Shown here piece by piece: positions 1-64,000 of a stretch of 64,000 nucleotides of DNA. Each line of letters opens with the position of its first letter. The first letter of the stretch is position 1. A model generated the notes under the pieces. That model ran no database searches and was not told where the DNA came from. It saw nothing but the letters and a program-made list of their open reading frames with translations. The DNA is taken from assembly GCA_964016885.1 (NCBI GenBank), contig OZ024741.1:216876001-216940000 (forward strand). The letters are read 5' to 3'. This DNA is from Eledone cirrhosa. Its lineage: Eukaryota. Both the position numbers and the translations under genes were made by a program.

Positions 1-250
1 ATAGATAGGAGAAACAGGAGAAAGTGAAAATTGAGAGAGACAAAGATGAAAACAAAACAAAGGTAGAAGGGTTACCGTAGTGGAGATTTAATCCCAATAT
101 TTCGGGCTCACGCCCATCAACGGGGGAAAGTTCCAAAAGGGGGGGGAAAACAGGCCAAGCGGAGAAAGTTGTGATGTCGTTAAGACAGGAATGCCGTTAT
201 GGGGAGAAAATTATTTAAAATTTAAACGAGGGAGAGAATGCGCGTGCGCG

Positions 251-720
251 TGATAGGCTGTGGCAAAAGCTACTGACCAAATGGGTTAAATCAAGAGGGT
301 GCGCTAGCGTGTGAAAGCCGTAAAATATGTGTGTGTAAATATATATGTGTGTGTAACTGTGTGTGTATATGTGTAAGTGTGTATATGTGTGAGTGTGTGT
401 GTGTGCGAAAGATAGTGGGCTGTAGAAGCTGGAAATCAAAGGGTGTGAAAGGTGGTAGGTTGTAAAACATGTGTGCGTGTATAAATATAGATGTGTGTGT
501 GTGTAAGCGTATGGGTATACATGTGTGTGTAACTGTGTGTGTATATGTGTGAGTGCGTGTGTGTGTGAAAGATAGTGGGCTGTAGAAGCTGGAAATCAAA
601 GGGTGTGAAAGGTGGTAGGTTGTAAAAACATGTGTGCGTGTATAAATATAGATGTGTGTGTGTATGCGTATGGGTATGCATATACGTGCGTGTGTGTGAA
701 AATAGCAGGCCGTAAGGGCT
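251..720. repeat. About 160-bp tandem repeat with (TG)n/(TA)n inserts in the Penelope 3' region
   Basis: GATAGTGGGCTGTAGAAGCTGGAAATCAAAGGGTGTGAAAGG occurs at 411 and 571; diverged units near 251 and 701. Confidence 0.8.
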
Positions 721-737
721 GTGAATGGTCACTATGG

Positions 738-1654
738 TTAAGTTAGCCATGTCAGCTCATTTCTCTCAGCCCGGTTGTTAAGTGGGGGTCTGAGGTTCTT
801 AATAACAAGTGCTTCCTTTATCCTTAAGGATCCGATGCTGCGTTCAGTCGCTAGGACTGTGACCAAGGGTCTACCCTGTGGGTTTCCGCATTTAAGGATG
901 TGTTTACGGAAGGAAGATGCGTTGGTGTTGATATGTTCCTTGATACGAACATGTAGGGGTCGGATGGTGCTACCTATGTAAAACTTGTTACATTTATCGC
1001 ATTGAATCTTATATACGACATGTGCGTAGGCAATCTGCCCCCCGTATCGGGCAGTTGCTGAGGGAACACGTCCCATCTGACTCGTCGGGTTTGTTGGAGA
1101 GGCATCTTCGCAGCGAAGGTCCTGTGGGCCAAATGTATGTCAAGTCCCTCCGTCCGTATGGCCCTGCGGATGGCGTTCGTGGTATATTCACTCAGGTGGG
1201 GGATTTTAAAGAAGCACCTGCTTTTATTTAAGTTTCTAGTGGGTGTCTGTCTATTGGGTCTGGGGTCTCTAATTCCGTTAATCAGTCGCTTGGGATAACC
1301 ATTAGATCTGAGTAGATTACGGAATTGCGTGGTATAGGTGAGACCACCCATCGGGTCGCTGCATCTGTTAGTGATCCGTGTCAGTTCATTTAGGACATAG
1401 CCTCTCTTAGCGTTGTTGGGGAGGGCTGAGTTGTAATGCACAAATAAGTCCTTGCACGCTGCTTTGCGGTAGAAGGTGGTGTTTATGTCTCCTTCTTCCG
1501 AGATGTTGATACGGAAGTCGAGGAGGGCGAGTGACCCGTCTTCTCCTGGGTGTTCGATGGTGAAATCGACGTGATGGTCAGTATCGTTGAAGATTTGGTG
1601 AATTTCATTCGCCATCTCCCGGGAAGAAGTAAGTATCAGGATGTCATCAATATA
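738..1654 (-). pseudogene. Penelope RT/GIY-YIG ORF remnant, frameshifted
   Basis: Split over ORFs 974..1615, 1009..1191 and 738..1076; truncated at the YIDD catalytic motif. Confidence 0.85.
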
Positions 1655-1706
1655 TATTATTCAAAATATTAACAAATGAAGGATATTCACATAATCAAAA
1701 TATATG

Positions 1707-1770
1707 CTTTATAATATATATTTCAAAGGTACTGTGTTGTTTTTTTCAGTACGTCTTCATCAGATAAAAT
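1707..1770 (-). ncRNA. Minimal type I hammerhead ribozyme motif (family 1) in a short non-coding element (about 1655-1830)
   Basis: Minus strand: TTTTAT-CTGATGA-AGACGTACTG-loop-CAGTACCTTT-GAA-ATATATAT-T-ATAAAG; canonical core, palindromic stem III. Confidence 0.75.
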
Positions 1771-2087
1771 ATATGATTTGATATATGACATACCGCTACG
1801 GTCTTGATTATACAATTCCAGTATTGGCAGTGATTTATTTCATCAAATCTCAATGTTTATATACCACAAATAATATGATAAACTTAAAGAAGAAAAGGAC
1901 GTAGAGCAAATTAGAGATATGAGAGAGGGTGTAAATAAGAGGAAAGGCAAGAAAAAATAAATAAATACATACATAAATAGATAAATGAATAAAAAATAAA
2001 AGGATGAATGACTAAAAGAAATATATAAAAAAGAAAAGAGGAATACCGACAAAAGGGGGAAGGTGTAAGGAAAGTAAAGTGAACAGA

Positions 2088-2500
2088 GGCGGGTGGATTG
2101 GCAGTATCGGTAGAGGGTGAGACGCCATGCTTTGCAGTATAGAGTTGCGGCCCTTCAAATCCCGCCGAGGTTAACTTTGCCTTTCATCCTTACGGAGTCG
2201 ATAAAATAAAGTACCTGTAATACACTGGGTAATTTGCTGGCCTTGTGCCAAAAGTTAAAAAAAATTATTATTGTTATTATTAGGGTGGTGGGTTGGCAGT
2301 ATCGGTAGAGGTTCGGACGCCATGCTTTGCAGCATAGAGTTACGGCCCTTTATAATCTGAGTTCAAATCCCGCCGAGGTTAACTTTGCCTTTCATCCTTA
2401 CGCGGTCGATAAAATAAAGTACCAGTCACTCACTGGAGTCGATTTTAATCGACTTTCCCCTCCCCCGAAATTGCAGGCCTTGTGCCTATATAAGAAACTA
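2088..2500 (+). mobile_element. Two tandem copies of tRNA-derived SINE family A
   Basis: A-box-like TGGCAGTATCGG, B-box-like GTTCAAATCC, then CGCCGAGGTTAACTTTGCCTTTCATCCTTACGG.GTCGATAAAATAAAGTACC; many copies across the window. Confidence 0.85.
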
Positions 2501-2519
2501 TTATTATCGTTATTATTGC

Positions 2520-3335
2520 TAATTATATGTTGGTTCAAATTAAGATTTTTACTATTTATTTTTGCTATATTTTGAGCAATATTCATAGTTATTGAATAAG
2601 AAAGTTTAACTGTGTGTCTATTGAAGATAGAGTAATATTTATGTGACCTAGGGAAGCATTTAACCAAAGCTTTAAAAAATAAGTGTGCTACCGGTGTTTT
2701 AATAGCTAAAGATGCTGGCAGAGCATACCAAATTATAGATCTAGTTCTTATTTTTTCCCCCGATTTATTCCTCAAATTGTTGTTTTTATATTCATTTTTA
2801 TTATGATTAGTGTGATTATAATTAATATTATTTTCACTATTTTTTTACTATATACTCAATATTATTGTTATATCCAGCTTTATGTAACGCTTCATTATAA
2901 TATACAGCCTTACTATTAAGTATGGATCTATTAGCAGATAGCCTGGATATTCGTTGTTGTACACTTTTAGGATGATTAGAATAAAAACTAAAATAATTTA
3001 AATTCTCATTGAGTTTATGGATGGGATAATAAAGGCCTGAGTTCAAATTTAGAGTCACGTCTAAAAAATAACTATTTTATTATTATTTTCTGCTTCTAAT
3101 TTCAAGTCGTAATTTTTAAAAAATTCTATAATTACTTTCTTTACTCTATTTAATTCGCTATTATTATGTTTTTCTACAATAAATAGTATGTCGTCTCTAT
3201 ATAAACCTGCGGTAATCTCCGGCAGTTTTCTATTTATCATATTAAGGATAAAAATGCCCACAAGATCCGTAACTTGCGCCGAATCAGACGAAACCATAGT
3301 AATGTCAAAATTCTTCTGTCTATCCGATCTAGTCC
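2520..3335 (-). pseudogene. Degraded Penelope-like RT fragment (GLYRDD type)
   Basis: Minus ORFs give VSSDSAQVTDLVG, GLYRDDIL, TLNLNSGLYYP, YSNHP, IIWY, IFNRHTVKLSYS, with stops and frameshifts. Confidence 0.8.
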
Positions 3336-4517
3336 ATATATATATATATAATTTTTTTGATTTTTTTAGTTAATTCTATTGACTGGTTAATAGCTGAGGT
3401 TTATCTTACAAACTATTCTGTCGAGAGCTTAATTCGTTTTGTGATATTTTGAAATTTTGTAATAACCACACATACTGAATTCATCCGCCAAAACTAGGGC
3501 TTTTCTCCCTTTTGAGTCCGCACGTATGTTCAGATAACGGCGAGACCCGTAGCTTGGCACAGAACAAAATACCTGTTGAAAAAGCGACATCCTAGTTCGA
3601 TCATCATACCAAAAGCTTAGCATTATTTGTTTAAGCAGACAGATTTAGGAGTTGCAGAAACCCTACACCGGATTTTACCACCAGTTCCGAATGGTCCGGG
3701 TAAATTTTTAAGGGGGTACTTCCTTATATGGGAAGATTGTAGTTGTCAAGAGTATTGGTTAAAATTTGTTGTAAACACAAATAAGTCTATCATGCAATTT
3801 GGTGGGAGGTAGGGGTGGCTGAACTTGCCTGTAGAACAATAGGGGGGTGAGTGGAGCCGGTCAAGCGTTGAAAGTGATATGTATACAGCAGATTCTAAGG
3901 ATAGTGAATGAAATGGAGGAGGGAGGTTATAGAATAGGTAAATCGAATGAGAGTAGGAGACAATAAAAGATAATAGATAATGGTCCATCTGGTTCCTTCC
4001 CACAATTCCTTCGAGCTAATTCCATTGTAAAAGAATTCATTACCTTATTAATATAACTGCCCCTAGTCTGAGCTGAAAGCCGCCTCATATATACGACTGT
4101 TATTTTTAGCAGTACGGTTATGAGACTAGCTAGATACTGTTAAACCATGTGCGTCACGCAGTCTTTTAAATTATTTAGAAGTGAAGCATATCAATTTGTC
4201 CCTGGATGTTTACTGAGGAGAGCAGGACATGATATTCCTACACTTATTTATCTCGAAACATATTTGGATTTTAAAGTTTAAACTTATCTACGGAACAGGT
4301 TTGATTTTGAAATTTAAATGTGTCTAAACATCATAGCCTTTTGGCAATGCAGTTCGTCTTTGTTGATTTATTATTTTAAATCGATATGGACAAACTGTAG
4401 TATAATAATTAGTATACTTCAATCTGGCTAAATTTTCTTTTGCAATATATATACAGATGTGTTGGTATCTGTGTTTCATCACATACATATTAGTTTATAT
4501 ATATATATATATATATA

Positions 4518-4612
4518 TAGTAATAATAATAAATTTGAAGGCTAAAATCCAAAGAGGGCTCGATAAGGATAAATATATATCAATTATATGAACCGGAGAG
4601 CAAATATTTATT
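4518..4612. repeat. Short dispersed repeat next to (TA)n (second copy about 32612-32706)
   Basis: TAGTAATAATAATAAATTTGAAG.CTAAAATCCAAAGAGGGCTCGATAAGGATAAATATATATCAA is shared by both loci. Confidence 0.75.
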
Positions 4613-4686
4613 TGGGTGAAAGCAGCGATTCTTTGCTTAAACTTTAATCTGTTATTTTAATAAATATATATATATAACGAAGGACA

Positions 4687-4851
4687 TGTGGTAAGGAACC
4701 AGATGGACCATAACGCACCAAAGTACTCAATACTTAGGGTAGTAGAGTGGGTAATAGGAACGAGTAGGACCCCGATGGCTGAGCTCAAGAAGTCCAGAAT
4801 TAGCCGTCGAAACGGCTTGAGCTCAGCCGTCGGGGTCCTACTCGTTCCTAT
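4687..4851 (+). mobile_element. Short hairpin-terminated element (second copy 36351-36530)
   Basis: Shared head TGTGGTAAGGAACCAG..CCATAACGCACCA.AGTA.TC.ATACTTAGGGTAGTAGAGTG; about 35-bp inverted arms at 4755-4790 and 4816-4850; ends in (TA)n. Confidence 0.7.
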
Positions 4852-5050
4852 ATATATATATATGCACAAATAGACACATATATATGTATATATATACAGT
4901 ATATATATATATTTAAAGGTTAAACAAGGTTCAATGAATAAATCAATGAATAAAGTTTTACAATAGATTAGAATCACTCCACAGTATGGTTTTCCGGATT
5001 TATTAATATTAATATTAATATTAATATTTCCGGAGTTATTAATATTAAAA

Positions 5051-5228
5051 GGGCGGTGAATTGGCAGTATCGGTAGAGGGTCGGACATGCTTTCCAGCAT
5101 AGTTACGCCCCTTTACGATCTGAGTTCAAATCCGGCCGAGGTTAACTTTGCCTTTCATCCTTACGGGGTCGATAAAATGAAGCACCAGTAATGTACTGGT
5201 GAATAGCTGGCCTTGTGCCTAAAATAGA
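5051..5228 (+). mobile_element. SINE family A
   Basis: Same A/B boxes and body as the 2088 copy. Confidence 0.85.
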
Positions 5229-5255
5229 AAGAAAGAAAAAAAGTTATTAATATTG

Positions 5256-5768
<513 letters not shown>

Positions 5769-5894
5769 CTGTGTGTGTGTATTTATTTGTGTTCAGAAGA
5801 CCCAATCCGGATTTCACGAAATATCTTTGTCACATAACTTTGTATTTTTGTGTGACGTCAGAATTAATATTTATCAAGTGACAGTTGTTATAAT

Positions 5895-5923
5895 AGCTAG
5901 TACTACTACCATTGTTATCATAG

Positions 5924-5970
<47 letters not shown>

Positions 5971-6095
5971 GCTACTACTACTACTACTACTACTGCTACT
6001 ATAGCTAGCAGTGTGGAATAATTACAATTGTATATTGCAACACCTTTTAAAATGGTGGAACTATTTCTGTCTTGATGATAATGTTTGTTGGTATG

Positions 6096-6132
<37 letters not shown>

Positions 6133-6478
6133 GGTGGTGGGGTGGTGTTGTTATTGTTGGTGGTGGTGGTGGGGTGGTGTTGTTATTGTTGGTGGTGGTG
6201 GTTGAGGCGATGTTGTTCGTGGTGATATTGGTGGAGGCGGTGGTGTTCGTGGTGGTGCTGGTGGTGGAGTGATACTTGGGGTTGGGCTGTTCTTAGTGTT
6301 GGTGGTGTTGGTGGTGGTGGTGCTGGTGGTGGTGGTGGTGTTGGTGTTGGTGATGGTGTTGGTGGTGGTGGTGGTGTTGGTGGTTGGTCGTGCTGGTGGT
6401 GTTGTTGGTGGTAGTGGTGGTGTTGGTGGTTGGTCGTGCTATTTTTAATTATGGAAGTGTTGTTTTTATTGTTGTTTT

Positions 6479-6509
<31 letters not shown>

Positions 6510-7301
6510 GGAGTTGTTGATGTTGGTGGTGGTGGTGGTGGTTGAGGTGGTAGTGGTGTTGGTGGTCGTCGTCGTTGTTGTGCTGGTGGTGTCGGTGGTG
6601 CTGGTGTTGGTGGTGGTGTGATCCTGGTGGTGTTGGTGGTGGTCGTTGTCGTTGTGCTGGTGGTGGTGGTGGTGCTGGCGGTGGTGTCGGTGGTGCTGGT
6701 GGTGGTGGTGGTGGTGGTGGTGGTGGTGGTGGTGGTGGTGGTGGTGGTGGTGTCGGTGGTGCTGGTGGTGGTGGTGGTGCTGGTGGTGGTGGTGGTGTTG
6801 GTGGTGGTCGTCGTCGTTGTGCTGGTGGTGGTGGTGGTGCTGGTGGTGGTGGTGGTGCTGGTGGTGGTGCTGGTGGTGGTGTCGGTGGTGCTGGTGGTGG
6901 TGGTGGTGGTGGTGGTGTTGGTGGTGCTGGTGCTAGTGGTGGTGGTGGTGTTGGTGCAGATGCTGGTGGTGCTGGTGGTAGTGGTGTTGTTGGTGGTGGT
7001 GCAGGTGGTGGTCATGCTGGTGGTGTTGTTGGTGGTGGTGCTGGTGGTGGTGGTGCTGGTGGTGTTGGTGGTGCTGGTGGTGCTGGTGGTGTTGGTGGTG
7101 CTGGTGGTGGTGGTGCTGGTGGTGCTGGTGGTGGTTGTGGTGGTGTTGCTGGTGCTGGTGGTGTGGTGGTGGTGTTGGTAGTGGTGGTGCTGGTGGTAGT
7201 GATGGTGTTGGTGGTGGTGCAGGTGGTGGTCATTCTGGTGGTGTTGGTGGTGCTGGTGATAGTGGTGTTGGTGGTGGTGGTGGTGGTGGTGGTGGTGGTG
7301 G

Positions 7302-7332
<31 letters not shown>

Positions 7333-7355
7333 ACTGGTGGTGGTGGTGGTGGTAG
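5895..7355. repeat. Trinucleotide mosaic low-complexity tract ((ACT)n, (GGT)n, (TGC)n, (GTT)n)
   Basis: Directly visible; produces homopolymeric V/G/W/T/P ORFs in several frames. Confidence 0.9.
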
Positions 7356-7414
7356 ATTGACATCATCGGTACAGTCTCGGACAATATACTTTGTGAATAT
7401 TTGATTTCAACTTT

Positions 7415-8060
7415 CTACGTTCCGAGTTCAAATCCCGCCGAGGCTAGTTTTACCTTTCATCCTTACGGGATCGATATAATAAAGTAACAGTAATGCACTG
7501 AAGTCGATTTAATTGACATTTTCCTTCCCCAAATTCGTTGACCTTGTGCCTAAATCCTGGCGTTTGTAGCACATAGTTACGGCCCTTTACATTCTGAGTT
7601 CAAATCATACCGATGTTTTCTTTGCCTTTCATCCTTACGGGGTCGATCGATAAAATAAAGTACCAGTAACATACTGGGGTCGATTTTATCGACTTTCCAC
7701 TCCCCCAAAGTGTTGTCCTTGTGTTTACATCAAAAATTAATATTAGCCTTTCATCCTTACGGAGTCGATAAAATAAAGTACCAGTCTCGCACTAGGGTCG
7801 ATTAAATCGACTTTCCCCTCCCCCAAAATTGTTGGTCTTGTGCCTATATAAGAAACCATTATTTTGTTGACAAGGATGGTGAGTTGGTAGCAACATTAGA
7901 TCACCGAATGAAATACTTTGTGGCATTTATTTACAGCCGTTCTGACATTGCGTATCATTTGCCGGGGTTGATGAAATATAGTACCAGTTAATAACTGGAG
8001 TCGATATAATCGACTTTCTCCTTCGCCCAAAATTGCTGACCTTTAACCAATATTAGAAAT
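7415..8060 (+). mobile_element. Cluster of 5'-truncated SINE family A copies
   Basis: CCTTTCATCCTTACGG..TCGAT..AATAAAGTA..CAGTA..CACT....TCGATT....GAC.TT.CC repeated four times. Confidence 0.8.
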
Positions 8061-8490
8061 AATTGCCTGGTGTCCCATAGCGAAAGATGTTGTGTGGTAG
8101 ACACACTTGAAAGTGTTGAGAACCGACCCATTCCTCTTTGGCGAAGATGAATGGATAACATTTTTCAGGTTTCACTTGAAGAAGATTTTAACTCCCCACC
8201 TCTCTGAATAAATGAGACCGCCATCCTTAAGCAATGCTCAGTTTCGTCCTTCAACTGATTTTAAATAGCTATTATGGTTTCTGCCGTGGCTAAAGTAGAC
8301 CAACATATATTTAGTAACATTTTTATACGGTTTTATTTTTTAAGATCCTTCAAACTGGTGCAGTTTATCTTAGTAAAAATAAATTTACAATCAAATTAGT
8401 AAGAAACTCTCATGAGAGATGGACAGCAGAAAGTTTTCAGAATAGAAGCCCCCACTTAAGAAATTGGTTCTGCCGCTTTTGTACCGGTAA

Positions 8491-8830
8491 ATCTTCTTCT
8501 TCTTCTTCTTTAAATATTTAGATCTTTAAATCTGTTCGAAACCCAACTGAATCATCTACAGATTACAAGGTAGAGAGAAGGTCTAGAAGTTCGCCAACTT
8601 ATTCATTTCATGAGAAAGTCATGGAGGCAGAGTCATCAAACACGCTTCCCAGCGGGTCCTGTCGAAAACAACCGTCTCCAACTAATCCAGCTTGATTCCC
8701 AAGCGAGACCAGCCAAGCTCATGAGCGTTATCCAACCACCTTCATCGGGGTCTACCCAAGGGTCTCCTGTCGAATGGGTTTTGCTTGTAAATCTGTCCAC
8801 TGATTCTTTCCATGAATGGTACAAAACATA
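8491..8830 (-). mobile_element. RTE-clade (Rex3/Expander-like) LINE 3' fragment with (GAA)n tail
   Basis: Minus frame RRPLGRPR*RWLDNAHELGWSRLGI..DRTRWEACLMTLPP, then a 3' UTR ending in (GAA)n. Confidence 0.8.
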
Positions 8831-8937
8831 TTATAGTAATGGTGTTGTGAGGAAATGTAAGCTTCATTCCGAAACAGGAATTAAATGTACAAAGACATCT
8901 CTATTATTGATTATAATCAAGTTTCAAAAATAGAGGA

Positions 8938-9230
8938 AAGGTGCGTGACTTACGGGTTAGATGATCGTAATGTCATGAGTTCGATTCACGGTGAGCCTTT
9001 TGTCCCTAGAGTCGGACACCATGCTTTGCAGCATAGTGTTACGTCTCTTTATGATCTGAGTTCAAATCCCGCCGAGGTTAACTTTGCCTTTCATCTTTAC
9101 GGTGTCGATAAAATAAAGTACCAGTAATGTAATGGTTAATTGCTGGCCTTGTGCCAAAAGTAGAAACAATTATTTCTGGTTGCTCCAGTTGACTCAGCTG
9201 TAAAAAGTATAATGAGTTTTACCTGTAATC
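8938..9230 (+). mobile_element. SINE family B interrupted by a nested family A SINE (about 9010-9172)
   Basis: Head with GAGTTCGATTC; body resumes TGCTCCAGTTGACTCAGCTGTA after the inserted copy; matches the minus-strand element at 61190-61520. Confidence 0.65.
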
Positions 9231-9529
9231 TTATTGGCCAACTTTTTCACACAGTGTCACGCTTAATCTCCCTGGGTGGTGATGCTTTAAGAGTACACAT
9301 GTTTATGGAATGCTCAGCTACTTTCATGCTAATTTCTTGGGCAGACAAATCCGTTTAACAAAGAGCTATAGCACTCGTCGTTAGAACCGACGGAGGTCCT
9401 ATAAAGAAACACTAAAGGAGATGGGACCTCCTGGCTATAGATGTCGGCAGCAGGAAACTATATAATATACTTAATTCTTACAACATACTTTGTACAGTTT
9501 ACATTAATTATGGCTTATTTGAACATATG

Positions 9530-9990
9530 TCCTGAAGATATGACCTGAAGATCCATCTCTTCATCACTACAGTGGAGTCTGTGCTGCTGTACAAGTCTGA
9601 CACTTGGACACTGACCAAGAAACTCTCTCAGATGGTGGATGAGTGCTACACGAAAATGCTGAGGATGGCTCTGAACATTAATCAGTATACACAGTATACC
9701 CAAAAGTCAGCTCGAAAGTAACACAGAGGAGACTGAGGTTAGCTGGACATGCTCACCGATATTCAGAGTTGACACTGTACTCAGTGCTCCTGTGGGAGCC
9801 CCTGCATGGACACACTGGAAGAGGAAGACTGAGGTTGACATATGTTGATGCCCTCAGGACTCACACCGGTCTCTTGGAGACGCAGGACATGGCAGCGATG
9901 ATGAGGGAGAGAAACCGCTGGAGAGAACTCGTCCATGGATCTCGGGAATTTTACCCGCCCTAGATAGATAGATAGATAGATAGATAGATA
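9530..9990 (+). mobile_element. RTE-clade LINE 3' fragment with (TAGA)n tail
   Basis: LKIHLFITTVESVLLYKSDTWTLTK..CYTKMLRMALNI, RRLRLAGH, GRGRLRLTYVD, RNRWRELV; the stop codon runs directly into (TAGA)n. Confidence 0.85.
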
Positions 9991-10009
9991 TTTAACATTA
10001 ATATAACCA

Positions 10010-10332
<323 letters not shown>

Positions 10333-10457
10333 TATATTTAATTTGTTGGGATACAACAAGCCAAATATTTTTATAACTGATATAAAGCACTCAACAAATT
10401 ATTGGAGTAAATATACAATATATTAACAAATGGAAACTATATTTATAAAACCATATT

Positions 10458-10523
10458 TATTTCATTATACATATTTCAAGGGCCACCAGAGAAAACTATG
10501 GTGCGTTTTCATCAGATAAAATA
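10458..10523 (-). ncRNA. Hammerhead ribozyme motif (family 1, diverged copy)
   Basis: Minus strand: TATTTTAT-CTGATGA-AAACGCACCA-loop-TGGTGGCCCTT-GAAA-TATGTA-TA-ATGAAATA. Confidence 0.7.
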
Positions 10524-10576
10524 TAATATAAGTTAGTTTTATAAATAAATATTGACATACCCTTAAAACTCAGATT

Positions 10577-10675
<99 letters not shown>

Positions 10676-10914
10676 TGTGTGTGTGTGTAATCTGAGTTTT
10701 TCGGATATTAATAATAACATTCGATTCGTTTGCAATTATGCAAACAAGCCTCAATTTTATAGCCATGTCAGTAGAATGAACCCTTCATTCTTGCTCTTGT
10801 GTTGGAATGTGAACAGAACTGCAGACACTAATGTTTCTGGATATCACCCTTCATCAGTGCAGCTCACTGTTCACCTGCCAAACTGTCAGAGCTAGTGAAA
10901 ATATATGCTATTTT

Positions 10915-11550
10915 TGTCCACCTTCAGATCTGGACCAAACCAGACCCCGAGCAATTTCACCGGTCCTTCCGTCCAGCGTCCAACGACGCTGTCGTCCGGC
11001 ATGGGTTTGTCTCTCCATGAGTTGAAAACCGACAGGCTTGTTCGGGTTTAGTCTTGCTCCTGTCAACGTTTCGTATTCCTGTAATAAGTTCCGATCACCC
11101 CGATTTCCGAGGTTTTCGACACCATTATAGGCCGACGCTGCTTTTCGCAATGATGGTTCGATTCGGATGCCCTGCAATAGCAGTAATGGCTCAAGAGTCA
11201 ATACATACAGAATGGAGGAGAGAGGGTCCTTGACGGATGGAACGCATGATTTGGAATGGCTCCGATTAGGTAGCCACAAGGTTCTCGAGTACGAGCGCCA
11301 ACCTCGTTGCTAACACCTTGGCCAAAATCTTCAACTCTGTGTTGAACTTTTGTTCTCATCTTTCCTGGTCAGCGTTACTACATCTCTGCTTACATAATTA
11401 GGAATTCTCTCGTTCTGTTGCCAGTTGCAGTAGACCACTTTGAGGACCTCAGAGAACCAGTCTGGTATGCCTATGTAAAACTCAATAGGGTAGACCATCT
11501 ATACCGGGTGATTTGCGTTTCCCACAGTGGCCTAGGATGTCTTCTATTTG
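10915..11550 (-). pseudogene. Old, internally deleted Tx1 ORF2 relic (copy D)
   Basis: QIEDILGHCGKRKSPGIDGLPY, KILAKVLA, PLSSILYVLTLEPL and YETLTGARLN are collinear with ORF2 of the neighbouring copies, with large gaps. Confidence 0.85.
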
Positions 11551-11617
11551 ATAGATAGATATATTTCTTTATTTACCATAAAGGCATAAAAAGGAGGGAC
11601 AAATACAAAGGGGGAGT

Positions 11618-14600
11618 TTACATACAATCGAGTAAAAAGGGTATAAAATGAAAATAATCGAAAATAACCTCAAAAGGGAGGGGACGTGATGGGGGTTGCA
11701 CACACCCCCGAAAAAGTGTGCAATCCAGGATGGTATACAGAGAAGGCCCATTTACACGAGCCATTCTCGCCACTATCACCCACCTTTCATAAAACTGCCT
11801 GTGGCCAAGCACCTCTCTCTCCATTCTTATCCTTCTTCCGAAGTGATATCGGAAGAAGTAGACCAGACTATGGCCAGAGAGGAAGTTGCCTGACCTCAGA
11901 CCTTTCAATCGTGTCCACCAAACAACCTCTTTCAACATGGCTATTACGCACAGAAAAACCGCCTTTGCTTCCTTTGTGAAGAGGGGAGGCGGTTTGATTG
12001 TCATCACGGACTCGGCGGTCAATTGAATCGGCGCCACCAGCGACAGCAGTCGTTCGGCGTAGCCCCACAGATCAGCCACGCCCGGACATTGCACCAATGC
12101 GTGCGCAACGGTTTCTTCGTGACGCACGCATCTAGGGCAAATCTTTTTTGAGGGATCCCTGCCCGGGCGCCCGTGTCTGTAGAGCCTCTCTCGAACGGGT
12201 AGAGCCCCTCGGTAGCACTGCCAGGCCAGTGACTTCTGGAAGTTGTCCATTGGTCCTGGGCCGAAAGTCCTACCGAACAGGCTGGCCAGTTCGTCTTCCT
12301 CCATGTCCAGCGACTCTCCAAGGGTGTCATCGCTCCTGCTAGCCACCAGCCCTCTATAGAATGATGAGGTGGATTCTCCACCGATGGCCTGGCCCGCTTG
12401 CCAGAGAGCCCTGAGCGCCTGGGCACACTCAGTGTGCCAGTCTCCCAGTTTTCCGGATCTTTGCTTGACCCAGGACTGTAGCTCGGTGAGCGAGACGAGT
12501 CTCGGAAAGGCTCGTTTCACGAACGGAGCCCACACCGGTTGACCAGTGAGGAATACCTGTAGGTGCCGTAGCCTTAATGCGTGCCTACGCATCATCAACC
12601 ACGGCATCCCCAGCCCTCCTTTCGAAGGTTGTTGGCAGCAGATGGATCTTCTCACCATAGGAGGGCGCTTCTTCCAAAGAAATTGGAAGAGCATGCGTTC
12701 CATGGTGGTGAGTGTTTCCTTAGGGCAAGGCACGACAGTCAGGCGGTAGTAAGTGACGGACGCTATGTAAATGTTCGCCACCTCCGCCCGGCCTTTTAGG
12801 GACAGCTTACACTTGGCCCATTTCTGGGTTAGTGCAAACACCTTGTTCGTAACCTCGTTCCAGTTTTTTTCCACCTGGAGGTCCGGTCCAAACCAGACCC
12901 CAAGTAACTTTAACGGGCCCTCCGTCCAGTGTCCGACGACACCGTCGGGAGGCATCGGTCTGCCTCTCCACGTTCCGAGTTGCAGCCCGATGGATTTTTC
13001 CCGGTTCAGTTTCGCTCCTGACAACCTTTCGTAATCCTCCAGTAAGGTACCGATCGCCTCGATCTCCGAGTCGGTCGATACCATTACTGTTACGTCATCG
13101 GCGTAGGCCGACACCGCTTTGCTCAATCCTGGTTCCAGGGGGATACCCTGCAACAACTCCAACTTCCTCAGTAAAGGCTCGAGAGTCAATACGTACAGAA
13201 GGGAGGAGAGAGGGCACCCCTGTCGAATGGATCGTGTGATTTCGAACGGCTTCGAGAGGTAGCCGTTCACCTTGATCCTAGAACAGATGTGGTTGCTGTG
13301 TAAGGCAGTGATCCAGCCTCTGAAAACAGGACCGAACCCAGCCGCCGCTAGCACCGCATCCAGGTAACCATGGTCGACCCTATCGAAGGCCTTAGACTGA
13401 TCCAAGTTGATCAGGGCCCCACCGAAGCCGGGTTTGTTGCCAACCCTCTCTATGATGTATCGCATGAGGTGGAGGTTATCGTGAATGGACCTGGATGGGA
13501 TAGTACATGTCTGCGCATCTCCCACCAGGCCACCCACGACAAGCGCCAACCTCTTTGCTAACACCTTGGCCAAAATCTTTAACTCTGTGTTTAGCAGGGT
13601 TATGGGCCAAAAATTATTTATACTATCTCCCTTGTTCTCGTCCTTCCTCACCAGCGTGACTACGCCCTTGGCTACAGAACAAGGAATTCTCCCGTTCTGC
13701 TGCCAATTGCAGTAGACCGCTTCGAGGAGTTCGGAGAAGAAGACCGGCATTGCTAAATAAAGTTCGTAAGGTATACCATCGAGACCTGGAGATTTGCGTC
13801 TGCTGCATTGGCCCAGCGCATCTCCGATCTCATCAGCCGAGATTGGTCCCTCGCAGGACTCTGCCTCTTCGCTCGAGAGACGCGGCAGGCCGTCGAGGTA
13901 TGGACCGAAATCCACGTCCCCGCCCGGACCCTCGCCTCCCCCGAACAATCGGGCAAAGTGCCTTTGAAAGGCCTCGCACATCTGCTTAGGCTCCCGGATC
14001 ACCCGTCCATCTTCGTCTTGCAAAGACCGGATAGTGGATCGATTTCCACTCTTAGCTTCTGTCACGCGGGCCCAGCCAACGGCTTTGGCCCCCTCATTAC
14101 CTAGAGCACGTATTTTACTTCGAATGACGCAGCCTTCGTGCTTTGCATCGAAAAACTGGTTCAAGGCCGTCCTCGATGCCAGCACTCTGGCCACATCTTC
14201 GCTCTTGATTGCCTCTTCTAATTTACCTGTTAATTCTTTCTCGTTTCTATTCCTATCGGCAGCTAACATCTTGCTATAACTTATTGATTCTGTTCTAATC
14301 TCTCTTTTGAGAGATGCCCACCATCGGTTGTTGACGATTGCACCCGTCAACCTCTCCTTAACTAATCTGCTAATCCGGTTTCTGTAAGTCTCTTTTGCCG
14401 GTAAAGACAAATTAAGTTTCCAGTAACCGGGACCCTGTTTATGTGTTTTCTCGAGATTGACTACGCAGGTCACTAATTTGTGATCCGTGTAGTCAACCGT
14501 TCGCATTTCTGGACAGCTTAATATGTCCCTATCCTTACTTATAACTAAGAATCTATCTAAGTACGATCTAGATTGACCACTGTGGTTTCTCCAAGTCCAG

Positions 14601-15160
14601 GTAGGCACAGTTGGAAAATCTAGTCGATATCTATCGACCAAGTTAAAACGGTCGAGTAACCCCTTGAGGCTGTTACACCCACCTCTATTGGGACATGCTC
14701 CTGCATAGTCCCAACGTGCATCTAGGATGTCATTCCAATCCCCCGCTAGAAGCAGGGAACGCGACATTCCCAGAAAAGTCTCTAAACGCTGGAAGAAGTC
14801 GGGCGGTTCAGCTCCGAAAGGGGAGTAGACGGCGACCAGTCTTAAGGCCGCACCTTCACTACTGCCAACGTCTAGCACCAACCAACGACCCTCCGGGTCC
14901 GAGTGCACAACCTGTACGGCAAGACCCAGGTGTTTTTGCAGCAGTACGACAACCCCACCCCCACCTCCAGGTTGACAGAGAGATGCATGCACCTCAAAGT
15001 CATCGAAGGTAGGGGCCAGCTGCCGCACAACACTGATCCGAGTCTCACAGATAACCATTACATTTATACCACATGACCTGAGGTCATTTAGAAGCTTTGC
15101 TTGCTTCCAAGTTGAGCCCAGGCCACGTGCATTCAAACATCCTACTCTTAACACATCCAT
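11618..15160 (-). CDS. Tx1 ORF2 (APE endonuclease, RT, Cys/His C-terminal domain), copy A, C-terminally extended
   Basis: LNARGL, ICETR, GDWN, SYLDR, TDH; SPGLDG, LDQSKAFDRVDH, QGCPLS, YADD; CPRC..H...C. NFRPI is changed to NFWPI and a 56-bp deletion removes the normal stop. Confidence 0.9.
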   Translation of the reverse strand: MDVLRVGCLNARGLGSTWKQAKLLNDLRSCGINVMVICETRISVVRQLAPTFDDFEVHASLCQPGGGGGVVVLLQKHLGLAVQVVHSDPEGRWLVLDVGSSEGAALRLVAVYSPFGAEPPDFFQRLETFLGMSRSLLLAGDWNDILDARWDYAGACPNRGGCNSLKGLLDRFNLVDRYRLDFPTVPTWTWRNHSGQSRSYLDRFLVISKDRDILSCPEMRTVDYTDHKLVTCVVNLEKTHKQGPGYWKLNLSLPAKETYRNRISRLVKERLTGAIVNNRWWASLKREIRTESISYSKMLAADRNRNEKELTGKLEEAIKSEDVARVLASRTALNQFFDAKHEGCVIRSKIRALGNEGAKAVGWARVTEAKSGNRSTIRSLQDEDGRVIREPKQMCEAFQRHFARLFGGGEGPGGDVDFGPYLDGLPRLSSEEAESCEGPISADEIGDALGQCSRRKSPGLDGIPYELYLAMPVFFSELLEAVYCNWQQNGRIPCSVAKGVVTLVRKDENKGDSINNFWPITLLNTELKILAKVLAKRLALVVGGLVGDAQTCTIPSRSIHDNLHLMRYIIERVGNKPGFGGALINLDQSKAFDRVDHGYLDAVLAAAGFGPVFRGWITALHSNHICSRIKVNGYLSKPFEITRSIRQGCPLSSLLYVLTLEPLLRKLELLQGIPLEPGLSKAVSAYADDVTVMVSTDSEIEAIGTLLEDYERLSGAKLNREKSIGLQLGTWRGRPMPPDGVVGHWTEGPLKLLGVWFGPDLQVEKNWNEVTNKVFALTQKWAKCKLSLKGRAEVANIYIASVTYYRLTVVPCPKETLTTMERMLFQFLWKKRPPMVRRSICCQQPSKGGLGMPWLMMRRHALRLRHLQVFLTGQPVWAPFVKRAFPRLVSLTELQSWVKQRSGKLGDWHTECAQALRALWQAGQAIGGESTSSFYRGLVASRSDDTLGESLDMEEDELASLFGRTFGPGPMDNFQKSLAWQCYRGALPVRERLYRHGRPGRDPSKKICPRCVRHEETVAHALVQCPGVADLWGYAERLLSLVAPIQLTAESVMTIKPPPLFTKEAKAVFLCVIAMLKEVVWWTRLKGLRSGNFLSGHSLVYFFRYHFGRRIRMEREVLGHRQFYERWVIVARMARVNGPSLYTILDCTLFRGCVQPPSRPLPFEVIFDYFHFIPFLLDCM

Positions 15161-15193
15161 GTGGGCGGCAGAACCAAAGGAGAGTGTAGAGAC

Positions 15194-17094
15194 CTACCTT
15201 TCCGCTTCCCGGGGTTCGGGTCGCACGACTTCCATGGGGTCGGGGGTGTTGGGTGAAGGGGTGTCTTGTGGTGGTGTGGGGTCGTCAGTGTGTGGTGGGG
15301 TTGGGGTGTTTGGAGTTGTGTTGGGGAGGGGAAGGGGAGGGGGAAAGCTTTTTAGTAGGACGCGGTTTATGGGTTTGACAGAGGGTGGTCCTACGTCCTC
15401 CTTAAAATCCTTTTTTAGTTTTTGGTAGAGGTTCATTGGGATCTTTATTAATTTTAAATGTGGGTAGTTTTCTGAAGAAACAAAGTTTACACCTTCGGTT
15501 TGTACCGAAGGATTATTGTTTATGAGTTCATTTAATTTATTATTGTTTCTGTTGATGTAAGTATAGTGTAATGTCTTTTTTTCGGATGGTGTGAGTGTTT
15601 CGAAGAGGGGAGGGGCAGGTTTGGTTTTGTTTGTTGCTGGAGGGGTATTTTCTGTTTTGTTGGATTGTGTTGACATTTGGGTGGGGGTTGTTTGGCCTTG
15701 TATGTTTTGCACATGTTTTCTTTTTTTCCTTTTAATCTGTCTGAAGGACTCCGTTTCTTCCTCCGAATTCGTTGGGTTATCTTCAGTGTTGGAGGGAAGA
15801 GGTATGTTTGCTGGTAATGTTTCCGTGTTGGTTTTCTTTGTGGGGGAGATGGATGTCACTATGTTAGACTGTGTTGTGTGTTGTGTCTGCGGTGGTTGTG
15901 TTGTTTTATTGAGTGAGGGGTTGGGTGGGCCTGTATTTTGTTTTGGGGTAATGTGTTGTGACTGTTTGTGTTGTGGTGGTGGTGTAGTTTTACTGAGGGA
16001 CGGGTTGGGTGGGACTGAGTTTTGTTGTTTATTTATCTGTTGTGGTGGTGGTGGTGGAGCTGGTGTTAGTAGCAGGGTTTTCTTTTTGTTGAGTTGGGGA
16101 CAAGCGGCCTTCAGGTGCCCTCTGCCTGCACAGATATGACAGGACGGCCTTCTCCCCTCCACGCTAATGTTTATATACCCGTGGCCCTCTAATAGGATTC
16201 TGTCGGGTATTTGGGCGATGCGTTCAGGCTTCATTTGCACTACCAGCTCTATACCTGTTCCACTGAACGCATTGCCTGTGGTTTTCCCAATGGAAATCAC
16301 GTTGTCATTCACTGGATCGATGAAGCCAGCTATGAGCCAGCAGTAGTCCACATCTGGCATCATTGCATCCAGCCATATGCGTTGAGTTCTTTTATCCATG
16401 TAAGATGGATAAAAGGTAAAAATTTTCGAACGAATCGGTGACAAAGCACATTTTTTTGCCGCCGATTCGTTCTTCATGATAATTGCTAGGCTTCCATACA
16501 GTCTGTCTTTTCTTATGAAAGTGGTTTCATTAAGTACTTCTGTGAGTACTGTTTTGATATCTGCTTGAGAAGGCTGTTCAGGTTTTTTTGAAGTGTTGTT
16601 GATGGTGCGGAATACGACCGTTCGACTTTCAATGTCTTTGGTGAGTTCTTGAGGCATTTTTACCGATAAAATACCATTCTCTCCCTCACTTATGTATTGT
16701 TTGGCGTCTGTGATTCTTCGTGCCACATCTGAAATATTTTCGGGTATATATGTCAAAGATTTCTTTGTTGTTTGTGCAAATGAAATCTTAACTCTGTCGT
16801 CTGCTTTGCTTTCTGTTATGGTGTTATTTTCAAATGTTATTTTTCTGTTTGTTGTGTCTTTGTTTGTGGTATTAGTATTGTCATGCAATTTTTCAAATTT
16901 TTTTTTTCGTTGTTGGAATCCATGTCCAGATTTGTGTTTTCGTCATTTTTCTCCGCAGATTCGTCTGCTTTTATTTTAATTTTTCCTCCCTTCTCTATGA
17001 CGTTAGTTGGGAAGGAAGGGGGGACTAAAGTGTGCGAGCTTACAACTTTTACCGCTGTCCCCCCACCACTATTTTCGTTCGCTTCGTTTAACAT
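15194..17094 (-). pseudogene. Tx1 ORF1 (CCHC zinc knuckle), copy A, frameshifted
   Basis: CHICAGRGHLKAAC; ATG at 17094; the A-tract near 16900 is one base shorter than in copy B, splitting the ORF. Confidence 0.85.
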
Positions 17095-17334
17095 TTTTGT
17101 CAGACGATTGAAATTTTTTTGCCACAAAATTTTTTAAAACAGGTTTTTCACCTCTAGGAGGGGTAAAGATGAGCTGACCCACCGCCTGACAGTTCAGACG
17201 GGGGGTCAAGCTACACAATAGTATCAAAATTAAATTTGAACTCACAAAATTTCCGCAATAAATTTGAACAAAACTTCTGCGCGAAGTGAATTACATCCAC
17301 ACTGTAGAACAGACGACAGCTAGATCCTCTATTT

Positions 17335-17335
<1 letters not shown>

Positions 17336-17432
<97 letters not shown>
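17336..17432. repeat. (GATA)n tract between Tx1 copies A and B
   Basis: Directly visible. Confidence 0.95.
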
Positions 17433-17433
<1 letters not shown>

Positions 17434-17647
17434 TTCTTTATTTACCATAAAGGCATAAAAAGAAGGGACAAATACAAAGGGGGAGTTTACATATAATCGA
17501 GTAAAAAGGGTGTAACATGAAAATAATCGAAAATAACCTCAAAAGGGAGGGGACGTGATGGGGGTTGCACACACCCCCGAAAAAGTGTGCAATCCTTTGC
17601 CCGGGGAGCACATGGAGAAGGTGCTCCCCTCTCCTTTACTTCTTTAC

Positions 17648-20600
17648 CTACAGGATGGTATACAGAGAAGGCCCATTTACACGAGCCATTCTCGCCACTA
17701 TCACCCACCTTTCATAAAACTGCCTGTGGCCAAGCACCTCTCTCTCCATTCTTATCCTTCTTCCGAAGTGATATCGGAAGAAGTAGACCAGACTATGGCC
17801 AGAGAGGAAGTTGCCTGACCTCAGACCTTTCAATCGTGTCCACCAAACAACCTCTTTCAACATGGCTATTACGCACAGAAAAACCGCCTTTGCTTCCTTT
17901 GTGAAGAGGGGAGGCGGTTTGATTGTCATCACGGACTCGGCGGTCAATTGAATCGGCGCCACCAGCGACAGCAGTCGTTCGGCGTAGCCCCACAGATCAG
18001 CCACGCCCGGACATTGCACCAATGCGTGCGCCACGGTTTCTTCGTGACGCACGCATCTAGGGCAAATCTTTTTTGAGGGATCCCTGCCCGGGCGCCCGTG
18101 TCTGTAGAGCCTCTCTCGAACGGGTAGAGCCCCTCGGTAGCACTGCCAGGCCAGTGACTTCTGGAAGTTGTCCATTGGTCCTGGGCCGAAAGTCCTACCG
18201 AACAGGCTGGCCAGTTCGTCTTCCTCCATGTCCAGCGACTCTCCAAGGGTGTCATCGCCCCTGCTAGCCACCAGCCCTCTATAGAATGATGAGGTGGATT
18301 CTCCACCGATGGCCCGGCCCGCTTGCCAGAGAGCCCTGAGCGCCTGAGCACACTCAGTGTGCCAGTCTCCCAGTTTTCCGGATCTTTGCTTGACCCAGGA
18401 CTGTAGCTCGGTGAGTGAGACGAGTCTCGGAAAGGCTCGTTTCACGAACGGAGCCCACACCGGTTGACCAGTGAGGAATACCTGTAGGTGCCGTAGCCTT
18501 AATGCGTGCCTACGCATCATCAACCACGGCATCCCCAGCCCTCCTTTCGAAGGTTGTTGGCAGCAGATGGATCTTCTCACCATAGGAGGACGCTTCTTCC
18601 AAAGAAATTGGAAGAGCATGCGTTCCATGGTGGTGAGTGTTTCCTTAGGGCAAGGCACGACAGTCAGGCGGTAGTAAGTGACGGACGCTATGTAAATGTT
18701 CGCCACCTCCGCCCGGCCTTTTAGGGACAGCTTACACTTGGCCCATTTCTGGGTTAGTGCAAACACCTTGTTCGTAACCTCGTTCCAGTTCTTTTCCACC
18801 TGGAGGTCCGGTCCAAACCAGACCCCAAGCAACTTTACCGGGCCCTCCGTCCAGTGTCCGACGACACCGTCAGGAGGCATCGGTTTGCCTCTCCACGTTC
18901 CGAGTTGCAGCCCGATGGATTTTTCCCGGTTCAGTTTCGCTCCTGACAACCTTTCGTACTCCTCCAGTAAGGTACCGATCGCCTCGATCTCCGAGTCGGT
19001 TGATACCATTACTGTTACGTCATCGGCGTAGGCCGACACCGCTTTGCTCAATCCTGGTTCCAGGGGGATACCCTGCAACAACTCCAACTTCCTCAGTAAA
19101 GGCTCGAGAGTCAATACGTACAGAAGGGAGGAGAGAGGGCACCCCTGTCGAATGGATCGTGTGATTTCGAACGGCTTCGAAAGGTAGCCGTTCACCTTGA
19201 TCCTAGAACAGATGTGGTTGCTATGTAGGGCAGTGATCCAGCCTCTGAAAACAGGACCGAACCCAGCCGCCGCTAGCACCGCATCCAGGTAACCATGGTC
19301 GACCCTATCGAAGGCCTTAGACTGATCCAAGTTGATCAGGGCCCCACCGAAGCCGGGTTTGTTGCCAACCCTCTCTATGATGTATCGCATGAGGTGGAGG
19401 TTATCGTGAATGGACCTGGATGGGATAGCACATGTCTGCGCATCTCCCACCAGGCCACCCACGACAAGCGCCAACCTCTTTGCTAACACCTTGGCCAAAA
19501 TCTTTAACTCTGTGTTTAGCAGGGTTATGGGCCGAAAATTATTTATACTATCCCCCTTGTTCTCGTCCTTCCTCACCAGCGTGACTACGCCCTTGGCTAC
19601 AGAACAAGGAATTCTCCCGTTCTGCTGCCAATTGCAGTAGACCGCTTCGAGGAGTTCGGAGAAGAAGACCGGCATTGCTAAATAAAGTTCGTAAGGTATA
19701 CCATCGAGACCTGGAGATTTGCGTCTGCTGCATTGGCTCAGCGCATCTCCGATCTCATCGGCCGAGATTGGTCCCTCGCAGGACTCTGCCTCTTTGTTCG
19801 AGAGACGCGGCAGGCCGTCGAGGTATGGACCGAAATCCACGCCCCGGCCCGGACCCTCGCCTCCCCCGAACAATCGGGCAAAGTGCTTTTGAAAGGCCTC
19901 GCACATCTGCTTAGGCTCCCGGATCACTCGTCCATCTTCGTCTTGCAACGACCGGATGGTGGATCGATTTCCACTTTTAGCTTCTGTCACGCGGGCCCAT
20001 CCAACGGCTTTGGCCCCCTCATTACCTAGAGCACGTATTTTACTTCGAATGACGCAGCCTTCATGCTTTGCATCGAAAAACTGGTTCAAGGCCGTCCTCG
20101 ATGCTAGCACTCTGGCCACATCTTCGCTCTTGATTGCCTCTTCTAATTTACCTGTTAATTCTTTCTCGTTTCTATTCCTATTGGCAGCTAACATCTTGCT
20201 ATAACTTATTGATTCTGTTCTAATCTCTCTTTTGAGAGATGCCCACCATCGGTTGTTGACGATTGCACCCGTCAACCTCTCCTTAACTAATCTGCTAATC
20301 CGGTTTCTGTAAGTCTCTTTTGCCGGTAAAGACAAATTAAGTTTCCAGTAACCGGGACCCTGTCTATGTGTTTTCTCGAGATTGACCACGCAGGTCACTA
20401 ATTTGTGATCCGTGTAGCCAACCGTGCGCATTTCTGGACAGCTTAATATGTCCCTATCCTTACTTCTAACTAAGAATCTATCTAAGTACGATCTAGATTG
20501 ACCACTGTGGTTTCTCCAAGTCCAGGTAGGCACAGTTGGAAAATCTAGTCGATATCTATCGACCAAGTTAAAACGGTCGAGTAACCCCTTGAGGCTGTTA

Positions 20601-21085
20601 CACCCCCCTCTATTAGGACATGCTCCTGCATAGTCCCAACGTGCATCCAGGATGTCATTCCAATCCCCCGCTAGAAGCAGGGAACGCGACATTCCCAGAA
20701 AAGTCTCCAAACGCTGGAAGAAGTCGGGCCGTTCAGCTCCGAAAGGGGAGTAGACGGCGACCAGTCTCAAGGCCGCACTTTCACTACTGCCAACGTCTAG
20801 CACCAACAAACGACCCTCCGGGTCCGAGTGCACAACCTGTACGGCAAGACCCAGGTGTTTTTGCAGCAGCACGACAACCCCACCCCCACCTCCAGGTTGA
20901 CAGAGAGATGCATGCACCTCAAAGTCATCGAAGGTGGGGGCCAGCTGCCGCATGACGCTGATTCGAGTCTCACAGATAACCATTACATTTATACTACATG
21001 ACCTGAGGTCATTTAGAAGCTTTGCTTGCTTCCAAGTTGAGCCCAGGCCACGTGCATTCAAACATCCTACTCTTAACACATCCAT
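17648..21085 (-). CDS. Tx1 ORF2 (APE-RT), 1145 aa, intact
   Basis: All endonuclease and RT motifs present, including NFRPITLLN and YADD. Confidence 0.95.
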   Translation of the reverse strand: MDVLRVGCLNARGLGSTWKQAKLLNDLRSCSINVMVICETRISVMRQLAPTFDDFEVHASLCQPGGGGGVVVLLQKHLGLAVQVVHSDPEGRLLVLDVGSSESAALRLVAVYSPFGAERPDFFQRLETFLGMSRSLLLAGDWNDILDARWDYAGACPNRGGCNSLKGLLDRFNLVDRYRLDFPTVPTWTWRNHSGQSRSYLDRFLVRSKDRDILSCPEMRTVGYTDHKLVTCVVNLEKTHRQGPGYWKLNLSLPAKETYRNRISRLVKERLTGAIVNNRWWASLKREIRTESISYSKMLAANRNRNEKELTGKLEEAIKSEDVARVLASRTALNQFFDAKHEGCVIRSKIRALGNEGAKAVGWARVTEAKSGNRSTIRSLQDEDGRVIREPKQMCEAFQKHFARLFGGGEGPGRGVDFGPYLDGLPRLSNKEAESCEGPISADEIGDALSQCSRRKSPGLDGIPYELYLAMPVFFSELLEAVYCNWQQNGRIPCSVAKGVVTLVRKDENKGDSINNFRPITLLNTELKILAKVLAKRLALVVGGLVGDAQTCAIPSRSIHDNLHLMRYIIERVGNKPGFGGALINLDQSKAFDRVDHGYLDAVLAAAGFGPVFRGWITALHSNHICSRIKVNGYLSKPFEITRSIRQGCPLSSLLYVLTLEPLLRKLELLQGIPLEPGLSKAVSAYADDVTVMVSTDSEIEAIGTLLEEYERLSGAKLNREKSIGLQLGTWRGKPMPPDGVVGHWTEGPVKLLGVWFGPDLQVEKNWNEVTNKVFALTQKWAKCKLSLKGRAEVANIYIASVTYYRLTVVPCPKETLTTMERMLFQFLWKKRPPMVRRSICCQQPSKGGLGMPWLMMRRHALRLRHLQVFLTGQPVWAPFVKRAFPRLVSLTELQSWVKQRSGKLGDWHTECAQALRALWQAGRAIGGESTSSFYRGLVASRGDDTLGESLDMEEDELASLFGRTFGPGPMDNFQKSLAWQCYRGALPVRERLYRHGRPGRDPSKKICPRCVRHEETVAHALVQCPGVADLWGYAERLLSLVAPIQLTAESVMTIKPPPLFTKEAKAVFLCVIAMLKEVVWWTRLKGLRSGNFLSGHSLVYFFRYHFGRRIRMEREVLGHRQFYERWVIVARMARVNGPSLYTIL

Positions 21086-21118
21086 GTGGGCGGCAGAGCC
21101 AAAGGAGAGTGTAGAGAC

Positions 21119-22996
21119 CTACCTTTCCGCTTCCCGGGGTTCGGGTTGCACGACTTCCATGGGGTCGGGGGTGTTGGGTGAAGGGGTGTCTTGTGGTGGT
21201 GTGGGGTCGTCAGTGTGTGGTGGGGTTGGGGTGTTTGGAGTTGTGTTGGGGAGGGGAAGGGGAGGGGGAAAGCTTTTTAGTAGGACGCGGTTTATGGGTT
21301 TGACAGAGGGTGGTCCTACGTCCTCCTTAAAATCCTTTTTTAGTTTTTGGTAGAGGTTCATTGGGATTTTTATTAGTTTTAAATGTGGGTGGTTTTCTGA
21401 CGAAACAAAGTTTACACCTTCGGTTTGTACCGAAGGATTATTGTATATGAGTTCATTTAATTTATTATTGTTTCTGTTGATGTAAGTATAGTGTAATGTC
21501 TTTTTTTCCGATGGTGTGAGTGTTTCGAAGAGGGGAGGGGCAGGTTTGGTTTTGTTTGTTGCTGGAGGGGTGTTTTCTGTTTTGTTAGATTGTGTTGCGA
21601 TTTGGGTGGGGGTTGTTTGTCCTTGTGTGTTTTGCACATGTTTTCTTTTTTTCCTTTTAATTTGTCTGAAGGACTCCGTTTCTTCCTCCGAATTCGTTGG
21701 GTTATCTTCAGTGTTGGAGGGAAGAGGTATGTTTGCTGGTAATGTTTCCGTGTTGGTTTTCTTTGTGGGGGAGATGGATGTCACTATGTTAGACTGTGTT
21801 GTGTGTTGTGTCTGCGGTGGTTGTGTTGTTTTATTGAGTGAGAGGTTGGGTGGGCCTGTATTTTGTTTTGGGGTAATGTGTTGTGACTGTTTGTGTTGTG
21901 GTGGTGTTGTGGTGTTACTGAGGGACGGGTTGGGTGGGACTGAGTTTTGTTGTTTGTTTATCTGTTGTGGTGGTGGTGGTGGAGCTGGTGTTGGTAGCAG
22001 GGTTTTCTTTTTGTTGAGTTGGGGACAAGCGGCCTTCAGGTGCCCTCTGCCTGCACAGATATGGCAGGACGGCCTTCTCCCCTCCACGCTAATGTTTATA
22101 TACCCGTGGTCCTCTAATAGGATTCTGTCGGGTATTTGGGCGATGCGTTCAGGCTTCATTTGTACTACCAGCTCTATACCTGTTCCACTGAACGCATTGC
22201 CTGTGGTTTTCCCAATGGAAATCACGTTGTCATTCACTGGATCGATGAAGCCAGCTATGAGCCAGCAGTAGTCCACATCTGGCATCATTGCATCCAGCCA
22301 TATGCGTTGAGTTTTTTTTCCCATATAAGATGGATAAAAGGTGAAATTTTTCGAACGAATCGGTGACAAAGCACATTTTTTTGCCGCCGATTCGTTCTTC
22401 ATGATGATTGCTAGGCTTCCATACAGTCTGTCTTTTCTTATGAAAGTTGTTTCATTCAGTACTTCTGCGAGTACTGTTTTGATATCTGCTTGAGAAGGCT
22501 GTTCAGGTTTTTTTGTACTGTTGTTGATGGTCCGAAACTTGACCGTTCGGCTTTCAATGTCTTTCGTGAATTCTTGTGGCATTTTTACCAATAAAATACC
22601 ATTCTCACCTTCACTTATGTATTGTTTTGCGTCCGTGATCCTTCGTACCACATCTGAAATGTTTTCCGCTATATAAGTCAAAGATTTCTTTGTTTTCTGT
22701 GCAAATGAAATCTGGTCGTCTGCTTTATTTTCTGATATGATGTTATTTTCAACTGTTATTTTTTTGTTTGTTGTGTCTTTGTTTGTGTTATTAGTATTGT
22801 CATGCAATTTTTCAAATTTTTTTTTTTCGTTGTTTTCGTTATTTAATTTTTTCTCCGCAGATTCGTCCGTTTTTATTTTCATTTTTCCTTCCTTCTCTAT
22901 GACGTTAGTTGGGAAGGAAGGGAGGACTAAAGCGTGCGAGCTTACAACTCTTACCGCTGTCCCCCCACCACTATTTTCGTTCGCTGCGTTTAACAT
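21119..22996 (-). CDS. Tx1 ORF1, CCHC knuckle nucleic-acid-binding protein (about 625 aa from the first ATG)
   Basis: CHICAGRGHLKAAC, KRKKRK basic patch, Pro/Thr-rich C-terminal half; first in-frame ATG at 22996. Confidence 0.85.
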   Translation of the reverse strand: MLNAANENSGGGTAVRVVSSHALVLPSFPTNVIEKEGKMKIKTDESAEKKLNNENNEKKKFEKLHDNTNNTNKDTTNKKITVENNIISENKADDQISFAQKTKKSLTYIAENISDVVRRITDAKQYISEGENGILLVKMPQEFTKDIESRTVKFRTINNSTKKPEQPSQADIKTVLAEVLNETTFIRKDRLYGSLAIIMKNESAAKKCALSPIRSKNFTFYPSYMGKKTQRIWLDAMMPDVDYCWLIAGFIDPVNDNVISIGKTTGNAFSGTGIELVVQMKPERIAQIPDRILLEDHGYINISVEGRRPSCHICAGRGHLKAACPQLNKKKTLLPTPAPPPPPQQINKQQNSVPPNPSLSNTTTPPQHKQSQHITPKQNTGPPNLSLNKTTQPPQTQHTTQSNIVTSISPTKKTNTETLPANIPLPSNTEDNPTNSEEETESFRQIKRKKRKHVQNTQGQTTPTQIATQSNKTENTPPATNKTKPAPPLFETLTPSEKKTLHYTYINRNNNKLNELIYNNPSVQTEGVNFVSSENHPHLKLIKIPMNLYQKLKKDFKEDVGPPSVKPINRVLLKSFPPPLPLPNTTPNTPTPPHTDDPTPPQDTPSPNTPDPMEVVQPEPREAER

Positions 22997-23238
22997 TTCT
23001 GTTAGACGATTGAAATTTTTTACACAAAATTTTTTTTTTAAAACAGGTTTTTCACCTCTAGGAGGGGTAAAGATGAGCTGACCCACCGCCTGACAGTTCA
23101 GACGGAGGGTCAAGCTACACAATTGTATCAAAATTAAGTTTGAACTCACAAAATTTCCTCAATAAATTTGAACAAAACTTCTGTGCGAAGTGAATGACAT
23201 CCACACTGTAGAACAGACGACAGCTAGATTATCTATTT

Positions 23239-23239
<1 letters not shown>

Positions 23240-23326
<87 letters not shown>
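23240..23326. repeat. (GATA)n tract between Tx1 copies B and C
   Basis: Directly visible. Confidence 0.95.
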
Positions 23327-26300
23327 TGTTTCTTTTTATTTGCCACCAGGTCATCAAAAAGTGGGACAAGTACAATGGGGGGAGTTTACATAAAAAGCGA
23401 GTAAAGAAAACAAATAACAAATATAAAATTAACAATAAAGTCCTCAATAGGGAGGGGGCGTTTGGGGGGTCGCACACACCCCCGAAAAAAGTGTGCAACC
23501 CCTTCTCCTCAGGAGCACAGAGAGAGGGTGCTCCCTCGTTCCTTCTTCTTTTCCACCTACAGGCTGATGTAAAGAGAAGGCCCATTCACACGGGCCATTC
23601 TCGCCACTTTCACCCACCTTTCATAAAAACGACTGGGGTGGAGCACCTCTCTCTCCATCCTGATCCTTCTTCCGAAATGATATCGGAAGAAACGGACCAG
23701 TTGTTGGCCAGAGAGAAAGGTGCCTGACCTCAGTCCTTTCAGACGCGTCCACCTTACAACTTCTTTCACCATCGCTATTACGCACAGAAACACCGCGTCT
23801 CCTTCATTTTTGAAGGGGGGAGGCGGCTTGATCGTTACAATAGACTCGGTGGTCAACCGGATCGGTCCCACCCTTGACAGCAGTTGTTCGACATAGCCCC
23901 ACAGATCGGCTACGCCCGAGCAGTGTACCAATGCGTGTGCAACGGTTTCCTCGTCGCACACGCATCTGGGACAGATCTTTTTGGCGGGGTCCCTACCCGG
24001 GCGCCCGTGTCTGTAGAGCTTTTCTCGAACGGGTAGAGCCCCTCGGTAGCACTGCCAGGCCAAGGACTTCTGGAAGTTGTCCATAGGTCCCGGGCTGAAT
24101 GTCCTACCGAACAGGCTGGCCAGTTCGTCTTCCTCCATGTCTTGGGCTTCTCCGAGGGCGTCGTCGCCCCTGCTGCGTACCAGCCCTCTATAGAATGTTG
24201 CGGTGGAGTCTCCAATGATAACCGGGTCCGCCTGCCAGAGGGCGGTGAGCGCCTGGGCACACTCAGTGTGCCAGGCGCCCAGTTTTCTCGGTCTTTGCTT
24301 GACCCAGGATTGCAGCTCGGTGAGTGAGACGAGTCTGGGAAAGGTTCGTCTCACAAACGAGGCCCACACCGGTTGACCGGTGAGGAATACGTGGAGGTGC
24401 CGTAGCTTTAATGCGTGTTTACGCATCATTAGCCACGGCATCCCAGCCCTCCTTTCGAAGGGTGTTGACAGCAGATGTATCTCCTCACCAAAGGAGCCCG
24501 CTTCTTCCAAAGGAATTAGAAGAGTGCGCGCTCCATCTTGGCGAGGGTTTCCCTTGGGCAAGGCACGACGGTCAGGCGGTAGTAGATGATGGACGCTATA
24601 TAGGTGTTCGCCACCTCCGCCCGACCTTTCAGGGATAGTTTGCAACTGGCCCACTTCTGAGTCAGTGCAAACACCCTGTTCGTAACCTCAGCCCAGTTCT
24701 TCTCCACCTGGAGGTCTGGTCCGAACCAGACCCCGAGCAACTTCACCGGGCCCTCCGTCCAGCGTCCGACGACGCCATCGGACGGCATCGGTTTGCCCCC
24801 TCCACGTGCTGAGTTGCAAACCGATCGACTTGTCCCGGTTCAGCTTGGCCCCTGTGAACCTTTCGTACTCCTCCAGTAAGGTGCCGATCGCCCCGATTTC
24901 GGAGGCCCTCGACACCATTACTGTCACGTCATCGGCGTAAGCCGACACCGCTTTCCGCAATTCCGGTTCCAAAGGAATGCCCTGCAACAACTCCAACTTC
25001 CGCAGTAGTGGCTCGAGAGTCAACACATACAGAAGGGAGGAGAGAGGGCACCCTTGTCGGATGGACCGCGCGATTTCGAACGGCTCTGGGAGATAGCCGT
25101 TCACCTTGACTCTAGAGCAGATGCGGCTGCTGTGCATAGCAGTGATCTAGCCCCTGAAAACGGGTCCGAAGCCTGCCGCCGCTAGCACCACATCCAGGTA
25201 ACCATGGTCGACCCTATCGAACGCCTTAGATTGATCCAAGTTGATCAGAGCCCCACCAAAGCCGGGTTCGTACCTAACCATCTCTATGATGTATCGCATG
25301 AGGTGGAGGTTGTCATGGATGGACCTGGACGGGATAGCACATGTCTGCGCATCTCCCACCAGGTTGCCCACGACAAGCGCCAACCTCTTTGCTAGCACCT
25401 TGGCCAAAATCTGTAACTCTGTATTTAGCAGAGTTATGGGCCTGAAGTTACTTATTTCGTCTCCCTTGTTCTCGTCCTTCCTCACTAGCGTGACTACGCC
25501 CTTGGTTACAGCACAGGGAATTCTCCCGTTCTGTTGCCAGTTGCAGTAGACTGCCTCGAGGAGATCGGGGAACAAGGGGGGCATAGCTAGATATAGTTCG
25601 TATGGAAGACCATCGAGACCCGGGTATTTGCGTTTGCCGCATTGGCTCAGCACGTCCTCTATCTCAGCGGCTGAAATCGGCTCCTCGCAGGACTTCGCCT
25701 CCCTGTCCGAGAGACGCGGCAGGCCGTCGAGGTATGGACCGAAGTCCACATCCCCAACCGGCTCCCCGCCCCTTCCGAACAGTCGGGCAAAGTGCCTTTG
25801 AAAGGCCTCACACATCTGCTTAGGTTCAAGGATCGCCCGTCCATCCTGGTCTCGCAAAGACCGGATGGTGGATTTAGGTCCACACTTGGCCTCTGTCACG
25901 CGGGCCCAGCTAACAGCTTTGGTCCCCTCGTTCCCTAGAGCACGTATTTTACTTCGGACAACGCAGCCTTCGTGCTTCGCGTCGAAAAACTGGCTCAAAG
26001 CCGTTCTCGATGCTAGCACTCTGGCCACGTCGCCGCTTCTAATTGCTTCTTCTACTCTATCTATTAGCTCCCTTTCCTATCCGCAGCTAGGACCTTACTA
26101 AATTCTATCGAGACTACTCTAATCTCTCTCTTTAGAGATACCCACCACCTGCTGTTGACGATCGCTCCAGTCAACCGCTCCTTAACTAACGTACTAATCC
26201 GGTCCCTGTAAGCTTTACTTGCCGGCAAGGACAAGTTGAGCTTCCAGTAACCGGGGCCCTGTCTATGCGTTCTATCAAGGTTGACCATGCAGGTCACCAG

Positions 26301-29010
26301 CTTGTGGTCTGAATAGCCAACCATGAGCATTTCTGGACAACTTAAAAAGTCCCTGTCCTTATTTCTAACTAAGAACCTATCTAGGTACGATCTAGATTGA
26401 CCGCTACGATTTGACCAAGACCAGGTTGGCACCGTCGGAAAATCTAGTCGAAATCTATCGGCCAGGTCAAATCGGCCGAGTAACCCCTTGAGTAACCTCT
26501 CTATCGGGACATGCCCCTGCATAGTCCCAACGTGCATCCAGGATACCATTCCAGTCCCCCACTAAAAGCAGGGAACGGGACGTCCTTAGAAAAGACTCCA
26601 GACGCTGGAAAAAGTCGGGCCGCTCTGTCCCAAAAGGGGCATATGCGGCTACCAGCCTAAAGGCTCCACCTTCACCACTGCCAAGGTCCAGCACCACCAG
26701 TCGACCCCCCGGGTCCAAGTGAACTATCTGTGTGGCGAGACCCTGATGTTTTTGCAGCAGAACAACAACCCCACCTCCACCTCCGGGCTGACAGAGAGAT
26801 GCGTTCATCTGAAAGTCATCAAAGGTGGGGGCTAGCTGTCGCATGCTGCTGATCCGGGCCTCGCAGATAACCATCAGATTTATAGATCGTGCCCTGAGGT
26901 CATTTAGAAGCATTGCTTGCTTCCAAGATGAGCCCAGGCCACGCGCATTTAGACAGCCTACTCTGAGCACAGCCATGTTGGTGGTAAGGAGAAAAGGCAC
27001 TTTCCTTTCTGCGTCCCGGGGAGCGGGCCGCTCAATTTCCATGAGGGTTGGGGATGGGTTGTTTGGTGGGGTGGTGGTTTGTGGAAGTGTAGGGGCATCA
27101 GTGTGTTGTGGGGTTGGGGTGTTTGTGGTTGAGTGGGTGTCTGGGTGGGTGTCTGGGTGGGGGTGAGGAAATTTAGGAGGACACGGTTGATTGGCTTGGA
27201 GCAGGGGGGCACGTCCTCCGTGAAATTTATTTTCAAAGTTTTATATAAGTTCATTGGGACTTTAATCATTCGTAAATGAGGTAGTCCCACAGCAGTTAGA
27301 AAGTTAGGCCCTTCAGTTTGGACCGAAGGGTTTGACGAAATTGTGTTCATTAGTTCTTTGTTGTCTGTGTTCATCTATGTATATTGTAAAGTCTTTTTTT
27401 GCGTAGCAGTTAGTGTTGTGTGACGGGGAGGGGTGGTTTGTATATAGTTGGTTTTCTCTTGGGGAGGGTTAATGCTAATAGGTGTGTCTGTGGTGCGCCT
27501 CCTCTTCTTTCTTTTTACTATTTGGAAGGGATCTTTTTCGTCTTGCGACGAAAGGGGTTCGTCTTCCTTGTTGGGTGGGAGGGGTATATTTTCTGGTAGT
27601 GTTTGCGGTGTGTGTGTTTTTGTATTTGTTTTGGGTGGGAAGGGGTTGGGTGGGACAGTATTCTGTGTTGTTTTTTCACGTGTTTGTTGTTGTTGTTGTG
27701 GTGGTGGTGGTGGTGGTGGTGGTGGTGTTATTGGTTTTCGTTGTTGTTGTTGTTGTGGTTGTTTTTGTTGTTGTTGTTGGGGTGGTGTTGGTGTTGGTTG
27801 TTGGGGTGTTGGTAGCAGTGGTTTTTTCGGTGTGAGCTGGGGACAGGCAGCCCTCAGGTGACCTCTATTGCCACAGAGGTAACAGGAGGGACGCCTACCC
27901 TCCACAATAATGTTGAGGTGGGTACGGCCATCCAGCATGACGCGCTCAGGGATTTGGGCGATACGTTCTGGCCTTATTTGGGTCAGAACTTCGATACTCG
28001 TTCCACTGAACGCGTCGCCGGATGCCTTCCCTATTGATATAAGGTTGTCCTCGTCTCAATTGAGGAAACCGGTTAGTAACCACCAGTAGTTTATGTTTGG
28101 GGTGATGGTGGTTATCCATATTCTTTGGGTTTTTTTACTCATGTAGGTGGGGAAAAAGGTGTAGTGTGTGGAACGAATTGGCGACACAGTATTTTTTCGC
28201 CGCCAATTCGTCTTTCATCAATATGGATAAACTCCCATAGTGTTTATCCTTTTGTATGAAAATAATGTCTTTCATAGCTTCTTTCAGTACTAACTGAATT
28301 TCAGCTTGAGATGGTTGTGCTGGTTTTTTTGTTTTGTTTGAAATTGTACGGAATACGACAGTTCGTAATTCCGTCTGTTTTTTTAGTTCTGCAGGCGAAT
28401 TTATAGAAAAAGAACCATTTTCGCCAAAAGATACATATTTTTTGGCTTTTTCAAGCATTTCTTTGGCATTTGAAATATCCTCAAGCACATATGTAACTGA
28501 TATTTTAGCCGTTTGTGCAAAAGATATTTTGTTTTCATTGTTGGTGTTTAAATTGTTTTGTTTCTCGTAATTTGAATTGTTTTCATTTTTGTTGTTGTTG
28601 TCTTTCTCCTTTGGTGTGTTGGTTTTGTCATTGTTTGTGTTGTAATAAATTGGGTTTGCACCCGTATTTAATTGTTTGTCTGGCATATCGCCTTTTACCA
28701 AGTCGTTTACAACGTTGGCGCGAGAAAGCAAAACGCTTTGTACCGCTTGCTTCTTTCTCTCTTCTTCCTTAGTGAGCGTGGCGTTATCGTCAACACGTGC
28801 TGCAGACATGGCGTCAATTTTTTACCATGTGAGTTAGCAAAAATTGTTTGGAGTAGTTTTTACCCCCAAACGGGGTAAAAATACGATGACCACCCGTCTA
28901 CAGACCTAGCCGGGTGGTTAAAAGGCACGAAGACAACACAATAAAGATACAAACACTTACTGTCAATGGGTAAAATTTCAAAAAGGCAGGAGCCGATGTT
29001 ATACACGTCT
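23327..29010 (-). mobile_element. Full-length but degraded Tx1 element of a diverged subfamily, copy C
   Basis: ORF2 is split over 26467..27042, 26064..26549, 25147..26028, 24688..25137, 24516..24788 and 23557..24654; ORF1 pieces include CYLCGNRGHLRAAC; degenerate (GATA)/(GACA) tract at 29020-29170. Confidence 0.92.
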
Positions 29011-29678
29011 ATACTATACGATATAGATAGATAGATAGATAGATAAATAGATAAACAGACGGAGAGACTGACAGATAGACGGACAAGCAGACAGATAAAC
29101 AGACATACAGGCTGGTAGACAGGTATTTGGTGGATAGATAGATGGGAAGATAGATAGATAAATAGATAGATACACACATACACACATACACACATACACA
29201 GGTACACATACGCGTACACATACACTTACATACATACATACACACATATACACACACGTTTACCTGGAACCAACCATAGCAACTGTTAAAGGTGTGTGGG
29301 ATTTTTCTTTCCGTTTTCCGAAACGAATATGACATCAAAATACTGACTCATTATAAGTTGTTTTCTTCTGACAGAACTTATGACTTATCATAAGTGTATT
29401 GCATCATAAGATCATGATATTATAACAAGTTTGTAGGTCGCGTAGTTTTGTTTTTATTGGTGCCTTCGAAGTGGTGACTGGAAAATTGGAAGATGGTGCA
29501 GTTGGTCACGCTCAGTATAAACAATACAAAACATATGGAGGCGAAGAAATAACTCGAACGCTAATCAGGTCTGTGTTGTTGTTGGCAGCCATTTTGAATC
29601 CATACCTCCTACTACATATATGACTTCAATAGTCGTAGTATTGGCAAGTTTATTGTCTAAATCATCATCATCCTCATC

Positions 29679-29735
<57 letters not shown>

Positions 29736-29985
29736 GCTGTTGTTGTTGTTGTTGTTGCAAACAATTAACATTGTTTTTTTATATGATTAACTTAGTTACG
29801 GCGGAAGTCAGATTTCACAGAATGTTTTTTTTTTAAATTAACGAAACATTAAATGTTGTGTATTATTATTATTACGACTTAACGTAAGGTATTGTTTGAA
29901 AACCAAATGCAGAACTTTAACGATGCTGGAGAAGTTGAGATTGTTGTCACGAAGAAAATACGATAGATATGCCAATGAAATGGGT

Positions 29986-30081
29986 AGAGAACTTTTCTCT
30001 ACCCTGTAATCTGTAGAAGTTTCAATTGGGCTTCGAACAAGATTTAAAGATTTAAATATTCAAAGAAGAAGAAGAAGAAGA
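29986..30081 (+). mobile_element. 3' tail fragment of the same RTE family as 8491-8830
   Basis: TTCTCTACCCTGTAATCTGTAGA..TTGGG.TTCGAACA.GATTTAAAGAT.TAAATATT.AAA(GAA)n matches the reverse complement of 8491-8585. Confidence 0.8.
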
Positions 30082-30216
30082 ATGTTGATAGATAAACCCA
30101 TTGTCGTCCAGATTTATGCCAGGATTTTTATAATGGTGATAATGGTGGAGTTTCTATTGACTTCAGTCGTAGAACCTGAAGAAAACATAAGGTCAAACGT
30201 GAGCAACCTTTGTAAA
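30082..30216 (+). CDS. Putative coding exon 1 of the giant mucin-like gene (signal-peptide-like)
   Basis: MLIDKPIVVQIYARIFIMVIMVEFLLTSVVEPEENIRSNVSNLCK, then GTAAGT donor at 30217, phase 0, matching exon 2. Start uncertain (alternative ATG at 30133). Confidence 0.5.
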
Positions 30217-30259
30217 GTAAGTACAAATTACTATTTTGATCTAGTGTTTATATTGATCT

Positions 30260-31885
30260 AGGTAGCCAAATGGTAAAATCGTTGGGGCGCCGGATTAAAT
30301 GTCATGGCCTTTCTTCCTACTGTCTGTGTTCTCAGTTCAAATCCCACCGAGGTCACCTTTGTTTTTCAACCTTTCGGAATCGATAAATTAAAAAAACCTG
30401 TCATGGGGCCACAGATTGGCGTAATTGTTGAAACTTCGACTTGAGTTCTAATCCCGTCGAGATCAGCTTTCGTGGAATGGGGGTGTAGTCGATAAATAAA
30501 GTGCATGTCCACTCCAGAAGTGGTGGATTGGCGGGGCTATTAAAAAGTCAAACGAGAGGTTTCGTAGTATTTGATTTGGCTCAGTGCCTTCTAAGTTCAA
30601 ATCCTGACTCCATCTGTCTTGAGTCGCGACAAACAGATATTATCAGCAATGGAGAAACCAGTGGATACATGGTTTCATTTCATTTATATTCAAATAGCCA
30701 CACATGTTCTATTTTAGAATTTAACACGGCTCCATTCCTTCTCAAATAACAAGCGAGATTTACAATATTTTCATGAAAACCTATCATTTCGGGACTTGAA
30801 TATATTTGAAATCTGTTTTGTTTTTCGTAAATATCGAAGAAAGAGCAGAGTTGATTACATCTACCCCAGTACTTAACTGGTATTATATTTTATCGATCGC
30901 AGAAGAATGAAAAACAAAATTAATCTCGGCAGGATTTGAACTCAGAATATAAAGAACCAGAAGAAATACAGCAGGGGCATATTAAAAGCATAAAAAATAT
31001 ACTTCTTTGTTATTAAAGGTTATTACTAACTCCCTAAAATATTAAATAGTTGGTTAAGGTAGGCTTGATCATATGAATAGATCGGTCGATTGGCAGAATA
31101 GTTAGGGCTGAGGTTAGGGTTAATCGGATAAAATTATTTGCAGTATTTGTTTCGACTCGTTAAGTTCAGAGTTAAAATCTAGCCATGGTCGTATTTTCCT
31201 TTCAATCCATCCGGCGTCGATAAAATAAAATGCTGGTCAAGTCTGGTCTTCACTAGTCTTTCCCCTTACTAATTGCTGAGGGGACCATGAACAAAATAAC
31301 CATGATAATAGAACCACAATAGAACCACTATATGATATTGTGTGCCCATATATCCATAATTCTTATCTGGAAAAAAGTGACAGTAATGAGCCCCGAATCT
31401 TCGTCCGTCTATTACTAGGTAGTTGGCTACTGAGCCACAGCTCATCTGGCTTCATCATAAGGATGAAGTCGTTGGCAACTTGAAAGGTGACTAATGGTTC
31501 CCATTTATCCCGGTTTTGAAATCAGAGTGATCCTTCTTCTAGACAGACGGCCATCCAAGGCTAACAAGCTGTCTACCCGTCGAGTACTAGGGTCAACATA
31601 ATCAAATTCTCCCTTCTCCTTAATTGCTGGCCTTGTGTCAAAAATAGAATCCAATATTATTACAGTGGATTGACAGTATCGGTGGAGCGTCGGTCACCAT
31701 GCTTTACGGCATAGAGTTACAGTCCTTTACGTTCTGATTTCAAATCCCGCCGAGGTTATCTTTGCCTTTCTTCATCCTTACGGGATCGATAAAATTAAGT
31801 ACCAGTTACGCACTGGGGTCAATTTAATCAACATTCTCCTCCCACAAAATTGTTGACCTTGTGCTTAAATCAGAAACCATTATTA
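30260..31885. mobile_element. Several diverged SINE family A copies in both orientations
   Basis: GTTCAAATCC..GAGGT..CTTT motifs near 30335, 31165 and 31740; reverse copy at about 30860-30975. Confidence 0.7.
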
Positions 31886-32357
31886 TATCAGTTTTTACAT
31901 AGCATTTATTCCTTCCGAATCAAATGGTTTTACTGGCTTCCTAAAATATCTAATTAGAGTCCTTTCAACAGAACCTTATTTTATCAATTCTTCAAATATA
32001 CGTTGTGTTCTAACATACATATTTATTATATATCAATTAATTTGTTGTTGTTGCTGTTTGCGTTGCTCAAACACATGTGCTTTGGGTTTCCCTCTTCGGT
32101 TTGTTGTTTCCCGGTTTTTTTTTCGCTGTGTTTTCCTTTTTCTTCTCTTTTCCCTTCTGTTATATATTTTTTTTCTCCCTTTTTTTCCCAATAACTTCCT
32201 GTAGTTATTGACGCACTGGGGTAAGATATCTTGTCTTTAATGCGTAGAAATATCCATGATTCCCAGCAGACAACTGATGAAGGAACATTTTCTCCCGTTT
32301 GTGCTTTCCTCTTATTTATAAGTACACCTTATCCAGCAACTACATAGCCCCTGTTTC

Positions 32358-32416
<59 letters not shown>

Positions 32417-32545
32417 GATATAAGTGTCGTGGGAAAGGAGGAAATAGAGAGATACAGAGAAGTGCGATACAGATTACTAAAGATGTAAGATTTATATAAA
32501 AAACTTGTTTTAATGGCTTGTAACTCCTTTATTCGTTCATTTGCT

Positions 32546-32616
<71 letters not shown>

Positions 32617-33214
32617 ATAATAATAAATTTGAAGACTAAAATCCAAAGAGGGCTCGATAAGGATAAATATATATCAAATATATAAGAACCGTAGAGCAAA
32701 TATTTATTAATATATATTTATTATATATATATATATTAAATGTATAAATTGAGTTAGGAACTCAAAATAGTCTCTTACAATAAAATAGCTCTAAGAAAGA
32801 GATATTTCTGAGCCGTATATTATAATAGAATATAAAAGAAAAACAAACACAGACATATACATATATGTGTTCAAATCGTAAGGGACCTTATTCGGTAAGG
32901 TGAAAAGAATACTAACTATAGACAATTGGGTTCGCTTGTCTCAATTTAAGAAAAAATTAAGAAAATAAATACAAACCGGAATTGTGGTAACTACCAATCA
33001 CCCAGACAACTTGTTGTTTCGCAAAGTTAATTGTGAATAGAAATATATATATATATAGTATTAAGGATACTATTTATGGTTACGTATATACTAAAACTTC
33101 TTATAGTTATATATATTTTAAACCCTAAACAGTGAAAGACAGTAATTTATTACTACCTTATTACCGGTAAGATAAATAGCTCAATGTAATAACATCAGTT
33201 GTTCTACAGAGCAG

Positions 33215-33908
33215 TTATATAGAAATCACATGAATCAAAGTTATGTTCAAACCATTTATTAGCTTACAATTGTTTCGTCCAAACCGAGGTTTGGAGTCTT
33301 CGGAGCAATTTTTCAATGATTGTTTACATACATGACCTCCTTTCCAACACAAGAGACATACAGAAACATATGTATATATCGATGCACAGTGGGGTGACAT
33401 CCATTATAATATTTTAGCATGGCAATTTACATTCAAAATAAAATCATATTAAAAGAAAATTAAAACAAAATTAAAGTTAAAATACATCTGCAGTTTACGA
33501 AGTTAATGCAAGAGGATAGTTTGAAGTAGTTAGTGTATGCAATAGTTACACGTGGGGCATGCACGTGTGTCTTATTTATATAAGATTATTATGCGGTAAG
33601 GTGTTATATGCAATACAAGCACTTTAACTTCGTAAACTGCAGATGTTGTATTTTAACTTTAATTTTGTTTTAATTTTCTTTTAATATGATTTTAATTTTT
33701 GAATGTAAATTGCCATGCTAAAATATTATAATGGATGTCACCCCACTGTGCATCGATATATACATATGTTTCTGTATATCTCTTGTGCTGGAAAGGAGGT
33801 CATGTATGTAAACAATCATTGAAAAATTGCTCCGAAGACTCCAAACCTCGGTTTGGGCGAAACAATTGTAAGCTAATAAATGGTTTGAACAGAACTTTGA
33901 TTCATGTG

Positions 33909-33920
<12 letters not shown>
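33215..33920. mobile_element. Fold-back element, about 290-bp inverted arms each with a hammerhead-like motif
   Basis: 33215-33506 is the reverse complement of 33624-33918; GCT-CCGAAGA-C-TCCAAAC-CTCG-GTTTGGG-C-GAA-ACAATTGT-A-AGC at 33829-33873. Confidence 0.85.
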
Positions 33921-33973
<53 letters not shown>

Positions 33974-34173
33974 TTGTTGCTGATAACCGAATTAAGTTGT
34001 TATTGTTTATATAAAAGAATTAAGTTTTTTGCATTTGTTCTAGCTGTTTGTTGTTCTTGTTGGTGGTGGTGTAGAATTTATTAGTTCCTGTTGTTGCTGC
34101 TGTTTAATTATATTTATATGGAACTGATTTGTTGTTTATAGAAAGAGAATTAAATTGGTGCTATTGTTTTTTA

Positions 34174-34218
<45 letters not shown>

Positions 34219-34473
34219 GCTCCACGTCCTCTGACAACAAATTCTATCTAAATTGTTTACATCCAAGCTGTTACTAATTTACACGGTTTTTGTTTTGTCG
34301 TTAGAGGTAGTTTAGCTTGGTGGTAAGAGCACTCGATTGGAATTTGAGGAATAAGGACTTTGATATTCCGTGGTGGTTGCTGGCCTCAGTCTTCCGTCCA
34401 AAAGATGGTGAAGGGGGGCAGATAGTTTACCCGATTTTCTAGGCTATTATTTATAGCAATCGACTATTGGCAA

Positions 34474-34665
34474 GGCGGTGGATTGGCAGTATCGGTAGAG
34501 GGTCGGACGCCATGCTTTGACGCATAGAGTTATAGCCATTGTCATTCTGAGTTCAAATCCCGCCGAGGTTAACTTTGCCTTTCATCCTTACGGGGTCGAT
34601 AAAATAAAGTACCAGTAATGCACTGGGTAATTGCAGGGCTTGTGCCAAAAGTAGAAGCAATTATT
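34474..34665 (+). mobile_element. SINE family A, full length
   Basis: Complete A box, B box, body and tail. Confidence 0.85.
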
Positions 34666-34802
34666 ACAGTATTTCCTGTATTTGGGATGCCTACATATTC
34701 TAAAAAACAATTTCATATTACTCAGAGCTTGAATAGTTTATTTGGAATGTTGATGTTGTTGTTGTTGGCCCTTTTTTCTCATTAATGTTTTTTTTATTTC
34801 AG

Positions 34803-35091
34803 ATATTTTCCTATGACACTTTGTTGTCAAGAAATGTTTCTATAATCTATTCAAAGAAAATGGACAACTTAACGTCATATTTTCATATAATAAACCCTAC
34901 CAGTTCCAGTGTAGACTTGTATATCTGTCATTTGTCCGACGGGATTGAGCCAGTGACACGAGAATGTCGGTTAAGAAGAAAGCTACACCAAACACAAGTG
35001 GTCACTAATTCCTCAACTTTGATGGTTACAGCAAAACTCCCAAAAGACATCAGCTGTTCGCCTTGTGTCTTACTGTGGGTCCTCAAACAAT
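34803..35091 (+). CDS. Coding exon 2: degenerate AA15 LPMO-like (chitin-binding type-4 fold) domain
   Basis: Acceptor TTTTTTTATTTCAG, donor GTAAGT at 35092, 289 bp (phase 0 to phase 1); LYICHL..VTREC..LPKDISCSPCVLLW resembles the AA15 pattern FRLC..TQEC..LP.GLTC.QCVLQW. Confidence 0.75.
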
Positions 35092-35325
35092 GTAAGTTTC
35101 CATTAATAATCGATGTTGGTTGGTGTTGTTTGTTACTGGTTAATAGTATCCTACAACTTACCTATGAGGTAAATAAGCTATAGATTAGGGCCGCAAAGCC
35201 TCGGAGTCCCCATCTTTTAAAATATATTTTTATTTTTGTCTTTAGTTTTTATTCTTTAACATTGAGTCATCAAAAAATTATATAATATATAACCTTTGAT
35301 TTGTATAGAGATTTACCCCCTTTTC

Positions 35326-35395
<70 letters not shown>

Positions 35396-35502
35396 TAAAC
35401 GGAAAAAATGAAACGAAATTTCATTTCCCACTCTTAGTACGGCTGTTACTTAAATATAAGTACGTACACGTAAATACATATATGTATACAGAAGTACAGT
35501 AG

Positions 35503-35529
<27 letters not shown>

Positions 35530-35540
<11 letters not shown>

Positions 35541-36185
35541 CATGCACACATATATATATGTACGTATGGATTCACCGAACATTTATTATAATGCTCGGTG
35601 TGTTTGTAAACAAACATCCCGCATTAAGCCGTAGTGTCTAGCAACCATCGTTGCTCGTTTGTTCAACACTGACAAAGGAACGCTGTACTAGTTTCAAGCT
35701 TATTAGCTATGGTCAGCAACGTATACCTTCCTGCCAGATTGTTGAACGTATATACTTACCTTATGCATATTAACGGCTGAGTAGCCCAATTTGCATATCG
35801 AGTGGGTTAATCGGCCGGGTGCACTGAAAAGGATAAACGGAAAAGATGAAACGAAATTTCATTTCCCACTCTTAGTACGGCTGTTACTTAAATATAAGTA
35901 CGTACACCCACTCGATGTGCAAATTGGGCTACTCAGCCGTTAATATGCATAAGGTAAGTATATACGTTCAACAATCTGGCAGGAAGGTATACGTTGCTGA
36001 CCATAGCTAATAAGCTTGAAACTAGTACAGCGTTTCTTTGTCATTGTTGAACAAACGAGCAACGATGGTTGCTGGACACTACGGCTTAATGCGGGATGTT
36101 TGTTTACAAACACACCGAGCATTATAATAAATGTTCGGTGAATCCATACGTACATATATATATGTGTGCATGTATGTATATATAT
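35530..36185. mobile_element. Fold-back element, about 280-bp arms with a variant hammerhead motif; loop duplicates 35395-35469
   Basis: 35530-35807 is the reverse complement of 35906-36185; CGTTG-CTGACCA-TAGCTAATAAGCTT-GAA-ACTAGT-A-CAGCG at 35992-36032. Confidence 0.85.
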
Positions 36186-36236
36186 ATATACATACTACTG
36201 AACGTCTGTATACATATATGTATGTACGTGTACGTA

Positions 36237-36343
<107 letters not shown>

Positions 36344-36350
36344 AAGAAAG

Positions 36351-36530
36351 TGTGGTAAGGAACCAGGTGCTCCATAACGCACCAGAGTATTCGATACTTA
36401 GGGTAGTAGAGTGATAATAGGAAAAGTGTCAGGACCCCAACTGCTGAGCTCCGGCCGTTGCGACAGCTAGATCCGATCTAGCTGTCGAAACGGCCGGAGC
36501 TCAGCCGTCGGGGTCCTGACTCTTTCCCTA
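36351..36530 (+). mobile_element. Hairpin-terminated element (family of 4687-4851)
   Basis: Same head; near-perfect palindrome with about 55-bp arms centred at 36474. Confidence 0.75.
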
Positions 36531-36881
36531 TATATATATAAGCTTTGATTTATTCCTTATCGTTAACATTAATATAAAAAGTAATTATCATTTTATATTT
36601 TTTTACGCGAATTATTTTAGATAAGAGCCTCAAAATTGTATATAGCAGGGGGCCTCACCGGGTGAAAGCTCGGTGCTAGTGATTAATCAAAGAGCGAAAG
36701 GGTGGCGTCCATGACACTTTCAGAGCCTTTGATATCGTAGGGAGGAAGGAAGGGAGATATTCTCAAACCAAAGAGGAGGCTCGAGTGTTGTTAGAGAGTG
36801 GACTGTATGAAAAGCATCCAAGGGTTTCTAAACTATTGGGATTAGTAGTGGGTATCCTCTCTCTCACTATATATATATATA

Positions 36882-36981
36882 TGCAAGGTGTCTAAAAAAA
36901 TGTATACACACTTTGATTACCTATACAGGCCATATTTATTAGAATGCTGTTGAAGTGTGTATAAATCTTTCGGATATTCTG

Positions 36982-36985
<4 letters not shown>
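36882..36985. mobile_element. Tc1/mariner-type MITE
   Basis: Imperfect TIRs CAAGGTGTCTAAAAAAATGTATACACACTT and AAGTGTGTATAAATCTTTCGGATATTCTG in a TA context. Confidence 0.6.
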
Positions 36986-37059
<74 letters not shown>

Positions 37060-37064
<5 letters not shown>

Positions 37065-37370
37065 TAATAAGAGGAATTCCAACTTTGTCTGATTTACTCG
37101 TTTTATTTACAATCCTTTAAAATTTATAATGGTATTATAATGACTTGACTGTCACCACATATTATGAACCTGAAGATTGCGAAAGCATGAAAGTACTTGT
37201 TCAATTAACACTTAGAATTTAATATTCTATCATACACTTTGTAGCACAACTACTGCTACAGATTGTCCAACAAGATATTGCATTTGCAGCGGCAACAGGT
37301 CACCATTTGTAGAAGGATTGTAAATAAAACGAGTAAATCAGACAAAGTTGGAATTCCTCTTATTAATATA
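37060..37370. mobile_element. Fold-back element with perfect 58-bp arms, an internal hammerhead and a captured host exon fragment
   Basis: 37060-37117 is the exact reverse complement of 37313-37370; 37235-37316 matches 38014-38095 at 81/82. Confidence 0.9.
37165..37203 (+). ncRNA. Canonical minimal type I hammerhead ribozyme motif
   Basis: TGAAC-CTGAAGA-T-TGC-GAAA-GCA-T-GAA-AGTACT-T-GTTCA: 5-bp stem I, GNRA-capped stem II, palindromic stem III, CUU cleavage triplet. Confidence 0.8.
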
Positions 37371-37408
37371 ATCTTCTATACACAATCATACACACCCGTG
37401 TATATTTA

Positions 37409-37473
<65 letters not shown>

Positions 37474-37484
37474 ATATATATATA

Positions 37485-37583
<99 letters not shown>

Positions 37584-37671
37584 TGGATGTGGCGCATGTC
37601 TATCGGACATGACACCCTTAATTTAATTTGGGATATATATATATATATATTGATATATCTATCTACTGCAG

Positions 37672-40600
37672 CGTCGGAAGACAAGGTTGGTTGTTCAAAT
37701 GTTCCTGAATTCCACACTCATGATATAGTGAACAGAATTAATAAGAGCCACGCAAGGAAGATGGATCCTGAGACGGGATCTTTCGGGCAGTCGGTAACGA
37801 TATCCACCATGAGATGCACTTCAAATAAAGCCTTTGTTAATATTACTGGCGTTGATGATTTCTGTGAGAGTCAATGTCGACTTGGAAAATGTCACCGTCA
37901 ATGGTGCTCATGTAAAGCAACAACAACAACAACAGGAGAGAGAAAACATAGTTTTAAATGTAGGGTAAGAAAACCTTACGAAAATATCGAGGATCTCTTG
38001 ACATGGTGCTACGCACTTTGTAGCACAACTACTGCTACAGATTGTCCAACAAGATATTGCATTTGCAGCGGCCACAGGTCACCATTTGTAGAAGGCACAA
38101 CAGCAGCAACAACAACAAAAACAACAGTAGATCCAATGGAAGAACCGGAAGAGATAAAAGAAATTATTTGTAGAGTGAGTAGAGCCTACCAAAAGATTCA
38201 AGGGTTGTTAAAATGGTGTTATCGTTTATGTAAGGGATGGTATTGTCCCCGGTCTCATTGTGTATGCAGCGTCGTCTCAGACACTACCCCAGTACCGACA
38301 CCGGCTCTAAGATGCAAGGTGACAAAGGCATTCAAAAGACTCCCTGGTGTGTTGAGTTGGTGTTATGTGATATGCAAAAGGGGCTTTTGCCCGAAATCTT
38401 ACTGCATTTGTAAGAGATCTCTCACGCCACCGCCAACAACGCCCAAAATGGAACTCAGATGCACAGTCAAGAGAAGGTTCCGAGCGATTCGTAGTATGAT
38501 GTATTGGTGTCTTACGAACTGCCCACTGGGTAACTGTCCACAGACACACTGCGAGTGTGCGATGGTTAAAGTGACGTCACTAACAACAACAGCAAGACCT
38601 ACAACAACGAGGCAAATAATAAGAAGAACAAGGATAATAACGAGAATAATAACGCAAATTATTCGCTTCACAATAATAAGGACCCAGCCAACGAGACCTG
38701 GAACAACCATTGAACCACGAACTACTAGGAGAGTACGTAGGAGGAGAATCATAACCAGAATCATAACGATTATAATTAGGTTTACGAGAATAGTGAGACG
38801 AACGACTAAGGCTATCACAACACCAAAGACGACAATAGATAATAAAACAACTGGAACAAGAAAGTCAACAACAACACCAAAAACAAAACCAACAACAAAA
38901 CCAGCAACAACATCAAATACAACTCTAGCAACAACACCAACAACACCGACAACAACACCAACAACAACACCAACTACAACACCAACAACAACACCAAAAA
39001 CAACACCAACAACAACACCAAAAACAACACCAACAACAACACCAACAACAACAACAACACCAACAGCAACAACAACACCAACAACAACACCAACAACAAC
39101 ACCAACTACAACACCAACAACAACACCAACTACAACACCAACTACAACAGCAACCACCACACCAACAACAACACCAACAACAACACCAACTACAACACCA
39201 ACAACAACACCAACTACAACAACAACAACAACAACTACAACAGCAACCACCACACTAACTACAACACCAACAACAACACCAACAACAACACCAACAACAA
39301 CACCAACTACAACACCAACAACAACACCAACTACAAAACTAACTACAACACCAACAACAACACCAACAACAACACCAACTACAACACCAGCCACCACACC
39401 AACAACAACAAAAGCAGCAACACCAACTACAACACCAACTACAACACCAACAACAACACCAACAACAAAACCAACTACAACACCAACCACCACACCAACT
39501 ACAACACCAACTACAACACCAACTACAACACCAACCACCACACCAACTACAATACCAACAACAACACCAACAACAACACCAACAACAACACCAACAACAA
39601 CACCAACTACAACAACACCAACAACAACACCAACAACAACACCAACTACAACACCAACTACAACAACACCAACAACAACACCAACAACAACACCAACTAC
39701 AACACCAACTACAACAACACCAACAACAACACCAACAACAACACCAACTACAACAACACCAACAACAACACCAACAACAACACCAACTACAACACCAACT
39801 ACAACAACACCAACAACAACACCAACAACAACACCAACGACAACACCAACTACAACACCAACAACAACACCAACAACAACACCAACTACAACACCAACTA
39901 CAACAACACCAACAAAAACACCAACAACAACACCAACTACAACACCAACTACAACACCAACAACAACACCAACTACAACACCAACTACAACACCGACTAC
40001 AACACCAACAACAACACCAACAACAACACCAACTACAACACCAACAACAACACCAACAACAACACCAACAACAACACCAACTACAACACCAACAACACCA
40101 ACTACAACACCAACTACAACAACACCAACAAAAACACCAACAACAACACCGACTACAACACCAACAACAACACCCACACCAACAACAACACCAACAACAA
40201 CACCAACAACAACACCAACAACAACACCAACAACAACACTAACAACAACACCAACAACAACACCAACTACAACACCAACAACAACACCAACTACAACGCC
40301 AACAACAACACCAACAACAACACCAACAACAACACCAACTACAACACCAACCACCACACCAACAACAACACCAACAACAACACCAACAACAAAAGCAACA
40401 ACAAAAGCAACTACAACACCAACTACAACACCAACCACCACACCAACAACAACACCAACTACAACACCAACAACAACACCAACAACAAAAGCAACTACAA
40501 CACCAACTACAACACCAACCACCACACCAACAACAACACCAACTACAACACCAACAACAACACCAACTACAACACCAACCACCACACCAACTACAACACC

Positions 40601-43600
40601 AACCACCACACTAACTACAACGCAGACAACAACACCAACTACAACACCAACTGCACTACCAACAACAACACCAACAACAACACCAACAACAACACCAACA
40701 ACAACACCAACTACAACACCAACCACCACACCAACTACAACACCAACCACCACACTAACTACAACGCAGACAACAACACCAACTACAACACCAACAACAC
40801 CAACTACAACACCAATAACAACACCAACAACAAAACCAACTACAACACCAACTACAACACCAACCACCACACCAACAACAACACCAACTACAACACCAAC
40901 AACAACACCAACTACAACACCAACCACCACACCAACTACAACACCAACCACCACACTAACTACAACGCAGACAACAACACCAACTACAACAACAACTACA
41001 ACACTAACAACATCACCAACTACAACACCAACAACAACACCAACCACCACACCAACAACAACACCAACTACAACGCCAACTACAACACCAACTACAACAC
41101 CAACTACAACACCAACAACAACACCAACAACAACACCAACTACAACACCAACTACAACACTAACAACATCACCAACTACAACACCAACAACAACACCAAC
41201 CACCACACCAACAACAACACCAACTACAACACCAACTACAACACCAACTACAACACCAACTACAACACCAACAACAACACCAACAACAACACCAACTACA
41301 ACACCAACTACAACACTAACAACAACACCAACTACAACACTAACAACATCACCAACAACAACACCAACTACAACACCAACTACAACGCCAACTACAACAC
41401 CAACTACAACACCAACTACAACACCAACAACAACACTAACAACATCACCAACAACAACACCAACTACAACGCCAACAACAACACCAACAACAACACCAAC
41501 CACCACACCAACTACAACACCAACTACAACACCAACAACAACACCAACTACAACGCCAACTACAACACCAACAACAACACCAAATACAACACCAACCACA
41601 ACACCAACTACAACACCAACAACAACACCAACAACAACACCAACTACAACACCAACTACAACGCCAACTACAACACCAACAACAACACCAACTACAACAC
41701 CAACTACAACGCCAACCACCACACCAACTACAACACCAACTACAACAACACCTACAACAACACCAACAACAACACCAACAACAACACCAACTACAACACC
41801 AACTACAACACCAACAACGACACCAACTACAACACCAACTACAACCGCAACCACCACACCAACAACAACACCAACTACAACGCCAACCACCACACCAACT
41901 ACAACACCAACTACAACAACACCAACTACAACACCAACAACAACACCAACAACAACACCAACTACAACAATGACCACCACACCAACAACACCAACTACAA
42001 CACCAACTACAACACTAACAACATCACCAACTACACCACCAACAACAACACCAACCACCACACCAACAACAACACCAACAACAACACCAACCACCACACC
42101 AACAACAACACCAACAACAACACCAACTACAACACCAACAACAACACCAACTACAACACCAACAACAACACCAACAACAACACCAACAACAACACCAACA
42201 ACAACACCAACTACAACACCAACTACAACACTAACAACATCACCAACTACAACACCAACAACAACACCAACTACAACACTAACAACATCACCAACAACAA
42301 CACCAACTACAACACCGACTACAACGCCAACTACAACAGCAACTACAACACCAACTACAACACCAACAACAACACTAACAACATCACCAACAACAACACC
42401 AACTACAACACCAACTACAACGCCAACTACAACGCCAACTACAACACCAACTACAACACCAACTACAACACCAACTACAACACCAACTACTACACCATCA
42501 ACAACACCAACTACAACACCAACAATAACGCCAACTACAACACCAACTACAACACCAACAACAACACCAACTACAACACCAACTACAACACCAACAATAA
42601 CGCCAACTACAACACCAACTACAACACCAACAACAACACCAACAACAACACCAACTACAACACCAACAACAACACCAACCACCACACAAACAACAACACC
42701 ATCAATACTAACAACAACACCAACTACAACACCAACCACCACACCAACTACAACACCAACCACCACACCGACAACAACACCAACTACAACACCATCCACC
42801 ACACCAACTACAACACCAACCACCACACCAACTACAACGCAAACAACAACACCAACTACAACACCAACAACAACACCAACTACAACACCAACAACAACAC
42901 CAACAACAACACAAACAACAACACCAACTACAACACCAACAACATCACCAACAACAACAACAACAACACCAACAACAACACCAACAACAACACCAACTAC
43001 AACACTAACTACAACACCAACAACAACACCAACAACAACACCAACAACAACACCAACAACAACACCAACAACAACACCAACTATAACACCAACAACAACA
43101 CCAACTACAACACCAACAACAACACCAACAACAACACCAACAACAACACCAACTACAACACCAACAACAACACCAACTACAACACCAACTACAACAATGA
43201 CCACCACACCAACAACACCAACTACAACACCAACTACAACACTAACAACATCACCAACTACACCACCAACAACAACACCAACCACCACACCAACAACAAC
43301 ACCAACAACAACACCAACTACAACACCAACTACAACACCAACAACAACACCAACAACAACACCAACTACAACACCAACAACAACACCAACAACAACACCA
43401 ACTACAACAATGACCACCACACCAACAACACCAACTACAACACCAACTACAACACTAACAACATCACCAACTACACCACCAACAACAACACCAACCACCA
43501 CACCAACAACAACACCAACTACAACGCCAACAACAACACCAACAACAACACCAACTACAACACTAACTACAACACCAACAACAACACCAACAACAACACC

Positions 43601-46600
43601 AACAACAACACCAACAACAACACCAACAACAACACCAACAACAACACCAACTACAACACCAACAACAACACCAACAACAACACCAACAACAACACCAACA
43701 ACAACACCAACAACAACACCAACAACAACACCAACAACAACACCAACTACAACACCAACAACAACACCAACAACAACACCAACAACAACACCAACAACAA
43801 CACCAACAACAACACCAACAACAACACCAACAACAACACCAACAACAACACCAACTACAACACCAACTACAACACTAACAACATCACCAACTACAACACC
43901 AACAACAACACCAACTACAACACTAACAACATCACCAACAACAACACCAACTACAACACCAACTACAACGCCAACTACAACAGCAACTACAACACCAACT
44001 ACAACACCAACAACAACACTAACAACATCACCAACAACAACACCAACTACAACACCAACTACAACGCCAACTACAACGCCAACTACAACACCAACTACAA
44101 CGCCAACAACAACACCAACTACAACACCAACTACAACACCAACTACTACACCATCAACAACACCAACTACAACACCAACAATAACGCCAACTACAACACC
44201 AACTACAACACCAACAACAACACCAACTACAACACCAACTACAACACCAACAATAACGCCAACTACAACACCAACTACAACACCAACAACAACACCAACA
44301 ACAACACCAACTACAACACCAACAACAACACCAACCACCACACAAACAACAACACCATCAATACTAACTACAACACCAACTACAACACCAACAACAACAC
44401 CAACTACAACACCAACCACCACACCAACTACAACACCAACCACCACACCGACAACAACACCAACTACAACACCATCCACCACACCAACTACAACACCAAC
44501 CACCACACCAACTACAACGCAAACAACAACACCAACTACAACACCAACAACAACACCAACTACAGCACTAACAACAACACCAACAACAACACCAACAACA
44601 ACACCAACTACAACACCAACAACATCACCAACAACAACAACAACAACACCAACAACAACACCAACAACAACAGCAACTACAACACTAACTACAACACCAA
44701 CAACAACACCAACAACAACACCAACAAGAACACCAACAACAACACCAACAACAACACCAACAACAACACCAACTACAACACCAACAACAACACCAACTAC
44801 AACACCAACAACAACACCAACAACAACACTAACAACATCACCAACAACAACACCAACTACAACACCAACTACAACGCCAACTACAACGCCAACTACAACA
44901 CCAACTACAACGCCAACAACAACACCAACTACAACACCAACTACAACACCAACTACTACACCATCAACAACACCAACTACAACACCAACAATAACGCCAA
45001 CTACAACACCAACTACAACACCAACAACAACACCAACTACAACACCAACTACAACACCAATAATAACGCCAACTACAACACCAACTACAACACCAACAAC
45101 AACACCAACAACAACACCAACTACAACACCAACAACAACACCAACCACCACACAAACAACAACACCATCAATACTAACTACAACACCAACTACAACACCA
45201 ACAACAACACCAACTACAACACCAACCACCACACCAACTACAACATCAACCACCACACCGACAACAACACCAACTACAACACCATCCACCACACCAACTA
45301 CAACACCAACCACCACACCAACTACAACGCAAACAACAACACCAACTACAACACAAACAACAACACCAACTACAACACCAACAACAACACCAACAACAAC
45401 ACCAACAACAACACCAACTACAACACCAACAACATCACCAACGGCAACAACAACAACACCAACAACAACACCAACAACAACACCAACTACAACACCAACT
45501 ACAACACCAACCACCACACCAACAATACCAACTACAACACCAACAACAACACCAACTACAACACCAACAACAACACCAACTACAACACCAACCACCACAC
45601 CAACAATACCAACTACAACACCAACAACAACACCAACTACAACACCAACTACAACACCAACTACAACGCCAACAACAACACCAACAACACCAACTACAAC
45701 ACCAACAAAACCAACTACAACACCAACAACAACACCAACTACAACACCAACAACAACACCAACTACAACACCAACTACAACACCAACTACAACACCAAGT
45801 ACAACACCAACAACAAAAGCAACTACAAAGCCAACAACAACACCAACTACAACACCAACAACAACACCAACAACACCAACTACAACACCAACAACAACAC
45901 CAACAACAACACCAACCACCACACCAACTACAACACCAACAACAACACCAACTACAACACCAACTACAACACCAACAACAACACCAACTACAACACCAAC
46001 TACAACACCAACAACAACTCCAACTACAACACCAACTACAACACCAACTACAACACCAACAACAACACCAACTACAACACCAACTACAACACCAACAACA
46101 ACTCCAACAACAAAACCAACTACAACACCAACTACAACTTCAGCAACAACACCAACTACAACACCTACTACAACACCAACCACCACACCAGCAACAACAC
46201 CAACAACAACACCAACTACAACAGCAACAACACCAACTACAACACCAACTACAACACCAACTACACCACCAACAACAACACCAACTACAACACCAACAAT
46301 AACACCAACTACAACACCAACCACCTCACCAACAACAACAACACCAACTACAACACCAACTACAACTCCAACAACAACACCAACTACAACACCAACTACA
46401 ACACCAACAACAACACCAACAACAACACCAACTACAACACCAACAACAACAACACCAACAACAACACCAACTACAACACCAACAACAACACCAACTACAA
46501 CACCAACAACAACACCAACTACAACACCAACAACAACACCAACTACAACACCAACAACAACACCAACCACCACACCAACTACAACACCAACTACAACACC

Positions 46601-49600
46601 AACTACAACACCAACAACAACACCAACAACACCAACTACAACACCAACCACCACACCAACAACAACACCAACTACAACACCAACTACACCACCAACTACA
46701 ACACCAACTACAACACCAACTACACCACCAACTACAACACCAACAACACCAACTACAACACCAACCACCACACCAACAACACCAACACCAACAACAACAC
46801 CAACAACAACACCAACTACAACACCAACAACACCAACTACAACACCAACAACCACACCAACAACACCAACAACAACACCAACAACAACACCAACTACAAC
46901 ACCAACTACAACACCAACAACAACAGCAACAACAACACCAACAACAACACCTACTACAACACCAACAACACCAACTACAACACCAACCACCACACCAACA
47001 ACACCAACTACAACACCAACTACAACACTAACAACATCACCAACTACAACACCAACTACAACACCAACTACAACACCAACAACAACACCAACTACAACGC
47101 CAACTACAACACCAACTACAACACCAACTACAACACCAACTACAACACCAACAACAACGCCAACTACAACACCAACTACAGCACCAACAACAACACCAAC
47201 AACAACACCAACTACAACGCCAACTACAACACCGACTACAACACCAACTACAACACCAACTACAACACCAACAACAACACCAACTACAACACCAACCACC
47301 ACACCAACAACACCAACTACAACACCAACTACAACACCAACTACACCACCAACAACAACACCAACTACAATACCAACAACAACACCAACTACAACACCAA
47401 CAACAACACCAACTACAACACCAACTACAACACCAACAACAACACCAACAACACCAACAACAACACCAACTACAACACCAACTACAACACCAACAACAAC
47501 ACCAACAACACCAACTACAACACCAACTACAACACCAACTACACCACCAACAACAACTCCAACTACAACACCAACAACAACACCAACACCAACTACAACA
47601 CCAACAACAACACCAACTACAACACCAACTACAACACCAACTACAACACCAACAACAACACCAACTACAACACCAACTACAACACCAACAACAACAACAA
47701 CACCAACTACAACACCAACAACAACACCAACTACAACACCAACAACAACGCCAACTACAATACCAACTACAAATCCAACTACAACACCAACAACTAATCC
47801 AACTACAACCCCAACAACAACACTAACAACATCACCAACTACAACACCAACAACAACACCAACTACAACGCCAACTACAACACCAACTACAACACCAACT
47901 ACAACACCAACTACAACACCAACTACAACACCAACAACAACGCCAACTACAACACCAACTACAGCACCAACAACAACACCAACAACAACACCAACTACAA
48001 CGCCAACTACAACACCGACTACAACACCAACTACAACACCAACTACAACACCAACATCAACACCAACAACAACACCAACAACAACACCAACTACACCACC
48101 AACAACAACACCAACAACAACACCAACAACAACACCAACTACAACACCAGCTACAACACCAACTACAACACCAACAACAACACCAACTACAACACCAACT
48201 ACAACACCAACAACAACTCCAACAACAAAACCAACTACAACACCAACTACAACTTCAACAACAACACCAACTACAACACCTACTACAACACCAACCACCA
48301 CACCAGCAACAACACCAACAACAACACCAACTACAACACCAACAACACCAACTACAACACCAACTACAACACCAACTACACCACCAACAACAACACCAAC
48401 TACAACACCAACAATAACACCAACTACAACACCAACCACCTCACCAACAACAACAACACCAACTACAACACCAACTACAACTCCAACAACAACACCAACT
48501 ACAACACCAACTACAACACCAACAACAACACCAACAACAACACCAACTACAACACCAACAACAACACCAACAACAACACCAACTACAACACCAACAACAA
48601 CACCAACTACAACACCAACAACAACACCAACTACAACACCAACAACAACACCAACTACAACACCAACAACAACACCAACCACCACACCAACTACAACACC
48701 AACTACAACACCAACTACAACACCAACAACAACACCAACAACACCAACTACAACACCAACCACCACACCAACAACAACACCAACTACAACACCAACTACA
48801 CCACCAACTACAACACCAACTACAACACCAACTACACCACCAACTACAACACCAACAACACCAACTACAACACCAACCACCACACCAACAACACCAACAC
48901 CAACAACAACACCAACAACAACACCAACTACAACACCAACAACACCAACTACAACACCAACCACCACACCAACAACACCAACAACAACACCAACAACAAC
49001 ACCAACTACAACACCAACTACAACACCAACAACAACACCAACAACAACACCAACAACAACACCTACTACAACACCAACAACACCAACTACAACACCAACC
49101 ACCACACCAACAACACCAACTACAACACCAACTACAACACTAACAACATCACCAACTACAACACCAATAACAACACCAACCACCACACCAACAACAACAC
49201 CAACTACAACGCCAACTACAACACCAACTACAACACCAACTACAACACCAACTACAACACCAACAACAACACCAACTACAACGCCAACTACAACACCAAC
49301 TACAACACCAACTACAACACCAACTACAACACCAACAACAACGCCAACTACAACACCAACTACAGCACTAACAACAACACCAACAACAACACCAACTACA
49401 ACGCCAACTACAACACCGACTACAACACCAACTACAACACCAACTACAACACCAACAACAACACCAACTACAACACCAACCACCACACCAACAACACCAA
49501 CTACAACACCAACTACAACACCAACTACACCACCAACAACAACACCAACTACAATACCAACAACAACACCAACTACAACACCAACAACAACACCAACTAC

Positions 49601-52600
49601 AACACCAACTACAACACCAACAACAACACCAACAACACCAACAACAACACCAACTACAACACCAACTACAACACCAACAACAACACCAACAACACCAACT
49701 ACAACACCAACTACAACACCAACTACACCACCAACAACAACTCCAACTACAACACCAACAACAACACCAACAACAACACCAACTACAACACCAACAACAA
49801 CACCAATTACAACACCAACTACAACACCAACAACAACTCCAACTACAACACCAACTACAACACCAACTACAACACCAACAACAACACCAACTACAACACC
49901 AACTACAACACCAACAACAACAACAACACCAACTACAACACCAACAACAACACCAACTACAACACCAACCACCACACCAACAACAACAACACCAACTACA
50001 ACACCAACTACAACTCCAACAACAACACCAACTACAACACCAACTACAACACCAACAACAACACCAACAACAACACCAACAACAACACCAACTACAACAC
50101 CAACTACAACACCAACAACAACACCAACTACAACACCAACAACAACACCAACAACAACACCAACTACAACACCAACAACAACACCAACTACAACACCAAC
50201 TACAACACCAACAACAACACCAACAACAACACCAACAACAACACCAACAACAACACCAACTACAACACCAACAACACCAACTACAACACCAACTACAACA
50301 CCAACAACACCAACTACAACACCAACCACCACACCAACAACACCAACACCAACAACAACACCAACAACAACACCAACTACAACACCAACAACACCAACTA
50401 CAACACCAACCACCACACCAACAACACCAACTACAACACCAACTACAACACTAACAACATCACCAACAACAACACCAACTACAACGCCAACTACAACACC
50501 AACTACAAATCCAACTACAACACCAACAACAAATCCAACTACAACCTCAACAACAACACTAACAACATCACCAACTACAACACCAACAACAACACCAACT
50601 ACAACGCCAACTACAACACCAACTACAACACCAACTACAACACCAACTACAACACCAACTACAACACCAACAACAACGCCAACTACAACATCAACTACAG
50701 CACCAACAACAACACCAACAACAACACCAACTACAACGCCAACTACAACACCGACTACAACACCAACTACAACACCAACTACAACACCAACATCAACACC
50801 AACAACAACACCAACAACAACACCAACTACACCACCAACAACAACACCAACAACAACACCAACAACAACACCAACTACAACACCAACTACAACACCAACA
50901 ACAACACCAACTACAACACCAACAACAACACCAACTACAACACCAACCACCACACCAACAACACCAACTACAACACCAACTACAACACCAACTACACCAC
51001 CAACAACAACACCAACTACAATACCAACAACAACACCAACTACAACACCAACAACAACACCAACTACAACACCAACTACAACACCAACAACAACACCAAC
51101 AACACCAACAACAACACCAACTACAACACCAACTACAACACCAACAACAACACCAACAACACCAACTACAACACCAACTACAACACCAACTACAACACCA
51201 ACAACAACTCCAACTACAACACCAACAACAACACCAACAACAACACCAACTACAACACCAACAACAACACCAACTACAACACCAACTACAACACCAACAA
51301 CAACTCCAACTACAACACCAACTACAACACCAACTACAACACCAACAACAACACCAACTACAACACCAACTACAACACCAACAACAACAACAACACCAAC
51401 TACAACACCAACAACAACACCAACTACAACACCAACCACCACACCAACAACAACAACACCAACTACAACACCAACTACAACTCCAACAACAACACCAACT
51501 ACAACACCAACTACAACACCAACAACAACACCAACAACAACACCAACAACAACACCAACTACAACACCAACTACAACACCAACAACAACACCAACTACAA
51601 CACCAACAACAACACCAACAACAACACCAACTACAACACCAACTACAACACCAACAACAACACCAACAACAACACCAACAACAACACCAACAACAACACC
51701 AACTACAACACCAACAACACCAACTACAACACCAACTACAACACCAACAACACCAACTACAACACCAACCACCACACCAACAACACCAACACCAACGACA
51801 ACACCAACAACAACACCAACTACAACACCAACAACACCAACTACAACACCAACCACCACACCAACAACACCAACTACAACACCAACTACAACACTAACAA
51901 CATCACCAACAACAACACCAACTACAACGCCAACTACAACACCAACTACAAATCCAACTACAACACCAACAACAAATCCAACTACAACCTCAACAACAAC
52001 ACTAACAACATCACCAACTACAACACCAACAACAACACCAACTACAACGCCAACTACAACACCAACTACAACACCAACTACAACACCAACTACAACACCA
52101 ACTACAACACCAACAACAACGGCAACTACAACATCAACTACAGCACCAACAACAACACCAACAACAACACCAACTACAACGCCAACTACAACACCGACTA
52201 CAACACCAACTACAACACGAACTACAACACCAACATCAACACCAACAACAACACCAACAACAACACCAACTATACCACCAACAACAACACCAACAACAAC
52301 ACCAACAACAACACCAACTACAACACCAACTACAACACCAACAACAACACCAACAACAACACCAACAACAACACCAACTACAACACCAACAACACCAACT
52401 ACAACACCAACCACCACACCAACAACACCAACTACAACACCAACTACAACACCAACTACACCACCAACAACAACTCCAACTACAACACCAACAACAACAC
52501 CAACTACAACACCAACAACAACACCAACTACAACACCAACTACAACACCAACAACAACACCAACTACAACACCAACTACAACACCAACAACAACTCCAAC

Positions 52601-55600
52601 TACAACACCAACTACAACACCAACTACAACACCAATAACAACACCAACTACAACACCAACAACAACACCAACTACAACACCAACAACAACACCAACTACA
52701 ACACCAACAACAACTCCAACTACAACACCAACTACAACACCAACTACAACACTAACAACATCACCAACTACAACAGCAACAACAACACCAACTACAACAC
52801 CAACTACAACACCAACAACAACTCCAACAACAAAACCAACTGCAACACCAACTACAACACCAACAACACCAACTACAACTTCAACAACAACACCAACTAC
52901 AACACCAACTACAACACCAATCACCACACCAACAACAACACCAACAACAACACCAACTACAACACCAACAACACCAACTACAACACCAACTACAACACCA
53001 ACTACACCACCAACAACAACACCTACTACAATACCAACAACAACACCAACTACAACACCAACTACAACACCAACTACACCACCAACAACAACACCAACTA
53101 CAATACCAACAACAACACCAACTACAATACCAACAACAACACCAACTACAACACCAACAACAACACCAACAACAACATCAACTACAACACCAACAACAAC
53201 ACCAACCACCACACAAACAACAACACCATCAATCCTAACTACAACACCAACTACAACACCAACAACAACACCAACCACCACACCAACTACAACACCAACC
53301 ACCACACCAACAACAACACCAACTACAACACCAACCACCACACCAACTACAACACCAACCACCACACCAACTACCACGCAAACAACAACACCAAGTACAA
53401 CACCAACAACAACACCAACTACAACACCGACAACACCAACTACAACACCAACACAAAAACCAACAACAACACCAACAACACCAACTACAACACCAACAAC
53501 ATCACCAACAACAACAACAACAACACCAACAACAACACCAACAACAACACCAACTACAACACCAACTACAACACCAACCACCACACCAACAATACCAACT
53601 ACAACACCAACTACAACACCAACAACAACACCAACAACAACACCAACTACAACGCCAACAACAACACCAACTCCAACACCAACTACAACACCAACAACAA
53701 CACCAACTACAACACCAACTACAACGCCAACTACAACACCAACAACACCAACTACAACACCAACTACAACACCAACTACAACGCCAACAACAACACCAAC
53801 AACACCAACAACAACACCAACAACACCAACAACAACACCAACTACAACGCCAACAACAGCACCAACTACAACAACAACACCAACTACAACACCAACTACA
53901 ACACCAACTACAACACCAACTACAACACCAACAACAAAAGCAACTACAACGCCAACAACAACACCAACTACAACACCAACTACAACGCCAACAACAACAC
54001 CAACTACAACACCAACAACACCAACTACAACACCAACAACAACACCAACAACAACACCAACTACAACACCAACAACAACACCAACTACAACACCAACTAC
54101 AACACCAACAACAACTCCAACTACAACACCAACTACAACACCAACTACAACACCAACAACAACACCAACTACAACACCAACTACAACACCAACAACAACA
54201 CCAACAACAACACCAACTACAACACCAACTACAACACCAACTACAACACCAACAACAACACCAACTACAACACCAACTACAACACCTACAACACCAACTA
54301 CAACACCAACAACAACACCAACTACAACACCAACTACAACACCAACAACAACTCCAACTACAACACCAACTACAACACCAACTACAACACCAACAACAAC
54401 ACCAACAACAACTACAACTTCAACAACAACACCAACTACAACACCAACTACGACACCAACCACCACACCAACAACAACACCAACAACAACACCAACTACA
54501 ACACCAACAACACCAACTACAACACCAACCACCACACCAACAACACCAACTACAACACCAACTACAACACCAACTACACCACCAACAACAACTCCAACTA
54601 CAACACCAACAACAACACCAACTACAACACCAACTACAACACCAACAACAACACCAACTACAACACCAACTACAACACCAACAACAACTCCAACTACAAC
54701 ACCAACTACAACACCAACTACAACACCAACAACAACACCAACTACAACACCAACTACAACACCAACAACAACACCAACAACAACACCAACAACAACACCA
54801 ACAACAACACCATCAACAACACCAACTACAACACCAACAACAACACCAACTACAACACCAACCACCACACCAACAACAACAATACCAACTACAACACCAA
54901 CTACAACTCCAACTACAACACCAACCACCACACCAACAACAACAATACCAACTACAACACCAACTACAACACCAACAACAACACCAACTACAACACCAAC
55001 CACCACACCAACAACAACAATACCAACTACAACACCAACTACAACTCCAACTACAACACCAACCACCACACCAACAACAACAATACCAACTACAACACCA
55101 ACTACAACACCAACAACAACACCAACTACAACACCAACCACCACACCAACAACAACAATACCAACTACAACACCAACAACAACACCAACAACAACACCAA
55201 CTACAACACCAACCACCACACCAACAACAACAATACCAACTACAACACCAACAACAACACCAACAACAACACCAACAACACCACCAACAACAACAACACC
55301 AACAACTCCAACAACAACACCAACAACAACACCAACAACAACACCAACAACAACACCAACAACAACACCAACAACAACACCAACTACAACACCAACAACA
55401 ACACCAACAACAACACCAACTGCAACACCAACAACAACACCAACTACAACACCAACTACAACACCAACAACAACACCAACAACAACACCAACTACAACAC
55501 CAACTACAACACCAACAACAACACCAACAACAACACCAACAACAACACCAACAACAACACCAACAACAACACCAACTACAACACCAACAACAACACCAAC

Positions 55601-58600
55601 AACAACACCAACTACAACACCAACTACAACACCAACAACAACACCAACAACAACACCAACAACAACTCCAACTACAACACCAACTACAACACCAACAACA
55701 ACACCAACTACAACACCAACAACAACTCCAACTACAACACCAACAACAACACCAACAACAACACCAACTACAACACCAACAACAACTCCAACAACAAAAC
55801 CAACAACAACACCAACTACAACACCAACAACAACACCAACAACAACACCAACTACAACACCAACTACAACACCAACAACAACACCAACAACAACACCAAC
55901 AACAACACCAACAACAACACCAACAACAACACCAACTACAACACCAACAACAACACCAACAACAACACCAACTACAACACCAACAACAACACCAACTACA
56001 ACACCAACTACAACACCAACAACAACACCAACAACAACACCAACAACAACTCCAACTACAACACCAACTACAACACCAACAACAACACCAACTACAACAC
56101 CAACAACAACTCCAACTACAACACCAACAACAACACCAACAACAACACCAACTACAACACCAACAACAACTCCAACAACAACACCAACAACAACACCAAC
56201 TACAACACCAACAACAACTCCAACAACAACACCAACAACAACACCAACAACAACTCCAACTACAACACCAACAACAACACCAACAACAACACCAACTACA
56301 ACACCAACAACAACTCCAACAACAAAACCAACTACAACACCAACTACAACTTCAACAACAACACCAACTACAACACCAACTACAACACCAACAACAACAC
56401 CAACTACAACACCAACAACACTAACTACAACACCAACCACCACACCAACAACAACACCAACAACAACACCAACTACAACACCAACAACACCAACTACAAC
56501 ACCAACTACAACACCAACTACACCAACAACAACACCAACTACAATACCAACAACAACACCAACTACAACACCAACAACAACACCAACAACACCAACTACA
56601 ACACCAACCACCACACCAACAACACCAACTACAACACCAACTACAACACCAACTACACCACCAACAACAACTCCAACTACAACACCAACAACAACACCAA
56701 CTACAACACCAACTACAACACCAACAACAACACCAACTACAACACCAACTACAACACCAACAACAACTCCAACTACAACACCAACTACAACACCAACTAC
56801 AACACCAACAACAACACCAACAACAACACCAACTACAACACCAACAACAACACCAACAACAACACCCACAACAACACCAACAACAACACCATCAACAACA
56901 CCAACTACAACACCAACAACAACACCAACTACAACACCAACCACCACAACAACAACAACAACACCAACTACAACACCAACTACAACTCAAACAACAACAC
57001 CAACTACAACACCAACAACAACACCAACAACAACACCAACAACAACACCAACAACAACACCAACAACAACACCAACTACAACACCAACAACAACACCAAC
57101 AACAACACCAACTACAACACCAACAACAACACCAACTACAACACCAACAACAACACCAACAACAACACCAACAACAACACCAACTACAACACCAACAACA
57201 CCAACCACCACACCAACAACAACACCAACAACAACACCAACTACAACACCAACTACAACACCAACAACAACACCAACAACAACACCAACAACAACACCAA
57301 CTACAACACCAACTAAAACACCAACAACAACACCAACTACAACACCAACGACAACACCAACAACAACACCAACAACAACACCAACTACCACACCAACAAC
57401 AACACCAACAACAACACCAACAACAACACCAACTACAACACCGACAACAACATCCTCTACCCTAACCACCCTATTTTGCATTACATATGCCCCTAGCTCT
57501 GACGCAGTAAGCTCCCCTGATTCAACTATGCTCCCACCATCTTCTACTTTATTTAGTGTCCCTTCCTCGTCTATTCCAAGAACAGGTACCACATATGTTT
57601 CTTCCCCTCAGCCCTCCACCTCAATATCTTCTCTCGTTAGTACAACCCTAGGTCTAACTCCATCCACCATCTCAGCGAACTCAATACTTACATCATTATT
57701 ATCGATATCCTCCACAACAAATCCCATCTCTTCTGCTTCTAGTACTCCAACCATGACCGTCTCTTCTGAATCTAGCACTGGTTTTACCACCACCACCCCC
57801 GCATCATCCACATTACCAACATCAGCACCATCAACACTAACGACATCCCCAACTACAGCAGCAACCACAACACCAACAGCTCCACAATCATCATCGCCAA
57901 CAACACCCACAACAACCCCAACCACCACACAAACGACCACACCAACCACCCCTCCAATCATTACTCCAACCACCCCTCCAGCCACCACACCAACCACCCC
58001 TCCAGTCACCACACCAACCACCCCTTCAGCCACCACACCAACCACACCTCCAGCCACCACACCAACCACCCCTCCAACCACCACACCAACCACCCCTCCA
58101 GCCACTACACCAACCACCCCTCCAGCCACCACACCAACCACCCCTCCAGCCACCACACCAACCACCCCTCCAACCACCACACCAACCACCCCTCCAACCA
58201 CCACACCAACCACCCCTCCAGCCACCACACCAACCACCCCTCCAGCCACCACACCAACCACCCCTCCAGCCACCACACCAACCACCCCTCCAGCCACTAC
58301 TCCAACCACCCCTCCAGCCACCATACCAACCACCACACCAACCACCACACTAACCACCCCTCCAGCCACCACACCAACCACCCCTCCAGCCACCACACCA
58401 ACCACCCCTCCAACCACCACACCAACCACCCCTCCAGCCACCACACCAACCACCCCTCCAACCACCACACCAACCACCCCTCCAGCCACCACACCAACCA
58501 CCCCTCCAGCCACCACACCAACCACCCCTCCAACCACCACACCAACCACCCCTCCAGCCACCACACCAACCACCCCTCCAGCCACCACACCAACCACCCC

Positions 58601-60182
58601 TCCAGCCACCACACCAACAATAACTACAACACTGATAACTACACCAATAGAGACAGTATCAACATCAACACCATCGACTACAAGAAACGCTACTACACCA
58701 CAAACAACACCAATAGCAACAACAACTACACCAGTAACAAGCACAATCCCACCAGTTTCCTCGCTATTCTCTTCCCCTCTAGCAATGTTTTCTCCATCAC
58801 TTCCTTTTGAACATTTCACTAGTTTACCATATTTCACAATAGTAAACCTTTCTGACGGCTTCACTCTCTATTGCTACACAAATACCTCCAGGGCTGCTAC
58901 TGAGCCCTCCACCCAAGCTCAAACTGCAACAGAGACCACACAGCCCGTCACCTCAGAAGTTGATCAGACAACCGAAGACACTTTTACGTCTGTTGTAACT
59001 CCTCTGTTGACCACATCCACAAAGCCACAAACAACACCAACAACACCTCTAACAACAGACACAACTCTACTGACCACACCAACAACACCTTTAACCTCAC
59101 TCACAACACCTTTGACCACACCCACATCACATCAAGCCACACAAACAACTCCTCTAACCACACCCTCAACCCCATTGACAACACTCACAACACCTTTGAC
59201 CACACCAACAACACCTTTGACCACACTCACAACACCTTTGACCACACCCACAACACCTTTGACCACACCTACATCACCTCAAGCCACACAAACAACTCCT
59301 CTGACCACACTTTCAACCCCAATGACCACACTCACAACACCTTTGACCACACGAACAACACCTTTGACCACACTCACAACACCAACAATAACACCAACAA
59401 CAACACCAACAACAACACCCACCAAAACACCAACAACAACACCAACAACAACACCAACAACAACAACACCAACCACCACACCAACAACAATACCAACAAC
59501 AACACCAACAACAACACCTACCACAACACCCACCACAACACCAACAATAACACCAACTACAACACCAACAACAACACCCACCAAAACACCAACAACAACA
59601 CCAACAACAACACCAACAACAACACCAACCACCACACCAACAACAATACCAACAACAACACCAACAACAACACCTACCACAACACCCACCACAACACCAA
59701 CAATAACACCAACTACAACACCAACAACAACACCCACCAAAACACCAACAACAACACCAACAACAACACCAACAACAACACCAACCACCACACCAACAAC
59801 AATACCAACAACAACACCAACAACAACACCTACCACAACACCCACCACAACACCAACTACAACACCAACAACCTCACCCACCACAACACCAACAACAGCA
59901 CCAACAACAACACCTACCACACCAACAACACCAACAACAACACCAACAACCTCACCCACCACAACACCAACAACAGCACCAACAACAACACCTACCACAC
60001 CAACAACACCAACAACAACACCAACAACGTCACCACCAACAACAACAACACCAACAACCTCACTACCACCAACAACAACAACAACACCAACAACATCGAC
60101 TGTCTTAACTACACCAGCAGATGTCAGCACTGTTGTACATCCTCCTACCTCCAATATTTCAATGTTTGGTGCAAGTTCGTAA
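37672..60182 (+). CDS. Giant coding exon 3 (22.5 kb): end of LPMO-like domain, five 6-Cys modules, Arg/Ile motif, Pro-Thr mucin stalk
   Basis: Acceptor TCTACTGCAG ending at 37671 in phase 1, matching exon 2; frame open to TAA at 60180; variant repeat units preserve the frame. Confidence 0.85.
38860..57450 (+). repeat. Coding 12-bp tandem array (CCAACWACAACA = PTTT) with higher-order repeats
   Basis: Directly visible; followed by a 21-bp TTPTTPP(A) array (about 57950-58620) and TTPL and PTTT arrays to about 60090. Confidence 0.95.
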
Positions 60183-61189
60183 GAAATGCCGTCGACAGCA
60201 CCGTTGCCACCATTTGTTGCGTCAACGTCAACGTGACCCTTCCTGTAACTGCAACTTACGACGTCGCATGCGTTGCCGCTGTTCCCGTAAATGGCATACT
60301 GTCTACCGTCGTACTTCTTTACGTAGTTTCTCTAACGAACGTCGTCACCTTCGTCGTCGCAGTATCCATCAACGCCACCATCAACGCCACCGTCAACGCC
60401 CACATCCTCACCACCATCAACGCCCCCGTCAACGCCGTCTGCAACGCCCACATCCTCACCACCATCAACGCCACCGTCAACGCCGTCTGCAACGCCGTTA
60501 TCAACGCTTCCAGCAACAACACCAACATCGCTCCCATCAACGCCACGCTCAAAGCCATCCTCGACCAGTCAGGCACGGGTCTTCCATAGAAATGATCACC
60601 GTTCGCGTGATCATCATCCTCGAAAGCGCCGCATATCACCTGGTTACCTTTTACCAGCGAGCCGTCTTGCTGCTCGATTTCCATCGAGTGATCCTCAACA
60701 TAAGAGCCCTATCTGAAGATAACATCTCCCAAATTTGTTTCGACATTTCATGTCTCGTAGGCCTTGAAAGGGTCTTTAATATAGCCCTTTATTTTACCGA
60801 AACGAAAAATTCTAAAGAAACGAACATTCTTACTTTATCGCATTTGTCCAATACAGTCAGCCGTTATGGGACGAAACAGCCCTCTATTTGTAACCTTATT
60901 TCCCCAGTTCCAAATTTGATAATTCCCCCATCACACGGCTATCAATCCGTTGGCCATAATGAATTGAATCAATGTTGCTGAACTTATACTAAATATCATA
61001 ACTGAACGCAATGATACCACCTTTAGTAACCATTGTTGTTTTAGGGTGACGGTGTATCTTGTTGGATGATGTGGCAATGACTATCTATGTGTGTGACAGC
61101 TCACATATATTCAGGTTTAGCTGGCCTCCCCCCAGGTATATCTCGTTGGAGGTGTCTTGGGTGATTTAATGATAGGAACCTCAGTCCTA

Positions 61190-61517
61190 TCATCTCATTT
61201 CTACAGCTGAGTAAACTGGAGCAACGTGAAATAAAGTGTCTTGCTGAAGGAAACAACACATCACCCGGTCCGAGAATTGAACTCACAACCTTTCGATTGC
61301 AAGCCCAATGCTCTAACCACTATGTGATGCGCCTTCACGAAAACAACACATCACCCGGTCCGAGAATTGAGCTCACAACCTTTCGATTGCAAGCCCAATG
61401 CTCTAACCACTATGTGATGCGCCTTCACGAAAACAACACATCACCCGGTCCGAGAATTGAGCTCACAACCTTTCGATTGCAAGCCCAATGCTCTAACCAC
61501 TAAACCATGCGCCTCCA
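61190..61517 (-). mobile_element. tRNA-derived SINE family B with a triplicated 90-bp head
   Basis: 90-bp units start at 61251, 61341 and 61431; minus strand TGGTTTAGTGGTTAGAGC..GAG(T/C)TCAATTCTCGG, then CAGCAAGACACTT body. Confidence 0.75.
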
Positions 61518-61589
61518 CTATCTATGAGCGCTCCTTCACTCAATAAACACACAGTTGTATTTCGCTCTAGCAATATATTAGTTTGTGAT

Positions 61590-61712
61590 TTAGGCGCAAG
61601 GCCAGCAATTTTTGGAAAGGAGAAAGTAGTTACATCGGCTCCAGTGCATTACTAGTACTTTATTTCATCGAGCCCGTAAGGATGAAGGGCAAAGCTAACC
61701 TCGGCAGGATCA
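61590..61712 (-). mobile_element. SINE family A fragment (another at 62600-62672)
   Basis: Reverse complement of the family A body (GTACTTTATTT.ATCGA.CCCGTAAGGATGAA.GGCAAA). Confidence 0.75.
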
Positions 61713-62011
61713 CCAGCAATATATTATTGTTCAAAATACAACATAGTCGGTGGCTCGTATTTGTTCTTGTCCTCGTTATGCTTTAGTAGAAATATCCGTA
61801 GGTGTTATTTCCTTTTGTCATAATACGTTTTTTCATAAATTAGAACTTTGAGCCGGCATTACTTTTAACGGTATCTTATAAACTCGTATAAGCACCTGAA
61901 GATTGAGTTACAATTTTGATCCCTCTTACATTATGGAGATATGGTCTATATTTGACCTTGAAAACTTAGGTGGCGCTATTATTCCATGTATGAGCATGAA
62001 TAAATAATATC

Positions 62012-62112
<101 letters not shown>

Positions 62113-62195
62113 TATAAATTTACGAGTAATTCTCTTGAAACATGTGCAAGGGATTAAAAATGATTTTAAAACTAATTTTTCTGTCTATATATTTG

Positions 62196-62238
<43 letters not shown>

Positions 62239-62344
62239 CATATAACATATATATATAACATATAACATATATATATATATATAATATAACGACGATTTGT
62301 TAAGCTTTCGTTACGTTTGGTGATTGGTGACGCGCGTTTCGCTA

Positions 62345-63377
62345 TTGATCAGCTCAAGGTTCGATCTGTATCGATCTGGGCCGACTCTGGAATCAAAAGC
62401 TCATCGGACCTCTGTTGTTGTAATGACAGAATGTCATATATATATATACATATATATAAGAAAATGAGGGTTGTTTTTAAAAGATGCCTCACACGAGTAA
62501 AATTATAAGGAAAAGAAATTGAAAATACAACTGGAGTCTTTTAAGAATATTTATTTATTTACTTTACCGGTTTTACAGTTTTTATGATTTTCATGCGTGA
62601 CTGGGTACTTTATTTTATCGACCCCGTAAGGATGAAAGGCAAAATTAACCAGGGCGGGATTTGAACTCAGATCATAATAATAAGAAGAATAAATCGCTTT
62701 CTTTCACTAAACAGACCGCTCTTTACCGTATTCTTACATACGGATATTTTCGCTTCCTATATATATTTATATAAGGAAAAATTTAAGAATATTTATTTAT
62801 TTACTTTACAGGTTTCACAATTCTTATGATTTTCAAAAGTAAAATTGAGATGGAGGGTTTGTGTTTCTGTTGTGGTTTGACTCGCATCTGGTTCGTGTTC
62901 CAAAGTTCTTTCTGTTTTATTCGAAAAGAGTGGCTCAGGGTGGTGTTTCTTTAAAAGAAACAGCAATTTGAACCACTCTTAGATGCGAAATAAACTACAA
63001 CAGTAACACAAACCCTCCATCTCAAATTTATTTTTGAAAATCATAAAAACTGTAAAACCGGTAAAGTAAATAAATAAATATTCTTAAAAGACTCCAGTTG
63101 TATTTTCAATTTCTTTTCCTTATAATTTTACCCGTGTAGGACATCTTTTTTTTTAAAAAACCTCATTTTCTTATATATATGTATATATATATGACATTGT
63201 GTCAACAGCAGAGGTCCGACGAGATTTTGATTCCAGAGCCGGGCCAGATCGATGCAGATCGAACCTTGAGCTGATCAAGGTTTCTTTTAAAGAAACACCA
63301 CTCTGAGCCACTCTTTTCGAATAAAACAGAAAGAACTTTGGAACCCAAACCAGATGCGAGACAAACCACAACAGAAA
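62345..63377. mobile_element. Nested multi-arm fold-back element with hammerhead-like remnants
   Basis: 62345-62593 pairs with 63035-63278; 62781-62890 with 62981-63090; 62865-62961 with 63280-63377. Confidence 0.8.
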
Positions 63378-63573
63378 TTATCTGCTGACTGTGAGCGACG
63401 GTGCAGAATGCAATCTCGCTGTCCTGTACCTATCAACGTGAGTTTGCATTCTGTTCCATCGTACACAGTTTGTCGGTGATTTCCACGCCGATGATTTCCA
63501 CGGCTATGCTTTGATACCTATTGTAACGTAATACATGTGTGTATAAATCATTATAAGAATAAGAATATATATG

Positions 63574-63673
<100 letters not shown>

Positions 63674-63773
63674 TGTTTTCATCGTGTGTGTGTGTTATAT
63701 ATGCAAACAAGATGGTCGATTGCCCTAATCTTATGAAACACTTACGCAGGTTTAGCTGTCCTACACATATATG

Positions 63774-63870
<97 letters not shown>

Positions 63871-64000
63871 GGGGTACATAAATAGAGACAGGCAGACACA
63901 CAATCACGGAAGCATTCACGCGCATAGTGAAAGCGTGGCTGGTCAAACGATTATACATCACGTGGTGAGTTTAGAGAGCAAAGCTACTTTCATACATGAA

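Follow-up and report, generated by a model that had tools for sequence, protein, structure and literature searches.

A head-to-tail stack of Tx1-type LINEs along one (GATA)n run of Eledone cirrhosa, likely built by repeated insertion

Among LINEs of the Tx1 group several families are known to occupy microsatellites: portions of PMC4494074 describe Kibi in (TC)n and Koshi in (TTC)n of teleosts together with crocodilian elements in (TTCC)n/(TTTC)n, count a Tx1 family as target-specific where one sequence type makes up more than 20% of its flanks, treat a U2-type flank as the signature of Keno-like Tx1 elements, and report tandems of SINEU-3 around the target-site duplication. Tandems produced by repeated insertion are described in part of bioRxiv 10.1101/158386, both for a Drosophila R1 array (with 33-nt rDNA spacers) and for dimers of jockey and P, and a section of PMC7265360 takes up, for the R1-clade elements SART1Bm and R1Bm, the pairing of RNA with its target during priming. 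For cephalopods, 13 recently active L1-Tx1 families with 421 insertions are given for Octopus vulgaris in the main text of PMC13282606, where the word 'target' is absent and no target analysis is presented. The literature searched (a search lying outside Repbase, Dfam and Kojima and Fujiwara 2004) yielded no GATA-targeting Tx1 element, and no GATA target is named in the sections available of PMC4640811, PMC8869645, PMC3747384, PMC5753468 and PMC3812793.

The locus described here lies in a 64-kb stretch of Eledone cirrhosa DNA (hereafter the window), in which four LINE copies are arranged head to tail along one (GATA)n run, the relic D being followed by the near-full-length copies A, B and C, all on the minus strand, as the initial annotation had proposed. 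The three joints between D, A, B and C consist of TCTATTT and 3, 24 and 22 GATA units; in element sense they read AATAAA, 6-8 nt, (TATC)22/24/3, AAATAGA and 2 nt, so that the earlier description of copies separated only by (GATA)n is right as to the microsatellite and has to be widened by 7 nt of D and a further 2 nt. The 18-mer TCTATTTGATAGATAGAT was indeed recovered at 11543, 17328 and 23232, and at these positions only (no extra match in the window with 1 mismatch; chance expectation 0.00 in 100 shuffles). The A/D joint (11543..11561, minus strand) comprises (TATC)3-AAATAGA, which at 19 nt is the longest possible target-site duplication, and is followed towards C by the B/A joint (17328..17430, minus strand; (TATC)24-AAATAGA) and the C/B joint (23232..23326, minus strand; (TATC)22-AAATAGA). 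AAATAGA had been assigned to the coding sequence of D, and this is upheld by its codon alignment (AA ATA GAA GAC ATC CTA in D vs GAG ATA GAG GAC GTG CTG in C) and by reads of D-like copies, which extend beyond 11532, in frame, into homology to A 13841-13873. The target duplication is retained at each head-to-tail joint, and the identity of the joints bears out the suggestion that it was copied twice. The 2 nt after AAATAGA are TA into B (23230..23231, minus strand), GG into A (17326..17327, minus strand; non-target, and possibly untemplated or cap-derived) and AG where D continues. Beyond the stack, the 5' flank of C (29023..29172, minus strand) is made up of (TATC)n that passes gradually into a degenerate TATC/TGTC microsatellite, upstream of which no family 3' end exists in the window; nor does the 64-kb window hold a tRNA or an Rfam RNA gene, which rules out an RNA-gene target.

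Copy B (17431..23229, minus strand) is full length with both reading frames intact. Its ORF2 (1145 aa, 17648..21085, minus strand) carries an APE endonuclease, an RT (YADD) and a C-terminal zinc knuckle, and matches PF03372, PF00078 and PF13966 (the last with 26.9 bits, just below the cut-off of 27.5); among solved structures its best match is human L1 ORF2p (E 1e-50; R2 only 1e-20), and it retains the residues aligned with what we take to be the catalytic motifs of that protein. The ORF1 (625 aa, 21119..22996, minus strand) has no Pfam match and contains a single CCHC knuckle (CX2CX4HX4C at residue 311), upstream of which it resembles RRM/ZCCHC3-like proteins (Atlas feature matches to zf-CCHC/RRM/ZCCHC3-like, 0.90-0.92, are a lead only), and its C-terminal half is of low complexity. 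Copy A (11562..17325, minus strand) is also full length and shares with B the 5' end ATCTAGCTGTCG; its ORF1 is split into two frames relative to B, its ORF2 is open from the ATG at 15160, and a 56-bp deletion has removed the stop codon together with part of the 3' UTR. It ends in AATAAA-GAAA, and a poly(A) tail is absent from all four copies. The 3' UTR folds modestly better than shuffles (z -2.2). Copy C (23327..~29020, minus strand; near full length, exact 5' end not fixed) belongs to a different subfamily (75% overall to A/B, 80-85% aa in ORF2), with its ORF2 broken into five tblastn pieces over two frames. Copy D (10911..11549, minus strand) is a relic of the RT region (approximately ORF2 residues 443-766; 67-74% identity to A, B and C by tblastn and blastn) with internal deletions, stops and frameshifts, whose 3' part is lost and whose 5' boundary lies at the TATC run. 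Instead of marking an insertion, this boundary of D may have been left by a deletion. The 'three ages' originally read from these copies are better expressed as three sequence subfamilies (A/B 97.2%, C 75%, D 67-74%) with increasing decay.

The two youngest copies were compared in detail (5582 of 5741 aligned bases identical, 97.2%). Single-base codon differences in ORF2 were 32 synonymous and 22 non-synonymous (dN/dS 0.21; binomial p 2e-8 under neutrality), the dN/dS of ORF1 was 0.30 (9 multi-change codons excluded), and nearly half of the substitutions (76/159) fell within the first 1000 alignment columns, being concentrated in the 5' UTR and ORF1. As the two halves of a local duplication, or two alleles, would show neutral and evenly spread differences, such differences under purifying selection strongly suggest that A and B are separate insertions of independent origin, drawn from two different active sources. 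The common 5' end and the differing 2-nt junctions (GG vs TA), from which independence had been argued at the outset, are both confirmed, and the substitution pattern together with its 5'-to-3' gradient makes the stronger argument. With C as outgroup, the B branch shows 14 synonymous to 5 non-synonymous changes and the A branch 14:14, so A would also carry decay that followed its insertion. That a single insertion was duplicated in place (by unequal exchange between target-site duplications), or that the assembler joined two alleles, would account for the same 5' end, for the same AAATAGA boundary and for parts of the 3' third being 99-100% identical, and dimers can expand by unequal exchange according to part of bioRxiv 10.1101/158386; we nevertheless hold it to be highly improbable, given the synonymous skew (overall and on the B branch), the crowding of differences in the 5' UTR and ORF1, and the unlike 2-nt junctions.

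Regarding phylogenetic affiliation, the closest match bearing a name is a protein of Argonauta hians (67% across 40% of an 800-residue query), and in the RT tree (50 rows retained from 97) A, B, P0001 and P0060 (the Argonauta protein) form a clade with 100/100 support, which points to an octopod lineage. This clade is sister (100/100) to a group approximately 41% identical, and both fall inside a 38-row group with U2-, U1-, 5S- and tRNA-flanked elements (89/91, unstarred, on a long branch), a grouping that returns in the 97-row FastTree at 0.744. The anchors of the tree are identified by their flanks rather than as named Tx1 or L1 sequences, U1 and U2 by Rfam on 49 loci and the others by eye as what are presumably 5S and tRNA. 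RNA-gene flanks of this kind are also found in the related Tx1 families Mutsu and Dewa, and Tx1 ORF1 proteins carry an RRM-like region and a CCHC knuckle, unlike the coiled-coil type of L1. The present elements possess such features (an ORF2 with APE, RT and C-terminal zinc knuckle, and an ORF1 CCHC with an RRM-like lead), and the flank signatures of their tree neighbours make membership of the Tx1 clade likely. The Tx1-type placement offered initially is supported at a moderate level (89/91) by these flank signatures. A metagenome scan added only distant relatives (24-44% among the best 80 of 359); no other genomic copies were present in GTDB or IMG/VR contigs by C-terminal alignment, nor in viral contigs by full alignment, and two bacterial contigs matching a 21-nt pattern of the 3' end were taken as chance.

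The sister lineage (relatives of 40-43%) lies for the most part (39/45 loci; 84 matches) on contigs binned into the MAG CAXXMW01 (G001), labelled Arenicella, although the TA-rich flanks and LINE content of its array contigs suggest animal DNA; we do not assign these contigs to the same host, as their flanks share only microsatellites with the window. Here the elements form head-to-tail arrays with 67 3' ends on 16 contigs, of which none is followed by poly(A) (0/67) or by at least 2 TATC units within the next 40 nt (0/67), and most lead instead into a spacer of 16-18 nt common within the array. The 16-nt spacer of contig C18 derives from the host: it precedes unit 1, recurs between that unit and unit 2 (the two being 97.6% identical in the ORF2 region and 76% in the 5' part) and is also present in a host duplicate without an insertion. 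Near-identical 18-mers stand at both ends and in the middle of C17; the 5' host flanks of C19, C4 and C3, on the other hand, do not end in the array spacer. No common host motif was seen at the 6 5' boundaries read for first insertions of this lineage. Neighbouring units are 98.8-100% identical, and binning favours such contigs; unequal exchange or spacers carried by the RNA are possible sources of the arrays. Moreover, the endonuclease loop aligned to the L1 hairpin differs between the A/B lineage and its sister. In these arrays the clade does stack without a microsatellite.

Whether GATA itself is sought by the lineage was addressed through the junctions. The 5' flank of C is (TATC)n, and the 5' boundary of D lies in the same run; in the host-like DNA of the window a single run of this kind occurs over 23,842 nt, and GATA would be encountered by chance at about 0.1-0.3% per junction (arithmetic from that single run). 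Parts of B were present in 9 of the 13 read runs listed, and four runs, from which X3 and X10 were set aside for their small or absent share, were aligned on 10750-17350, where GATA in the reference biases the joints shown toward GATA. Two truncated C-like copies stand out in the RAD run X11. One, broken off near 12796, passes directly into (GATA)n by way of a GATAG common to both (111 reads; at least 7 GATA units); the other, broken off near 12805-12811, has approximately 2 units and a 3' end of the family in front of it (73 reads), which reads as a stack at another locus; each of the two joints may represent one locus, and both are C-like, neither A/B-like. The material listed comprised 24 loose ends (with 3054 more), 15 joints (352 more) and 12 joint fillers (139 more), and none of the 24 loose ends displayed the element's own 5' or 3' terminus. 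Those that were readable were rejected as junctions, being subfamily divergence; the end at 12453 in run X5 continues as C for 8 nt and is then only loosely GATA-like, and CAAG and TTTGC, candidates for non-repeat target bases, are explained by the sequence of C. All joints of the stack are (TATC)n, and the (TC)n or (TTC)n of Kibi and Koshi was not encountered there. The 3' flanks of the U2-type loci begin with GTATCTG, and a top strand rich in TC is accordingly in keeping with the clade. Taken together, we consider a preference of the lineage for (TATC)n/(GATA)n to be somewhat more probable than the other readings combined.

On the assumption that this preference exists, the stack probably arose through a series of target-primed insertions, each independent of the others, at a single (GATA)n run. 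The elements themselves specify an APE endonuclease and an RT and terminate in AATAAA-GAAA, poly(A) being absent. The endonuclease would nick the strand carrying GATA close to the border of the run, and the RNA would be reverse-transcribed from its 3' end, probably aided by UAUC/UCUA pairing with the nicked GATA primer; the second nick, judging from three identical joints, would fall 7 nt past the run, after the AAATAGA of D. In this manner at most 19 nt would be duplicated, leaving an intact target on both sides of each new copy. C, of the other subfamily, most probably entered the run before A and B, which very probably used the restored site in turn, each from its own active source. The idea that the tail regenerates its own target is not needed, as target-site duplication alone restores the site; moreover, no more than 3 units follow the 3' end of A and of one read locus, and the stacks of the sister lineage lack a microsatellite altogether. 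A carried tail is pointed to only by the 24 units behind B and the 22 behind C: such runs might in part be RNA-carried read-through of a donor flank (helpful and not required), which is plausible since the 24 units of B are hard to reach from 3 by slippage. A and B have the same end point, to the base, in spite of the approximately 20 registers that a long run offers, which suggests either a preference for the run edge or a run still short when they inserted. A further reading, which we find quite doubtful, is that the target is set by whichever bases the RNA reads past AATAAA, a sub-lineage inheriting the donor 3' flank as its guide; with equal doubt, this guide would be TATC repeats in octopods and unrelated 16-18-mers in the sister arrays, copies would be drawn back to earlier duplications of their own, and the target would change without a change of endonuclease.

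Two other explanations of the GATA joints have to be weighed against a preference for the repeat. The elements might insert behind the 3' ends of their own family (by recognising the 3' end, or through read-through RNA pairing with an old duplication), GATA being simply the spacer that this locus or sub-lineage carries. It is the microsatellite-free stacking of the sister lineage, with its 16-18-nt spacers devoid of TATC and the host-derived spacer between differing units of C18, that keeps this explanation alive, and it agrees with A, B and one read locus each standing behind a family 3' end and with the shared end base of A and B. It does not foresee the TATC flank of C, which has no family end upstream, or the read junction at 12796 with its at least 7 GATA units; furthermore, the arrays on which it leans were chosen by binning, their 98.8-100% identity means that unequal exchange can explain most units, the 5' host flanks of C19, C4 and C3 do not end in the spacer, and the endonuclease loop is not the same in the two lineages. 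We regard it as unlikely, albeit deserving real weight.

Alternatively, the endonuclease of this LINE may be loosely specific and not directed at GATA, with pairing of a (TATC)n tail merely biasing priming toward such runs and the stack marking a local hot spot. The perfect runs of 22-24 units at the 3' ends of B and C would follow naturally from such a tail, and an RTE-like relic at 1 kb distance, unrelated to the family, has (TAGA)7 at its end, which implies that LINE tails seed GATA runs here. An effect of RNA-target pairing on priming in SART1Bm and R1Bm (a section of PMC7265360) and the lack of a common host motif at the 6 sister 5' boundaries point the same way. Such a tail, however, cannot create the 5' junctions at GATA observed in C and at two read loci, and it sits poorly with the short runs (at most 3 units) behind A and one read locus and with two insertions cut at the same base, so that we deem this explanation rather unlikely and retain the GATA preference as our favoured reading.

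If the preference is real, (GATA)n and cephalopods would join the targets and hosts of Tx1 elements, and the intact copy B would supply an endonuclease that can be assayed on a simple repeat. Furthermore, the GATA lineage and its microsatellite-free sister would make a testable pair for separating endonuclease from RNA-DNA pairing in LINE target choice, and, for octopus genomics, some GATA marker loci may sit in or beside growing LINE stacks. The family of A and B is possibly included in the L1-Tx1 set of Octopus vulgaris (main text of PMC13282606). Stacking as such is already known to follow from target-site duplication: as in the R1 array, jockey, P and SINEU-3 tandems, head-to-tail copies keep the target duplication at their joints, whereas the target here is the edge of a microsatellite that adjoins an older relic of the lineage, and one site has been used by three subfamilies. 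SART1Bm and R1Bm resemble the present elements in a short-repeat target and in RNA 3' end pairing as a possible aid to priming; they belong to a different clade, however, and SART1Bm needs the poly(A) that is absent here, where the comparison is one of sequence only. Site-seeking elements of this class are known, and (GATA)n is probably a microsatellite target new to them. Like Kibi, Koshi and the crocodilian Tx1 elements, the present lineage is an APE-RT member of the L1/Tx1 group in a TC-containing microsatellite, set apart from them by description through its repeat unit (TATC), its cephalopod host and a GATA preference that we infer from the joints.

GATA runs in this genome are seeded by a second LINE type, represented by a relic at approximately 9000-9990 of the window (plus strand) which we take to belong to the RTE-like clade. 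Its final frame closes with ...WRELVHGSREFYPP-stop and is followed by (TAGA)7, a run oriented such that the Tx1-like family would enter it antisense. On the minus strand, a 228-codon frame (974-1660) resembles part of a Penelope-like element, namely its C-terminal RT region. The window also holds a (TGG)n-type array of 1.2 kb (6117-7353) that stays open in several reading frames, and a very long open frame on the plus strand (38844-60182; 7645 codons stop to stop) composed of Thr/Pro-rich PTTT repeats, a mucin-like exon of about 21 kb.

Copy D of the Tx1-type stack (a minus-strand relic of the RT region) is bordered by a high-copy repeat at 10750-10914. Beyond 10914, some 15,000 reads continue differently from the window, and the repeat is therefore cut where the lost 3' part of D would be. 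At 36417-36531 lies a hairpin (arms of 57 nt, 91% complementarity, loop of 1 nt) with GGATCTAGCTGTCG at its centre, the same 14 nt (GG included) that form the 5' junction of the full-length Tx1-type copy A. This sequence matches the window twice and was found in none of 100 shuffles; its sharing may reflect chance, a promoter-like motif common to both sites or a captured 5' end.

In the MAG CAXXMW01 (G001; labelled as the bacterial Arenicella), 16 contigs (C3-C15 and C17-C19; loci L081-L117, L121 and L125-L157) carry LINE arrays with microsatellite-rich flanks, and these contigs are evidently mis-binned eukaryotic DNA. Roughly seven subfamilies can be told apart among the LINEs (92-96% apart, with one at 58%). 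Every subfamily makes up an array of its own, with at most 13 units whose ORF2s are intact, and the spacers vary more than the units. Elsewhere, Tx1-type elements adjoin or lie within U1 snRNA genes at two loci (L118:3036-3199 and 9961-10137; L038:9202-9356), the L118 contig belonging to a MAG labelled Metamycoplasmataceae.

What the first reader, a model, noticed from the sequence alone, without database searches (positions are those of the whole stretch)
30082..60182. Giant secreted mucin built on a catalytically dead LPMO-like head
Seen: three phase-compatible exons (0/0, 1/1) join into about 7,640 aa. The head reads LYIC..TREC..LPKDISCSPCVLLW..KVGCSNV, followed by five 6-Cys modules and over 6,000 residues of PTTT; no transmembrane segment, vWD or cystine knot is visible. 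Known: AA15 LPMOs have LP..L.C..CVLQW..F.GCAD(V/I) and need an N-terminal His-brace; from recall, molluscan ones carry similar C-terminal 6-Cys modules after a Thr-rich linker. Inference: an LPMO paralogue that lost its copper ligands and became a chitin-anchored glycoprotein brush (gut lining, skin, sucker or egg covering), a mucin architecture I do not recognise.
Basis: partly seen in the sequence, partly recalled or inferred. Interest (0 to 1): 0.85.

Follow-up and report, generated by a model that had tools for sequence, protein, structure and literature searches.

The report
Octopod mucin with disarmed LPMO head
An octopus-type genome holds a predicted 7,600-residue threonine-rich protein whose front end is a cut-down relative of chitin-cleaving copper enzymes lacking the copper site, and which likely works as a mucus-type glycoprotein anchored to chitin.

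Summary
Observation confirmed. An Argonauta protein supports exon 2 and the second junction; exon 1 and the 3' end are less sure (the stop lies inside a donor-like GTAAG). There is no RNA evidence. The head is AA15-related by sequence: a profile of histidine-less heads hits only TdAA15A in the PDB (E 2e-4), and hhalign gives 95.9%. It has lost more than ligands: His1, His91, the axial aromatic and most of the substrate face are gone, and no missed exon was found in the window. The fold search returned only generic Ig-like matches. Shorter histidine-less relatives exist in Octopus, Argonauta and a nemertean. The modules resemble the insect LPMO15-1 repeat, and half of their carriers show AA15 or GH18 motifs. 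Most likely a non-catalytic, chitin-anchored mucin: the logic of insect intestinal mucin, built from different parts. Binding, tissue and expression are untested.

The parts
30082..30216 (+). Exon 1 (aa 1-45): start codon, hydrophobic leader (aa 7-26, likely signal peptide) and first head cysteine (C44)
   Evidence: GTAAGT donor, phase 0; best of 16 ATG-led candidates and the cysteine lines up with relatives; no BLAST alignment to P0006, so least secure exon
34803..35091 (+). Exon 2 (aa 46-141): core of the histidine-less AA15-like beta-sandwich; Thr78 stands at the His91 position
   Evidence: 49% identity to Argonauta P0006 over 100 aa; only AA15-HMM hit in the window, E 1e-4; alignment
37672..60182 (+). 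Exon 3 (aa 142-7644 plus stop), one 22.5-kb open frame
   Evidence: 37667-38092 and 38133-38860 matched without a differing letter by contigs of runs X1 and X2
37672..37706 (+). Last strand of the head; Lys146 stands at the axial Phe/Tyr position, C149 conserved
   Evidence: alignment with AA15 proteins; P0006 continues across this junction
37815..38558 (+). Five 6-Cys modules (37815-37913, 37959-38066, 38169-38267, 38313-38411, 38460-38558), spacing C-X15-C-X3-C-X4(7)-C-X4-C-X-C; net charge +1, 0, +7, +7, +4
   Evidence: modules 3-5 fold as strand-helix-strand units, mean pLDDT 86.6
38595..38822 (+). Arg/Ile/Thr-rich segment (aa 450-525; 21 Arg, 20 Ile, net +21) with two R-X-R-R sites
   Evidence: similar segment in unnamed relative P0004, where those R-X-R-R sites are not kept
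38940..57452 (+). PTTT array (aa 565-6735), 72% Thr, with 0.1-8.7 kb higher-order duplications
57453..60179 (+). Ser/Thr/Pro tail: Ser-rich linker, 24-bp repeat (57918-58618), unique stretch, further PT repeats; two lone cysteines (C6744, C7209)
60183..60590 (+). Unresolved region behind the stop: same-frame S/T/P-like sequence with 5 stops in 51 codons, then a stop-free PSTP repeat; the stop overlaps a donor-like GTAAG

Best explanation
This is an octopod gene model for a likely secreted 7,644-residue mucin-type glycoprotein whose head is a shortened AA15-related domain without the copper site, and whose five 6-Cys modules likely anchor it to chitin. Shown: the open frame, the loss of His1, His91 and the axial aromatic, and the module type. 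Inferred steps: (1) an ancestral 'AA15 + linker + 6-Cys modules' gene lost the N-terminal third and the active-site loops of the catalytic domain, giving a small histidine-less family; (2) one paralogue gained modules, a cationic Arg/Ile/Thr segment and a very long PTTT array; (3) after secretion the array is O-glycosylated into an extended, hydrated brush, held at its N-terminal end on a chitinous surface by the modules, with the cationic segment adding adhesion to anionic glycans; (4) the head serves as a disulfide-held structural cap, not an enzyme and probably not the chitin binder. The result would be a lubricating or protective coat on a chitinous lining, as insect intestinal mucins provide; the tissue is not known.
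For: Open frame under coding constraint. Argonauta GAB1603675.1 has the same head and modules, a leader ending in A-E-A, and a tail that looks like an off-frame reading of a similar repeat. A profile of five histidine-less heads, with no AA15 in it, hits 1 of 177,635 PDB sequences, TdAA15A 5msz, E 2.3e-4; hhalign against ten AA15 proteins 95.9%; reciprocal HMM and shuffle control; ESM Atlas leads to LPMO_10 clusters at 0.86-0.88, below the tool's 0.9 mark. Ligand positions replaced or deleted; the N-terminal AA15 HMM finds nothing in the window (best E 2.2). Of 82 proteins found with the module region, 33 carry an AA15 C-terminal motif and 8 a GH18 motif by regular expression; Pfam names 10 LPMO_10 and 2 GH18 among them. 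Insect LPMO15-1 enzymes of cuticle turnover carry a near-identical cysteine spacing (PMC9156745).
Against: [quoted passage not shown] 32 of 82 module carriers show no enzyme motif. Structure searches returned generic Ig-like folds and no LPMO among the listed rows. Pfam and NCBIfam name nothing in the head. Modules 3-4 are more cationic than nearly all enzyme-borne ones (+6 or more in 1 of 85 AA15-borne and 0 of 19 GH18-borne), hinting at another ligand. Exon 1 and the 3' end are unverified. The Argonauta mucin tail is inferred from composition only.
Confidence: 0.55

Rival explanations
1. It is a glue or gel mucoprotein (for example egg cement or skin mucus) that sets by charge: the Arg/Ile/Thr segment and the cationic modules complex with sulfated polysaccharide and self-associate, and chitin plays no part.
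For: Net +21 segment rich in beta-branched residues, also present in P0004; cationic modules 3-5; octopus eggs are coated with O-glycosylated mucoprotein plus a sulfonated mucopolysaccharide (PMC8976471, passages).
Against: No expression data tie the gene to that gland; modules 1-2 are near neutral and the tryptophan before the second cysteine is kept in 4 of 5 modules, as in enzyme-borne modules.
Confidence: 0.2
2. It is a barrier mucin with built-in antimicrobial units: the cationic modules are defensin-like, and they or the Arg-rich segment are released by a furin-type cut or act in place.
For: G-X-C and C-X3-C ... C-X-C pattern; the only PDB sequence hit of the module profile was a weak one to scorpine (E 0.32); R-X-R-R sites at aa 495 and 497.
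Against: That hit is not significant; the module model finds no defensin in PDB searches (small chains may be missed); the sites are not kept in P0004; relatives sit mostly on chitin-active enzymes.
Confidence: 0.1
3. The gene does not end at 60182: the GTAAG over the stop is a real donor and further exons, or a frame error near the stop, add a membrane anchor or a polymerising domain, making it a tethered or more conventional mucin.
For: Only 12 of 264 TAA in nearby non-coding DNA lie in a GTAAG context; the next frame behind the stop is open for 135 codons and holds a 19-mer of hydropathy 2.46; the N-terminal leader has no clear cleavage motif in this species.
Against: No acceptor in the window returns cleanly to the S/T/P frame; the sequence behind the stop keeps the main-frame codon pattern (position 2 is C in 82% of the PSTP repeat), as a decayed former tail would.
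Confidence: 0.2
4. The head is an independent Ig-like domain that only shares a C-X2-C-V-L-X-W motif with AA15; 'dead LPMO' is then the wrong history.
For: Fold searches list Ig, CopC-like and NEAT domains, not LPMOs; no Pfam LPMO_10 hit; the tree has no root and long branches.
Against: The match spans about 80 columns and four cysteines in register, with two more cysteines lining up outside it; the same modules follow both kinds of head.
Confidence: 0.1

Closest known systems
AA15 LPMOs (TdAA15A, PDB 5msz; PMC5823890, passages)
   Same: C-terminal beta-sandwich core with cysteines in register; secreted; C-terminal extensions common in the family
   Different: No His1, His91 or axial Tyr/Phe; about 120 aa against about 190; N-terminal region and the loop before the last strand deleted; 7,000-aa Thr/Pro tail
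Insect group I LPMO15-1 (PMC9156745, passages)
   Same: AA15-type domain followed by 6-Cys repeats C-X15-C-X3-C-Xn-C-X4-C-X-C
   Different: Active enzymes with two repeats and n = 6-9; here five repeats, n = 4 in four and 7 in one; homology to the insect repeats not tested by alignment
Molluscan and annelid AA15 proteins with the same modules (e.g. Paralvinella KAK2167115.1, Haliotis XP_046579468.1, Nucella KAL8602230.1)
   Same: Same module and Thr-rich linkers; likely ancestral architecture
   Different: They keep the N-terminal histidine motif (10 full-length proteins) and are 338-757 aa long
Insect intestinal mucin / peritrophin mucins (HaIIM86, PMC3065741, abstract)
   Same: Working logic: several cysteine-rich chitin anchors plus an O-glycosylated mucin domain on a chitinous lining
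   Different: Their anchors are CBM14-type (recalled; PMC9156745 states that the LPMO15-1 repeat is unrelated to CBM14); no LPMO-derived head; far smaller
Gel-forming mucins (MUC2/MUC5 type; recalled)
   Same: Very long PTTT-type array in one large exon
   Different: No vWD, C8, TIL or cystine-knot domain in the modelled frame (38 cysteines, 36 of them in head and modules)
X473 module of Saprolegniales AA15/GH18/GH19 (PMC8393829, passages and supplement)
   Same: Six-cysteine module under 40 aa appended to AA15 and chitinases, putatively chitin-binding
   Different: Reported only in Saprolegniales; its sequence could not be seen, so homology is untested

Membership tests
AA15 LPMO | N-terminal His1 exposed after the signal peptide | tested here: not met
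   No histidine before aa 73; N-terminal AA15 HMM and motifs find no candidate exon in the window; the Argonauta and Octopus relatives also lack it
AA15 LPMO | Second brace histidine (His91) | tested here: not met
   Thr78 in the window, Thr in P0006; the head's three histidines are not kept in P0006
AA15 LPMO | Axial Tyr/Phe before the last cysteine | tested here: not met
   Lys146; the preceding loop is deleted
AA15 LPMO | Sequence homology to the catalytic core | tested here: met
   E 2.3e-4, sole PDB hit; 95.9%; 20.4 bits against 6.3 for shuffles; Pfam itself gives no hit
AA15 LPMO | LPMO fold | tested here: inconclusive
   Model of the Argonauta relative gives a beta-sandwich (10-residue pLDDT means 51-87 over aa 41-150); best matches are generic Ig-like chains, Z 7.6, rmsd 3.4, 91 aligned
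AA15 LPMO | Copper binding and oxidative cleavage | not testable with these tools
   Needs assays
LPMO15-1-type 6-Cys repeat | C-X15-C-X3-C-X6-9-C-X4-C-X-C spacing | tested here: inconclusive
   Exact fit in 1 of 5 modules; the other 4 differ only in a third gap of 4, which is also the commonest form among relatives (164 of 226)
Peritrophin / insect intestinal mucin | CBM14 (peritrophin-A) domains | tested here: not met
   No CBM_14 hit in Pfam for the module region or its 82 relatives
Peritrophin / insect intestinal mucin | Chitin binding and association with a chitinous matrix | not testable with these tools
   Inferred from module context only
Mucin (PTS-domain glycoprotein) | Long tandem Pro/Thr/Ser domain with a secretion leader | tested here: met
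   5,157 Thr+Ser of 7,644 aa; hydrophobic leader aa 7-26; cleavage not predicted with a dedicated tool
Mucin (PTS-domain glycoprotein) | Dense O-glycosylation | not testable with these tools
   Expected from composition
Gel-forming mucin | vWD/C8/TIL assemblies and C-terminal cystine knot | tested here: inconclusive
   Absent from the modelled frame, but the 3' end may not be final
X473 module | Match to the X473 HMM | not testable with these tools
   Sequences not available in text or supplement

The most novel reading that the evidence does not exclude
Octopods built a mucin class of their own from a chitin-degrading enzyme gene: an LPMO pseudo-enzyme cap, chitin-gripping 6-Cys modules and a cationic beta-prone Arg/Ile/Thr segment that sets the protein into a gel or glue without vWD or cystine-knot domains, coating renewable chitinous surfaces (sucker cuticle, foregut lining) or cementing eggs. 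The histidine-less head would define an undescribed domain family reaching at least to nemerteans.
Probability: 0.2. Interest if true: 0.75.

Novelty: new variant of a known kind. Interest (0 to 1): 0.5.

Why it matters
It points to a route from enzyme to structural material: an AA15 LPMO gene stripped of its copper site and turned into a giant mucin. It flags two unnamed domains that no Pfam or NCBIfam model covered here: a histidine-less half-size AA15 derivative, and a 6-Cys module that is widespread on invertebrate LPMOs and chitinases yet had no solved structure in the searches run. Both are small and easy to express, so the ligand of the module is directly testable. The full-length protein was not found in the protein collections searched (only 350- and 461-aa fragments of relatives), so such genes are probably under-annotated. 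The chitin-anchor-plus-mucin design itself is already known from insects, which caps the surprise.

Tried and rejected
No whole genome is held, so paralogues and exons beyond the window could not be sought. RNA: no RNA holder listed; the two holders X1 and X2 are one sample and behave as genomic DNA (contigs start inside intron 2), so they say nothing on junctions and may not be independent of the assembly. Single-sequence searches with exon 2 found nothing in Pfam, NCBIfam or the PDB. Foldseek and VIA searches with the 461-aa Argonauta model listed no LPMO among the rows shown; the model is long and of mean pLDDT 50.5, so this is no evidence of a different fold. The module model found no PDB match (best E 1.5, best Z 3.3). 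Word-based homologue searches found no 542-2000-aa relative and only P0004 and P0006 at 211-674 aa; longer proteins were not searched. The tree puts the five octopod heads on one side (88/83, not starred) with the nemertean joining by a long branch; it is unrooted and cannot show one origin or descent from AA15. Other reading frames of the array (Gln/His, Asn/Thr, antisense Val/Gly) were rejected: they hold stops and lack a linked head. My first splice attempt was one base off and was corrected. P0009 among the 82 hits is a spurious repeat protein. Ten paper searches listed no description of a histidine-less AA15-derived mucin or of this family; the library lacks most subscription papers. The supplement of the octopus skin-mucus proteome (PMC11431876) could not be read and might list a relative. 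The argonaut eggcase preprint mentions neither mucin nor LPMO. Earlier scan notes held nothing on this sequence or place.
Full report
Observation. Exons 30082-30216, 34803-35091 and 37672-60182 are bounded by GTAAGT donors and CAG acceptors in phases 0 and 1 and give 7,644 codons with no internal stop. The protein has a hydrophobic leader (aa 7-26, the most hydrophobic stretch), a head with six cysteines (aa ~31-153), five 6-Cys modules (aa 190-437), an Arg/Ile/Thr segment (aa 450-525, net +21), a PTTT array (aa 565-6735) and a Ser/Thr/Pro tail with two lone cysteines. The unglycosylated mass is 774 kDa with 5,157 Thr+Ser.

The array is coding. In the head's frame, codon position 2 is C in 97.9% of 6,171 codons; departures from the two modal codons are synonymous in 1,052 cases and single non-synonymous in 193 (repeat copies are not independent events); the other five frames carry 1 to 750 stops; 28 of 28 long internal duplications are offset by multiples of three. 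The exact copy number could be affected by assembly and was not checked. Contigs of runs X1 and X2 match 37667-38092 and 38133-38860 without a differing letter, but they are genomic and from one sample.

Gene model. A search of 1.84 billion representatives with the first 309 aa of exon 3 gave 82 hits. The closest with a head is Argonauta hians GAB1603675.1 (P0006): 49% identical to exon 2 and continuous across the exon 2/3 junction. It is itself a predicted protein, so this is support by conservation, not by transcript. Its tail is Asn/Thr/Tyr/His-rich, like the off-frame reading of the window's array, which suggests a similar repeat there (inference). An unnamed record, P0004, has five modules and a similar Arg/Ile/Thr segment. 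The organism is therefore an octopod (inference). Exon 1 is weaker: no BLAST alignment to P0006, but it is the best of 16 ATG-led candidates among 108 donor-like sites upstream, and its cysteine lines up with relatives. The 3' end is open: the stop lies within TTC|GTAAG, a context shown by 12 of 264 nearby non-coding TAA. Behind it the same frame goes on with 5 stops in 51 codons and then a stop-free PSTP repeat, as a decayed tail would; no acceptor in the window returns cleanly to that frame; the next frame is open for 135 codons and holds a hydrophobic 19-mer. The absence of a membrane anchor or cystine knot is thus conditional.

The head. Exon 2 alone finds nothing in Pfam, NCBIfam or the PDB. 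Histidine-less heads followed by the same modules occur in Argonauta (two genes with locus numbers 648500 and 648800, on contigs of the same length), Octopus sinensis, O. bimaculoides and the nemertean Lineus. A profile of five such heads, containing no AA15, hits one of 177,635 PDB sequences: TdAA15A, 5msz, E 2.3e-4. Against ten AA15 proteins hhalign gives 95.9% over 79 columns. An AA15 HMM picks only exon 2 in the six-frame window (E 1e-4, next 2.6) and scores it 20.4 bits against a best shuffle of 6.3 in 1,000. ESM Atlas gives LPMO_10 clusters at 0.86-0.88, leads only. AA15 activity needs His1 and His91, with Tyr184 or Phe axial (PMC5823890, passages). Here His91 aligns with Thr78 and the axial residue with Lys146; His1, most of the N-terminal region and the loop before the last strand are deleted. 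An HMM of the AA15 N-terminal part finds no exon in the window (best E 2.2), and the relatives lack it too. The head's three histidines are not kept in P0006. Against this reading: an AlphaFold model of P0006 built without AA15 rows gives a beta-sandwich of moderate confidence whose best matches are generic Ig-like chains (Z 7.6, rmsd 3.4, 91 aligned), with no LPMO among the listed rows. That fits a bare core but does not confirm it. The tree is unrooted and cannot fix the direction of change.

The modules. Their spacing is C-X15-C-X3-C-X4-C-X4-C-X-C (third gap 7 in module 2), the commonest form among relatives (164 of 226). Insect group I LPMO15-1 enzymes carry two repeats C-X15-C-X3-C-X6-9-C-X4-C-X-C, said to be unrelated to CBM14 (PMC9156745, passages). 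Of the 82 hits, 33 show an AA15 C-terminal motif, 8 a GH18 motif, 5 are histidine-less relatives or P0004, 32 have modules without an enzyme motif and 4 have no module by my pattern; Pfam confirms 10 LPMO_10 and 2 GH18. Modules 3-5 fold confidently as strand-helix-strand units (mean pLDDT 86.6) with no PDB match. Chitin binding is inferred from this company, not shown. Modules 3 and 4 are unusually cationic. Oomycete X473 is a similar-sized six-cysteine module on AA15 and chitinases (PMC8393829, passages and supplement); homology could not be tested.

Mechanism. Most likely (0.55) the protein is secreted, its array is O-glycosylated into a long hydrated brush, and its N-terminal modules hold it on a chitinous surface, with the cationic segment adding adhesion and the head acting as a structural cap. 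Rivals are a charge-set glue or mucus protein (0.2; octopus egg coating is mucoprotein plus sulfonated polysaccharide, PMC8976471, passages), an antimicrobial mucin (0.1), a longer tethered form (0.2, not exclusive of the others) and a head unrelated to AA15 (0.1).

Comparison and novelty. It works like an insect intestinal mucin, which combines chitin-binding domains with a mucin domain (PMC3065741, abstract), but it has no CBM14. It is not an AA15 member: three defining residues were tested and not met. It is not shown to be a gel-forming mucin. Ten paper searches listed no description of this architecture or of the histidine-less family. Other papers seen in passages without bearing on the claim: PMC11431876 (supplement unreadable), PMC4457423, PMC10154629 and bioRxiv 10.1101/2021.07.10.451900. 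Verdict: a real gene model, a new variant of a known kind, interest 0.5.

Noticed in passing
window 37235-37316 (intron 2) and 38014-38095 (exon 3): An 82-bp, 99% identical copy of the coding sequence of module 2 lies in intron 2, inside a ~360-bp element with 83-bp inverted ends (37035-37117 / 37313-37395) between TG and TA runs; it looks like a small DNA element that captured a piece of the host exon. A contig of run X2 shows the intron-side flank.
   Followed up: partly
window 60183-60590: CpG-rich, codon-structured sequence behind the stop: five stops in the main frame, then a PSTP repeat; the next frame is open for 135 codons with a hydrophobic 19-mer.
   Followed up: partly
window 11621-28821, minus strand: Three tandem copies of a LINE-type retrotransposon, 91% and 82% alike; the copy at 17654-21118 has an open endonuclease, reverse transcriptase and zinc-binding frame of 1,155 aa; the third copy is broken into pieces.
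   Followed up: partly
window 33216-33919 and 35519-36194: Long, 98% complementary inverted repeats (223 and 289 bp arms) in both introns, beside TA runs; likely non-autonomous DNA elements. A similar pair lies at 62345-63278.
   Followed up: no
window 5924-7353: A 1.4-kb GC-rich trinucleotide-type repeat region (CTA then TGG units) with open Val/Gly frames on the plus strand and Thr/Pro/His frames on the minus strand; not linked to the gene.
   Followed up: no
window 218-1660, minus strand: Fragments that read like a reverse transcriptase and a GIY-YIG-type endonuclease of a Penelope-like element (recalled resemblance); Pfam gave no hit for 977-1660.
   Followed up: partly
window 61251-61502: A 90-bp unit repeated 2.8 times at 99% identity, about 1 kb behind the stop.
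   Followed up: no
proteins P0056, P0065, P0074: Further AA15-like proteins with 6-Cys modules that lack the second brace histidine in the alignment (P0074 is from Potamilus); possibly independent losses of the copper site, or faulty gene models.
   Followed up: no
protein P0005: An unnamed 1,459-aa protein made of about 22 of the same 6-Cys modules with no enzyme domain.
   Followed up: no
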